Below, piece by piece: positions 1 to 64,000 of a stretch of DNA of 64,000 nucleotides. Under the pieces are notes generated by a model. The model was not told where the DNA came from and did not search any database. It worked only from the letters and a program-made list of their open reading frames with translations. Numbering within the stretch: position 1 is the stretch's first letter; the number at the start of each line of letters is the position of its first letter. Position numbers and translations under genes: made by a program. The DNA comes from Heterodontus francisci (lineage: Eukaryota): NCBI RefSeq assembly GCF_036365525.1, contig NC_090387.1:76321300-76385299 (forward strand), given 5' to 3'.

Positions 1-1820
1 GGACGCCAGCAAAAATATAAAAACAGACTGTAAAAGCTTCTATAGGTCCATAAAAGGAAACGTTTGGTGAAGACAAATGTGGGTCGATTATAGGCAGAGT
101 CAGGAGAATTTATAATGGGGAATAGAGAAATGGTAGAGAAGCTAAATAATTCCTTTGTGTCAGTCTTGACTGGGGAAGATACAAAAAATCTCCCAGAATT
201 AGAGATCTTAGTGATTAGAGGGAATGAGGAATTGAAGGAAATTAGTATTTGTAAGAAGGGTGTATTGGTAAAATTAATGTGGTTGAAGTTTGATAAAGCC
301 CCAAGACCTGATATGAGGCATCCCATATTGTTGAAATGAGTAGCTATGGAGATAGTGGATGCATTGCTGATGATGTCCAAATTCTATAGATTCTGGAGCG
401 GTTCCTGTAGATTGGAAGTTTGGAAATGTCTCCCCACTATTTAAGAAGGGAGGAAGAGAGAAAACACGGAATTACAGACCTCTTAGCCTTACATCAATCG
501 TTGGGCAAATGCTAGAATCTATTCTAAAGGATGTGATAAATGGACACTTGGATAATAATGATCTGATTGGGCATAGTTAACATGGATTATGAATGGAAAA
601 TCATGCTTGACGAACCTGTTGTCGTTTTTTGTGGATGTTTCTAACAGAATTGATAAAGGGGGGTCAGTGGACGTGGTATACTTGGATTTTCAGAAGGCTT
701 CCAGGTAAAATCCCCCACAGGAGGTTGGTTAGCAAAATTAAAGCACATGGGATCGGAGGTAATATACTGGCATGGATTAAGGATTAGTTAACAGACAGAA
801 AGCAGAGAGTAGGAATAAATGAGTCATTCTCGCATTGGCAGGCTGTGACTTGTGGGGTACCGCAGGGATCAATGCTTGCGCCCCAGCTTGGATGTGGGGA
901 CCAAATGTATTATTTCCAAGTTCGTGGATGACAGGCAACTAGGTGGGAATGTGTGTTGTGAGGAAGATGCAAAGTGGCTTCAAGGGGATTTGGACAGACT
1001 TAATGAGTGGGCAAGAACGTGGCAGATGGAATATAATGTCGAAAAATGTGAGGTTATCCATTTTGGTAGGAGGCGCACATGTGCAGAGTATTTCTTAAAT
1101 GGTAAGAGATTAGAAAGTGTAGAGATACAAAGGGACCTGGGTGTCCTTGTCAATAAGTCACTGAAAGCTAACATGCAGGTGCAGTAAGTAATTAAGAAGG
1201 CTAATGGTATGTTAGCATTTATTGTAAGAGGATTTGAGTACAGGAATAGTGAAGTCTTGCTTCAAATGTATAGAACCTTGGTTAGACTCTGGAGTACTGT
1301 GTGCAGTTTTTGGTCCCCTTACCTTAGAAAGGACATTATTGCCATAGAGGGAGTGCAACGAAGGTTCACCAGACTTGATCCTGAGATGGCGGGACTGTCC
1401 TATCAAGAGAGATTGGGGAAACTGGGCCTGCATTCTCTAGAGGTGATCTCATTGAAACCTATAAAATACTTAAATGGATAGACAGGGTAGATGCAGGTAA
1501 GATGTTTCTGCTGATTGAGGAGTCCAGAACCAAGGGACACAATTGCAAAATAAGGGGGTAGCCACTTAGGACAGAGGTGAGGAGAAATCTCTTTATTCAG
1601 AGGTTGTGAATCTTAGAATTCTCCCCAGAGTACTGTGGGAGCTCAGTCATTGAGTATATTTAAAGCAGAGATTGGCAAATTTCCAAATACAAATGAGATA
1701 AGGGGATATGAGGATAGTTTGGGGCAAAGGCATTGATGTGCAAGATCAGCCATGATCAAATTGAATGGCGGGGCAGGCACAATGCGCTGAATGGCCTGCT
1801 CCTATGTTCCTATTTTCCTA
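1..1820 (+). mobile_element. Degenerate CR1 LINE (RT region and 3' end)
   Basis: RT fragments (KFVDD, WQMEYNVEKC, VQRRFTRL) with stops and frameshifts; CTATGTT-type tail at about 1800-1820. Confidence 0.9.
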
Positions 1821-1824
1821 CGAG

Positions 1825-2532
1825 GTCAAGGTGTTGTAGGTGTCTCTGGTTTATGGTAAACCTGTTGAGTCAGATAAGTATAACAGTTTCTTTTAAAGGT
1901 GCAGGTCTGGGTTGTTTGTAGTCATGAATTTGTTGAGGTGCTTTGGATTTCTGGTGGTTAAGATTTCAGACTGGAGGTGGCGGTCACTTTCAGTTCTCTG
2001 CTGCACCAGATTGACGTGTAGAATCAGCAGAGGGACTTCCTTTTGTTTAGGCTGGGTCATTCCACAGCCCTTGGCTGGACTCCTTTTGTGAAGCTGTTGT
2101 GATCTCTCGCTCTCTCTCCAGAGGGTTTAATTTTAAGTTCAATTCCATCAAATAAGCGTATTTGTTAGTTAAAATAAGGCCCTCTCCCCTGGTGTAACTG
2201 CACAATGGACCAGGGTGTGGAATCCATAGCAATCCATTGATGTCTGGATTGGTACAATCCCGTTATGACGTGGCTACTTCACATCTTCTTTCTTTCGGAA
2301 GAACCCATTCAATTCAGGAATGTCTCTTAATGGTTTAAGTATGTGTGTAATTGACACATTTTAGTCTGGAATTATCCTTTTGTTTGAATATACAGGCCAA
2401 GTCAGCTGACCTTCAGTGACCATGTTGCAGCACATTGTCCACTTTTCAAAGAAAAAGTCAATTTCAAAGATTCCACATTGAATAACGTTTGTATCTTAAA
2501 AGAAGGAATATATGTCTTTACTGGTCATGACA
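1825..2532 (-). mobile_element. Possible LTR fragment
   Basis: Minus strand begins TGTCATGACCAG, like the other LTR termini here; the other boundary is unclear. Confidence 0.3.
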
Positions 2533-2540
2533 GATTTAAA

Positions 2541-2665
2541 ACAAAAGTAAAATACTGTGCATGCTGGAAATCTGAAATGTAAACAGAAAATGCTGGACAT
2601 ACTTAGCATCATCTGTGGAAAGAGAAAATATATTACCGTTTCAGGTTGATAATCCTTTTGTCACA
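2541..2665 (-). repeat. Fragment of the same Penelope-derived repeat (also at about 36800-36893 and 54309-54460)
   Basis: AAAATACTG..ATGCTGGAAATCTGAAAT..AACAGAAAATGCTGG signature. Confidence 0.7.
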
Positions 2666-4860
2666 ACTTAAAAATGATTGAATATCAGGTATGCTTATAG
2701 CTTATGTTATGTCAAGCCTGTGTTCCACTGCACTTTCAACATAATTCTTGTCTTCACATCATTGGTCTATATTTCTGCGATCAGTATTTTTGGGGCTTTC
2801 AGCTTTTATTTGAAGTGTTTGGTTATCTTTCATTATATTTCTAGATTTGTATAAAAAAATTGAATTTCGACTGTGAGATGACCTGCAGAAGACTGTTGCA
2901 AACAATGACTCAAAAAGAACTTCAAGCGATATAATACAGTCAGAAGTTTCAGCTAACTGGAGAGGTGTGAAAGGGTCCTGACAAAATATATTGCATGATC
3001 AGGTTATCACCCACTGCAGCTCCAAAGGCAACAAGGATAGCATCTCTAGACATGAGGCTGCTGTTGAATCGGGTAACAGCCTGTGGCCTGTTTTTATTTG
3101 AAATTAATATTGGCATAGCAGTTTTCACAAAGCCTTCTCGAATATACATGTGAACTATTAACAAAGTCTTGTGCATCCTGTTTTTCTGCTCCAATACCTG
3201 TAGTTGTAATCAATTAACAATTGGTACTTGTTTTTGCAGCAGTCTTACTGTAAAAGCATGGACAATTCGCACCTCTGCAGTCCACTATTAAACATAATTT
3301 CTTGTTGCTTGGTGGCCCCATCAGCATTTTGGAGGAGGGCATATCTGATGCAGCTCACTGTTATGACCGAGGTGGCAGGAGTGCACTGTTTGTTTTAATT
3401 CCAGTTGTCCATGGGTCACAACAGATATTTAAAATTTTCCCACTTACTGATATGGTCAATCATAGATATATCTTTATCACAGAATAAAACACACCAACCA
3501 GGTTGCTTTAATAAACAACAAAATTATCAGTTTATTATAAAACAAGTCTTAACCAGTAATGAACTGAAGCATAAACACACAAATTGAAATATTAAAGTTC
3601 CCTTTTTAACTTAGCCCTTCACCCCCCCGCACCTCCCCCCCCACCCCCACATGCACACATACCGGTTAACTGAAAAAATAAAGGGATTTTTGTTTTTTGA
3701 GATCTATTACAGACAAAAAAAAAACACTTGGGCTGAGTACTTGTTCATTCTTGAAGAAACAGCAGATGAGATACGTTGTGTTCCAAAACTGGCAAAGACT
3801 TGTTTTTCTCACAAGACATCTCAGTGCCCCTTTTAATAAAGAAATTTCCAGGGACTGTTTTTCAAAGTCAAGTGGCCTTTACATGACCGTCTTTGAAAAC
3901 CCCAAAGTTTAACATTTCTTCAAACTTTCAAAAATGAATCCTCCAAAAATATATTTCACAAAACACAGAGGCACTTTCATAACACCTCCACCCTTGGGGA
4001 AATGAAACGCCATTTTAAAATGTGTTTCATTACATAGTGTAAAAAAACTCAGAAAATTAAAGCATTTTAAAATACATTTTCACACTCATTCCCATTCACT
4101 CTTTACCGGTAGTTAATACAATTCTGTTCTGTACTCTCTTTTCTTTCAGATAACTCAAAACAAAATTCGATTCCCAATAAAGTATCTGCAATAACATTAA
4201 TTTTGCTCTCAAAGTGGATAATCTCTAAGTGCTAAGTTGTAATAGTAAACTCCATTGGAATAGTCTGGCAGGCTGGTTTTTAATTTTTTTCACAAAGGCT
4301 GGAGGGTTATGATCGGTATATACCAGTGTCTCTCTGTTGTCGTGGCGGACATAGACTTCAAAATGCTTAAGAGTCAATAATCAACCTAGGGTTTCTTTTT
4401 ACACTGTTAAATATCTTTTTTGATGACAATTTAGCTTTTTGGAAATGTTTCCCACTGGCCTTTCTATGCACGATTCAACGTCTTGTAACAGGACTGCACC
4501 GACCCCCAGATCACTAGCATCAATTGCTACCTTGAAGGGCTTAGTGAAATTTTAAGCAACCAACATCATTAATCAAAATGACTTTCACCCTCTGAAAAGA
4601 TATTTGGCGCTCCCCTGAACACATTACCTAGATTTTCTTTTTTGTAGTAAATCTGTCAGTAGGGCAGCTATAGTGCTTCAATTTGGTACAAACGTTCGGT
4701 AAAAAACACACATCCCCCAAAACTGTATGATTTCTCACTTAGTCTTAGCGGTTGAGAACTCTACCAATGTGTGTACTTTCACTGCTCTTGGCAAACTTGT
4801 CCTTGCCCTACTATATGCCGAGGTAGATCAGTCTTGCTTTCGCAAATTCACTTTTGGCAA

Positions 4861-5737
4861 TGTCATGCCAGGCCCTACTTGCCAAGAATGAGGCATATTG
4901 ATTTTGTCATATGAACATTGATTGTAAACTGTTGCTGGAGTGAAGAAATGACTTGTTTGAAGATCACCAGACACTGGGCTGGAAGGACATTTGCATATTA
5001 AGCGATGCTACTTGTGGAGAGAAAAGACTATTCCCTGGTCCAATCAACTCAAATGTATTTGATCACCAGACATGGAAGGTGTAAGGAAGTGCATTCCAGG
5101 CCCTGCTAAGATGTTACAATCTACAGAGCCAGGATTGACTAACTGCATGGTCCAGGTTTTTTGAACTAGCCACAGGACACTTGGAATTCAGAAGGCAGTG
5201 TGCAACTGAAGCTGGAACAAGGAAGCCTCTCTCTCTCTCTCTCTCTCTCACTTTCTCCCAAGCCACTGGACCCACTGAAGACACGTAAACCTCAAGAGAG
5301 AAAAGACTCCTACATCAGAACAAGTTAAAGCGTGAACTGGGCCACAATGAATTGCAAGACTTACTGGCAGCCAATGACTCCACATTTAACTTAAAGGACT
5401 GTAACTACCAGATATTGCCTCAAACTTTGCCGCCTTATTCTTTCTACTTTTTCTGTCTCTATCTGCATGTGTGTTTATTGTTTATGCATGCTAGCGTGGT
5501 CACGTCACATATTTGTAGTCGTTAACCGGATTAGAGTTTAAGATTAACAAACTTCTACCTTTCTTGTTTAAACCTGAGGAAAGCTGTCTGATCTATTTGC
5601 CTTACAATTGGAGCAGTGAACACGGATTCACTAAAGGGGAGCTAAAAACACAGTGTTTTAAAATTAAACCCTGTTACAGTTAAACTAGGCTAAGGCTGAG
5701 AGGGAACCCCTAGAACCTTTCTCACCTGGTCGTAACA
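4861..5737 (+). mobile_element. Solo LTR related to the element B LTR family, inserted in the RT of element A; TSD GCAA
   Basis: TGTCATG...GTAACA termini, GCAA on both sides. Ends resemble the reverse complement of the B LTR ends. Confidence 0.85.
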
Positions 5738-8700
5738 GCAAGGTTTATTACTATATCAGCCGATTTTAGTTTTCTAAATAGAGCATCTAGTTGTTCCAAG
5801 CCATCCTTCCAAGTGTCACTGCATACCATTACATCATCAAGTGTTACGACCAGGTGAGAAAGGTGTCTTTTCAGCATTCACCTTGTCTTATTGTAACAGG
5901 GTTTAATTTTACACGCACTGTGATTTGAACTCCTCCTTTGTGAATCCTTGTTAACATATTTCCAATTATAAGACAAAGAAATGGGCACAAACAGGCCTTC
6001 TTAGGTTTAAAGAAGAAAAGTGAAATTGACTAAACCTTAAACCTAAACTGTAATATGGTTAACACCTACGGATATACGACATGCCCAAGCTAGCATGCTC
6101 ACATGCAAACAGGGACAGAAAAGAGCAGAAGAAAAATAAAGTGGAGAGCTTTGAGGCAGTCTCTAAAGGGCTTTCTTGTTACTGTTTCTGTGTTTCCAGC
6201 TCGACGTAGAGTCCTTGATTTTTGACTGCTCTTAATTTTCACTGGGGCCTAGTATTCCTCTTAAGCCTTGCTCACTATAGGAGACTTTTCTCTCTTGGTG
6301 TTTATATGCCTTCAATGGATTCCGATGCTGGTGAGAGCTAGATGAGAGTAGACAGGAGACAGGTAATTTCAGTCTAGGAGCTAACAGCCTTCTGATTTTC
6401 AGACACTCTGCGGCAAGTTCTAAATTCAAACAACTCCAACAGTCAGCCAGCAATGTGATCAAACCGGTCCGACACGTCTGTTTGTGTATTCGACCATCTT
6501 AGCAGTTAACCTGGAATGCTGGCCTTTCCACCTTCAACGTCTGGTAATCAAAAGTCCATTGTAGATTAAATTGGAGCCCCTTTGTTCTTTGAAGTACTGT
6601 CTATGGATATGCTAATGCTTCGCTCCAGCCAAAGTCTCCAATTGTTTTTCTTTTAAACAAGTTCTTTCTTCACCAACAACTGTTTAAAATCAATGATCAT
6701 GTGGCGAAATTAATTTTTCTTATGCTTGGCAGGTGGGGGTTTGCCTGACACCTCCACACCCAGGGGAAAGAAATGCGATTTGAAGAAAAGCAGCGCATTT
6801 CATTGGAGGGTTTGATAGAAATATAAGATACAGAAAGAAAAGACATGAATTTCTCTCATTCATTTCCATTCATTCACCAATCTTAAAGCTTATTAAACAT
6901 TGTATTTTCTTGGTGCCAGGGCTGTTTTAATTTTCCCTTTTTTCTCAGGAGAGTTGGTAGTGGTTGAGTCCATCCTAACTCTCTGAGTCATGCAAAGACT
7001 TTTGACTTCAGGGGAAGAGTGGTTCCCTTTTCCTCTGACTGTGGGGGAGGATTCTTTGTTACTCTCCCCTTTGTTCTCTGGGACACTCCTACCTGCAGGT
7101 GTTTGTGCAGCCTTGACTGTAAGCTCCTGTGGCACTTCGACTAGATAAGGCATCACCCTCACGCGTTCTGTGCCCCCTAGAGGTCTCTCTTTGTCTCTGC
7201 AGGTTCCTGTAAATGCTGTTAGCAACTCTGGTGGGGTGCGTCTAGAGTGTGCATTTACGTAGGAGGATGTGAGGTCTAACTTTTCACATTTTTCGGGGTT
7301 AGTTGACTGGACAGTAGGGGTTTTCATCCTGGATTCTTCCCAGACTTCCTTTAACTTGCCCTCTTGGTCGCTTATTCCCCTTCTCTTTCTAAACCTTTTC
7401 AAACCGTGTGCCTGCCTGTCCCCTTCTGTTCTCGACGGGGATCCCTTACAGTTCACCAGCCCACCACTGGAGGGTCCTCCTAACACCAGTACAGGACTTA
7501 GGAGTGCAGTTTTCACTGTAGGGTGCCGTTTCTCCTTAATATGGCACATGTGGCAACTCCTCTAGTACTCCAGCACATCTTTGTCGAGTTTTGGCCAGTC
7601 AAACTGCTGTCTTGTGCGGCTTTGGTCCCTCGTATACCGACATGTACAGTCACTGTAGTCTTGTGGGCAATTCTTAATATTTATCCCCGGTACGTCTGTG
7701 GCACCATTAACTGGTGAACTGCTGTCCATTCCTTGCCCTCAAGTGTGTGAGGAGAACTTCATTTCCTCATCAGTACCTCATTCTTTAAGTAGTAACAATC
7801 AGGTACTCCCTGCACTTCACTTTCAGACTGGGCAGCCTGTGCTAACGTTTGCAATACTGGGACGGCTCGCTGAGCCTCAGCTAGGGAAAATCCATTTAAT
7901 TAATTCCCTGGGTCTCCTAACTTTCCAATGAAAGACTCAGACAGGCAGACCTCATGGTCACCTGCCTGCAGTGTCAATGCGGTCTCCTCTGGGGCAGCTA
8001 GTTTGATCATGGCTTGATCTACTGCACATTCAGGGACTATGCAGGGGACCGTCTCTTGTCACTGCCCGGTTCCTCTGACCTCCTGCGGTATTTATTTCAC
8101 TACGGGAGTGGGGCTACTACTTTTACACCCACTAGATCGTTATCGAGGAGCAGGTCAACCCCGTCCACAGTCAAACTAGGGACAATCCCTACTGTCACCG
8201 GTCCTGAAACTGGGTCGCACTCCAGGTGCACCCGGTGTAGGCATACACTGCCCTCCAATACCATTCACCACCATTCTGGTGTTCACCGCACTCTCTGGGG
8301 GAAAGGTCAGGCCTTCTCCCAGTAAAAGGGATCTGGTTGTCCCTATATCCCTGAGAATTACTATGGGCTTGCTCGCCCCACTCGAGGGATATGGGGTTAC
8401 TTTCCCTTCAAACACAAAACACTGATAATATTCAGGAATCCTATTAACATTTCCTGCACTGGCCATAGTAAGCTTCCTGGGTTGCACTCTTACTGCAGTT
8501 AAAGCCACCGCTTGCTCTGTACTTTCCATCAGGGTCCCGTCTGCACTGAGCGGGCATGCCCTGATTAACCCTACGGATTTTCCCTTTAGTTTCCAGCAGT
8601 CAGCTTTTAAATGCCTTGCCCTATTACAATGGAAGCACACAGGTCTCCGGGTCTCACTCTTGCTCACAGCACCTTCCTTTTTGGCTGGAGGAGGACCTCC

Positions 8701-10427
8701 TGTGTCTCCTGCTTTCTTTTTTCTTCCAGGACTGCCTGGGTTTTTATCACCTTCCCACCTTTTGTCCTTTTCGGATTTGTGGGGGTGATTAGGAAAGGTT
8801 CTCCCTGGGAAACTGACATAAATTAAAGCAAACTCATTGGCCAGAACTGCTGCTTCCCGGGCTGCCTGAACCCGCTGTTCCTCTACATGGGGCTTTCTTG
8901 TGAATGGGAGAGAGTTTTTATATTCCTCTAACCAGGATTACCTCTCTGAGAGTCTCAAAGCTGAGTTGTATTTTTAAAGCCCTCAGTCACTAATCCAAAG
9001 CCAGCTGCTTACTTCTTTCAAACTCCAGATAAGTTTGATTGGCTTGTTTTTTGAGGGTGCCAAAGTTTTGGCGATAGGCTTCGAGTGCTAATTCATATTC
9101 CCCGAGGATAGCATTTTTGGTTAGTTCATAATTTGATGAACTTTCATCTAGCAACAAGGAATAAACCTCATGGGCTTTTCTGGTTAGTTTGCTTTGAAAT
9201 AAGAGAGACCAGGTCTCAGCTGGCCATTTTAGCTGCCTTTCCAGTTTCTCAAAAGACACAAAAATACTTCTACATGTTCATCATTGAATTTCAAAATTAC
9301 TTGAGTGAGTTTTAGCAATTTTGTACCCAGCCCTGAATTATGCTGCTCCATCTTGGCCATGCTTTCACTGGGGTTACTCTGTCGCCCCCTAGTTAATTCA
9401 AGCTGCCTCAGCTCTCTCTCTTCAGATTATTTCTGGAATATTCTTTCTTTCTTCCTCTCCTGCCTTTCATTTTCGTCACGTTCCTTTTGGAAGGCTCTTT
9501 CTTTCTCACTCACCTGTCTATCTCTCTTTCTGTGTCCCTGTCTTCTAATTCAAGTTTCCTTTGTTCCACTTGTATCTTTGCTAACAGTACCCTGTCTGGG
9601 TCTGCTTCTAACACTGCTTCTGCTTCTTCAGATTCAAAGGAAAAAAGGTTGGCCACTAGCATTAGAAGTTTAGACTTCCTAGCCTTGCCACGTACAGTGA
9701 TCTCACGCTTCCCATGTCATTTTTCTCAACTCCTCCATAGACATTGCTTTTAACATATCTTAAGTTACTTCACCCTGATTTGGAGAGCTACTCACTTCAG
9801 TTGCAGAGAGTAGTATTCAATCAGACACAACCACAAGAAAATCTGCATTGTAAACTTACTTCTTTTGATTGAGAACAGTTTGGCTTCCCACTTCCAATTT
9901 CACTCGTTTGTCTGTGAGTAACATTCCGGACGCTAGAACACAAATTTCAGTTATGCTCAGGTGAGAAAGATGTCTAGGGGTCTTTTCACCTTCACCTGAT
10001 CTTGTAACAGTGTTTAATTTTAAACACACTGTGTTTTGAGCTCCCCCTTTGTGAATCCTTGTTCACAGCGTTCCAATTACAGGCAAAGAAATTAGCACAA
10101 ACACGCCTTCTTAGGTTTGGAGAAGAAAAATGAAATTTATTAAACCTTAAACTTAAACTATAATACGGTTAATGCCTATGGATATATGACGTGTCCATGC
10201 TAGCATGCACACATGATACACACATGCATATACGGACAGAAAAGAGAAGAAAAAATGGAGAGCGTTGAGGCAGTCTCTAAAGGGGGTTTCCTGTTACTGT
10301 TTCTGTGTTTCCAGCTCGCCATAGAGTCCTTGACTGTAGACAGCTCTTACTTTTCACTGGGGCCCAGGATTCTTCTTAAACCTTGTTCACTGTAGGAGAC
10401 TTTTCTCTCTTGGTGTTCATATGTCTT

Positions 10428-12508
10428 ACAGTCATAGAGTCATCGAGTTATAAAGCACAGAAACAGGCCCTTCGGCCCATCCTGCCCGTGCTGGCCATGA
10501 AGCACCTAGCTATTCTAATCCCATTTTCCAGCACTTGGCCCGTAGCTTTCTATGCTATGGAGTTTCAAGTGCTCATATAAATATTTATTAAATGTTTTGA
10601 GGCTTCCTGCGTCTACCACTCCTTCAGGCAGTGTGTTCCAGAATCCAACCACCCTCTGGGTGAATTTTTCCCCCTCAAATACCCTCTAAACCTCCTGCCC
10701 CTTACCTTAAATCTATGCCTCCTAGTTATTGACCCACTCCACTAATGGAAAAAGTTTCTTCCTATCTACTCTATCAATGCCCTTCATAATTTTGTATACC
10801 TTAATCAGGTCCCCCCTCAGCCTTCTCTGCTGAAAGGAAAAGAACCCTAGCCTATCCTGTCTCTCTTCATAGCTGAAATGCTCCAGCCCAGGCGACAGCC
10901 TGGTGAATCTCCTCTGCACCCTCTCCAGTGCAATCATATCCTTCCTATAGTGTGGTGACCAGAAATGTACACCGTACTCCAGCTGTGGCCTAACTAGCAT
11001 TTTATACAGCTCCACCATAACCTCCCTGCTCTTATATTCAATGCCTCGGCTAATAAAGGCAAGTATCCCATGTACCTTCCTAACCACCTTATCTACCCGT
11101 GCTGTTGCCTTCAGTGATCTATGGACAAGTACACCAAGGTCCCTCTGACCCTCTGTACTTCCTCGGATCCTACAATCCATTGTATATTCCCTTGCATTAC
11201 TAGTCCTCACAAAATGCGTCACCTCATACTTTTTCTTTATTTTTTTAGAGATCCAGCACTGAAACAGGCCCTTCGGCCCACTGAGTCTGTGCCGACCATC
11301 AACCACCCATTTTATACTAATCCTACATTAATCCCATATTCCCTACCACACCCCCACCATTCTCCTACCACCTAACTACACTAGGGGCAGTTTACAATGG
11401 CCAATTTACCCATCAACCTGCAAGTCTTTGGCTGTGGGAGGAAACCAGAGCACCCAGTGGAAACCCACGCAGTCACAGGGAGAACTTTCATACTCCACAC
11501 AGGCAGTACCCAGAATTGAACCCGGGTCGCTGGAGCTGTGAGGCTGCAGTGCTAGCCAGTATGTCGCCCACTTCTCAGGATTAAATTCCATTTGCCACTA
11601 CTCTGTCCATCTTACCAGCCCATCTATATCATCAAGCAATCTAAGGCTTTCTTCCTCACTATTACGACACCACCAATTTTTGTGTCATCTGCGAACATAC
11701 TGATCGTATCTTCTATATTCACGTCTAAATCATTAATGTACACGACAAACAGCAAGGTTCCCAGTATCAATCACTGCAGTACATCACTGGTCACAGGCTT
11801 CCACTCGCAATTACAACCCTCAAAGATCACCTTCTGCCTCCTGCCACTAAGCCAATTTTGGATCCAATATTCCAAATTGCCCTAGATCCCATGGGCTCTT
11901 ACCTCCTTAACAAATCTCCCATGCGGGACCTTATCAAAAGCCTTACTGAAGCCCATGTAGACTACATCAACTACTTTACCCTCATCTACACATCTAGTCA
12001 CCTCCTCGAAAAATTCAATCAAGTATGTTAGACACGATCTCCCCCTGACAAAGCCATGCTGACTATCCCTGATTAATCCCTGCCTATCCAACTGGAGACT
12101 AATCCTGCCCCTCAGCAATTTTTCAATTCATTCCCTACCACTGATGATAGACTCATTGGCCTGTAATTCTGCTACCCTTCTTGAATAATGGTACCACGTT
12201 CGCTGTCCTCCAGTTCTCTGGTACCTCTCCTGTGGCCAGAGAGGATTTGAAAATTTGTGTCAGAGCTCCTGCTATCTCCTTCCTTGCCTCACATAACAGC
12301 CTGGGATATATCTCATCTGGGTCTGGCGATTTAGCTACTTTTAAGCCCATTAAAACAGCTAATACTCCTTCCCTTTCAATGTTAATTTGTTCAAGTATAT
12401 CACAATCCCCCTCCCTGATCTCTACATATACATTGTCTTTATCCATCGTGAACACAGACGAAAAGTAATCATTTAAAACCTAACCTACGTCCTCTGACTC
12501 CATACACT
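10428..12508 (-). mobile_element. 5'-truncated CR1 LINE inserted in the 5' LTR of element B
   Basis: RT fragments at 10722-12455; the LTR sequence resumes at about 12509. Confidence 0.9.
11231..11568 (-). mobile_element. HE1-type tRNA-derived SINE inside the CR1 LINE
   Basis: tRNA-like head, purine-rich body and CR1-like 3' end; same family as 55531-55880. Confidence 0.88.
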
Positions 12509-15500
12509 ATTCAATGGTTTCCGATGCTGGTGGGAGCTCGATGAGATTAGAAAGGAGACAGGTCTTTTCTGTCAAGGAGATAACAGCCTTCTGATTTTCA
12601 AACTCTCTGTGGCAAGTTCTAAATTCAAACAACTCCAACAGTCAGCCAGCCATGTGATCAAACCGGCCTGACACGTCTGTTTGTGTATTCGGCCATCTTA
12701 GCAGTTAACCAGGAACGCTAGCCTTGCCACCTTCAACGTCTGGTAATCAAAAGTCCATTGTGGATTAAATTGGAGCAGGGAATAGCCCCTTTGTTCTTTG
12801 AAATATTGTCTGTGGATATGCAAATGTCTCTCTCCACCCAACTCTCCAATTGTTTTTTAGAACAAGTTTTTCCTTCACAAACAACTGTTCAAAATCAATG
12901 TTTATGTGGCAAAATTAATTTTTATCATTCTTGGCAGGTGGGGGTTTTCCGGACACAAGGTGAACGACACAGTTAGGAACACTTATTACCATTTGGTTAG
13001 TTAGTCTCTGAAAGGTTGCTGTGGCATTTTTTAGCCCGAATGGCATCACCCAGCATTGGAAAAGACTGTATGATGTGACAAAGGCCAATATTTCTTTAGC
13101 TCAGGGTGTTAAAGGAACCTGCCAGTATCCACTTAACATGTATATTTTTGTAATAAACATGGCACTGCCCACTCTGTCAATACAGCCTTCCAAGCGAGGT
13201 ATTGGGTAGGAATCTGTCTTTGTTGCAGCATTAACGTTTCTATACTCTATGCAAAGTCTAGTTGAACTGTTAGGTTTAGGCATTAACGCCACTGGCGAAC
13301 GCCAGCTGCTTTGAGTCGGTTCAATTAGATGGTTTTCCAACACGTATTGAATTTCTGCTTTTATCTGGGCCTGTTTCTCTGGACTTAAGCGATAAGGATG
13401 CTGTTTTATAGGAAAGGATTCCCCTACATCCACATCATCTGTGGCTAATGTTGTACATCCTGGTTTATCCCTACAAACTCTTTTAAATGCTGTGAGTAGC
13501 CTTGTTATGTCGTCTCGTTGTTCTGCATATAAATATGAAAGCATCATGTCCAATCTCCCTAACAATTCAGTATTAGCTCACTGGATAGTAGAAAGTTCAA
13601 TTTGAGTGTTGCCTAAGCTTCCCTCTGCCTCATCCTCACTATTCCTTTCACCCTTCCCTGTCCCTACTAGCTGATATACCTGAGCTTGCTTATCCTCCTC
13701 CTGGTGATGATATTGTTTGAACATATTGATATTACACAGCCAGTTCTTTATCTGGCGATCTGGGGTGTCAATCAAATAATTTACTTTACCAATTCTCTTG
13801 ATCACTTTATATGGACCACTGAACCATGCCTTCAATGGTTCAGACTGTGAAGGCCATAATACTAATACCTCATGCCCTGGTTGAAATGTTCGGGTCTTGG
13901 CATGCTTCTTCTTAGTTGTTTGGGCAGCTTTAAGGTGTTCCTGAGCCACTTTGCACGCTCTCCTGAGCCACTCCTGGAACACGGATACATAATCTAACAT
14001 GGAAGATTCATCCCTCTGTTCTAAAAGCCTTTCTTTAATTAGTTTTGGAGGACCTCTTATCTCATGTCCATAAACAAGTTCAAAATAACTAAAACTGGTA
14101 GGTTCATTAGGTGAGTCCCTCGTGGCAAACAAAAGAAATTCTGGCCCTTTATCCCAATCATGGGACATACATAACATTGTTTTGACGGTCTGATTGTACA
14201 TTTCTAAAGCTCCTTGCGTCTGTGGATGGTTTGCTGAACAATTTAACTGTTGTATACCCAAATTACCCATAACTTCTGAAAAACATTTACACATAAAATT
14301 GGAACCTTGATCCAACTGAATCTCAATCGGTAATCCAAATCGAGTGAAGAATTGGGTTAACTCCTCTACCACCATCTTAGCAGAAATTGTTCACAAGGGA
14401 ATGGCCTCTGGGAACCGACGAGCCATATCCAAGATAGTCAGCATATATTGGTGTCCCACATTTTTTCGGTTAAGGTCCTACACAGGGTCTACCAAAACTC
14501 TACGAAATTGTTCCCCAAAAACTGGTATGGGAATTAGAGGTGCCGGTTTTATGGCAGCTTTCACTTTCCCCACAATCTGGTACATGTGGCACGTTTTACA
14601 AAACTGTACCACATCCTTGTAAAAATTTGGCCAGTAAAAAAGACGACTGATACGTGATTTGGTCTTCTGGATCCCCACATGTCTTGCTATAGGAATTGTA
14701 TGAGCTATCCTTAATATTTCCCAACCATACTTTGGAAGGAACCCATCTGAAGAACTACCATTCATTCTTTGTCTGCGTCTGTGAGGAAGTTGTCACTTCC
14801 TCATCAGAATCCCATTTTTAATATAATACCCTACTGGAACTCCTTTTGTCTCAGCTTCTGTTAGAGCTGCTTGTGCCACTTTATTTAACTCTGGATCAGT
14901 TTACTGAGCCTTGATCAGAGAAAACTTGTTAAACATTTCCTTTGGATTATCCAGATCCCCAAAGAAAGGTTCAACCTTTCGACTAGTTGACGATGGTGCC
15001 AATTCTACCTCTGCCAATGGAACTTGTTTCGCCATTGCTCAGGTTACTGCACATGAAGGAAAAATTCCCGGAACGTTTTCCTGCAACTGCTCTGTCTCCT
15101 TAACTTCTCTTGGTTTTTCTATGACTACTGGAGAAGCTACAACCTTCGCTCCAGCCAAATCATTCCCCAGGAGTAGGTCAACTCCGGCTACTGGCAAACT
15201 ATGGACAACTCCTACAGTTACCGTTCCAGATATTAGGTCACCCTCTAGGTGCACCTGATACAAAGGTACGGGTATATACTCCATGCAAATGCTATTCCTT
15301 AAAAGTTTAGCATTCAGTCCGCTCTCTGATGGCAATGTTGGGCCTTTCCCCAACAGAGTTTGGGTGGCTTCTGTATCCCTAAATATAGCTATAGGTTTGC
15401 CTGACTCACTTGAGGGATAGGGAGTTACTTTACCTTTTGACCGGAATTCCCTGTAAGTCTCAGGTATCTTATTCAGGACCCCTGCACTCACAGTGGTTTT

Positions 15501-16387
15501 TGTATTTAGCCTTACAGCTGCAGTCAGAGATACATTCTGATCTGTGTACTCTTGGTCAGGGCCTTTTATCTGCACTGGCATTGTGTACCCCAATAAGTCC
15601 CATGGGTTTACCCCGCAACTTTCAGCATTCTGCACAAAGGTGGCCCACCTTGTGACAATGGTAACACTTAGGCTTGTGGACCTCACTTCCACCCTCAGCA
15701 TCTTCCTTTCTGGTCTGAGGAGGAGATCCCAGGGCGTTCGCAGCTGTCCCTTCTTTTCTCTGCCTACTTGCTTTCCTTTCATCTCCCACCTTCTATCCTT
15801 CTTGGGCTAATGGGGGTGATGGACAAAGGATTTGGGCTTATACAGAAACTCATAATCATCAGCAATTGCTGCTGCTGATCTAGCCATTGAAACCTTTTGG
15901 TTCTCTACATGGGTTCTTACTAACAGAGGGAGTGAACTTTTAAATTCTTCCAGGAGAATTAGTTCCCTCAGGTTTCCATACATGGCTTCCATCTTTAATG
16001 CCCGTATCCAATGATCAAAATTAATTTGTTTTACGTTCTCAAATTCTGTATAAGTCTGCCTCGACAATTTCCAGGGGTCCCAAAATTGTTGCCTGTATGC
16101 TTCAGGGGCTAACTCATATGCAGTGAGAATAACCTTTGTTGCCATCTCATAAATCTGCAGACGCCTCCTCAGAAAGCATGGTATATACTTCATGGGGTCA
16201 GCCCATCAACCTGCTTTGCATAAGCAGTGTTCAGCTTTCCTTCAACCACTTCATCTGTCTGGCTATCTTTTCAAAAGAAATGAAAAATGCCTCTATGTCC
16301 CTTTCCTCAAACTTAGGGAGGGCTTGCACAGATTTAAACAGCTCTCCACTGAGTCCTAGATCTGGAGCCAGATCTTTCTTCACCAGT

Positions 16388-16724
16388 GCACAGTGGCGCA
16401 GTGGTTAGCACTGCAGCCTCACAGCTGCAGCGACCTGGGATCAATTCTGGGTACTGCCTGTGTGGAGTCTTCAACTTCTCCCTGTGTCTGCGTGTGTCTC
16501 CCCGGGTGCTCCGGTTTCCTCCCACAGCCAAAGACTTGCAGGTTGATAGGTAAATTGGACATTATAAATTGCCCCTAATGTAGGTAAGGAAATATAAAGA
16601 CAGGTGGAGATGTGGTAGGAATGTGGGATTAGTGTAGGATTAGTATAAATGGGTGGTTGATGGTCGGCACAGACTCGGTGGGCCGAAGGGCCTGTTTCAG
16701 TGCTGTATCTCTAAATAAATAAAA
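16388..16724 (+). mobile_element. HE1-type SINE inserted in gag of element A
   Basis: A box TGGCGCAGTGG, B-box-like GGATCAATTC, 3' GGCCGAAGGGCC and (TAAA)n tail. Confidence 0.9.
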
Positions 16725-18649
16725 GGAATTTCCCCCAAAGTCAAGGCTACTCTGTTGTCTTAGTTCCAGCATTTAAATTTCGAATTTTCTTCCTTTTCTT
16801 TCTCTTTTTCTTTGAAATTCGAGTTCAAGATTTTTCATTGTCAATTTATTTTCATGTTCAAGATTTTTCAATTCTTTTTCCTGCTCAAGTTTTCTCATTT
16901 CTATTTTTTTCTTTGTCAAGTTCATGCTGTTTCATCTGTAAGCGAATTTTAGCTAATTCAACTGCAATATCCTCTGGTTTTCTTTCTTCTTCCAATTTCA
17001 AATGATGTGCTATTACTTCAATTGTGTGTGCTTTCTTAGCTCCTGGTTTTAACTCTTAACACCAGCAGTTCTGTCAAATCCTTTAGTTTAACCTTGATTA
17101 ACTGTCTCAAACCACTTCTTCCCCAAAAAAGTCGCAGCAGTTGACAGAGACATTCCAGTAGAGTAAACTTTAATTTACTGCACAATTATTATTACCCTAC
17201 TTACAATTGTACAGCATTGGCTTTGGATTTATCTTGCAAAGAGACTCCAGTTATATGCTACAATTGAGGCGGGAGGAGTGCACTGTTTATTTTAGTTCCA
17301 CTTCTCCACGGTTCACAACATACATTTAATTCCACCCCCCGCCCCCCCCCCCCCACTTACTGATGCCGTCAATCACAGACTCTATTTTTATCCCAGAATA
17401 AAACACACCAGCCAGGTTTCTTTAATATATAACAAAACTATCAGTTTATTATGAAACAAGTCTTAACCAGTAATGAAGTAAAGCTAAACACACAGATTGA
17501 AATATTAAAGTTCCCTGTTTACCTTAGCCCTTCACACTCACACACACACAGACATACTCCGATTAACTGGAAAAATAAAGGGATTTTTGTTTTTAGAGCT
17601 CTATTACAGACAAACAACGCTAGGGCTGAATAATTATTCATTCTTGAAGAAACAGCGGATGAGATATGCTGTGTTCCAAAACTGGCATCCAGTCTGGCCT
17701 CTGAGTACACGTAGATAGATCACTGCAATCTTTTTGAACAGCTCTTTTCAGGAGGCACTGAGAAATAATTTAGCAGGTTTTTCTTCAAAGACAGGAGACA
17801 AGATGAGTTGACACAATGCACTTCTCAGGGTCTTTTACAGAGTTGCTGGAAGGTTGAGATGGGTTGTGGTCTTCTCTCCTTCCTTGGGAAATACCTTCTT
17901 TCTTCATTTTTATACAGTTCAATCCCAACTCAAAACAATTCAAAAGTGAAACTGACAACAGGAGGTCAACCTGTTGACCTCCATCAGTCTTGACCTGTCA
18001 CTTTTTTGTAAACGTCTTCTCCAAGTGTCCAAATTTCTCTGCTGTTTATTGAACTGGAAGTCAGGTGGTTTCCCAGAAAGGCTCGTTGTTGTTGCTGGAA
18101 GTCAAGTGGTTTCCTGGAAAGATTTGTTTTCGTCACAAGACCTCTCAGTGCCCCTTTTAGAGAAAACATTTCTAGGGTCTGTTTTTTAAAGTCAAGTGGC
18201 CTTTACAAGGCCCTCTTTGAAAACTCCAAAGTTTAGTCTTTCATCAATCTTTCAAAAATGAATCCTCAAAAAATATATTTAACAAAACATAGAGGCACTT
18301 TTGCAACATCACCAAGGCACAGGATCTAGGATTAGCATAGATAGTTAATGGCAGGATTCTGAACTGTGCCACCTCTAGTTTACACCATACAAGCCAGAGG
18401 ACGCAGCATGCAAATTTCTGGATTGGTCAGTCACATTTGGCCAGTGGTAAATTTTCTAAGAGTTCGGAACATGCACAGAGCAACGCACTGAGTGAGACTT
18501 TTCGCATGGCTTTGAATCAGTACAATTTATGAACTCCAATCTGGATATTCCAAGTTGCACAATGCTGTGACTCTGTCACCTGCTATTACAGAAATGATTT
18601 GGGACTTTCAATGCCACTTAACCAGGAGATGGTGAAGTTCACTGCCTTC

Positions 18650-19532
18650 TGTAATATGTATGTTCATGAGTCACAGATTACCCAAACTCGGTGGTCGAGA
18701 ACACATGAGTAATTTTATAGTAGTTTATTAAGTTTATTAAGGAGCAACAGTTTAGATATGATGCAGAAGCTAAAAGACAGAAGAAGTATAATGACCCGTG
18801 ACTGATTAGAATGGTTTACCTATCCAGGAGAATGAATGAGCGAATGTAACTGGGGGTGACAGTCTTTTGCAGTGGATTTCTGCAACTGGAAGGGCAGTCT
18901 TCTCTCTCTGTCTTTGTCTTTTTACCTCCTCCAGCTAGCTGAGGTATCGGGAAGCTCTCTATTTTCTGCCAGATGGAGGCTGAAGCTCTCTCTGCTCCTC
19001 TGAGCATCCATTGATATACCTTATTTTGGGGAGCTGGTAGCTCACCTTTTGCCAATCACCAGTCCGAAGCCTTCTAACCAATGACTACAGGACAGGTACC
19101 TGAAGAGTCGCAGTGGTCACCTCCCCCTTGTTCATCATTTTAGTTCGAGGTCATCTTTCAGTTTACTTTGTACTGGAAGCCGTTTGACAGCATTTACTAG
19201 GCACGTGCACAGAAAACAGGACAAGGCGCCAGATGATCCCCTCCCATCAGCTTAGGAATGTCTTGTGGCTTCCAAATGACCCTCTCAAAAATGTCATACT
19301 CCTGTCCCCGTATTCTGTTTGCACCAGTAATGACACTGGTGTTCGGAACTGCTTCACTGTCCGTTTGAGAGAGTGGAAATTTTTTTCTGTGGGTCAGTTT
19401 CATTCCATGCCTACTGTTTCTATAAGAATTCTATATTACTCTGAGCAGTATCATTTATTTAGAGGTCACATTTCTTACACTCCCACAGGAAAAACTGTGG
19501 GGAAGAGCGTGATGTGGGGTTTGAAACCTACA
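18650..19532 (-). mobile_element. Possible solo LTR
   Basis: TG..CA termini. CCAAT boxes at about 19050-19080; on the minus strand a TATA-like site at about 19015 and AATAAA at about 18725-18740. No TSD found. Confidence 0.35.
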
Positions 19533-19939
19533 AGCTGAATTTTGTTCTTTTGTTGGAGGTGGGTTCAATGACATGGGGCAGTGGAGAATCCCTGCTGAAC
19601 TGTCCGCCAAGAAACCTGGCGCCGTACTGTAGTGTGCCGATTCGGTCAGAGGCGGGGAAATACTGTGGTGGTACTGAAGGACGAATGCGATGGCATCGTA
19701 ATTTAAATGTTTGAAATGCTGCTTTAAATAAATTTGAACCTAATTCACTGCGATATAATGAAGATTTCTCAATTTTGTGGTTGAATTGAGGCACTCAAGT
19801 ACCTTCAGTTTCATGACTTTGAAAAGCTGGCACCGCTTAGGCAAGAATCCCTGAAATTGATAAAGGGAAGGCAACCTAACAGGAGTAGCATAGGGGAAGT
19901 GAGTTTTGCAGTGACTATTGTCACTCTGCTGAATGTCCA

Positions 19940-20110
19940 AGGGGTTTGTGTGTGAATTGGGGGAGCTCTGCAAGGGGCTTGTGTGTGACCGGGCGGAGCT
20001 CTGCATGGGACTTACGTGTATGCGTGTGGCTGGGGGAAGCTCTGCAAGGGGTTTGTGTGTGTGTGTGTGACTGGGGGGAGCTCTGTAAGGGGCTTGCGTG
20101 TGAATGGGAG
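19940..20110. repeat. Imperfect tandem repeat, about 30-45 bp unit (GGGGAGCTCTGCAAGGGGCTTGTGTG), 4-5 copies
   Basis: Seen directly in the sequence. Confidence 0.8.
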
Positions 20111-20938
20111 GGAACATCAGGTAATGCAGTGAACCGCATTTTCATTGCCGGCCCCGCCACGAGATTCCGGGGAGGAGGAGGGTGGGGGAGGGGGTGGTTT
20201 GGAATGACTGCTGCCATTATGTACATTATGTAAAATCGCCGCTCACCTCATAATTGCGACGGCACGGCTGCTCACGTCACAAGCCGGGCTGCCGTCTTTT
20301 TGCGCACCTGCCACCGCTCCCAGCGTGTAAAGCTCTGTCTGAAGTTATAGGCTCTTCCACCCATTAGTTCACTGATTTTTAAATGTGAACCATATAAGAC
20401 GGGAGTTAATCGTGAATACTTGACGAGCTTGATTGATTTAAGGCATCATCTGAAGACCAAAACAGTTTCAGTTTTAAGAAAGGCGTAAAATCAAATGAAT
20501 GAATCTCATGCATGAGGGCTTATCGAGTCTACCATGTAGCTTAAACTGAAGTGATATTGCGTGCTGTGACTCCGGCTACAGAAATAAAAATCTTTATTAT
20601 ACTGATAAAGAATTTACAGAGCAGCTTTTTCGGGAGCAGCGTATGAGCGAGTGAGCAGCTGGGAAAGTCAGTTTGAAAGTAAATTTAATTTCCTTTTGTT
20701 TTTCGGCGGAGGCCAGGGGGCTGCTGGGTAAGTAAAACACTATATATTTGGGCGGTTTCTGAACCCGAGACACCACACTTGTAGTGTCTCCCACCCGCCA
20801 TCCTCCTCTAACCAAAAAAAAAAGGACTCAGTGGGGTGTTTATAAGGTAAGGCTTTTTCGATTTCTCTGGTTTTATTGTGATTGGTAAAAACTTTTCGTT
20901 CCTTTTTCATTTAACTAAGTTTAAACTTAAGATTAAAA

Positions 20939-21886
20939 ATGGCAGGAGATCTCAGACCCGTATCATGCTCCTCTTGCTCAATGTGGGAGCTCAGGGACAT
21001 GGCTGATGACCCTGGCTCCTTCACGTGCAGGAAGTGTGTCCAGCTGCAGCTCTTGTTAGACCGCATGACGGCTATTGAGCTGCGGATGGACTCACTTTGG
21101 AGCATGCGCGATGCTGAGGAGGTCGTGGATAGCACGTTTAGTGAATTGGTCACACCGCAGATTAGGATTGCTGAGGGAGAAAGGGAATGGGTGACCAAAA
21201 GGCAGAGAAAGAGCAGGAAGGAAGCGCAGGAGTCGCCTGCGGTCATCTCCCTCCAAAACAAGTATACCGTTTTGGATACTGTTGAGGGAGATGGCTCACC
21301 AGGGGAAGGCAGCAGTAGCCAGGTCCATGGCACCGTGGCTGGCTCTGCTGCTCAGAAGGGCGGGAAAAAGAGTGGAAGGGCTATAGTCGTAGGGGATTCG
21401 ATTGTAAGGGGAGTAGATAGGCGGTTCTGTGGTCGAAAACGAGGCTCCCGAATGGTATGTTGCCTCCCAGGTGCATGGGTCAGGGACGTCTCAGATCGGC
21501 TGCAGAACATTCTAAAGGGGGAGGGTGAACAGCCAGTTGTCATTGTGCACATAGGCACCAATGATATAGGTAAAAAACGGGATGAGGTCCTACAAGCAGA
21601 GTTTAGGGAGTTAGGAGCCAAGTTAAAAAGTAGGACCTCAGAGGTAGTAATCTCAGGATTACTACCAGTGCCACGTGATAGTCAGAGTAAAAATGAAAGA
21701 ATAGTCAGGATGAATGCGTGGCTTGAGAGATGGTGCAGGAAGGAGGGGTTCAGATTTTTGGGACATTGGGACCGGTTCTGGGGGAGGTGGGACTATTACA
21801 AATTGGACGGTCTACACCTGGGCCGGACTGGAACCAATGTCCTTGGAGGTGCTTTTGCTAACGCTGTTGGGGAGGGTTTAAACTAA
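20939..21886 (+). CDS. CR1 ORF1p (zinc finger, coiled coil, SGNH esterase), 315 aa
   Basis: CSSC..CRKC zinc finger, heptad region, and SGNH blocks VGDS, PGA, HIGTND, DGLH. Confidence 0.93.
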   Translation: MAGDLRPVSCSSCSMWELRDMADDPGSFTCRKCVQLQLLLDRMTAIELRMDSLWSMRDAEEVVDSTFSELVTPQIRIAEGEREWVTKRQRKSRKEAQESPAVISLQNKYTVLDTVEGDGSPGEGSSSQVHGTVAGSAAQKGGKKSGRAIVVGDSIVRGVDRRFCGRKRGSRMVCCLPGAWVRDVSDRLQNILKGEGEQPVVIVHIGTNDIGKKRDEVLQAEFRELGAKLKSRTSEVVISGLLPVPRDSQSKNERIVRMNAWLERWCRKEGFRFLGHWDRFWGRWDYYKLDGLHLGRTGTNVLGGAFANAVGEGLN

Positions 21887-24840
21887 TGTGGCAGGGGGAT
21901 GGGAACCAATTGAGGTCAGTTGACAGTGAGGAGGTAGTAACAAAAGCCTGTAAAAAACTAGATAATGAAGTCAGTGTGACTAAGGGGAAGAGCAGGCAGG
22001 GATCAGATGATGAATATAAAGGGTCTGGTGGTCTGAGGTGCATTTGTTTTAATGCAAGAAGTGTAGTTGGTAAGGCAGATGAACTTAGGGCTTGGATTAG
22101 TACCTGGGAGTATGATGTTATTGCTATTACTGAGACTTGGTTGAGGGAAGGGCATGATTGGCAACTAAATATCCCAGGATATCGATGCTTCAGGCCGGAT
22201 AGAGAGGGAGGTAAAAGGGGTGGAGGAGTTGCATTACTGGTCAAAGAGGATATCACAGCTGTGCTGAAGGAGGGCACTATGGAGGACTCGAGCAGTGAGG
22301 CAATATGGACAGAACTCAGAAATAGGAAGAGTGCGGTAACAATGTTGGGGCTGTACTACAGGCCTCCCAACAGCGAGCGTGAGATAGAGGTACAAATATG
22401 TAAACAGATTATGGAAAGATGTAGGAGCAACAGGGTGGTGGTGATAGGAGATTTTAATTTTCCCAACATTGACTGGGATTCGCTTAATGTTAGAGGTCCA
22501 GATGGAGCAGAATTTGTAAGGAGCATCCAGGAGGGTTTTCTAGAGCAGTATGTAAATAGTCCAACTCGGGAAGGGGCCATACTGGACCTGGTGTTGGGGA
22601 ATGAGCCCGGCCAGGTTGTTGAAGTTTCAGTAGGGGACTACTTTGGGAATAGTGATCACAATTCCGTAAGCTTTAAAATACTCATGGACAAAGACGAGAG
22701 TGGTCCTAAAGGAAGAGTGCTAAATTGGGGGAAGGCCAACTATACCAAAATTCGGCAGGAGCTGGGAAATGTAGATTGGGAGCAGCTGTTTGAAGGTAAA
22801 TCCACATGTGATATGTGGGAGGCTTTTAAAGAGAGGTTGATTAGCGTGCAGGAGAGACATGTTCCTGTGAAAATGAGGGATAGAAATGGCAAGATTAGGG
22901 AACCATGGATGACAGGTGAAATTGTGAGACTAGCTAAGAGGAAAAAGGAAGCATACATAAGGTCTAGGCGGCTGAAGAAAGACGAAGCTTTGAAAGAATA
23001 TCGGGATTGTAGGCACAATCTGAAACGAGGAATTAAGAGGGCTAAAAGGGGTCATGAAATATCTTTAGCAAACAGGGTTAAGGAAAATCCCAAAGCCTTT
23101 TATTCATATATAAGGAGAAAGAGGGTATCAAGAGAAAGGATTGGCCCACTAAAGGACAAAGGAGGAATGTTATGCTTGGACTCAGAGAAAATGGGTGAGA
23201 TTCTAAACGAGTACTTTGCATCGGTATTCACCGAGGAGAGGGACATGACGGATGTTGAGGTTAGGAACAGATGTTTGATTACTCTAGGTCAAGTCGGCAT
23301 AAGGAGGGAGGAAGTGTTGGGTATTCTAAAGGGCATTAAGGTGGACAAGTCCCCAGGTCCGGATGGGATCTATCCCAGGTTACTGAGGGAAGCGAGAGAG
23401 GAAATAGCTGGGGCCTTAACAGATATCTTTGCAGCATCCTTAAACACGGGTGAGGTCCCGGAGGACTGGAGAATTGCTAATGTTGTCCCCTTGTTTAAGA
23501 AGGGTAGCAGGGATAATCCAGGTAATTATAGACCGGTGAGCCTGACGTCAGTGGTAGGGAAGCTGCTGGAGAAGATACTGAGGGATAGGATCTATTCCCA
23601 TTTGGAAGAAAATGGGCTCATCAGTGATAGGCAACATGGTTTTGTGCAGGGAAGGTCATGTCTTACCAACTTAATAGAATTCTTTGAGGAAGTGACAAAG
23701 TTGATTGATGACGGAAGGGCTGTCGATGTCATATACATGGACTTCAGTAAGGCGTTTGATAAGGTTCCCCATGGCAGGCTGATGGAGAAAGTGAAGGCGC
23801 TTGGGGTCCAAGGTGTACTAGCTAGATGGATAAAGAACTGGCTGGGCAACAGGAGACAGAGAGTAGCAGTGGAAGGGAGTTTCTCAAAATGGAGACGTGT
23901 GACCAGTGGTGTTCCACAGGGATCCGTGCTGGGACCACTGTTGTTTGTGATATACATTAATGATTTGGAGGAAAGTATAGGTGGACTGATTAGCAAATTT
24001 GCAGACGACACTAAGATTGGTGGAGTAGCAGATAGTGAAGGGGACTGTCAGAGAATACAGCAGAATATAGATAGATTGGAGAGTTGGGCAGAGAAATGGC
24101 AGATGGAGTTCAATCAGGGCAAATGCGAGGTGATGCATTTTGGAAGATCCAATTCAAGAGTGAACTATACAGTAAATGGAAAAGTCCTGGGGAAAATTGA
24201 TGTCCAGAGAGATTTGGGTGTTCAGGTCCACTGTTCCCTGAAGGTGGCAACGCAGGTAAATAGAGTGGTCAAGAAGGCATACGGCATGCTTTCCTTCATC
24301 GGACGGGGCATTGAGTACAAGAGTTGGCAGGTCATGTTACAGTTGTATAGGACTTTGGTTCGGCCACATTTGGAATACTGCGTACAGTTCTGGTCGCCAC
24401 ATTATCAAAAGGATGTGGATGCTTTGGAGAGGGTGCAGAGGAGGTTCACCAGGATGTTGCCTGGTATGGAGGGCGCTAGCTATGAAGAGAGGTTGAGTAG
24501 ATTAGGATTATTTTCATTAGAAAGACGGAGGTTGAGGGGGGACCTGATTGAGGTGTACAAAATCATGAGAGGTATAGACAGGGTGGATAGCAAGAAGCTT
24601 TTTCCCAGAGTGGGGGTTTCAATTACTAGAGGACACGAGTTCAAAGTGAAAGGGGAAAAGTTTAGGGGGGATATGCGTGGAAAGTTCTTTACGCAGAGGG
24701 TGGTGGGCACCTGGAACGCATTGCCAGCGGAGGTGGTAGATGCGGGCATGATGGAGTCTTTTAAGATGTATCTAGACAGATACATGAATGGGCAGGAAGA
24801 AAAGAGATACAGAAGCTTAGAAAATAGGCGACATGTTTAG
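21886..24840 (+). CDS. CR1 ORF2p (APE endonuclease plus reverse transcriptase), 984 aa
   Basis: Endonuclease motifs FNARS, ITETW, GDFN, SDH; RT motifs YRPVSL, DFSKAFD, GVPQGSVLGP, FADD. Confidence 0.97.
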   Translation: MWQGDGNQLRSVDSEEVVTKACKKLDNEVSVTKGKSRQGSDDEYKGSGGLRCICFNARSVVGKADELRAWISTWEYDVIAITETWLREGHDWQLNIPGYRCFRPDREGGKRGGGVALLVKEDITAVLKEGTMEDSSSEAIWTELRNRKSAVTMLGLYYRPPNSEREIEVQICKQIMERCRSNRVVVIGDFNFPNIDWDSLNVRGPDGAEFVRSIQEGFLEQYVNSPTREGAILDLVLGNEPGQVVEVSVGDYFGNSDHNSVSFKILMDKDESGPKGRVLNWGKANYTKIRQELGNVDWEQLFEGKSTCDMWEAFKERLISVQERHVPVKMRDRNGKIREPWMTGEIVRLAKRKKEAYIRSRRLKKDEALKEYRDCRHNLKRGIKRAKRGHEISLANRVKENPKAFYSYIRRKRVSRERIGPLKDKGGMLCLDSEKMGEILNEYFASVFTEERDMTDVEVRNRCLITLGQVGIRREEVLGILKGIKVDKSPGPDGIYPRLLREAREEIAGALTDIFAASLNTGEVPEDWRIANVVPLFKKGSRDNPGNYRPVSLTSVVGKLLEKILRDRIYSHLEENGLISDRQHGFVQGRSCLTNLIEFFEEVTKLIDDGRAVDVIYMDFSKAFDKVPHGRLMEKVKALGVQGVLARWIKNWLGNRRQRVAVEGSFSKWRRVTSGVPQGSVLGPLLFVIYINDLEESIGGLISKFADDTKIGGVADSEGDCQRIQQNIDRLESWAEKWQMEFNQGKCEVMHFGRSNSRVNYTVNGKVLGKIDVQRDLGVQVHCSLKVATQVNRVVKKAYGMLSFIGRGIEYKSWQVMLQLYRTLVRPHLEYCVQFWSPHYQKDVDALERVQRRFTRMLPGMEGASYEERLSRLGLFSLERRRLRGDLIEVYKIMRGIDRVDSKKLFPRVGVSITRGHEFKVKGEKFRGDMRGKFFTQRVVGTWNALPAEVVDAGMMESFKMYLDRYMNGQEEKRYRSLENRRHV

Positions 24841-26184
24841 AGAGAGGCTCTGGATCGGCGCAGGCTTGGAGGGCCGAAGGGCCTGTTCCTGTGCTGTAAT
24901 TATCTTTGTTCTTTGTTCTTTGTTCTATCATATAAAATCAGCCAATGGCATTTTCAAATTGCACAGGACATACTGAACCATCAGCAAAACCACTGAATTT
25001 GATCTATCAGCTTTGATCTGTTAACCTTCCATAATCTCAATGCTAAAACCAAAATATTGGGTTCATTTGCTCAGTGTATGCACTGTTGTAATTTCTGCCC
25101 CTTCTGACTGCGATTGCTGTTGTCCTAGGGCGGGACTCCGATGAAATTTGATGAAATGAGGCCCGCCTGTTAAATTTGACTGGGCCTCAACATCTCCATT
25201 GTTACCGAGTGCGTTGCCTGCTTCGGCGCTTGTGCACAATGTTTCTGACACCCCCTGCTTAAAATTGGAGCCATACTGTGAAGTTCGTGCATGTTAGTGT
25301 CACTTCAACAAGGTACCACAGGCAACCCAGTCTCCAGCACTGTCTTCCAGCATGAGTTAGTACTTCCAGAAGAATGAATAAATGTAAATATATATATATA
25401 TAAAACGTCATTAGAAAATCCTTCAAGATAACAGAGGGGACACAATTTCTATGTATTATATTTTAATGTTGACTATGATCCAGGGTGGAATGTCCAATCA
25501 GAAATGCTGTGGAAAACCTTTGCTGCATAGTCTTAATTCTTTTTTTTCTGTTGTTCCTAGTTGGGACATTTTAGTCTACATAAAACGTATTTTAAAGAAA
25601 TTTCAGAGCAGCTGATAAAAAGGATTATAAACAAGTTACCTGTTCTTCCTGAACACTTCTCTTCCCTCCTTTTCTCCTTTGCCTAGCAGAGAATAAATTC
25701 ATATCAAATGACATGACAAACAAATTCTCTGGCAGATAGGGATGGGTAGAACAGCAGATTGCTTTTCAATGTACCATTGCGTTTGAACTAAACGAATTAA
25801 TGGAAATATCTCAGTTACACAATCTAATAGAACCGCATTATGAATGTAAATGACAGTGCCATATGCTTCATTTCACTTAATAGATCCGAATGAGCAAATA
25901 AAATATATCAATTTTCAAGTCAGATGCCTATGAAATACAACCAGAATTTTTCACTGCCAATTATTGCCTGCTCACCAGAAATCAAATTTAAACGTCAATT
26001 CAGAACAATCTGACTAATATCAGTTGCCAAAATAAATTCGTCTCAGTATAATTACTGTATTCAGTTGCAACTATGGGTGAAATAAAATGATCTCAATTAT
26101 GAATTAATGCAACTGGATTTAGTTACTTACTAACGTGCCTTGATTGTTTACCTATCAAATTACCTTCAACATAACCAGCAGATT

Positions 26185-26608
26185 TCAAATATAGATCATG
26201 ACGGTAGGCGAGAGTAATCCCCAATATCTAGATTGTGAGGGTAGATGAGAGTGATCCCTAATACCTAGATTGTGAGGGTAGGCGAGAGTGATCCCTAATA
26301 TCTAGATCATGAGCGTGGACGAGAGTGATTCCCAATATCTAGATCATGAGGGTAGATGAGAGTGATACCCACTATCTAGAGCATGAGGGTATACGAGAGT
26401 AATCCCGAACATCTAGATCATGAGGGTACATGAGGGTGATCCCTGATATCTAGATCGTGAGGATGGATGAGAGTGATCCCTGATATCTAGATCATGTGGG
26501 ATAATGATAGTGATAGCTAATATCTAGATCGTGAGGGAAGGCGAGAGTGATTCCTAATATATCGATCATGATAGTAGATGACAGTGAACCCCAATATCTA
26601 GATCGCGA
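26185..26608. repeat. Minisatellite, 37-bp unit, about 11 copies
   Basis: Consensus about CTAGATCATGAGGGTAGATGAGAGTGATCCCTAATAT; CTAGA recurs at 26228, 26265 and onward. Confidence 0.92.
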
Positions 26609-26609
26609 G

Positions 26610-27028
26610 TGTTGGCAGATATAAGAAATGTAAACGATTTTAAGCAAGTAAAGCGGGGGTGGGGCAAGAGATAACAAAAGAGAAGGTGTTGATAGGACAG
26701 GGTCACAGAGAATAACTGACCAGAAGGTCATGGAGGAAAGGCAACCTGTATGTTAATGGTGTGCTGAAAGACAAAGCATTAGTACAGACAGGGTGTTAAT
26801 GGACTGATAACTGAAGAGCCGCAAGCACAAACATGAAAAAAACACAATGGGTAGGCACAGATCTTATATACATTTCTTATATCTGCCAGTTCTGAAGAAG
26901 GGTCACTGACCTGAAATGTTAACTCTGCTTCTCCCTCCACAGCTGCTGCCAGACCTGCTGAGTATTTCCAGCGTTTCTTGTTTTCATTTCAGATTTCCAG
27001 CATCTGCAGTATTTTGCTTTTATTTTAG
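26610..27028. mobile_element. Penelope-like fragment with an inverted pseudo-LTR piece
   Basis: TGGCAGATATAAGAAATGTA at about 26612 is the inverted repeat of TACATTTCTTATATCTGCCA at about 26869, followed by a hammerhead motif and the shared tail. Confidence 0.65.
26888..26924 (+). ncRNA. Hammerhead-like motif variant
   Basis: AGTT-CTGAAGA-A-GGGTC-ACT-GACCT-GAAA-T-GTT-AACT; the stem III palindrome is broken by a C>T change. Confidence 0.5.
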
Positions 27029-28239
27029 AAGCAGTCTTTGTGCATTCATTCAGCTGACTATACTAGAGAGAGCTTGCAGCTCAAGCTGCATATACTTTAG
27101 ATTGAAATAATTATTGCAATACAGTGGTAACACTCTCCCCTGTGAGTCTCACTCCAGAGACTTCAACGCATAATCTAGGCTGACACTCTAATGCCGTACT
27201 GAAGTAGTGCTGCACAGTCGTTGGTGTCCCTTTCGGATGAGCCATTAAAACATGACTCCTTCTTCCCTCGCAAGTGGATGTAAATGATCCCACTAGACAA
27301 TTAGAAGAGGAACAGGGAGTTCATAGTTTCCTAGCTATTAATTTCTCGTCTAACAATACTAAACAAAAAATGATTATTTGGTAGTTATCACATTGCTTTT
27401 AATGGCACCCTGCTGTGCACGAACTTGTTCATTTCCTACACAGTGCCTGCACTTCAAAAAGTACTTCATTGGCTGCAAAATGGTTTGGTGGGTGGAGGGG
27501 GTGGTCCCAAGGTAATGTAAGGCGCTATATAAAGATGCTTTCTTTTCTACAAATTATGCCTTTTCACGTTCCAGATGCGATGGGTATTTTTCAGTGATGT
27601 TGATATGCAACACAAATACCGCCATCTTAACTATAGCGGCCATGAGTTAAAGGCTGGGCAATTTGCTGACTGTGATGGATTAGATCGCACCTATCGATAA
27701 GAAAGACCACAAATACTGAATTGCTGAATTATTTTTGGGTGAAGAAACGATTGGGGGCTATAAGGGATGGTGAGGGATTTTATGTAAACTTTGGGACAGA
27801 CTCAACATTCTCTTCATTTCCTCTACCTTTCTATGTTTTTAAATCCACCGAAGACTACTGCAGTGAGATACTCATTTTAACACAATCTGAGACAGACAAT
27901 TTTAAAGGAAGAAATACACAATTAACTAACAGGATATGCAACTAGTTGCAACAATCATAAAATAAAGACTTCTGCCTTTAATTTTGATCTAAGTAATTAT
28001 TTTGAAAGTTTAGGAATGATATTGCAGCAATAAAGCCACTCCTGAGCAATTTTATTCCCAAAACACCGATGAGAGCCTCCATTCCTGGAGTGTGTTTTTT
28101 TTAACCGAGACATCATAAACCATGGGTCTCTTTGTCTCTTCAGGTGGACATAAAAAATCCCATGCCACATAAAGGTCTCCTGCTGTTCTGACTACATTGT
28201 TCCCTCAACCAGCATTATTATTTGCAGATTATCTGGTCT

Positions 28240-28470
28240 TTTATCTCTTTACACAGAGAGTGGTGGGTGCGTGGAATGTACTGCCAGCGGTGGTAGTAGA
28301 AGCAGATACATTAGGGACATTTAAGCGACTCTTGGATAGGTACATGGATGATAGTAGAATGAATGGTATGTAGGTAGTTCGATCTTAGGGTAGGTTAAAG
28401 GGTCGGCACAACATCGTGGGCCGAAGGGCCTGTACTGTGCTGTACTTTTCTATGTTCTATGTTCTATGCT
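28240..28470 (+). mobile_element. CR1 3'-end fragment
   Basis: Encodes FTQRVV, then GGCCGAAGGGCC and a (TTCTATG)n tail. Confidence 0.85.
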
Positions 28471-29369
28471 ATTCGTGTGAACTTTCAGTTTGCCAATTGC
28501 CAGCCATTTTTCTCCATATTACAACAGTGACAACACTTCAAAAGTAAAACATTGGGAACATCTCGATGTGAAAACCACTGTACATATACTGTTTATCAGT
28601 TTTATACTGTTGTTAGTGTGTTCTTGCTGTGTGCAAATTTGCTTCTAGTTTTGCCTATTTCAAAAGCAATGAGTATGAGGCGCTTTGGGACATTTCATAA
28701 GCGAGGTAATGAGGTGCTATAAATGCATGCAAGTCGCTCTTTCTCTCATAATAGTGGCATATCGGAAACCCTGCAAACTTGATGGGAATTTGGAATTTAC
28801 CAGGCATTTCTGGAAGTTAGAGAATTAAATAGTATGCATATTATTAGGATGGGTGAGTCACGGGGTCATCGTAAGTGTTGCAGGACTAAGCTGCAAAGTT
28901 GTTTTCCACGGAAAACTATTACCACTTCACAATGTGAATCTAGAGCCAGGACTCAAAAGGAATCCAGAACAATGGACGGGAGTTCCACTTCTGGGTCTTG
29001 AGTTCCAGGCGATTTGACATCACTACCCTTTACACAGCATCTCCAGGGCTGAGACAGCCAGCTATGGTACCAGAGGACATTGGAAGCGGCCCGTTGTTTG
29101 CCTTTTTACAGAAAGTAACTGTCTAAGCGACAAGGAGCGATAAGTACCTTATAGCACAATCCCGCATCATATTGATGGTGCTCTGGCCAATATTCATCCC
29201 TCAACCAACTTCAATAAAACAAGTTGTTTGGTGATTATAATGTTTCTGTTTGTGGAAAGTTGCTGTGCGCAATATGGCTGCCACCTGACAACAGTGACAA
29301 CAGATCAAATGGACTGAATTGGCCGTAAAGCGCATTGGGAGTTGGGTCTTCAAACGGTCGTGAAATATG

Positions 29370-29601
29370 TTTAGTTTACTTTAGAGATACAGCACTAAAA
29401 CAGGCCCTTCGGACCACAGAGTCTGTGCCGACCATCAACCTCTCATTTTATACTAATCCTACACTAATCCCATATTCCTACCACATCCCCACCTGTCCCT
29501 ATATTTCCCTACCACCTACCTACACTAGGGGCAATTCACAATGGCCAACCAACCTACCAACCCGCAAGTCTTTTGGCTGTGGGAGGAAACCTGAGCACCC
29601 G
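29370..29601 (-). mobile_element. HE1-type SINE, 5'-truncated
   Basis: Reverse complement of the HE1 body and tail. Confidence 0.85.
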
Positions 29602-31231
29602 CTGTGTCAATACAAGTTATTTCGCTAATTTTACGACCGCTACTTTGTTTTACAACAAGGCCATCTATCCATTCAAATATATTATCTAATATACTGGATG
29701 ACATTACGCATAATGAGATGTTTCTGAACTACAACGTTAATTGCCTATTACAGCTGAAAAGGAGCGTCAATTTTTCCAAATGGTCGCTCCCTTGATGTAA
29801 CCTATTTCATGTTGAGAGTGTGGCATACAGAGCGATATTTCTACTGATCTTATCGATTTTTTAGTGATTACCGCCAAAAATCATAAATGGTTCACTCTAC
29901 GGCATTCTCGCAGAAAGAGCTCCATATCTCTGAAGTTAATTACATTTAACATTGACATTTAGCTGATATCGTGATAATTGCAAAGCACTTCAGTTTTCAG
30001 AATCAGCATGTCGGGGTATCGCTAAACACACACATCGCAGAACAACTACAGAAATGTTTGGTTGCGAGATTTCAAATACGTTTCCTAAATGATACTTCTT
30101 TTGAACGTCGAACCAGGTAACGCAAGCACTGTGCAACTTGCATGGCCTGAGACGGGCGCAAGCACTAACCACAAATTGTTTCCATTATGCCACTAGCAGA
30201 GTCACCTTGCAGTTCTATTCTCCCAGTGTTTGCAATTTCCCATCAGCTCAAAGTACGAGTGCACTTTGTGGTAAATGATTAGCTAAATGAAGAAATCAGC
30301 TTCAAGATGAGATTTTTTTAAAATAGAAAAGCTGCAAATGTTCATACTTGAGCAAATGCAATCGCGTATTACAAACTGAAATCTAAAATAGATGTCTCTG
30401 TGGCGAGAACCCTTCATCAGAATGGAAGATGTTACAGATAGGAAGCATTTAAAAAGGAGCAGAACAAATGGAAAGGGGAGGCAAACCCACACATAAAGAC
30501 ACGTACACAGACACACAAACACTTACCATACATGTCGCATTTGTATAGCGCCTTCAACGTAGAAAACTAACAAAAAGCGCTTCATAGGGAACAATAACAA
30601 ACAAAGTTTAACACTGAACCAGGCACTAAAGTTCTCTCTCTAAACGTCCTGATTCTGCATTTTCTCTCTAATAACATTGTTGTTTAAAGCTACGTCTTTG
30701 ATTAAGTTTCCGAATGCATCTTTCTTTGACTGGATGTATTTTTCTTTTTGGTTAGGCCTTTGGAAATCACTTTAGGATGTCTTTTTACTTTAAAGGCTTT
30801 ATAAGAATACTAGTCGTCATGTGTGTCTTCCTCTTTATTTTTCCAGTTCTGTTGCAGGGTTATGACAAAACTATTAATTTATCCGTTCTCTTGGGAGATG
30901 TTGATCGACTCACTGAGTATTTCCAACATGTTCTGTTTTACATTACATAGAATTACATGGAGGCCATTCGCCCCAACTGGTCTATGCTGTTATTTATGCT
31001 CTCATGAGCGTCCTCCCACTACTTTTCATCTATCCTTATCAGCATATCGTTTTATTTCTTTTTCCTTCATATGCATATCAAGCTCCCCATTTGAATCCAT
31101 CTATGCAATTCATCTCAACCACTCAATTTTCTATTCATTGGGTCAAAGTTTCTCCTGAATTTCCTTTTGGGTTTATTTATGACTCTCTTATATTTCTAGT
31201 TCTGAACTCGCTCACAAGTTGAAACAATTTC

Positions 31232-33600
31232 ATAGAGTCATAGAGTTTACAACACAAAAACAGCCCTTTCGCCCACCCAGTCTGTGTCGGCCATCAAGCA
31301 CCTATCTATGTTAATCTCATTTTCCAGCACTTGGCCCATAGCCTTGTATGCTATGGCGTTTCAAGTGCTCATCTAAATACGTCTTAAATGTTGTGAGGGT
31401 TCCTGCCTCTACCACCTCGTCAGGCAGTGTGTGCCAGATTCCAATCACCCTCTGGGCGAAACAATTTTTCCTCAATCCCCTCTAAACCTCCTGCCCCTTA
31501 CCTTAAATATATTCCCCCTGGTTATTGACCCCTCCGCGAAGGGAAAAAGTTTCTTCCTTTCTATCCTATTAATGCCCCTCATAATTTTGTATACTTCAAT
31601 TATGTTGCCCTCAGCCTTCTCTGCTCTAAGGAAAAAAAAAACTAACCTATCCAGTCTCCCTTCATAGCTGATATGCTCCAGCCCAGGCAACATCCTGGTG
31701 AATCTCCTCTGCACCCTCTCCAGTGCAATCACATTCTTCCTGTATTGTGGTGACCAGAACTGTACACAGTACTCCAGCTGTGGCCTAACTAGCGTTTTAT
31801 ACAGCTGCATCAGAACCTCCCTGCTCTTAGATTCTCTGCCTCGGCTAAGAAACGCAAGTATCCCAGTGATCTATGGACAGGTACACCAAGGTCCCTCTGA
31901 CCCTCTGTACCTCCTAGGGTCCTATCATCCATTGTATATTTCCTTGCCTTGTTAGTTCTCCCAAAATGCATCACCTCACACTTCTCAGGATTAAATTCCA
32001 TTTGCCACTGCTCGGCCCATCTTACCAGCCCATGTATATTGTCCTGGAATCTAAGGGGTTTCTTCTCACTATTTATGACACCACCAATTTTCATGGTATC
32101 TGCGAACTTACTGATCATACCTCCTGTATTCACGTCTAAATCATTAATGTACACTACAAACCGCAAGGGCCCCAGCAACGATCCCTATGGTACACCACTG
32201 GTCACAGGCTTCCACTTGCAAAAACAACCCTCGACCATCACCCTCTGCCTTCTGCCACTATGCCAATTTTGGATACAATTTGCCAAATTGCCCTGGATCC
32301 CATTGATTCTCACCTTCTTAACCAATCTCTTATGCAGGACCCTATCAAAAGCCTTACTGAAGTCCTTGTAGACTACATGAACTGCTTTACCCTCATCGAC
32401 ACATCTAGTCACCTCATCAAAAAATTCAATCAAGTTTGTTAGATATGATCTCCCCCTGACAAAGCCATGCTGACTATCCTTGATTAATCGCTGCCTCTCC
32501 AAGGGGAGATTAATCCTGTCTCTCAGAATTTTTTTCCAATACTTTTCCTACCACTGATGTTAGACTGACTGGCCTGTAATTCCCTGGTTTATCCCTGCTA
32601 CCCTTCTTGAATAATGCTGCCACATTCGCTGTCCTTCAGTTCTCTGCTACTTTTCCTGTGGCCAGAGAGGATTTGAAAATTTGAGTCAGAGCCGCTGCTA
32701 TCTCCTCCCTTGCCTCACATAAGACCATGCGACACATTTCATCTAGGCCTGGGGATTTATCCACTTTTAAGCTCGCTAAAGCAGCTAAGACTTTCTCCCT
32801 TTCAATGCTAATTTGTTCCAGCATATCACAATCCCCTCCCTGATCTCTACACCTACATTGTCCTTCTCCATTGTGAACTCAGATGAAAAATAATCATTTA
32901 AAACTTCAGCTATGTCCTCTGGCTCCACGCAGAGATTACCACTTGGGTCCCCAATTGGCCCTAGTCTCTCTCTGGTTATATCCTCTTGCACTTAATATAT
33001 TTATAAAACGCCTTGGGATTTTCCTTTATCTTGCCCGCCAGTGTTTTTCATCTCCCTGCTTCGCTCTCCTAATTATTTTTAAGTACCTTCCACTTTCTAT
33101 ACTCCTCTAGGGCCTCCGCGCTTTTCAGCGCTCGGAATCTGCCATAAGCCTCCTTTTTCTCCGTATCCAATCCTCTATATCCCTTGACATCCAGGATTCC
33201 CTGGACTTGTTGGTCCTACCCTTCACCTTTACCGGAATATATTGGCCCTGAACTCTCACTATTTCCTTTTTGAATGACTCCCAATGGTCTGATGCAAACT
33301 TTCCTACAAGTAGCTGCCCCCGGTAAACTTTGGACAGATGCTGTTTTATTTTACTGAAATCGGCCTTCCACCAATTCAATAATTCTATTTCCGGCCCCTC
33401 TTTGTCTTTTTCCATAACTACCTTAAATCCTACAGAGTTATGGTCACTATCACCGCAACGCTCTCCCATTGACACTTCTGCCACTTGTCCGGCTTCATTT
33501 CCGAGGATTAGGTCCAGTACTGCCCCTACACTTGTAGAACTTTCTCCGTGCTGGCTCAAAAAGCTCTCCTGTATGCACTTTAAGAATTGCACCCCCTTTC
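31232..33600 (-). mobile_element. 5'-truncated degenerate CR1 LINE
   Basis: ORF2 fragments 31472-33592 from the end of the endonuclease through RT. Confidence 0.92.
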
Positions 33601-34200
33601 TCTAGGTTCACCCTATCAAACACATTCATAATTTCAAAGACCTCGATCAGGTCCCCCCTCAGCTTTCCCTTTTCTTGAGAAAACAACCTCAGATTGTTTA
33701 GCCTTTCCTGATAAGTCTATTTTCTCAGTTCTGGTATTATCCCTGTGGTTATTTTTGCACTTTTTCCAGTGCCTGTATGTCCCTTTCATAATATGGAAAC
33801 TAGAAATGTGCACAGTGCTGCAAATGTGGTCTAATCAAGATTCAATACAAGTTTAACATAACTTTGCAGCTTTTTAATTCTATCTCTTTAGAAATTAACC
33901 CCAATACTTGGCTTACTTTCTCTTATCAAAATGCATTACTTTTAGTGATTCATGGATTTGTACTCCTAAATCACTTTCCCCCTCTACCTCATTTAGACTC
34001 TTATTGCCAAGCAGCATTTGTCTCCTTACTCTTCCTACCAAACTGCACCACCTCACACATCTATTTTGAAATTCAATTGCTAATTACATACCCACTGAGC
34101 AAGTTTATTACTGTCTTGTTGTATTTTGTAGCATTCTTCCTCAGTATTAATCATAGCCCCCATTTTGGTGTCACCGCAAGTTTTGGTTGTGCTACTGATT
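33600..34200 (-). mobile_element. Older CR1 RT fragment
   Basis: KLRGDLIEVFEIM and further degenerate RT C-terminal similarity. Confidence 0.7.
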
Positions 34201-34379
34201 TCTGAGATTTGGCTTCAAATTTCCAACAGTTCATTTTTTTTTTACGTGGTCATGATGCTGAGGCGATGCGAGGCCAGGCTGACAAAGGACTGCAGTGTTT
34301 CTGTGAAGCCTGAACGGGCACCCTTGCTCTTTTCATCCATTGAAATCGACAACAAGGTGACATCGTTTTAAAATTAAAG

Positions 34380-34630
34380 CCAGGCCATTCACGAGTGAAA
34401 CCAGGAAGCACACAAAAACTCATAGAAAACTGGAACCCTCTCCCCAAAAGGCTGTGAATGCTTGGACAATTGGAAACTTTCAAGACTGAGATGGTAGATT
34501 TTTGTCAGTTAACAGCATCAAGAGATACAGAACGAAGGCAGGTAAATGGATTTGAGGTGCAGATCAGCCATGATCTAATTAAATGACGGATCAGGTTCCA
34601 GGGGCTGAATGGTCTATTCCTGTTCTTATG
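34380..34630 (+). mobile_element. CR1 3'-end fragment
   Basis: AGATCAGCCATGATCT..GGGGCTGAATGG 3'UTR pattern. Confidence 0.7.
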
Positions 34631-34746
34631 GCATGGCTACAGAAACTATTTAAAACCCTTCCACCTCATTAACGCTAATTTTCCAAAGTAATAATTTACC
34701 TTTGTTTCTCCGGATTTCAGGGCTCTCGCACAGATGTTACATGGGA

Positions 34747-34973
34747 TAAAAACAAGAAATGCTGGAACCACTCAGCAGGTCTGGCAGCATCTGTGGAAAG
34801 AGAAGCAGAGTTAACGTTTCGGGTCAGCGACCCTTCTTCGGAACAAGGGTCGCTGACCCGAAACGTTAACTCTGCTTCTCTTTCCACAGATGCTGCCAGA
34901 CCTGCTGAGTGGTTCCAGCATTTCTTGTTTTTATTTCAGATTTCCAGCATTCGCAGTATTTTGCTTTTATTTT
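34747..34973 (-). mobile_element. Palindromic Penelope-derived non-autonomous element; 14-bp TSD GATGTTACATGGGA
   Basis: About 90-bp near-perfect inverted arms; TSD at 34733-34746 and 34974-34987; near-identical to 51832-52054. Confidence 0.8.
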
Positions 34974-37949
34974 GATGTTACATGGGAGATCGGCAAACTT
35001 CTGCTCGAATTATTGGCTGAACATCTGTAGAACTGATTAACAGTACTGCAGATTAAACTAGGGTTTGAATTTTCTTGTGGGATGGTCAGCGCTAACGTCA
35101 ACGGTAAATCTGCGAATCCCTGGAAAAGTGCTGTCGATGGCATTTATCCTGCTTCTCCAGGGTTTCCGTCAATGTTTTGCCACAGTTATTGCGGGAAATC
35201 GGTAGAAACCTCCGCAGAAATGCCACGCAGTCAATTGAACGTCATTAATCTGCAATGGCGGCATTGGTCGTACTGCATAAATCACAATGTAAAGTCCTGG
35301 CATCCGTCTTATTCATCAGCCATTCATCTACAAATGCACTGGACTTCATATCCAGTTGAGAATGCGCATTTTTACTGTCAAATAGCTTTAGATTTATTGA
35401 ATTATGAAAGTGTTGAGGGCAAAATCATCAGATAATTGAGGAGAAACTATTGCATTCATTTTGGCGAGAGCGGTGCATTGCCCACTGCCCGATAATAGAG
35501 CGAACCTCTGTTGATGCCCTCAGTGTGCAGGTTGCATTCTGGAATCGGAAAGTGTGTGCGTGAGGGGGCGAGGCTGCAGCTCCACATCCTAGCATTTAAT
35601 ATGTATCTTCGTTCACTGGTACAATTGCTCAGGTGTGGAGGGTCACTAGGATAAGGTCAACGCTCCTTGGAAAAGGAGGGCCATTAAAGAAGTCCTAAGA
35701 GGAAGTTCCAAGGAAATCTTTGATCCGAGCCCCAAAGAAAGAGTCATTGATCCGGTCCTTAGAAGAGATCCACTGATCAGGTAGTGGAGGAAGTCACTAA
35801 TCAGATCCACCCATAAAGGGGGAATTTAGTTCCTAAAGGAGATTCATTCATCAACGCCTTTGAGAACAGTCATTCACCAGGTCTCGAGAGGACAGTGCCC
35901 AGAAAATATGTTACTTCTATCACTCAAACAAGTACCCCAGGTCAGAGAATATTAACAGCAATTAAAGTAAAGGACGCATGGGGAAATGATGCAAGTGGGA
36001 GTTATTGAATTAGCCGTCACTTACACGCCAGCCAGATTTTCATTTACTTCAATGGAAAGGAAAATCAGGCGCGGCTAATTCAGTATCAACCAGTTCACAG
36101 CATCGCCCAACGTTAGAATTACCTCCATGGACTCTAAAGTCTGCTGAATTGTAACTAGAAGCAATTTCATTTCCCATAATCTTATCGCTGATACCAAGGA
36201 CTTAACTTACACAATCACTTTGTTTAATATACATTGCACTGAAAATCTTTTATTGAATACATTCCATGACGATACAAACCGAAATAACCGATTTCAATGA
36301 AAAGCTGGCATGCGACATTATTAAATGTTTATTTCTTTGATTTTAAGCAGAAACTCGGCTCCAAAAGTTTGCAAAATATGTCCATGCTGTGATAAAATCA
36401 AAATTGTAATAGTCGTAATACAGCCCGTGGAGGCTGACAGCAACTATTTTAACTCGATACTCAGTGCTACAGGAAACATGTGACTTTGTACGACAGTGTA
36501 AAATGGATGATAGTGAGTCGGCAGCCCGTTTTACATCTCTCCCCATTTTTATTCCCATTGACCTGTACTCCCATTGAAATAAAACTCGGGAGAGATGTAA
36601 ACGGTGATGCCAACACCCATTTTGCACTATCTTACAAAGTAAAAATCTACCCCCATCGTACTTGAAAGTCATAACCTGTACAGAAATCCAGTCTTACAAC
36701 TTCGTTGGAGACAATGAAATCTTCCGCACAGTATGCCATATGTCAGTTGTTCCCTGCGTGACCTGCCAAAGAAGCACAACACTCGATACTGGAGTAATTA
36801 AAGCAAAATACTGCAGATGCTGGAAATCTGAAATAAAAACAGAAAGTGCTGGAAATACTCAACAGGTCAGGCAGCATCTGTGGAGGGAGATACTGGCCGT
36901 TGATTGAATTACTGATTACGTTGATCAATTACTACTTGCTCCCAGCCCCACCAATCTTACCCGCCCTCTCCCAAATGTACTGATATGCTTCGCTTCAATG
37001 TCCGCGGTACAGTCTCTGAGATCTTGCCCAAGTGGATAACTAGCAAGGGCAAGTTTAGACAGGAAAGGGTACAAAATCCTCCAGGGCGATAGCGAATTAT
37101 TTTTGAATTCTGCCTCATTCGCTTTTCTACAATGAAAGTAACAAATCGGGCAGAGCGTAAAACGGACCGTCGATTCGCGATGGCCCGAATCATGCTGCTG
37201 TCATTATGTTAGTAGAATTTTGAACTCAAGAGAGGTGGACATCACAGCCAAACATATCCTAAACACCACACGTGAAGTCTTTCCGAAGGAATCGCTGATA
37301 GGGACCGAGCGTTTGACCTGGCTGATTCCACCCTTCCTCGTCAAGATCTACGGAATTGGAATCTACTCCTCCTCCCCCCAACAACTCCCACCGCACCCCC
37401 CACCCCCACCCCGCCACCTGCAAAATCCGCTCATTAAGCATAGTCCTGGGATGGAATCTGAGACCTTCCTACTCTGTGCCTACAGCCTTTGACAACAGGA
37501 CTATTGGTTATTGGCTATGTTTAACCAGAAACATATTGGAAAATGCATTTCTTTCAACCTTTAATGTGCTTATCAGGTTATCCCCAGTCTAATAATAGCA
37601 GGATCATCAGCGCAAGTTCATTTTGCCGGTAAGCACGGTTGAATCAGACTCCAATCCAACTTTCAGGTTATCAATCAACAAACATCTGGCAGATTGAATC
37701 TATTGATCTTTGCAGACACGTTTTCCGCGCACCCAGGCCTAAACGTAAAATCTGGTTCTGAATATTTTACTGAATTGCTCAATATGTGTTGACCAAGCTG
37801 AACAGTCCGGATAACACACAGTGCGGAGGGACGTATCTGCTCTCGCTTGCTGTAGCCAAATCACGAACACTATTGAACAAAAATGCATTTACAATATCAC
37901 CAAACAAACATCAGAACAATTGTTCCTCATTTAAAGCAATTTGAGTACC

Positions 37950-38370
37950 AGCCGTGGCTCAGTTAATAGTACTCTGCTTATGTGGTACGCAGTTGTGAGT
38001 TCAGTTCTCGCTCCAGGGCTGGAATACACAAATCTAGGCTGACACTCCATGCTGCTGCACTGTCGGAGTTGCCTTCTTTCGGATGAAACAATAAACCGAA
38101 GCCTTTCTGCTCTCTCAGGTGGATTTAACAGCTCCCATGGTACTATTTTGCAGAAGAGTTATTCCTGGTGTCCTGGCCAATATTTATCCCACAACACAAA
38201 TTGCCTAGTCATTATCACTTTGCTGTTTGCGGAATCTTGCTGCGCGCAAATTGGCTTCTGGTTTTCCTACATTGCAAAAGTGATTACACTTTAAATGTAC
38301 TTCATTAGCTGTAAAGCGCTTTTGAAATGCCCGTGGTCGTGAAGGGCGCTATGTAAATGCAAGTTCTTTA
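37950..38370 (+). mobile_element. Old Deu-domain-type SINE remnant (related pieces at about 27120-27545, 46330-46720, 63700-64000)
   Basis: Degenerate tRNA-like head, GGCTGACACTCC..CTCAGGTGGAT body, TGTAAAGCGCTTT..GCGCTATGTAAATGCAAG tail. Confidence 0.55.
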
Positions 38371-38479
38371 CAAAATTGTTTTGAAACAATAATTGGCCCT
38401 GTAACCAAGCGGTTGGAGTTTACTCCCGTTTAATAACTAGGGGAAATTTCCTCTGGTTGCTATTTCTAGTGAAATTTTT

Positions 38480-38728
38480 AAATTTATTTTATTTGTTTAG
38501 AGATACAGCACTGAAACAGGCCCTTCGGCCCACCGAGTCTGTGCCGACCAACAACCACCCATTTCTCCTAACCCTGCAGTAATCCCATATTCCCTACCAC
38601 CACTAGGGGCAATTTACAACGACCAATTTATTTATCAACCTGCAAGTCTTTGGCTGTGGGAGGAAACCGGAGCACCCGGCGAAAACCCACGCACTCACAG
38701 GGAGAACTTGCAAACTCCGCACAGGCAC
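38480..38728 (-). mobile_element. HE1-type SINE, 5'-truncated
   Basis: Reverse complement of the HE1 body and tail. Confidence 0.87.
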
Positions 38729-40124
38729 TAAATGTTTAAATGTTTAAATTTAAATTTAAACATTTAAATCTTAAATGTCTTCTTTTAAAACACTTCCACT
38801 GTTTTCCTAGAACATGAAAATCCTCCAAATTTCTTCGCAACGTTGCGAACCCATAGTGATCAGAGTTCTTTGTGAGGAGATATAAATGACAGAACTTTGG
38901 ACCAGCTATTGCCCCGAAATAATATCCCATTACTTTCAATGTATAAATTGTGGATAAATTTCCACCTTCAAATAACATTCATTTTCATCTACTCTCGGTG
39001 AACGCGACGTTATTTGCTGATTTACAACGAAGATTTGATGTGTAAAGCGGCATGTGTAAAGATGCACTGTGGTAATAAACGTATTTCTCACCTTTGACAG
39101 TACCTCCGCTTAAAATAATCCCCAACTATGACTATCAGCACCATTATTATCACTATACCGAGACACCATTATTATCACTAACTGCCGAGACACCAAAAAG
39201 AGGGCAGCGACGTTAGCAGCACCTACAAACAAAGAGTAACGGCGATATAAGACCGACGGGCATTAATGTCAATTAAACCAGCAAGAAAACCCAGGGATAC
39301 ACGGGATCAGAACTAATCGTGTAAAGGCCATTTAATAAAAGTACAAATATAAATATTCAAATAAAATGCCAACAAGTGAAACAATTCACAATCTGACCAA
39401 AATTTCGTCTATGTAATAAACGAATTCAGTAACATCAAATGCTAACATGTGTTCACAAACGTGTGCTTGTATTAAGAAAAACGATGAAGGAGCGAACGTT
39501 GCTGAAAAATCAATTGACGATAGCTTCAAAGTTGTAACTAACACTGGCTGGAGTCTGAAGAAAGGCATGAGACAACTGGCAGCTGTATGTAGCTCCACTG
39601 TGGGATGGCGCCGTACCATTAAAGTGCTGGAAATTTCATACAGTCCCACTCTGGCTTGCTGTTTAGTCGTTTTGATTCCGGTTACAATATTTGCATTATT
39701 CTGATACCAAGCCACATTGAGGTCTTCAGGGTAAAACTTAGCTGTTTTACACAGGAGAATCGGAGAAGTGGATGGACGGAATTCAGTTTCAACTAAGTCG
39801 ATCTTCAGAGGAGTGGGCGGAACTTGAGAGGAAAAGAAAATTATTTTATGTTTGAAACATTAATTTTTTATTTCTGTCGTCTATTATGTAGAACGCGAGT
39901 TAGGGACGGGACCCTTTAACATCATGTTTCATTGGAAATATTTCCAAATATTATGAAACAGGAAGCTAGAAATTACATGGAATCCGAATCATAGAGCAAT
40001 CGATCGTAGAAGGAGGCCATTGGTTTATCTTGCCTTTGTTGACACTTTGAAAGAGTTATGCAATTGGTCCCACCTCCTGCTCTTTCGCTATAGCCCTGCA
40101 AAATTTTCCTTTTCAAGTACATAT

Positions 40125-41620
40125 CCAGATTCGGGCAAGGTTCCATTGGATTGGAAAATAGCAAACGTAACTCCTTTATTCAAAAAGGGAGGGAGACAGA
40201 AAGCAGGAAACCACAGGCCAGTTAGCTCAACATCTGTCTTCGGGAAAATGTTAGAAGCTATTATTCAAGACGTTAGAGCAGGGCACATAGAAAAATTCAA
40301 GGTAATCAGAGTCAAGATGCTTTTGTAAAAGGGAAGTTATGTTTAACCAATTTATTCGAGTTCTTTGAAGAAGTAACATGTGCTGTGGATAAAGGGGAAC
40401 TGGTGGATGTACTGTACTTAGATTTCCAGAAGGCATTTGATAAGGTGCCACATCAAAGTTTATTGCAGAAAATAAAAGCTGATGGTGTAGCGAGTAACAT
40501 ATTGGCATGGATACAAGTTTGGCTAGCTCACAGGAAACAAAGAGCAGGCATTAATGGGTCATTTTCTGATTGGCAGGATGTAACGAGTGGTGTGCCATAG
40601 GGATCATCCAAGTCACTTATATAAATTGCAAAATGTTGAGGCCTCAACTTTTTGCAATTTATATAAATGACTTGGATGAAGGGACAAAAGGTATGGTTGC
40701 TAAATTTGCTGGTGACACTAAGATAGATAGGAAGGTAAGTAGTGAAGAGACATAAGGAGGAGGATGTAGACAGCTTATATGAGTGGGAAAAGATCTGGCA
40801 AGAGGACTATAATGCGGGAAAATGTGAAATTGTCCATTTTAGCAGGAAGAATTAAAAAGAAGCATAATATCTAAATGGTGAGAGATTGCAGAACACTGAG
40901 ATGCAGAGAGATCTGCGTGCGCTAGTGTATGAAACACAAAAGGTTAGTATGAAAGTTCAGCAAGTAGTTAGGAAAGCCAATGGAATGTTATTGTATATTG
41001 CGAGGGAATTGAATACAAAAGTAGGGAGGTTATGCTTCAGTTATACAGGGCATTGGTGAAACCACATCTGGAGTACTGTGTACAGTATTGGTCTCCTTAT
41101 TTAAGGAAGGATGTAAATGTGTTGGAAGCAGTTCAGAGAAGGTTTACTGGACTAGTACCTGGATTGGGCGGGTTGTCTTATGAGGAAAGGTTGGACAGGC
41201 TACGCTTGTCTGCATTGGAGTTGAGGAGAGTAACAGGCAATTTGATTGAAACACATAAGATCCTGACGGGTCTTGACAGGATGGATGTGGAAAGAATGTT
41301 TCCCCTTGTGGAAGTATCTGGAAGCATGGTCACTGTTTAAAAATAAGGGCTAACCCATTTAAGACAGAGATGAGGAGAATTTTTTTTCTCTGAGGGTCAT
41401 GAACTCTCTTCCTCAAAAGGAAGTGGAAGCGGAGTCTTTAAATATTTTTAAGGCAGAGGTAGATAATTTCTTTATAAGCATGGATTTGAAAGGTTATCGG
41501 GGGTGTGGAGTCAAGGTTACAATCAGATCAGCCATGATCTTTATAAATGGCGGAGCAGGTTCGAGGGGCCGAGTGGCCTACTCCTGTTCCTAATTCGTAT
41601 GCTCGTATGTATGTTCTATA
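40125..41620 (+). mobile_element. 5'-truncated CR1 LINE nested in an older minus-strand CR1 3' end, gene 2 intron
   Basis: RT fragments (DFQKAFDKVPH, KFAGD); TTCGTATG-type tail. Confidence 0.9.
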
Positions 41621-41687
41621 TCCAGTTCCCTCTTGCAAATTACTATTGAATCTGCTTGCTTCCAGATCGTGAATTCCAGATCAGAGC

Positions 41688-41724
41688 AGTTCTGATGAAA
41701 GGTCACAGACCTGAAACGTTAACT
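41688..41724 (+). ncRNA. Minimal type-I hammerhead ribozyme motif in a Penelope-like repeat (repeat extends to about 41826)
   Basis: AGTT-CTGATGA-A-AGGTC-ACA-GACCT-GAAA-C-GTT-AACT: catalytic core, stem II, palindromic stem III and stem I AGTT/AACT. Confidence 0.65.
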
Positions 41725-43620
41725 CTGTTTCTCTGTCCACAGATGCTGCCAGACCTGCTGAATATTTCCAGCACTTTATGTTTTTATTTCAGATTTCCAG
41801 CATCTGCAGTATTTTGCTTTTATTAGATCACAGCAGCCTGCCGTGTAAAACAATTTCTCCTCCCCTCCCTTCTTGTTCTTTTGCCAATTATCTTAAATCT
41901 GGGTCCTCTGGTTACCAACGCAAAGTGGTCTGGTTATAGAGTCATGTGACTTTACAACGCGGGAATCCATTTGGCTCAGTGTGCTGGTGTCGGCTCTGAA
42001 AGAGCAATCCTGTTAGTCTCACTGACATATTTATACTCCCTTCAGCCCTTTAGGTATTCCCGTCAGATCAGTTAAACTGCTTATTTCTGTTCTAATATAT
42101 TCTGTCCGTTTCCAAACATCATCTCCCGATGATCCGCTGTAACGTTAGAGGAAGAGCTGCGGGAACCAAAGAAAAACAAAGTTCCCTAGGGTTTTGGAGA
42201 ATCCCCCATGTAATGTTGAGAGGAACATGTGGCCGCTTTGCGCAGGAGCACGGTAAATATATTTACAAGGAGTTCTTGTGGTTTTGTTTCCAGTGAAATC
42301 ATAAAGTTGTTCCAAAACACTTACCATCTCGAGAATAAAGTTTCGTGCTCATTTTAATACTAAGTTGTAGTGACCACAGTAGAAATTCCCTGTTTGCTAT
42401 TTCTAGCAAAATTGTAGGAGTTTTGCGAAGAAATATTTGGCCAGAGAAGAGGAAATATCCATCCAGAAACCATCCCATAATTAGCAAATATTGGGGAAGG
42501 TTTTGACTTTGTTCCACAATGGAAACTGGTCGAGAGTCAGTCGGCAGTCCCTCTTACATATCCCCTATTTTTATTCCCACTGAATTTGGAACCACTAACT
42601 TGCTATCAATTGTTCTACATTATCTACACATTGCCTCTGAAGGGGGAAGGTTTCCTCCCTTGCACTATGTAAGGAAATTGTAAATCTTTAAAAAATAACT
42701 GATTACATTGTACAAAATACATGCAGAAAAGCCTGCCGTAAATTGACAATCTCAGCTCTCGAGTGGCTTGATGCTGACACTGGATACACTGGGCCGGTGT
42801 TCCATTCCCGCACGCTTTTCTACCTCTTTGATATTTTCCTAAATACCTGTTGCACAACTGACACTTGTAACATCAGCACCAGCGACTTACTGGCCACAAG
42901 GAGCTCTGAACCGGTTCCATTTCCAAACATTCCTCCCGGACAGTACACGGAGCAGTAATAACGGCCTGAATCTTTGAAGCTGACATTCAAGAGATGGATG
43001 GCGGCTCCTTTTTTCAGAATGTTTTTACTGTCTCTTGCTCGCTTCTCCGTCGTCCAAGAACTCGTCATCACCATGTCGCCACCATTGAACCTTTACATCT
43101 GATTCCTCTTGAAAGACGGGGAACGTGCAGTGGAAGATGATGTTTACTCCTTTGAGTGCAACTTTGAGTGGAGGGATGTGGCCGACTGTGGATTCCCCAA
43201 CAACTATCAGAAAGCCAATGGAAACATAAAAATAAGCATCTCATTATACAAATAAATAAAGATAGAAACAAGGTTAAAAAGAATCGTGAAATATAACAAC
43301 GATAAACCGTGAATGGCGATAAATTCACCGATCAAATAATATCACGCTCCATATAGTGTTCTTATCTCTATCTTGTAAATACCGGTGTGTGTAATCCCCA
43401 AGATCAATATACCGGGAAGCATTTCGGATAATGGAATTTGACTGAATTCACAACCCTTTGAGCGAAGAAATTTCTCATCCCATTCTTAAATGACTGACAC
43501 CTTCTCCTTAGACAATGACCTCGTGTTCTAAATTCTCCAGTCAGGAGAAACAGCTTCTCATCATCTATCCAGTCACTTCACTCCCTCTAAGAATTTTATT
43601 AGTTTCAATCAGTTCACCTT

Positions 43621-45075
43621 TAGATTGGAAAATAGCGAATGTAACGGCTTTATGCAAAAAGGGAGGGAAACTACAGGCCAGTTAGCTTAACATCTGTCGT
43701 AGGTAAAATTTTAGAAATAATTATCAAAGATGTTATAGCGGGGCATTTAGAAAAATCTATGGTAATCAGGCAGAGTCAAGATGGTTTTGTGAAAGGGAAG
43801 TCATGTTTAACCAAGGTTTTGGAGTTCTTTGAACGTGTTACATGTGCTGTGGGTAAAGCGGAACCAGTGGATGTATTGTACTTAGATTTCCAGATGGCAT
43901 TTGATAAGGTGCCACATCAAAGGTTATTGCAGAAAATAAAAGCTCATTATGTAGGGACTAACATACTGGCATGGATAGAAGATTGGTTAACTAAAAGGAA
44001 ACAGAGAATAGGCATACATGGGTCATTTTCTGATTGGCAAGATGTAACGAGTGGTGTGCCACAGGGATCAGTGCTGGGGCCTCAACTTTTTACAATTTAT
44101 ATAAATGACTTAGATGAAGGGCCCGAAGGTATGGTTGCTAAATTTGCTGATGACACAAAGATAGGTAGGAAAGTAACTTGTGAGGAGGACATAAGGAGGC
44201 TAGAAAGAGATATAGATAGGTTAAGTAAGTGGGCAAAGACCTGGCAAATGGAGTATAATGTGGGAAAATGTGAAGTTGTTCACTCTGGCAGGAAGAATAA
44301 AAACGAAGCATATTATCTAAATGGTTAGAGATTGCAGAGCTCTGAGATTCAGAGGGATCTGGGTGTCCTAGTGCATGAAACACAAAAGGTTAGTATGAAG
44401 GTACAGCACGTAATTATGAAAGCTAATAGAATGTTATCGTCTATCACGAGGGGAATTGAATACAAAAGTAGGGAGGTTATGCTTCAGCTATACAGGACAT
44501 TGGTGAGACCACGTCTGGAGTATTGTGTACAGTACTGGTCTCCTTCTTTAAGGAAGGATGTCAATGCGTTGGCGACAATACAGAGAAGGTTTACTAGACT
44601 AATACCTGGAATGGGTGGCCTGTCTTACGAGGAGAGATTGGACAGGCTAGGCTTGTATCCACTGGAATTTATAAGAGTAAGAGGCGACTTGATTGAAACA
44701 TTGAAGATCCTGAGGGGTCTTAACAAAGTGGAAGTGGAAAAGATGGTTCCCCGTGTGGGAGAATCTCGAACTAGGAATCATTGTTTAAAAATAAGGGTTC
44801 ACCCATTTAAGACAGAGATGAGGAGAATTTTTTTTTCTCTCAGATGGTCGTGAGTCTTTGGAATTCTCTTCCTCAAAAGGCAGTGGAAGCAGAGTCTTTG
44901 AATATTTTTAAGGCAGAGGTAGATAGATTGTTGATTAGCAAGGGGGTGGAAGGTTATCGGGGGTAGGTGGGAATCTGGAGTAATCAGTTCAGCCACAAAC
45001 CTATTGAATGGCGGCGCAGTTTCGAGGGGTCCTGTGGCCTAATCCTGCTTCTAATTCGTATGTTCGTATGTATGT
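43621..45075 (+). mobile_element. 5'-truncated CR1 LINE nested in an older minus-strand CR1 (about 43430-45655)
   Basis: ORFs 43759-44853 with GVPQGSVLGP and FADD; (TTCGTATG)n tail. Confidence 0.92.
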
Positions 45076-46045
45076 TCACCTCTCAGTCTTCTAAACTCCA
45101 GAGAATATCGGCCCAGTCTATTCTATCTCTCCTCATAGAACGGTCCTCTCATCCCAGGAATCAGTCTAGTGAACCTTCATTGTAGGTCCTCTCAGACAAG
45201 TATATTCTTCCTTAGGTAAGATGTCCAAAACTGTACACAGTACTCCAGGTGTGGTCTCACCAAAGCCCAATATAATTGCAGGAAAACATCCTGCACTTAT
45301 ACTCAAATTTCCTTGCAATAAAGGTTAGCATACAATTTGCTTTCCAAATTGCTTGTAATAGCTGCATCTTAACTTCGTGTGATTCATGTACAAAGACATC
45401 GAAATCCCTTTGAATATTAACATTTACTAGTTTCTCACCTTTTAAAAAATATTCTGCTTTTCTATTCTTCTACCAAAGTCGATACTTTAGGATACTCCAT
45501 CTGCCGTGTTCTTGCCCAATCACTTAACTGGTATTTATCCTTTTGCAGCCTCTTTTCATCGTCCTCACAGCTTACTGTCCCACCTAGCTTTTTGTCATAA
45601 CGTACATTAGATATATTAAACTCAGTCCCCTCATCTAAGTAACTAATATAGATTGTGGGATATCATTTCCCCATGTGATGATAAGATGCTTGTGGGAAAA
45701 TTCTCTGACTGCTATTTCAACTCTTGGTGTTAACCTTCTATTTTAATACAGTGTAGTGCAATTTCACCCATTAAGTGTTGAGCAGAATTATTTTTCTGAG
45801 AACAATTCTGTTATTCCCGCTATCCATAAAAAGGTACTTGACATCTGATGAGATGTTTGGTACAAACCAGACTGCGATGACTGATTAGTATAACAGCGGC
45901 TTATGCTGACTTAACTTTGGCATTATTTGAAGTGTATTTTTATCCAGTAGTATGGAGCATGTTAGTTCAAGTATCCCCTTGCATAATCAATGGATAATAT
46001 AGCTGAACACTCTTGAAATAGCCTCTGTGGGGAACCTTTTACTGA

Positions 46046-48775
<2,730 letters not shown>

Positions 48776-51700
48776 TAATTCGGTAACACATGCACATGCT
48801 ACTGCTTCACTGAGACCTTCAGACTGTTTAAAGCTTAATGGTTTGGTCGAGGATTTATCAGTGATTTTATTTTTATATGGCTTTGGAAGGTCTAAAATAG
48901 CTTCGTATCGAAATGAACTTAACAGGCCTGTGGATTTTGAATGTGCCAGTTATGAATCTGATCTGTACTGAATTGTATTGATCCTAATGTTCACCTATCT
49001 TGCCCATTAAAAGTAAGACTTGCAGAGGGTGAAGTGAAGGCTTACCTGGAAAATTGAGCAACATGTTGCAGTTTATGTTTCTTTAACATGTTTTGCTTGT
49101 TCACAGCTTAACAGTATTCTTGGGCAAACTGAAAACATTCTTTATTCTTTGCCCTACTTGGATTAGTAGTAGGAGTAGGACATTTAGCAGCTTAAGCCAG
49201 TTATGTTGTTGTGATATAATGACTGATCTACAACTTAACTCCAGATATCTGCCATTGCTCTGTATCCAATAATGCCTTTGGTTAACAAAAGTCTTATCAG
49301 TCTCAGATTCTAAATGTAGCAATTGATCTAGCATCAATTGCTGTTAGCAGAAGAGAGTTCCAAACACCTTTTTTTGTGTGCAAGTGTTGGCTAACTTCAC
49401 TCCTGAAAGATCTCGCTTTAATTTTTAGACTATGCCCCCCTTGTCCCAGACTCTGCAACCGGTGGACTTAATTTTTCTCTTAGCTCTTTGTTACATTCAT
49501 CTCGCAAACATTGATCAAATTATGCCTTACTGGTCTAAATTCCATGAATACAAACCTATTTTGTGTAATTTAACACGCAGACTCCAGGTATTTTGGGAAA
49601 TCTATGCTGCAGTCCCTCCAAGTCCATTTTATCCTTCCTAGGGGGAGCTGCTGAGCACTGCTCACAATACTCCACGTATGGTCGATCCAGATCTTTATAT
49701 AGTTGTAGCATAACCTCTGCCCTCTTGTTTTTCTAGTTGTCTAGATATAAAGACCACTATCCCATTAGCATTTTTGAATATTTTCTGTAGCTGTCCATGA
49801 GGTATTAATCTATACATTGTCTAGACAGTCAGAATTAAATATAATTCCAGTAACTTACTTACTTGGAAAATATGTAGGGTGCTTTTATCAATGCCCTGAA
49901 GACAGAATATATCCTGCCAGATAACTTTTAAACATTGCTGTTCTGGGTTTATTTGCAAGTCAGTTTTACCTGAAACAAGGTACATGGGCAACGTAAATAA
50001 AAAGGATGAATATGCCCTTTTCAAAAAGCTGTCAGTACAGCAGCTTGTGACTGTTGCTTTGGGTGAATGGATGGAGCCTTCTTTTCTTGGTACACAGTCT
50101 GTAGCCTTTATAAATATGATGGCATGCTTGGAATGAGAACATTGTAGTGTTGCACTTCATTGTGCCAGTAACATGTGCTAGAACGTTACCTGTGGCAGAT
50201 GCTGGGTACAGGTTTTAGAAGTGCTGTCACTTGGATTGCTGTGGGCATGTATAATTCCTACTGTGTCTGTGTTGTATGCAATTATAGAGTATTGCATTTG
50301 TCTTCCAAAGCTTGTCGGTGCCTGTAGAGAGCTGTATAAACAGTCAAGTGGCAAGATGTGAATGGGTCTTTCACTGCTGAATGATGAGAAAATGAGTTGT
50401 ATTGCCGAAGTCGTGCAAAGCATTTGGCTTAACTAGGGTGTCCCTGGCATTCCATGATGCTATCACTGGTCTCTCACGGTAAATTTGGCAACCTGTTAGA
50501 TATGATAAGTGGCTCTTTACACTCTGTGGTACCAAGATGCTTGTTAGCCTTGTGCTTCCATTACATTGCACCAACCTATAGACCATTGGTATGAATACTC
50601 TACCAGCTGACAAGTTTATGTAAATGTTGGTCAGACTTTATATCCCATTCATACCGTAAAGTTGATCATTTTCTTCCAAATGCGTTCTTGAGCAGAAGTA
50701 TAAATATTTGTTGAAAAACCTCTGATTAAACCCCTCTACTCTTCATGGGTGCATTAAAACTTGGGCATAGATCTTGTGACTTTTCTCTTCTGAGCATTTG
50801 TGTTCCTGAAAGTCCCTTTCTAGACATCGTCGTGCTAACCTCGAAATAAACTGATTTACAATGGTGGAACCATGGGTCTTCCTTCGAATTGTGTCCTGTT
50901 CTGTTAGAATCCTTTATCTATCTTCAGCTTATGCTTAAAATTTTCTGGGTTTAGCCAGCTGGTACATTTTGCAACAGCACAATGGAAACTACACAGTATT
51001 AGACAACAGCCAGAGTCCTTGTTAGCTGTGCTGTCACTATGACCGTGGATCTTCAGGGGTCGACTTCAATTGAGCTGTGTTTTTCTTGGAGTGAACAAAA
51101 TAAGCTGCTTCTATGTTTCAATAGTTTTATCTGTACTGTACTCTCAACTCAGTACCTTGTGTAGTAAAGGTTTGAAAAAACGAGCCCCTATTGATTTTTA
51201 ATACTCTATTGCTTTTAATTTTATTTAAAATGGTATATTTTAGTCATATTCCGCTCTTAAGGATAGAACTCATTTTGGACCTGTGCGTGTTGAGCTTCTC
51301 TGACCCTCCATTGAAACTGGGCTACTTCAAAATAGGATCATAGAATAGTTTGAACAGTTCGGTGCATTTTGTGGGATTATGGGTTTATTGGCTTTCCCCT
51401 TCCTTCTCTCTCTTGTAACTGAAAAGACCGCAATGCAGATAGTATGTACAGCGAATGATGTTATAATTTGTTAAACAATAGTAAATATTAATTTTTTTAA
51501 TAGTTGGATGATTGGCACATTCTTACACTTCAAGGGACTCCTTATGATTTGACCATGCAAGCTTAATTTTAAGAACCACCACAAGCTGCCAGGGTAATTT
51601 TTGAATGACCATTGGTTGACCACGAGGCAACAACATCGCAGATGTTCGAAATCCAGAACATATGGACCGGAGTCGAATTTCAAACTGCCACCCGCGCAAA

Positions 51701-51831
51701 TCATGGCTTTGTAAACCCTGCTCTCGGCTGGTTCTATAATGGGTCGACGACCAAATCCACCAGTTCATCGTCTCAACATTGAAGGTGAAAATCAACACTT
51801 CACCAACCCCTCCCAACATACACATACGAGA

Positions 51832-52054
51832 TAAAAGCAAAATACTGCGGATGCTGGAAATCTGAAACAAAAACAAGAAATGCTGGAATCACTCAGCAGG
51901 TCTGGCAGCATCTGTGGAAAGAGAAGCAGAGTTAACGTTTCGGGTCAGCGACCCTTGTTCCGAAGAAGGGTCGCTGACCCGAAACGTTAACTCTGCTTCT
52001 CTTTCCACGGATGCTGCCTGACCTGCTGAGTGATTCCAGCATTTCTTGTTTTTG
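51832..52054 (+). mobile_element. Palindromic Penelope-derived non-autonomous element; 14-bp TSD ATACACATACGAGA
   Basis: TSD at 51818-51831 and 52055-52068; central hammerhead-like motif with a CCGAAGA core. Confidence 0.8.
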
Positions 52055-52189
52055 ATACACATACGAGACGCGTGTGATGCTCCAGAACGTTACTCCTTAG
52101 TTTAGTTGCAATAAATGAGAACATTCAATGGTGCATAATCAAATACAGTGGACCGACATCCAGAAATAGTCCAGTTCTTCGGACTGTGT

Positions 52190-52336
52190 TTAGTTTCTGA
52201 GCTTTCTCTCTTTCTTTATCACGTTTACTTCAGCATACACTGCGCTCTTGTCTTGTTTAGGTTTTGATGTTTTCTTGGAATCAGCAAGCTGCAGAGCGGC
52301 GTAAGTCAGCTGGTTATCACCGCCTCTTTGTTTAGT
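52190..52336 (-). CDS. Gene 1 exon 7: terminal exon with ITIM LTYAAL and AVYAEV
   Basis: TACTTTTACAG| acceptor; TKQRGGDNQLTYAALQLADSKKTSKPKQDKSAVYAEVNVIKKERKLRN followed by stop. Confidence 0.87.
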   Translation of the reverse strand, partial: TKQRGGDNQLTYAALQLADSKKTSKPKQDKSAVYAEVNVIKKERKLRN

Positions 52337-55300
52337 CTGTAAAAGTAATATTTCGTATCACCCGTTAGTCTATTGCCTACTCATTGGTTGAGGTAATCGA
52401 GGTTTGAAAAAGGCTGCAGTGAAATTTCTTCACATCAATTACCAACTTCAGATTGTAACCGGATTTTGTATTGGTTTATTTCTCCAGTTTCTCCCTTCTC
52501 TGCAAACGATTCATGTTGCGTTCCAATTCCAGACCCTCCCCTAAATCTTATTAGTATTCCGCTTTAACCTTCATATAAAATTAGTTCTGATGAAAGGTCA
52601 CAGACCTGAAACGTTAACTCTGTTTCTCTCCCCATAGATGCTGCCAGATCTGCTGAGTTTCCAGCACTTTCTGTTTTTATTTCAGATTTACAGCATCCGC
52701 AGTATTTTGCTTTTCTAAAACTAGTTCTCCTGCTGAAGCAGCCCATTTCAGTGAGCAGACTAGATACCTCAATTAAAATAGAAAAATGAATTTCATATTG
52801 GTCTGTTAAGGGTATTTGGAATGATGATATAGTAAAGCACCGTTTTAAGGCCCTGTTGTTTGAGCCTCGACAGCCAATGTGACCCTTAACCCAAAGGCGA
52901 GGCTCCAAGGTCACATTTTTCAGCCGCCTTTCCCTTACCCCCGCTGATCTCTGAGACATGAAGGTCAAAAATGATGCACCTTGGCTGAGATCAGCTGGCA
53001 CAGCACAATGGCAGATTAAACTTGGGATCTTTGCTTTTTCTGCAGCTCAGTGTCGTACCACTTAACACTTCTGATGTATCAATGAATGGTCTGAGCTGTA
53101 CCTGGGCTTACACCGTACTCTGCTCCTTCTGTCGGTGTTTCGCATTGCTCCTGGTCCTGGTTTCGACAGTGGCGCAGGGCAATTCTTGTTTCGTCTGTAA
53201 AATAGATATTTGCCAGTCTTACCAGGTGAGTTTCTTATTTTGCAATTTGTAATCGTTATTACAGCCAGACCCGGAAAAGAAATGGTGCTAATTGTGACTG
53301 CTGTCGTGTGAAACGGATGGATAGAGTCCGCAACCCGTTTTACATATCTGATGATTTCTATTTCCATGCAAGTCAGCGGGAGAGATGCCGATTCGCCAGC
53401 ACTCGTTATATACTGTCCTATAAAGTCAACACTACCTCGGTAAATTCTGTATAGCTTGTTAGAGTTGACTCTGTTATCACAGAGTGTTGATTTTGTGTGG
53501 AAATGTTTTGGATATCATTCGCGCCAATCGCTCGCCCTACCTGGGGATAGACGGTGTGCTCTCCCTTATGTTTACGATTGGGGGGTCCTTTGTCATCTCT
53601 CAAGTTTAGAGGAGCGTAGGCGGTAAGTTGTTCACTTGGTCCTTGTCTAACCTGTAAAAATGAGATATGAAATACTGATAGTTAGAGTCTAATAAAGCAG
53701 CCAGCTATCATCAATTGGAACTGAGTCTGAAAGTGTCAATATGGAGACAGTAACCGATAAAATTAGGGCTTAATTGCATTCTGCCCACTCACAATGATTT
53801 TATTCAATATCTCACCCATAGGGTGAGGAATAATGTTCCAAATATGAAATCCGGATCATTCAAATATTCTTAATCCTCAGTCAGCCCAGTCTATTGGAAG
53901 ACCTTACAGGCGGAGCCTGAAATTGTCGTAATTCGACTTCCAGTCACTTCCATCCCGAGCTGGAAATCAGCCGCTGGGACCTTGGCCATTCACCCCTCCC
54001 GCCGCAACTACCCAACCCAAAGACTTGCAGGTTGATAGTTTAATTGGCCATTATAAATTGTCCCTAGTATAGGTAGGTGGTAGGGACAGGTGGGGATGTG
54101 GTAGGAATATGGAGTTAGTGTAGGATTAGTATAAATGGTTGGTTGATGGTCGGCACAGACTCGGTGGGCCGAAGGGCTTGTTTCAGTGCTGTATCTCTAA
54201 ACTAAACTAAACTACCCCAGTGTTTCAGAGTTCAGGCCAATTAGGTCCCGATAGCACTGTTCCAGCTCAGTCACCAGAGTTGGGGACGGCATTGGGACCT
54301 TCCAAATCTAAAAGCAAAATACTGCGGTTGCTGGAACTCTGAAATATAAACAGAAAGTACTGGAAACACTCAGCAGATCTGGCAATATCTGCGGAGAGAG
54401 AAGCAGAGTTCATCTTTCATGAAAGGTCACAGACCTGACACGTTCCCTCTGTTTCTCTCACCTGCCTAATCTGTCTGGTTGCGCTGCACAATATCTCAAT
54501 TAAGCAACAGGGCATCTCCGATTTTTAAAATAATTTGAATTATGAAAGAGAAAGTGGTCAGATGTGTATGTTGAAGTAAAGACAAATATTTATCGTGTCT
54601 TGACGGGTAGTATACTGTGCAAGTAGTGACAGCATGTACTTTCACGAGTTTTGATACTGTACAAGTAGTGAGAGCTTGCACTTGATTTAGTGTGTGAATA
54701 AAATATTGATATACCTTTCACCAATCAGATTCCGCGGATTCTTTAAGACTAGAGTGTGTGTTAGGCACAACAATAATCAGGGTGGATCGGGATGTTTTTA
54801 ATGCAGTCCGCTATTGTGATCTGTAATGCACTGCCTGAAAGGGTGGTGGAAGCAGATTCAATAGAATCTTTCAAGAAGGATATATACTTGATATGAAAAA
54901 AATGTCGGGCTATTGGTAACAAGTCGGCGAGTGGGACTAATTGGATAGTTATTTCAAAGAGCCGGCACAGGCACCATGGCCTCCTTCCTTGCTGTAGGAT
55001 TCTACGATTCTGTGAAATTTAATTAATATCTTCTGGACGGAATGTAAAATTTCTTGCTATTTCCCGCCTCATTTTGGACGATGAGAACATTGTCACCCTA
55101 CCGGCTCTTCAGCCTGACCCGCTTCCTCAGAATTTTTCTTACTGCCTGAGGGAAAGAGAAGACAACATTGAATAGCTTAATCAGTGTATCAGCAAAACAA
55201 TATCATGCTTAACACAGGTAAAGTAAGGAGACTTGAAGGTACAAATCTCTCTGAACATTTTAAGCAGCACCAGCTATTACAGTGCAACATGCTGTGCATT

Positions 55301-58300
55301 ACCTTCGCATACCCCGCAGTGGCGCTGCACCCAATGGAGTCGACCTTGTCTTTGTGTGACAGTGTAAAACAGGGTTGTCCAACATTTTGCGAAGTTGTGG
55401 GGCGGGGGTCGGTGGGGTGGGGGGTCGTTGCGAGGGGAGAGACAATACAGTTTTTGTCTTACATAGGGGGCCGGTGAGAAGAAAGCAGCAAGATGAAGGC
55501 ATTAAAAACTGATCTTGCTATTAATCAAAGGGGCAGCACAGTGGCGCAGTGGTTAGCACTGCAGCCTCACAGCTCCAGCGATCCGGGTTCAATTCTGGGT
55601 ACTGCCTGTGTGGAGTTTGCAAGTTTTCCCTGTGTCTGCGTGGGTTTCCTCCGGGTGCTCCGGTTTCCTCCCACAAGCCAAAAGACTTGCAGGTTGGTAG
55701 GTAAATTGGCCATTATAAATTGTCACTAGTGTAGGTAGGTGATAGGGAAATATAGGGACAGGTGGGGATGTGGTAGGAATATGGGATTAGTGTAGGATTA
55801 GTATAAATGGGTGGTTGATGGTCAGCACAGACTTGGTGGGCCGAAGGGCCTGTTTCAGTGCTGTATCTCTAAACAAAACAATTGTACATTTTTGTGAGGA
55901 AGCTTTAAATTAGAAGATTCATTGATTGACTGACTTTCTCATCATTATGTTGGACACTGACTTAGTGAGATACCTGGCAGTTTTTGTTTGCATATGCAGT
56001 CAATGTTTGTCCACACACTTGTAGTGATTCAGAGTATTCCAGATAGATGTCCATCTGTCAGGAATGATCTTGATCAGTCTTTCTCCCTCTCTCTCCTTGT
56101 CTCCCTCTGTCCCCCTCTCTGTGTTCCCCTGCACTGTGTTGTTCCCCTGCACTGCGTTGTTCCCTCCTCTATGTCGTTCGTGCTGTCTGTGTGCCCCCCC
56201 CCCCTCACTGCCCCCTCTTTCTCTCTCTGTAACCCCCCTCTCTCTATCACTCGCCCTCCCCGCACCCGCGCACCGCCGCTCTCTGAGAGTTGCAGAAAAC
56301 GGAACGGTCAGCAGAGCAGCTTTGTGGTTGATCAGTTTTTTTCAAAAAATCGCAAATCATTTTCACAACTGACTGGTGCTGGGAGCTGAGACAGCGGTTT
56401 TCCAGCTTAGGACAGATTCGGGGTTTTCCGGCCGTTTTCGACTTTTTTTTTTATAAAGCGTGCTGGAATACCCCGAATCTGTTCTAAGTTCGGAAACTGC
56501 TGTATTCGCTCCCAGCAACTGTCAACTATGAAACTGACTTGCAATTGTTTTTTTTTTAAAAGTCGGTCTGGAAAAAGAAGCCAATGAGAATTTTTTTTTT
56601 CTCTGAAATTGTCAGTCACAGATTCCTGGCGAGGATGAGGAATGGTTCGATGCAGTTTACATCCGTGGTCGGATGGAAACCTTAGACAGGCCGGATTCCG
56701 GCCCGGGGCGGTATGTTGGATATCCCTGGTGTAAAAGATGTAGTAGAGAGTCGGCAGCACATTTTACATTTCAAAATTACAATGAAAATAAAATCCGGAT
56801 GAGATGTAAAATAGGTTGCCCTTACCAATTCGATATCATCCATTTTACATTATCGCAGAAAGTCAAAATATACTTCAAAGTGTTTACACTTCAAGATCTG
56901 GACCCGAAATGATAGCAAAAAAAATGCATAACGTTAAGGATTCCGGGTGTTGCAAAATAGAAGTGAAAAAGTCGAATGAATAGTTGGAATAGGAAGGTGA
57001 AATAATTGCATTTCAAAATGCAGTATACATGGTCATATTCAACTACCAAGCATATAAAGCTCTTGTGCTATAAACTTCATTCTTTGAACATGCAGTAAGG
57101 TGTCCTTTATTCTTCGACAATGAATGACGATCCACCTGCCCTTTCTGTATTGTAAAAATACAACCAGGCCTTAGAAAATAAAAGTATTCGGTGGAATAAG
57201 AAATATTCTTACCATCTGATGTCTTTAATTTGAGTCTCGTCAAAATTATTATTAATAGTAAAATTGCCAGTATGCTCCCGGCACATCCAAAAATCAGCAG
57301 AAAATCATTATCAGTACCTGTAGGATTAACAGATAATTGAAATAAGGAACTGTCGAGCACAGGGAGATATATACACAGAGAATCGTGGGTCAGGCAAGGG
57401 AGGACGAGTCGCAAAGGTGTCTCTCGGGGTAACGGTTTCTACTGTCAGTGGGGCTGGACCGCTTTTATTTCTAAGGGTAGTATATCATCATGTGTACCAA
57501 ACAATGACAACTGTAATTCAGTAATGCAATTTATGGAGAAAACAAATCCTATTCCATAAAGGCACGTGAAGCTTCGCTCTGCACGTGAGGGTTGTTTATT
57601 AAGAGTAAAGGGAGTTACACTTTTTTTACCTATCAGTGCGACACCAGACTGATGCGCAACGGCTGCAAAGGTGGCAAAATCTTCCATTCTTCAGCGCTGA
57701 CATTCCTCGGCAGTGTGACTAGAGAATACCGGCTGTACTACTTTTAGTAGTTAACAAGTAACTTGCATTTATGCACCGCCTTTAACATCATAAAACGTCA
57801 AAAGGCACTTCACAGAGAATCACCAAACAAAATTGTAAACCGAGCCACAATAAGAGGATATGAGGAAAGGTGGAGATAGAGTTCAAGGAGCGTCTTAAAG
57901 GAGAGGTCGGGAATTTTAAAGTTTAGGATGTAGACAACTGAAGGTATGGTGCGCAGAGAACAGATTAACATGATATTTCCATATATTCAATTTAAATTCA
58001 TGATTTGTAAAGTGACTCTGGTAGAACAGATCCATTTTATGTGTAGTTTCATTTTATTTGGCAAGAATTTGAAGAGGAATAATCTTTCAAGTTTTGAGCA
58101 GCGCGCAAATCAACCTCCCGTTTCAGTTCGCTTCAGGGGTATACTCTCCTTCCTTCACCTACAAACCATCTTGAATATTTTATTTCGTATCCATTGATGT
58201 GTCATTGAGAGTAAATACAGTCCACATTCACTCCGTATTCTGGAGTTTGAACAGTGTTCCAGTTACCTGTCTAATAAGTAAATACAGATTGAAGTAATTA

Positions 58301-61300
58301 TCACTTTCCCCGCTGTACATATTTGCAAACGTACCTCGATTGACGGTGTAGCTGACACTGGCAGGTACCAGAAGGGACACATGAGATGCCAGACAGGTGT
58401 AAACAACTTCATTCGGGGCAGGTTGTACTTCTTCCAAAAAACTGGAAACCTCATAAAGTCCCTCTGCGTTCCTGCTTTTAACAGTTTCGTTACCGCTCAG
58501 AATTTCGACACCATCTCTTAACCAGGAGATTTCTAAATGCTCCGGGTAAAAGGCAGCCGTTTTACATTCGAGTTTCGGATGAGTCGCTGAAATTCCTTCA
58601 ACAGGAACAATTTTCAGCGGGGTCGGGGGAACTTTAACAGAGAGAAAAAAAAGTTTTAATTTAAAGGAACACATTCTCATTTTCTACCCTTCTAATGCTG
58701 TTACCCTTCGACAGTTAGTGCTGTCGTTCTTTAAACTTTATGTTCGGATTTATTTTATAAATTGTTGTACGGCACACAGCAAAATAGCGGGATGTATTAC
58801 AAACAATGGACAAAGAGGATGATACTCCAAGCGCGAGTTACAATCAGGAAAGCAGATGCCACTGCTCTGAATGGAAGTATAGGATCCTGGCGCGGGATTG
58901 GTGTTAGCAGTAATGACCCCAAATGAGATTACTGTCCTAATATATCGGAGTGAACGCAAACCAGTTCACACGAACAGCGGAATCGTCCCTCCTTATTCTG
59001 TAAGAATCATTGCCGTACTGAACATTTTGTGTGTTTATTTCAATATTGGCCGTTTTCGAATATTCTATATATTTCAAAACATATTTTCTTTTAGCAGTTA
59101 ATATTGAGAAGATGATGTGTGTAATCAAAATATCTCTGATGTCGATATTGAATCCAGACAGGATGTTGTTATATGCATAGATTATGCATTCCAATATTTC
59201 CGCGTCTATGGTGGAGATTTCAGATCGTGCAGCTTTCACCTAAGGAACTTTCTCCAGAGGGGGAATCGAGGGCTGAAACGTTTTTCACCTTATGAAAGGG
59301 TTATATTGGTAATTATATATCAATGTGTAGATCACAACATCCATACAGAAGAGGGAAACATAATGGGAAATCCTAACTCAGAGTGCATGTTTTATATAAT
59401 TCCAGGGGTTTCGCCCTTCCCCATGTTCATTCGGTCTGTTTAACACGTTTTGCCGCGAGAAGATTCTGCTCATATCGTTCCTACATTCACCATTAACTAA
59501 TACGAACCTGTGTCCGCTCGATCTCCAGTCACTGTTTAGCTGGAAGGTCAGGCCCTTTATAGCTTTGCATTGTTTTGCTAATTTATTACAATCTCCTTAA
59601 TATTTTCTCTTTACACATTTACTTTTCCGAATTGCATTCTATTACTTGTAGTAATAGAAAATTATTAAATTAGGGACATTATTAACTTGCAAAATTATAT
59701 TCACCTTTATTCCCAACAAAGGCTCAGAATTCCTCCATTCTTTTACCAGGGATCTGCTGCAGAGATAATATGCAATGCAGCAGAATTTCAGTGGAGATGG
59801 ACGGCGGAGTTCTTTTGATCTCTTGCCATAATTTCCGTGTGGGGTTTGGGGAGTGTAAATGGAAATCATGAATTACAAATACTGGAGCCCAGGCGTTTAT
59901 ACAAATGTTCCGTGGTGTCCTTCCAGTATTTGACGGGTTGTGAGCGCATAAAAGAAAATCCAATTGGCGCACGACAGAGGTTCAAACACGGGCATTGGGT
60001 AGCTTCACTATTTTGCAAGTTGGAGGACTTGAGGTGGAATCCAGCACTGAGGGCAAGATCGACACCCCATTCTGACTGGGTTATAGGATTCATTTGTAAA
60101 AAGAGGTTGGTATCTCAAACAACTTATTACTCGACACAAGTGCACAGCATAAATTGACATAGGAACAGGAGTAGGCAATTCAGTCCCTCGAGCTTGCTGT
60201 GCCACTCATTTAGATTATAGTTGATTCGCTCATTAACTCCATTTTCCTAACATAATTCCTTTCCCTTGCTACCCATACCTAACAAAAATCTATCCACATC
60301 AAATATCGGAGAAGTTGGTAAAGAAATATTAGATCGGCAGTTTTGAGCAGTGAAAAGGGCTCTGGTGCGAGAAATATTCACGGCGGTAGCAGAAACGTTT
60401 TCACTTGAGTTTGTAACGAGTCACCTTTTTGGGGTGGATTAGATGGTCTTTAATGTTGTATAAAAGACTCAACCTAGGAGGTAAAATTATTCCTATTGTT
60501 GCACGTTGGCACCGCTATTTTGGTGAGAAGGAACGTGGCCATCTTATCTTATTGATTAATTTCAAACTAAGGTTTAAACATCCTTTTCCACTAACTTGTC
60601 TTAATAACAATTGTACCTGCACCAAAAGCACTCATTGGGCGAAAAGCACTTTGGAATGTTATGAGGACAATGAGCTGGTGAAATTGGTCTTTAGGCACTA
60701 GCGCAAAACTGGCGATCGCAAATCAGCGGTTGTTGTACACCGGGGTCAATGGAAAAGAAAATCCCGAGATGTGTAAAACGAATTTGTTGTCAGCCAGTTT
60801 TCGTCCAGAGAAATTACATATATTGCACACAGCTGAAAAAGTCCCACTCCCTGGTACAATGACACTTACCGTACACAGTAAGCTGCGAACCACTTCCATC
60901 TCCAATGGATTCGTTAGATTTTACATGACAGTAATACATTCCGGAGTCTGCAACACTCGCATTCAGAATATCAAATGAACTACTTCCCTTTTTTACATGA
61001 AATCGCTTTCTGCTGTCTGGTTGCAGAAACAATGCCTCGCCGCGTTTCCACCAATAAACATCGAGATTATATTGAATTAGCGAAAATGTGCAGAACATGG
61101 AAACATTCGCACCTCTGGCAACGTTCAAGAATTTAGGGAACTGTTCCACTTTCTTCGAAGTTACTTCAGTGGCTATTAGAAAATAAACAAGAACGGTGGT
61201 AACAGTTGTGTACATAATTTAAAGAAAAATAACTAAGAGAAATAAAACACAAAACCCATTAAAAACACCAACAAACGAATTGGAGAAACACAATATCTAA

Positions 61301-61439
61301 TTTTGTAATGCATAACAATTGTAGAATCTTCTAAAATATGGTTTAAGCTATTCTGAAACGGCAGCATATACTAACTAAAGGTACCTGGCCAAACCATTCC
61401 CAAAAGAGCCATGTACTGAACTGAAGCTCTCAACGACAT
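52190..61439 (-). CDS. Gene 1: intact V(J)-C1-TM-ITIM immunoglobulin-superfamily receptor (SIRP/NKp30-like), about 353 aa, 7 exons: 61385-61439, 60870-61172, 58335-58631, 57213-57317, 55102-55145, 53541-53651, 52190-52336
   Basis: All introns are GT-AG with matching phases (1,1,1,1,0,0). Exons total 1062 nt with no internal stop. Leader MSLRASVQYMALLGMVWPA; V domain C..YWWK..DSGMYYC..GDGSGSQLTV; C1 domain CKTAAFYPEHLEISW..YTCLASH; TM FLLIFGCAGSILAILLLIIIL; tail motifs TAYAPL, TVYPQ, LTYAAL, AVYAEV. Confidence 0.88.
52583..52619 (+). ncRNA. Minimal type-I hammerhead ribozyme motif (repeat extends to about 52715)
   Basis: Same 37-nt motif as 41688-41724. Confidence 0.65.
53541..53651 (-). CDS. 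Gene 1 exon 6: cytoplasmic tyrosine motifs 1-2
   Basis: TTTTTACAG| acceptor; VRQGPSEQLTAYAPLNLRDDKGPPNRKHKGEHTVYPQ; |GTAGGG donor; 111 nt. Confidence 0.8.
54016..54213 (+). mobile_element. HE1-type SINE, 3' part
   Basis: Matches the 3' half of 55531-55880; (CTAAA)n tail. Confidence 0.87.
55102..55145 (-). CDS. Gene 1 exon 5: short cytoplasmic linker
   Basis: Strong acceptor TCTTCTCTTTCCCTCAG|, encodes GSKKNSEEAGQAEEP, donor |GTAGGG. Converts phase 1 to phase 0 as the model requires. Confidence 0.72.
55531..55880 (+). mobile_element. Full-length HE1-type SINE in a gene 1 intron
   Basis: GGGCAGCACAGTGGCGCAGTGG head, B box GGTTCAATTC, CR1-like tail. Confidence 0.92.
57213..57317 (-). CDS. Gene 1 exon 4: transmembrane segment, uncharged
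   Basis: GTDNDFLLIFGCAGSILAILLLIIILTRLKLKTSD; CAG| acceptor and G|GTAAG donor, 105 nt. Confidence 0.88.
58335..58631 (-). CDS. Gene 1 exon 3: Ig C1-set domain
   Basis: Acceptor TTTTCTCTCTGTTAAAG|, donor G|GTACGT, 297 nt. CxxxxFYP, W, GLYEVSSFL and YTCLASH are C1-set hallmarks. Confidence 0.93.
60870..61172 (-). CDS. Gene 1 exon 2: Ig V-set domain with germline J-like G strand
   Basis: Acceptor TTTTCTAATAG|, donor G|GTAAGT, 303 nt. Canonical Cys, Trp and DSGxYYC; ends IGDGSGSQLTVY. Confidence 0.93.
61385..61439 (-). CDS. Gene 1 exon 1 (signal peptide)
   Basis: ATG at 61439 gives MSLRASVQYMALLGMVWP, then a phase-1 donor G|GTACCT about 210 nt upstream of the V exon. Confidence 0.75.
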
Positions 61440-62086
61440 GTTGCAAATAAAACGTTAGTTAGCCACTTGGTGTGAATGAGAATGGCAACCTGAATGGTTT
61501 GTGCAAAAATGGATTTGATAGATAAATCTATGAAACATGTGACCATGACATGAAGTATCAGATGACTACGGCGGCGTATTGAGTCCAGTTATATATACTT
61601 CTGCGTGGGAGTCTGGAAATAGGTGGTCACCTGCTGGCTGAAAAGTTTCCATCGAAAAAACAATGCTTTTACAGCCGATCCCGACACTTCGATCCGACAA
61701 CTTCTAGTCCGACACCTGTCTTTGATCCTCTTCTCAATCCTGAAAATGACGATTCAGGCCGCAGGGGCAGGGAGTCCGCCCACACCTCATCTCAGCTAAA
61801 CTTCTTCATGCAGGAGCATCTACAGTGAGAGTTGCAAAGATCTAGTCCTGTGCGCAGAGAGTCTAGTGCGATCGTGATCTCTCCCAGCCTCTATGCACTC
61901 GGACTTCTCGCAGAAGTCACTGGAATAGCAATCCGAATTAATAATCCTGCTCATCGCTCTTTCTCAACTGCAAAGCTGGTGAGGCCTATTCGAGCTTCAT
62001 CCAAGACAGATGAAATTTTGGACCGATACGCATGTGGTTCTGTGTTACAGTTTTATTCCCAAACAATATACTTGATTCATAAAAAT

Positions 62087-62615
62087 ATAGAGTCATAGAG
62101 TTGTACAGCATAAAAGCAGGCCCTTCGTCTCACCGCGTCCATGCCGACCATAATGCCTATCTATACTAATCCCACCTGCCTGCATTAATTCCATATCCTT
62201 CTATCCATTGTTCATTCAACTACCTGGTGGAGGCGGGGAGGAGGTCTCATAGAAACCTATAAAATTCGAACAGGACTTGACAGGGTAGATGCAGGAAGGA
62301 TGTTCCCGATGGTGGGGGAGTCCAGAACCAGGGGTCATAGTCTAAGGATACGGGCTAAACCTTTCAAAACTGAGATGAGGAGAAATTACTTCACCCAGAG
62401 AGTGGTGAGCCTGTGGAATTCGAAACTACAGAAAGCAGTTGAGGCGAAAACATTGCATGTTTTCAAGAAGGAGTTAGATATAGCTCTTGGGTTTAAAGGG
62501 ATCAAAGGAAATGGGGGGAAAGTGGGAACTGGTCACTGAGTTGGATGATCAACCATGAATGGCGGAGCAGGATCGCAGGGCCGAATGGCCTACTCCTGCT
62601 CCTATTTTTTATGCT
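62087..62615. mobile_element. Two abutting CR1 3'-end fragments (minus about 62087-62225, plus about 62236-62615)
   Basis: CATAGAGT tail on the minus strand; MFPMVGESRTRGHSL..FTQRVV on the plus strand. Confidence 0.8.
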
Positions 62616-63583
62616 TTTGAGAGGAACAAAGTCCCATCAGCAAAACAAATACAATTACATAAACGCGCCTGGGGAATAAAGGCCACCTTCAAAATAAAAG
62701 CAGGTTAATTACAGAGTTAAGCTTTCCCTACACTATCCCCCATCAAACAAAACAGAAGAGGAAAAAAAGGCACAGGGATAGGTGGGACCGTTGTCGGAGA
62801 GAGAGTGGATGCCTGTCTGTGATTGGTCACTGTCTGAGACATACAGCGGACTGTCTGGGTGGGGTGAGCACTGATTAGCAGTTCGTGGGGCAGACACGCT
62901 GGAATCGGTCGCCCTTGCTGTTTTTGCCCTTTACGTAAGTGGGCGGGAATGGGAGCGAGGAGCATTGAACCATAAATGGTGAACCATGAGCCGGGAGCCC
63001 TAACCCCGAGGAGAAGCGTGAACTATGAATGGGGAGTGGCAAACAATGTGTGGGGACCCGTGAACCATGAGCAGGGAATGTTGAGCGGCGAGCCCTGAGC
63101 CAGCAGTGACAAATTATGAGTGGCAAACAAATATTGGGTAGCGGGACACCATGAGACACAGAGAAGGAGCAGGGGCAGAGAGAGAGGGGAGATACAGAGA
63201 GGCGGAGAGAGACAGAGAGAGGGAGACACAGGGAGCAGGTGGTGGGCTGGTGGTACAGAGACGCACAGAGTGCATATTAGTTAAATAACTTTTGTTTTTA
63301 CGCAACGGAGTAAGACAATTAGTCTGAACAAATCTTTTCCTCATGTTAGCTAATTTTTTTCACATTTCGCCATTGTCCTTCATTTGGAGATTGTAAGAAT
63401 TAAAGGGCAATCATGTTCGAATGATAAGTATTTTATTTATTTATATTTTTCGATGCGGATTTCTAAAGTGATGGGAAATATTTAAATACATGACTGTGTC
63501 AGATGAAAGGTTACAACTCGGTTCCTAACTCGTCGGCATTGCCTGTACAAACTCAGAACGGTGAGCGCAGCAGCAGCAACAGC

Positions 63584-64000
63584 AGCAGTCTGTGATCGCG
63601 AGTGCATTCATTCAGCTGGGTAAAAGGATGCTGACTATAATAGAGTGAGCTTGCAGCTCAAGCTGCATACGATTTAAACTGAAATAATGACTGTAATACA
63701 GTGGTAGCACTCTCCCCGTGAGCCTCACTCCAGAGACTTCAACACATAATCTCGGCTGACATTCTAATGCCGAACTGAAGTAGTGCTGCACACTCTGCAG
63801 TGTTCCATTTCAGATGATCCATTAAAACATGACTCCTTCGTCCCTCGGTGGTGGATGTAAATGATCCCTCCAACTGGAAGAGGAACAGGGAGTTCTTAGT
63901 TTCCTATCTCATCTGATATCACTAAACAAAAATTGATTATCACATCGCGTTTTATGCGACCGTGGTGGGCATACACTGTTGTTCAATTCCTGCAACAGTG
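63584..64000 (+). repeat. Paralogous copy of 27030-27420 (local segmental duplication)
   Basis: Collinear GCAGTC..TGCATTCATTCAGCTG..GAGCTTGCAGCTCAAGCTGCATA..TGAAATAAT..CTCCAGAGACTTCAAC, including non-SINE flank. Confidence 0.8.

Follow-up and report, generated by a model that had tools for sequence, protein, structure and literature searches.

The window analysed here is a 64,000-nt stretch of the horn shark genome (Heterodontus francisci, NC_090387.1, positions 76,321,300-76,385,299 of GCF_036365525.1). It contains two neighbouring paralogs on the minus strand, gene 1 (61439-52190) and gene 2 (43422-39088), each with leader, V, C1 and transmembrane (TM) exons. The two genes are adjoining members of a large family of non-rearranging V(J)-C1 receptors of cartilaginous fishes. 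A tandem, same-strand arrangement of leader-V-C1-TM paralogs had been proposed in a first-pass annotation of this DNA and is borne out. The similarity of the two genes clearly exceeds chance: over 69 aa their C1 exons share 49% identity (tblastn, E 9e-17). The V exons match each other in two halves (E ~5e-5, identity 31-39%), and the four motifs listed as common to both genes, PPTPLKI, CKTAxFYPExL, GLYExSS and PASVSY, are all present. Of the two boundaries assigned to the locus, 61439 is the ATG of the gene 1 leader exon. As to the other, 36669, no exon and no homology to the family were found between it and 39088. No conserved flanking genes were found in the window, only transposons, and LINE insertions are dense across the region.

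Gene 1 corresponds to RefSeq XP_067906041.1 (P0161), a protein of 333 aa named "tapasin-related protein-like". Its eight exons encode a split leader, a single-exon V(J), one C1 domain, an uncharged TM and a tail spread over four exons:

61385-61439, minus strand: exon 1, 55 nt, phase 1; start codon and first part of the leader, with a GT donor at 61384; exact substring of P0161.
60870-61172, minus strand: exon 2, 303 nt; remainder of the leader and single-exon V with a J-like G strand (GxGSxLTV); P0161 residues 20-119, acceptor and donor read.
58335-58631, minus strand: exon 3, 297 nt, phase 1-1; C1-set Ig domain; exact match to P0161.
57213-57317, minus strand: exon 4; connecting peptide and uncharged TM helix with the family-conserved GCAG motif; P0161 residues 220-253.
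55102-55145, minus strand: exon 5, 44 nt, phase 1 to 0; cytoplasmic exon SKKNSEEAGQAEEP; located by tblastn of P0151 and P0161, splice sites read.
53541-53651, minus strand: exon 6; carries the first pair of tyrosines (LTAYAPLNL ... HTVYPQ), separated by 22 residues; aligns with conserved family tail motifs (alignment A1).
53102-53194, minus strand: exon 7, a 93-nt cassette with an in-frame TAA at 53110-53108, where the RefSeq protein ends; paralogs read TVYAQ.
52190-52336, minus strand: exon 8; second tyrosine pair, LTYAAL and AVYAEV, then a stop codon; 96% identical to the tail of P0151.

Alignment and fold prediction were done on the database protein P0161, which contains the tested exon translations as exact substrings, and the exons were searched singly. 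Exon 2 is recognized by Pfam as a V-set domain (E 2.3e-10), and its GxGSxLTV motif stands before the donor site of the exon. Exon 3 is recognized as a C1-set domain (E 4e-9, 37 bits against a cutoff of 21), and its best PDB matches are UrIg2 (top, E 4.7e-11), IgA, MHC and SIRPgamma. The AlphaFold ectodomain of P0161 is confident (pLDDT above 90) and light-chain-shaped, and residues 223-250 are predicted to form a helix.

The tail of gene 1 differs from the one first described. The uncharged TM stands, but the four tail tyrosines do not, and the earlier exon model lacked exon 5 (55145-55102) and exon 7 (53194-53102). In exon 7, TAA stands in place of a Tyr of the paralogs P0151 and P0163, which leaves the RefSeq product with two tail tyrosines only; two of the motifs lie before this stop and two after it. 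A tail with four tyrosines requires exon 7 skipping: judged from the sequence, exon 8 would be translated only if the stop is bypassed, with exon 7 or its last 12 nt spliced out (a GT stands 12 nt before the exon 7 donor). The first motif, TAYAPL, has Thr at -2 and the second ends in Thr at +3, and neither is a textbook ITIM. The only canonical ITIM of the gene, LTYAAL, is located in exon 8, behind the stop. By its uncharged TM and its tyrosine-motif tail, which is cut after the first pair, gene 1 is of the inhibitory type.

The exon 7 stop may be a sign that gene 1 itself is starting to decay. It removes the last exon with the only canonical ITIM, the neighbouring gene 2 is already dead, and LINE insertions crowd the surroundings, as would be expected if this stop were the first disabling hit on a gene that is also becoming a pseudogene in a block decaying as a whole. 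We consider this unlikely, since the remaining exons and splice sites are intact and agree with the RefSeq model, and the truncated tail retains one complete tyrosine pair. In addition, the exon 7 cassette has phase 0-0, tail exons are skipped in an isoform of a paralog (P0162), and exon 8 is still 96% identical to that of the paralog.

Gene 2 begins directly downstream of a transposon fragment:

43440-43577, minus strand: LINE 3' fragment directly upstream of the gene 2 start codon; in translation it is similar to the C terminus of the LINE ORF2 found at another place in the window.
43383-43422, minus strand: exon 1 of gene 2, encoding the first leader part MLPGILILGITHT; undamaged and followed by a GT donor; tblastn of P0042, 83% identical.
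42891-43203, minus strand: V exon of gene 2, whose length of 313 nt is not divisible by 3; its halves lie in frames -1 and -2.
39524-39822, minus strand: gene 2 C1 exon, 299 nt; its halves lie in frames -1 and -3 and are 90% and 70% identical to P0042.
39088-39222, minus strand: TM exon of gene 2, in which 25 nt are duplicated in tandem (first copy 39193-39167, second copy 39166-39142).

Mapped against the live paralog P0042/P0223 (82-90% identity), gene 2 carries five lesions and is, on this reading of its exons, a pseudogene. In the V exon, a TAA at 43027-43025 takes the place of the paralog's Tyr codon, and a 1-nt insertion at ~43020 causes a +1 frameshift. In the C1 exon, a 1-nt deletion at ~39618 causes a -1 frameshift and the splice donor has changed from G/GT to G/CT at 39523, with a TGA next at 39512-39510. 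The fifth lesion is the 25-nt duplication in the TM exon, which shifts the frame into a stop. The duplication had been noticed in the first-pass annotation; the other four lesions come in addition to it. The accompanying claim of a TM Arg holds: once the copy at 39166-39142 is removed, the exon reads as a TM with an Arg, after which come DYFKRRYCQR (a tail of ~10 aa) and a stop. Gene 2 would then be the dead copy of an activating-type member, marked by the Arg in its TM and its ~10-aa tail. The similarity of this exon to a Scyliorhinus TM-Arg exon is weak, positional and not significant (E 3), and a search downstream of gene 2 did not find the terminal exon that is conserved among other Arg-TM members. 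Among live genes, the one encoding XP_067906047/48 in the horn shark is closest to gene 2, and the best identity of gene 2 to any of the collected proteins is no higher than 81-90%. The RefSeq models of its live paralog have no TM exon at all, and the Arg-TM exon may be unused even in that live copy.

The ectodomains of genes 1 and 2 are 31-50% identical, and in the ectodomain tree gene 1 falls in clade A and the proxy of gene 2 in clade B. One could regard adjoining clade A and clade B genes as the two chains of a heterodimer, like heavy and light chains, with no brake and accelerator involved. A clade A gene stands beside a clade B gene here, the accession order hints that this recurs at P0151/P0223, the model of the live clade B paralog lacks a TM, and Fab light chains are the closest structural matches of the ectodomain. 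We hold this to be very unlikely. Such structural matches are generic for V+C1 proteins, the accession order is a mere hint of gene order, and the clade B partner in the window is dead.

Assembly or sequencing errors could in principle have produced the lesions in a gene 2 that is intact in the animal. Three of the five are insertions or deletions, the error type of long reads, and one of these is beside a run of A's. The other two are substitutions (the Tyr codon changed to TAA and the donor GT to CT), and five independent errors in 4.3 kb would be unlikely for a chromosome-level assembly. In addition, the tested exons of gene 1 match the RefSeq protein exactly, and the family database matches include no protein model for gene 2, which makes such errors a highly improbable explanation. 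Hardest of all to credit is that the two genes form a working inhibitory/activating pair at the present locus, as adjacency, common strand and family, the uncharged TM and tail tyrosines of gene 1 and the restored TM Arg of gene 2 had suggested, given the nonsense codon, two frameshifts, lost splice donor and frameshifting duplication of gene 2, the distance between the ectodomains and the truncated tail of gene 1. Since the ectodomains belong to different clades and the activating-type copy is dead, genes 1 and 2 as predicted constitute no working pair. SIRPalpha/beta and KIR2DL/DS are matched pairs, unlike these two genes of separate ectodomain clades.

The locus is therefore probably best described as an inhibitory-type gene 1 with a shortened tail beside a dead activating-type gene 2, in a duplicated block that is decaying. 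The equal divergence of both genes from P0151 and P0223 and the consecutive RefSeq accessions suggest that a two-gene block was duplicated, and the present pair would be one copy of it, decaying by birth-and-death evolution.

The paired-receptor idea fares better beyond the window. The family occurs in at least 15 species of sharks, rays and chimaeras, with 85 named chondrichthyan matches, and at least 14 genes in the horn shark are all located on one 99.65-Mb chromosome. A typical member runs from a split leader through a single-exon V(J) and one C1 to a TM and a tail, and the J-like motif is conserved across the family; a second, recently duplicated C1 is present in few members only (e.g. 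P0182, P0006). A plain TM with ITIM-like tail motifs was found in 58 of 172 family representatives, and a charged TM with a short tail was called in ~29 of the 172, some of these calls resting on flanking residues. On the ectodomain tree both types are interspersed, and well-supported branches force at least 10 changes between them. Near-identical ectodomains carry opposite types in P0006/P0127, P0195/P0048, P0184/P0206 and P0035/P0187. Arg-TM forms include P0004, P0166, P0167, P0035 and P0125, and the accession XP_067905015 is an Arg-TM member. Intact TM-Arg paralogs, whose existence the first-pass annotation had proposed to check, are present in six genera (Scyliorhinus, Heptranchias, Chiloscyllium, Mustelus, Cetorhinus and, with P0035, the horn shark). 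Because the two types are interspersed on the ectodomain tree, the data support the view that the family comprises putative paired inhibitory and activating receptors, although the pair in this window does not work as one.

As to signalling, the phosphorylated tyrosine pair of the gene 1 type would recruit SHP-1/2. We infer this because the order and spacing of the motifs resemble the SIRPalpha peptide (PMC5589908) and motifs (PMC5413580). The Arg-TM relatives, in turn, would couple to an ITAM adaptor with an acidic TM residue.

The RefSeq names of the family are inconsistent and include SIRPalpha-like and SIRPbeta-like, which together cover most members, B7-H6-like, tapasin-related and Ig lambda-like. 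The suggestion that these receptors fit no known family was too strong, because RefSeq uses SIRP-like names and because the tail follows the SHP-2-binding peptide of SIRPalpha in motif order and Tyr-Tyr spacing. In this family as in SIRP, the V domain has a J-like G strand and precedes a C1-set domain. As in SIRPalpha, tails of the inhibitory type carry four tyrosines, arranged as two pairs in the same order, and an alignment shows the four motifs in SIRPalpha order in the paralogs of gene 1. The spacing between the tyrosines is 23 residues in the SIRPalpha peptide (PMC5589908) and 22 in gene 1. In addition, short-tailed sister members whose TM bears a basic residue occur in both families; at this locus the type is represented by a pseudogene only. 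There are also differences. SIRP has two C1 domains (V-C1-C1), whereas there is just one C1 exon in either window gene and in most of the family, a point on which the earlier reading was right. The basic TM residue of the family is usually Arg near the outer third, in contrast to the Lys of SIRPbeta1, and Thr, rather than Ile or Val, closes the second motif in each pair.

A family profile searched against the PDB matched IgA/lambda (2e-32), UrIg2 (6.5e-32), the SIRPalpha ectodomain 2wng (1.6e-26) and lambda chains (~1e-22 to 1e-24), and SIRP scores no better than Ig lambda chains or UrIg2. The tail exons found no matches in the PDB, and a region-limited protein search for SIRPalpha homology with the tail of P0046 returned the query itself only. 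Kinship with SIRP is suggested by automatic names, by PDB scores no better than those of Ig lambda chains and by tail motifs. It is doubtful that the family is the cartilaginous-fish counterpart or an older sister of SIRP and that recurrent clade A/B neighbours might encode cooperating chains. If it were so, a germline-joined, antigen-receptor-shaped system of brake and accelerator would have existed at the base of jawed vertebrates, beside UrIg.

In the multigene clusters of KIR, LILR/PIR and teleost NITR, ITIM-tailed members occur alongside short-tailed ones with a charged TM; these clusters evolve by birth and death, and pseudogenes are frequent among them. The shark family resembles them in its mixed ITIM-tail and charged-TM clusters and in its birth-and-death turnover. 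KIR and LILR, however, are built from C2/I-type domains and NITR from V plus I, whereas this family has an antigen-receptor-like VJ with C1. The mismatch with NITR had been recognized correctly: where NITR has a V followed by an I-type domain, the second domain of gene 1 is C1-set by Pfam. UrIg and UrIg2 are non-rearranging shark VJ-C1 genes, each described as a single gene; UrIg, which has a secreted form only, contains three C domains, and UrIg2 contains nine to eleven (PMC12227049). The family shares with them a single-exon VJ, a split leader, a C1-type domain, the lack of rearrangement signals and the occurrence in cartilaginous fishes. Unlike them, it has dozens of genes, one C1 exon in each and ITIM or charged-TM signalling modules.

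Structure searches do not tell the families apart. With the AlphaFold ectodomain, Foldseek returned Fab light chains only. In a wide structure search with the AlphaFold model, B7-H6, butyrophilins and other V-C ectodomains came out on top (Z ~15-16), with the scores of the neighbours (B7-H6, butyrophilins, NCAM and others) tied within 1-2 units at 16-23% identity. B7-H6 and butyrophilins share the fold alone, without the J-like motif or similarity in the tail.

The search for relics of the antibody and T-cell receptor ancestor targets non-rearranging genes with joined VJ and C1, and SIRP is one of few such VJ-C1 families in mammals. The family described here is real and unstudied: in the literature on shark SIRP, shark paired receptors and PRARP we found no description of it, in keeping with the earlier surmise that it may be uncharacterised, and PRARP is mentioned in reviews only as a VJ gene. 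An inconsistently named VJ-C1 family with dozens of genes and both receptor types should interest comparative immunologists. The contribution of the window itself is modest. It offers an example of birth-and-death evolution, with one cut-tail copy and one dead activating-type copy, and no new kind of system.

RNA was searched over 52100-58099 in three contig-only runs from one sample, which were dominated by repeats and gave no gene-1-specific evidence. The contigs covered the TM, exon 7 and exon 8 bins at a low level and exons 5 and 6 not at all, and this low coverage could come from paralogs. One 108-nt contig of run X1 spans exactly exon 7 of gene 1 with 3 mismatches and is most likely a spliced transcript of a paralog.

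All relevant coding sequence in the window lies on the minus strand, where stop-free stretches and in-window tblastn place two sets of V and C1 exons, in an upstream copy at ~61.2 and 58.6 kb (gene 1) and a downstream copy at ~43.2 and 39.8 kb (gene 2). In the same tblastn comparison, the C1 exons of the two genes match with 49% identity over 69 aa (E 9e-17) and the V exons with E ~5e-5, and the V and C1 exons of gene 2 are each spread over two reading frames. Every motif that the first-pass annotation had listed as shared by the two genes was found, and its observation as a whole is confirmed in part.

Gene 1 encodes V-set and C1-set domains according to Pfam. It is already annotated in RefSeq, with P0161 (XP_067906041.1, "tapasin-related protein-like", Heterodontus francisci, 333 aa) as its protein: the translated leader, V, C1, and TM exons each occur in P0161 without a mismatch, and tblastn aligns exons 5 and 7 to it at 100%. 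P0161, which stood in for the joined spliced model of gene 1, and its 83%-identical paralog P0151 served as guides for building an eight-exon structure.

Exons of gene 1
61439-61385, minus strand: exon 1, leader part 1
61172-60870, minus strand: exon 2, leader part 2 and V(J)
58631-58335, minus strand: exon 3, C1
57317-57213, minus strand: exon 4, TM
55145-55102, minus strand: exon 5, cytoplasmic exon, 44 nt
53651-53541, minus strand: exon 6, LTAYAPLNL ... HTVYPQ
53194-53102, minus strand: exon 7, cassette exon containing a stop
52336-52190, minus strand: exon 8, LTYAAL, AVYAEV, stop

Exons 5 and 7 were missing from the earlier model of this gene. Without exon 5, the phase out of the TM exon meets a stop inside exon 6. 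Exon 7 carries a TAA at 53110-53108, precisely at the TVYAQ site of the paralogs P0151 and P0163, and the RefSeq protein terminates there. Therefore, the annotated form has two tail tyrosines, and the four previously read in the tail are obtained only when exon 7 is skipped. With 93 nt and phase 0-0, this exon is a cassette; tail exons are skipped in the paralog isoform P0162. As read from the sequence, splicing at a GT located 12 nt before the usual donor of exon 7 would give a second in-frame way around the stop.

The frame of the V exon is open 5' of its normal acceptor, with an ATG at 61215 (61215-61173, minus strand), and the paralog isoforms P0162 and P0223 carry residues equivalent to this extension, so that an alternative upstream acceptor or start in the leader intron seems to be in use in the family. 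A Cys within a GC[AV]GG motif (57290-57280, minus strand, in gene 1), located where the uncharged TM has its outer end, is kept in many members in the TM columns of the family protein alignment, A1. It may serve in lipid attachment, in a dimer contact, or in neither.

Gene 2 is a pseudogene. It is closest to P0223/P0042 (XP_067906047/48), a live gene of the horn shark, with 82-90% identity, and none of the proteins collected is closer. Mapped against this paralog, gene 2 has an intact leader exon (43422-43383, minus strand) and the following lesions.

Lesions of gene 2
43027-43025, minus strand: TAA in place of the paralog's Tyr
few bases after the TAA at 43027-43025, minus strand: 1-nt insertion, V exon of 313 nt
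~39618, minus strand: 1-nt deletion, C1 exon of 299 nt
39523, minus strand: C1 donor G|GT changed to G|CT, then an in-frame TGA
39166-39142, minus strand: 25-nt tandem duplication in the TM exon, shifting the frame into a stop

With the duplicate removed, the exon gives, as proposed from the first-pass annotation, a TM that contains an Arg, with ~10 residues and a stop after it. Both RefSeq isoforms of the live paralog end shortly past C1 without a TM, so that even this live gene may make no use of the Arg-TM exon. These P0223/P0042 models, which lie outside the window, read through the C1 donor, and in another horn shark model outside the window, P0164, C1 is joined to a terminal exon found also in Arg-TM relatives, again without a TM. 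The TM-less models represent either real soluble forms or genes whose TM exons were overlooked. Several LINE reverse-transcriptase fragments fill the V-C1 intron of gene 2 and the space upstream of gene 2 (40020-41593 and 43759-44853, plus strand; 45169-45662, minus strand), and a fragment of this kind is joined to the N-terminus in the model of P0035, a family member elsewhere.

When the C1 exon of gene 1 was used in an exhaustive HMMER search, hundreds of relatives were returned, many with a length of 200-420 aa and a C1 domain at ~residues 121-219; their names and species came from cluster look-ups and a second search. A 23-member profile (A1) recovered 85 proteins, all except one from cartilaginous fish (Heterodontus, Scyliorhinus, Chiloscyllium, Hemiscyllium, Mustelus, Cetorhinus, Heptranchias, Mobula, Hypanus, Hemitrygon, Narcine, Pristis, Amblyraja, Leucoraja, and Callorhinchus). 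In RefSeq they bear inconsistent names, such as SIRPalpha-like, SIRPbeta1-like, NCR3LG1-like, tapasin-related, Ig lambda-like, TCR beta-like, CD276 homolog, and MHC class II-like. Our literature searches found no paper describing this family. At least 14 horn shark family genes are located on the 99.65-Mb chromosome of gene 1. The accessions of gene 1 and of the P0151 and P0223 genes are consecutive, and the two window genes show a similar degree of divergence from P0151 and P0223, which suggests that they are a copy of a duplicated two-gene block.

A simple classifier assigned TM and tail types to 172 family representatives, giving a plain TM with ITIM-like tail motifs in 58 and a charged TM with a short tail in 29, part of the latter calls depending on flanking residues. 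One Arg-TM pattern, PR[FL][IV]LGFLVIL...IIVDH, recurs in Scyliorhinus, Heptranchias, Chiloscyllium, Mustelus, Cetorhinus, and horn shark P0035; a second charged pattern, LLISRC..., is similar to LFLVSRQ of gene 2. On an ectodomain tree of 79 members made by a quick method, the ITIM and charged types are intermingled, the well-supported branches require at least 10 changes of type, and several ITIM/charged pairs have nearly identical ectodomains. Such a pattern is characteristic of a paired-receptor family. Since the same tree puts gene 1 into clade A (19 rows) and the proxy for gene 2 into clade B (60 rows), the two window genes are not a matched pair. The paired-receptor reading holds for the family and fails for the locus, whose genes belong to different clades and one of which is dead.

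In the PDB, the C1 exon of gene 1 matches shark UrIg2 best (E 4.7e-11), then IgA, MHC, and SIRPgamma; with the family profile, the scores of IgA/lambda, UrIg2, SIRPalpha (1.6e-26), and lambda chains fall into a single range. The AlphaFold model of the two-domain ectodomain is confident and closest to Fab light chains, and a wide structural search ended in a tie among B7-H6, butyrophilins, and others. The ectodomain is thus antigen-receptor-like, and these matches assign it to no family. The family shares a single-exon VJ and a split leader with UrIg/UrIg2, which differ from it by their three to eleven C domains and by the lack of an ITIM/charged-TM dichotomy (PMC12227049). The tail is more informative. 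Its consensus in A1 holds four motifs in the order xxYAxLNL, TVYAQT, LTYAAL, and xVYAEV, which parallel ITYADL, TEYASI, and LTYADL of SIRPalpha (PMC5413580) in a motif-level comparison without a statistical test. The parallel extends to the SHP-2-binding peptide of SIRPalpha, with tyrosines 23 residues apart (PMC5589908); those in gene 1 exon 6 are 22 apart. Direct searches with the tail sequence gave no matches.

The RNA data comprise three contig-only runs from one sample, heavy on repeats and light on the bins of the gene 1 TM exon, exon 7, and exon 8, with no coverage of exons 5 and 6. One contig spans exon 7 edge to edge with 3 mismatches and continues into unlike sequence, and is most simply a spliced transcript of a paralog. 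Some family members, not necessarily gene 1, are probably expressed. Short repeats in the gene 1 introns (52500-52900, 53900-54300, and 55500-55900) show, across the three runs, word depths from 10^4 up to 10^6 and numerous false 'joints' that link separate copies; they probably form a SINE-like family that is abundant and transcribed.

The first 36 kb of the window contain no recognisable host gene. An apparently intact LINE at 20939-24840 (plus strand) has an ORF1 of 315 aa with a GDSL-esterase/OSK domain and an adjoining ORF2 of 984 aa with endonuclease and reverse-transcriptase domains; since both frames are open, the element may still be active. LTR-type retroelement remnants at 6893-8667 and 13101-16193 (minus strand) include two ORFs, one gag-like with a zinc knuckle and the other of integrase-core/SH3 type.

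What the first reader, a model, noticed from the sequence alone, without database searches (positions are those of the whole stretch)
58335..61172. Germline-joined VJ exon plus C1: antigen-receptor architecture without rearrangement
Seen: both V exons run from DSGxYYC through a short loop into GxGxGSxLxV (IGDGSGSQLTV; FGNGTGSELLV) and end on a phase-1 donor like a J segment. I found no heptamer-nonamer recombination signal around them. Known: C1-set domains are largely restricted to Ig, TCR, MHC, tapasin, SIRP and B7 relatives, and an unsplit VJ-C1 gene is the proposed substrate of the RAG transposon insertion. Inference: these genes could be relatives of that precursor. They are unlikely to be germline-joined shark Ig light chains because they have a TM and tail and lack WYQQ.
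Basis: partly seen in the sequence, partly recalled or inferred. Interest (0 to 1): 0.7.

Follow-up and report, generated by a model that had tools for sequence, protein, structure and literature searches.

The report
Shark paired VJ-C1 immune receptor family
This horn shark gene encodes an antibody-like, non-rearranging surface protein and is one of more than 40 clustered relatives that likely act as paired 'off' and 'on' immune receptors; this copy has a premature stop in its tail, so it is likely a weakened 'off' receptor rather than a special relic of the antibody ancestor.

Summary
In detail: an unsplit V exon ending in a J-like GxG strand, a C1 exon, a transmembrane exon and tail exons, with no recombination signal. 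Two corrections: the J motif lacks the F/W of real J segments (0 of 40 family V exons), and the second 'gene' (42891-43203) is a frameshifted pseudogene. The gene is one of at least 42 V-C1 pairs clustered on horn shark chromosome 17, with relatives in rays, skate and chimaera. Members carry either an uncharged membrane helix with tyrosine-motif tails or a membrane arginine with a short tail. Four such pairs share 97-99% identical V exons. This is the layout of paired inhibitory/activating receptors, as in SIRP. The family forms its own supported clade, outside the sampled Ig light chains, TCR, NCR3, UrIg2 and bird SIRP; deeper links are unresolved. It lies neither in the MHC nor in the Ig/TCR complex, but on a chromosome that shares paralogous markers with the latter. 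Gene 1 has a stop codon that removes its two distal motifs unless one exon is skipped. I found no description of the family in eight literature searches; key papers were unavailable.

The parts
61385..61439 (-). Gene 1 exon 1: start codon and leader peptide
   Evidence: ATG at 61439, GT donor, phase 1; matches residues 1-18 of P0004
60870..61172 (-). Gene 1 exon 2: unsplit VJ-type V domain (short, no J aromatic, no RSS)
   Evidence: RNA-labelled contig joins 58631/60870 exactly
58335..58631 (-). Gene 1 exon 3: C1-set domain (Cys-x13-Trp, FYP, CxxxH)
57213..57317 (-). Gene 1 exon 4: uncharged transmembrane helix
   Evidence: helix 221-252 in the model
55102..55145 (-). Gene 1 exon 5: proximal tail
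53541..53651 (-). Gene 1 exon 6: tail with one tyrosine motif (TAYAPL)
53102..53194 (-). Gene 1 exon 7 (phase 0/0): carries a TAA stop at 53110-53108 where paralogues have Tyr
   Evidence: a DNA contig of run X1 spans 52905-53138 with no difference
52190..52336 (-). Gene 1 exon 8: intact terminal exon with two ITIM-like motifs (LTYAAL, AVYAEV); reached only if exon 7 is skipped
42891..43203 (-). Gene 2 V exon, broken (stop and indels)
   Evidence: 290 of 312 aligned bases match the intact paralogue L021
39524..39822 (-). Gene 2 C1 exon, frameshifted
   Evidence: 267 of 299 aligned bases match L021, one 1-nt gap
39092..39222 (-). Gene 2 TM-like exon, broken
   Evidence: AG/GT-bounded hydrophobic stretch with an in-frame stop

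Best explanation
The gene is one member of a clustered family of germline-encoded VJ-C1 membrane proteins of cartilaginous fish that likely work as paired inhibitory and activating immune receptors, and this copy is likely an inhibitory-type receptor weakened by a stop codon in its tail. Shown: exon structure, absence of RSS, family size, two kinds of membrane segment, near-identical V exons across the two kinds, the stop codon. Inferred from established paired-receptor biology: the V domain binds a ligand; uncharged members recruit SHP-type phosphatases through ITIM-like tyrosines; arginine members couple to a zeta/FcR-gamma-type adaptor; V exons are homogenised between partners by gene conversion or exon exchange, so that both see the same ligand. 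Gene 1 would give a 333-residue chain with one tyrosine motif, or a form with three motifs if exon 7 is skipped. Ligand and cell type are untested.
For: 47 V and 49 C1 matches on contig C17; 42 of 46 distinct V matches have a same-strand C1 within 20 kb and no V between (lower bounds). Relatives named from sharks, rays, skate and chimaera. Of 139 stored family-like proteins (isoforms not merged), 90 have an uncharged helix, 57 of them with at least one ITIM-like motif; 12 have an arginine helix; 37 have no helix in the model. Arg/neutral pairs: V exon identity 96.9, 99.4, 98.4 and 98.1%, C1 92.2, 93.2, 81.9 and 90.8%, TM 57.8, 61.9 and 61.2% for the three pairs measured; arginine TMs of different pairs are 84.4 and 78.8% alike. 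This meets the three criteria for paired receptors quoted in PMC3716694 (passages). A zeta-family adaptor exon is in the genome. dN/dS 0.49 (V) and 0.41 (C1) over 21 pairs in gene 1's subfamily. Family is one clade in V (99/97) and, with a coelacanth protein, in C1 (99/99). Fab-type pairing looks unlikely: 25 of 40 V exons have an N-glycan sequon at the J-aromatic position, and the residue after the first C1 cysteine is hydrophobic in 7 of 37.
Against: No binding, signalling or cell-type data. 7 of the 12 arginine-type proteins carry one tyrosine motif next to the membrane (4 are isoforms of one gene), and 33 of 90 uncharged ones show no motif, so the two classes are not clean (the sorting rule is crude and missed at least one arginine helix). 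No excess of amino-acid change in V overall. Expression of gene 1 itself is weakly shown: the spliced V-C1 contig differs at 2 bases and may come from a paralogue; one 82-nt piece matches gene 1 exactly but lies inside an exon; the runs are only guessed to be RNA. Gene 1's closest arginine-type relative shares only 89.7% of the V exon. PMC4016189 (passages) found no FcR-gamma in sharks; the adaptor seen here looks more like CD3-zeta (my reading).
Confidence: 0.8

Rival explanations
1. The family is a surviving sister copy (ohnologue) of the VJ-C1 locus that RAG invaded, and of SIRP: one pre-duplication receptor locus left copies on C34 (Ig/TCR complex), C16 (SIRP address in mammals) and C17 (this family). 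This concerns origin and can be true together with the best explanation.
For: C17, C5 and C34 carry ZFHX paralogues; C17, C16 and C5 carry CEBP paralogues; C16 and C5 carry SEP-domain and opioid-precursor paralogues. IgH, NAR and TCR V segments with RSS lie on C34. The C1 clade includes a coelacanth protein, so it likely predates the shark/bony fish split. Sister status to rearranging V, UrIg2 V, SIRP or IgL is not rejected.
Against: Only chromosome-scale: the nearest marker identified is over 25 Mb from the clusters, and 220 kb of flank gave no identifiable neighbour. C34's place rests on one ZFHX gene. Other unsplit VJ-C1 genes lie on C10 and C39, so the choice is after the fact. No tree support. 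The V domain is shortened. PMC12227049 (parts 1-4 of 8) and PMC10751288 (passages) derive the Ig/TCR complex from the proto-MHC and favour UrIg2.
Confidence: 0.15
2. These are the shark orthologues of tetrapod SIRP, with one C1 domain instead of two, and bind CD47.
For: Same V-C1 topology, J-like strand without aromatic, ITIM tails, paired layout. SIRP-alpha is the fifth PDB match of the family profile and the first that is not an antibody or UrIg2 chain (115 bits). RefSeq labels many members SIRP-like. A family+SIRP clade is not rejected (p-AU 0.41-0.60).
Against: Bird SIRP V and C1 fall outside the family clades (one SIRP sequence only). The family V profile scores bird SIRP at 31 bits, below turtle multi-V proteins at 44-64. 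The mammalian SIRP neighbours (recalled: NSFL1C, PDYN) map to C16, not C17. Activating members have Arg near the outer end of the helix, whereas SIRP-beta uses DAP12 (Lys recalled). A bird SIRP query found no strong match in this genome (best E 2.9e-6, IgH).
Confidence: 0.15
3. The family is the shark branch of an already named non-rearranging VJ-C1 family of bony vertebrates (PRARP or the Xenopus VJC1 genes).
For: A coelacanth V-C1-TM-ITIM protein groups with the family in C1 (99/99). PMC10751288 (passages) notes several VJ-C1 genes in tetrapods. From recall, PRARP has V-C1 and an ITIM/ITSM tail outside birds.
Against: PMC10751288 lists PRARP as MHC-linked; MHC class I is on C29 here. The coelacanth V scores higher on the NCR3 profile (50.5) than on the family profile (38.3). 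A search with the coelacanth protein found only itself. The primary papers were not available, so no PRARP sequence was compared.
Confidence: 0.2
4. The genes are recent derivatives of a germline-joined Ig light chain or TCR that gained a membrane anchor.
For: All 49 listed Foldseek matches of the model are chains of antibody Fab entries. Germline-joined IgL and NAR V exist in this genome.
Against: No WYQQ, no J aromatic in 40 of 40, V 13-18 residues shorter than IgL V, no RSS remnant. Separate long-stemmed clades in both trees, shared with chimaera. Foldseek identities are 19-26% and the library is rich in Fabs.
Confidence: 0.03
5. Gene 1 itself is a decaying copy with no working product.
For: Premature stop in exon 7; its neighbour is a pseudogene and several other copies are broken.
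Against: Leader, V, C1, TM and all splice sites intact; exon 8 intact; skipping exon 7 keeps the frame with no stop; a paralogue's model lacks exons 6-7 (P0007). The stop lies 6 nt before the last junction, which by the usual rule (recalled) escapes decay.
Confidence: 0.15

Closest known systems
SIRP family (SIRP-alpha/beta/gamma; PMC2785349 parts 2-3 of 4, PMC3716694 passages)
   Same: Unsplit V with J-like strand, true C1-set domain, gene cluster, ITIM tails, inhibitory and charged-helix members with similar ectodomains.
   Different: One C1 rather than two; shorter V; Arg-type rather than DAP12-type activating helix; over 40 genes; different chromosome from the SIRP neighbours; not grouped with bird SIRP in trees; CD47 binding untested.
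NCR3/NKp30 (shark clusters on C29, the MHC class I chromosome; label from my reading of the sequences)
   Same: Single-exon VJ domain without J aromatic; multigene clusters; arginine in some helices.
   Different: No C1 found in the eight NCR3-like loci fetched; separate clade (100/99) in the V tree; MHC chromosome.
UrIg/UrIg2 (PMC12227049, parts 1-4 of 8)
   Same: Non-rearranging VJ followed by C1, in sharks.
   Different: UrIg2 has many C1 domains, forms disulfide-linked Fc-like dimers, has a V of 73-74 residues between cysteines, and lies in the Ig/TCR complex; its domains group apart from this family.
PRARP and Xenopus VJC1 genes (named in PMC10751288 and PMC11599192; details recalled, primary papers not held)
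   Same: VJ-C1-TM with tyrosine-motif tail.
   Different: PRARP is reported MHC-linked and is a gene pair (recalled); orthology not tested.
Teleost NITR and mammalian LRC paired receptors (recalled; PMC4016189 passages)
   Same: Clustered inhibitory/activating pairs; arginine helix.
   Different: They use I- or C2-type domains, not C1; PMC4016189 found no LRC-type homologues in sharks.
RefSeq models in cartilaginous fish labelled SIRP-like, tapasin-related-like, NCR3LG1-like or Ig lambda-like (e.g. XP_067906041.1)
   Same: The very genes are already modelled.
   Different: Labels are automatic and inconsistent; they do not describe a family.

Membership tests
Paired receptors | Separate genes in a cluster | tested here: met
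   42 of 46 V matches paired with C1 in clusters on C17
Paired receptors | Similar ectodomains across members | tested here: met
   V exons 96.9-99.4% identical in four Arg/neutral pairs
Paired receptors | Inhibitory-type and activating-type members by sequence | tested here: met
   57 of 90 uncharged with ITIM-like motifs; 12 arginine-type
Paired receptors | Opposite signalling shown | not testable with these tools
   Needs cell assays
SIRP | V followed by C1-set with Cys-x13-Trp and (F/Y)(F/Y/H)P | tested here: met
   37 of 37 and 35 of 37 C1 exons; CxVxH in 28 of 37 (criteria from PMC2785349)
SIRP | Three Ig domains (V-C1-C1) | tested here: not met
   One C1 in gene 1 and most members; two database models show a duplicated C1 (P0022, P0180)
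SIRP | Groups with SIRP in domain trees | tested here: inconclusive
   Bird SIRP outside the family clades, but a joint clade is not rejected; one SIRP sequence
SIRP | Located by NSFL1C/PDYN (recalled) | tested here: not met
   SEP-domain and opioid-precursor genes on C16 and C5; family on C17
SIRP | Binds CD47 | not testable with these tools
   A CD47 family search rang nowhere, controls included; uninformative
Rearranging antigen receptor (Ig/TCR) | RSS-flanked V and J segments | tested here: not met
   with 9 of 9 positive controls found
Germline-joined Ig light chain | WYQQ, FGxG, secreted V-C, grouping with IgL | tested here: not met
NCR3/NKp30 | Single VJ domain directly before TM, MHC-linked | tested here: not met
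   C1 exon present; C17 not C29; separate V clade
UrIg/UrIg2 | VJ plus three or more C1, in MHC or Ig/TCR complex | tested here: not met
PRARP / VJC1 genes | Orthology by sequence and synteny | not tested
   No named sequence obtained; papers not held

The most novel reading that the evidence does not exclude
The chromosome-17 family is the surviving, never-split sister of both SIRP and the Ig/TCR-alpha-delta locus. One VJ-C1 paired-receptor locus existed before the last genome doubling; RAG invaded the copy now on C34, the C16 copy became SIRP, and sharks kept and expanded the C17 copy. Antigen receptors would then descend from a paired innate receptor, outside the classical MHC paralogon.
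Probability: 0.12. Interest if true: 0.85.

Novelty: new variant of a known kind. Interest (0 to 1): 0.5.

Why it matters
Cartilaginous fish have been reported to lack LRC-type paired receptors (PMC4016189, passages), and SIRP has been dated to tetrapods (PMC13262535, passages). A family of over 40 paired V-C1 receptors shared by sharks, rays and chimaera, with a likely coelacanth relative, would fill that gap and give candidate NK or myeloid checkpoint receptors in the oldest living group with antibodies. It also adds a large, old VJ-C1 lineage that models of antigen-receptor origin should place. The single gene flagged is not special within the family.

Tried and rejected
PDB sequence searches with single domains or domain profiles are dominated by multi-domain proteins and antibodies and do not name a closest family. 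Foldseek listed only chains of Fab entries, TM by query about 0.3, not discriminating. The ESM Atlas gave generic V-C clusters. AU tests rejected none of the nine alternative sister groupings. Local synteny: 22 stretches (220 kb) at both sides of the 76-77 Mb cluster gave 68 candidate exons and no Pfam match over cut-off. CD47 search rang nowhere. No RNA holder on record was listed; run X12 laid nothing. Search with the coelacanth protein found only itself. Positive selection over whole exons not seen; no site test was run. No complex prediction was sent, since no binding is claimed. Papers not held: Ohta 2019, Fu 2019, Flajnik 2023. Rows dropped: the tree runs used 20 of 40 horn shark V and 20 of 37 C1 exons and left out near-duplicate outgroup domains; AU tests used 9-10 family rows; no IgH V, tapasin, beta-2-microglobulin, TCR C or mammalian sequence was in the trees. 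One overlapping V fragment and one half of a split C1 were dropped before the pairing count.

Full report
Source. The window is G000:C17:76321300-76385299. A protein search with the V exon returned a 100% match named Heterodontus francisci, XP_067906041.1, 'tapasin-related protein-like' (P0004). The gene is already modelled, under an automatic label.

Gene anatomy. On the minus strand: leader 61439-61385, V 61172-60870, C1 58631-58335, TM 57317-57213, tail exons 55145-55102, 53651-53541, 53194-53102 and 52336-52190. Exons 1-7 have GT donors, exons 2-8 have AG acceptors, and exons 1-7 translate to P0004 exactly. Pfam gives V-set and C1-set as best families. The C1 meets the hallmarks listed in PMC2785349 (parts 2-3 of 4): Cys-x13-Trp in 37 of 37 family C1 exons, (F/Y)(F/Y/H)P in 35 of 37, CxVxH in 28 of 37. 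The model has mean pLDDT 84-98 in each block of ten over residues 31-220, two beta domains and a helix at 221-252. One RNA-labelled contig joins 58631 to 60870 exactly, but differs at 2 bases and may be a paralogue's.

The J-like end. The register is D/N-G-x-G-S/T-x-L-x-V. Of 40 intact V exons, the position of the J aromatic holds N in 26, D in 6, K in 5, E in 2, S in 1 and F/W in none; 25 of 40 form an N-glycan sequon there. The cysteines are 53-58 residues apart, against 71 in a shark IgL V, 60-71 in TCR V, 73-74 in UrIg2-like V, 62-69 in NCR3-like V and 61 in bird SIRP. In C1 the residue after the first cysteine is hydrophobic in 7 of 37, while it is Leu in 5 of 6 Ig rows parsed. From known Fab interfaces (recalled), these features argue against antibody-like chain pairing.

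No RSS. The window has 0 sites within 3 mismatches of the consensus (recalled) at 12 or 23 +/-1 spacing; 20 Markov controls average 3.55. Around the ends of 42 V-exon rows the best site has 5-10 mismatches. Nine of nine rearranging TCR/NAR V segments from C34 have 0-2.

The second gene. Its intact paralogue is L021 (290 of 312 bases in V).

The family. Searches of the genome gave 47 V matches, all on C17, and 54 C1 matches, 49 on C17, in clusters near 71, 76-77, 88-91 and 92.5 Mb (lower bounds). 42 of 46 distinct V matches have a same-strand C1 0.7-18 kb downstream with no V between. In 40 fetched loci nearly all V and C1 exons show the same phase-1 layout. Relatives are named from other sharks, rays, skates and Callorhinchus. 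Some subfamilies hold both horn shark and chimaera rows with strong support, so the expansion likely began before their split.

Two kinds of membrane segment. Exon scans found uncharged helices and helices with an arginine near the outer end (L004, L006, L009, L020, L026, L034). Among 139 stored family-like proteins, isoforms not merged, 90 were uncharged (57 with ITIM-like motifs), 12 arginine-type (7 with one membrane-proximal tyrosine motif) and 37 lacked a helix. Four Arg/neutral pairs have V exons 96.9, 99.4, 98.4 and 98.1% identical and C1 exons 92.2, 93.2, 81.9 and 90.8%. The three TM pairs measured are 57.8-61.9% alike, while arginine TMs of different pairs are 84.4 and 78.8% alike (99-nt windows that may run into intron). 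These are the three criteria for paired receptors in PMC3716694 (passages). One zeta-family adaptor exon lies on C10.

Gene 1's tail. Exon 7 has TAA at 53110-53108 where paralogues have Tyr. A DNA contig of run X1 spans it with no difference (this may be the assembly's own sample). With exon 7 the chain ends at 333 residues with one tyrosine motif. Without it the frame stays open into exon 8 and three motifs are present. Skipping was not observed for this gene.

Trees. C1 (59 rows, 103 columns): 30 family rows plus a coelacanth V-C1-TM-ITIM protein form one clade (99/99) on a long stem, apart from Ig/UrIg2, MHC, B7H6-like and bird SIRP domains. V (63 rows, 111 columns): 31 family rows form one clade (99/97), apart from NCR3-like, TCR, IgL, NAR, UrIg2-like, turtle and SIRP rows; the coelacanth V is unplaced and scores better on the NCR3 profile. 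No alternative sister group is rejected. Outgroup labels from this genome are my reading of the sequences. So the family is neither a recent IgL nor a nested SIRP among the rows sampled, and its closest kin is open.

Position. MHC class I is on C29 and unplaced contigs. IgH, NAR and TCR segments are on C34; IgL on C8 and C23. C17 carries a FOXC2-containing forkhead triplet, a ZFHX3-like gene and a CEBPA/CEBPG-like pair, the markers of human 16q/19q13.1 (recalled). C5, C16 and C34 carry paralogues of these and of the SIRP neighbours. C17 is thus likely a genome-doubling sister of the Ig/TCR chromosome and of the SIRP-address chromosome. This is chromosome-scale only, rests on one marker for C34, and other unsplit VJ-C1 genes lie on C10 and C39. 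Published models put the antigen-receptor origin in the proto-MHC with UrIg2 as lead candidate (PMC12227049, parts 1-4 of 8; PMC10751288, passages).

Literature. Eight searches listed no paper describing this family; 'SIRP-like' with 'shark' gave 0. The elephant shark supplement has no 'SIRP', 'ITIM' or 'NKp30'. PMC11599192 (passages) lists CD79, NITR, SIRP, CD8, NKp30 and PRARP as joined-VJ proteins, so unsplit VJ is a known class. Ohta 2019, Fu 2019 and Flajnik 2023 were not held; they or their supplements may list these genes. Eight of 35 earlier AI notes of this scan were shown and reach a like reading; they are not independent support.

Verdict. A real, intact-ectodomain member of a large paired-receptor-type family with a truncated tail. 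It works most likely like SIRP-alpha/beta or LRC pairs (0.8), is not shown to be SIRP, and is no closer to the RAG target than other VJ-C1 genes on present evidence. Interest 0.5, for the family rather than the gene.

Noticed in passing
L045 (G000:C10:72.64 Mb), L073 (C10:72.81 Mb), L072/L046 (C10:82.52 Mb), L049 (C39:40.96 Mb): Further V plus C1 genes outside the family, at least three with an unsplit J-like end; they fall outside the family in both trees. The C10 ones lie within 7 Mb of the zeta-family adaptor exon.
   Followed up: partly
L041/L042 (G000:C17:44.04 Mb) and L044 (C14:55.37 Mb): B7H6/NCR3LG1-like V-C1 genes, one on the same chromosome as the family; a possible ligand candidate.
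   Followed up: partly
L008 and L007 (G000:C17:76.24-76.26 Mb), model P0181: A V exon of the 71-Mb subfamily is modelled onto a C1 and tail of gene 1's subfamily across an 18-kb intron: exon shuffling or a fused model.
   Followed up: no
P0187, P0191-P0194, P0199: A third membrane type (WWIY helix, cysteine-rich juxtamembrane, no tyrosine motif) is conserved across sharks; the cysteines recall palmitoylation or Lck-binding sites (recalled, untested).
   Followed up: no
P0102, P0145 (turtle proteins): Multi-V proteins with J-like ends, one with an arginine helix and one with ITIM-like tail; they score about equally on the family and NCR3 profiles and may be a reptile paired family.
   Followed up: partly
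L050:4081-4434 (G000:C34:7.87 Mb): A germline-joined NAR-type V next to an RSS-bearing V.
   Followed up: no
L062-L068 (G000:C29:14.9-15.4 and 31.0-31.5 Mb): NCR3-like V exons, some in tandem within 3 kb, with both arginine and uncharged helices nearby.
   Followed up: partly
window 21862-24837: A 992-codon open frame of a LINE-type reverse transcriptase; Gypsy-like fragments at about 8-16 kb.
   Followed up: no
L043 (G000:C12:34.19 Mb): A lone Ig-type C1 exon that groups loosely with a UrIg2-like domain, on neither the MHC nor the Ig/TCR chromosome.
   Followed up: no
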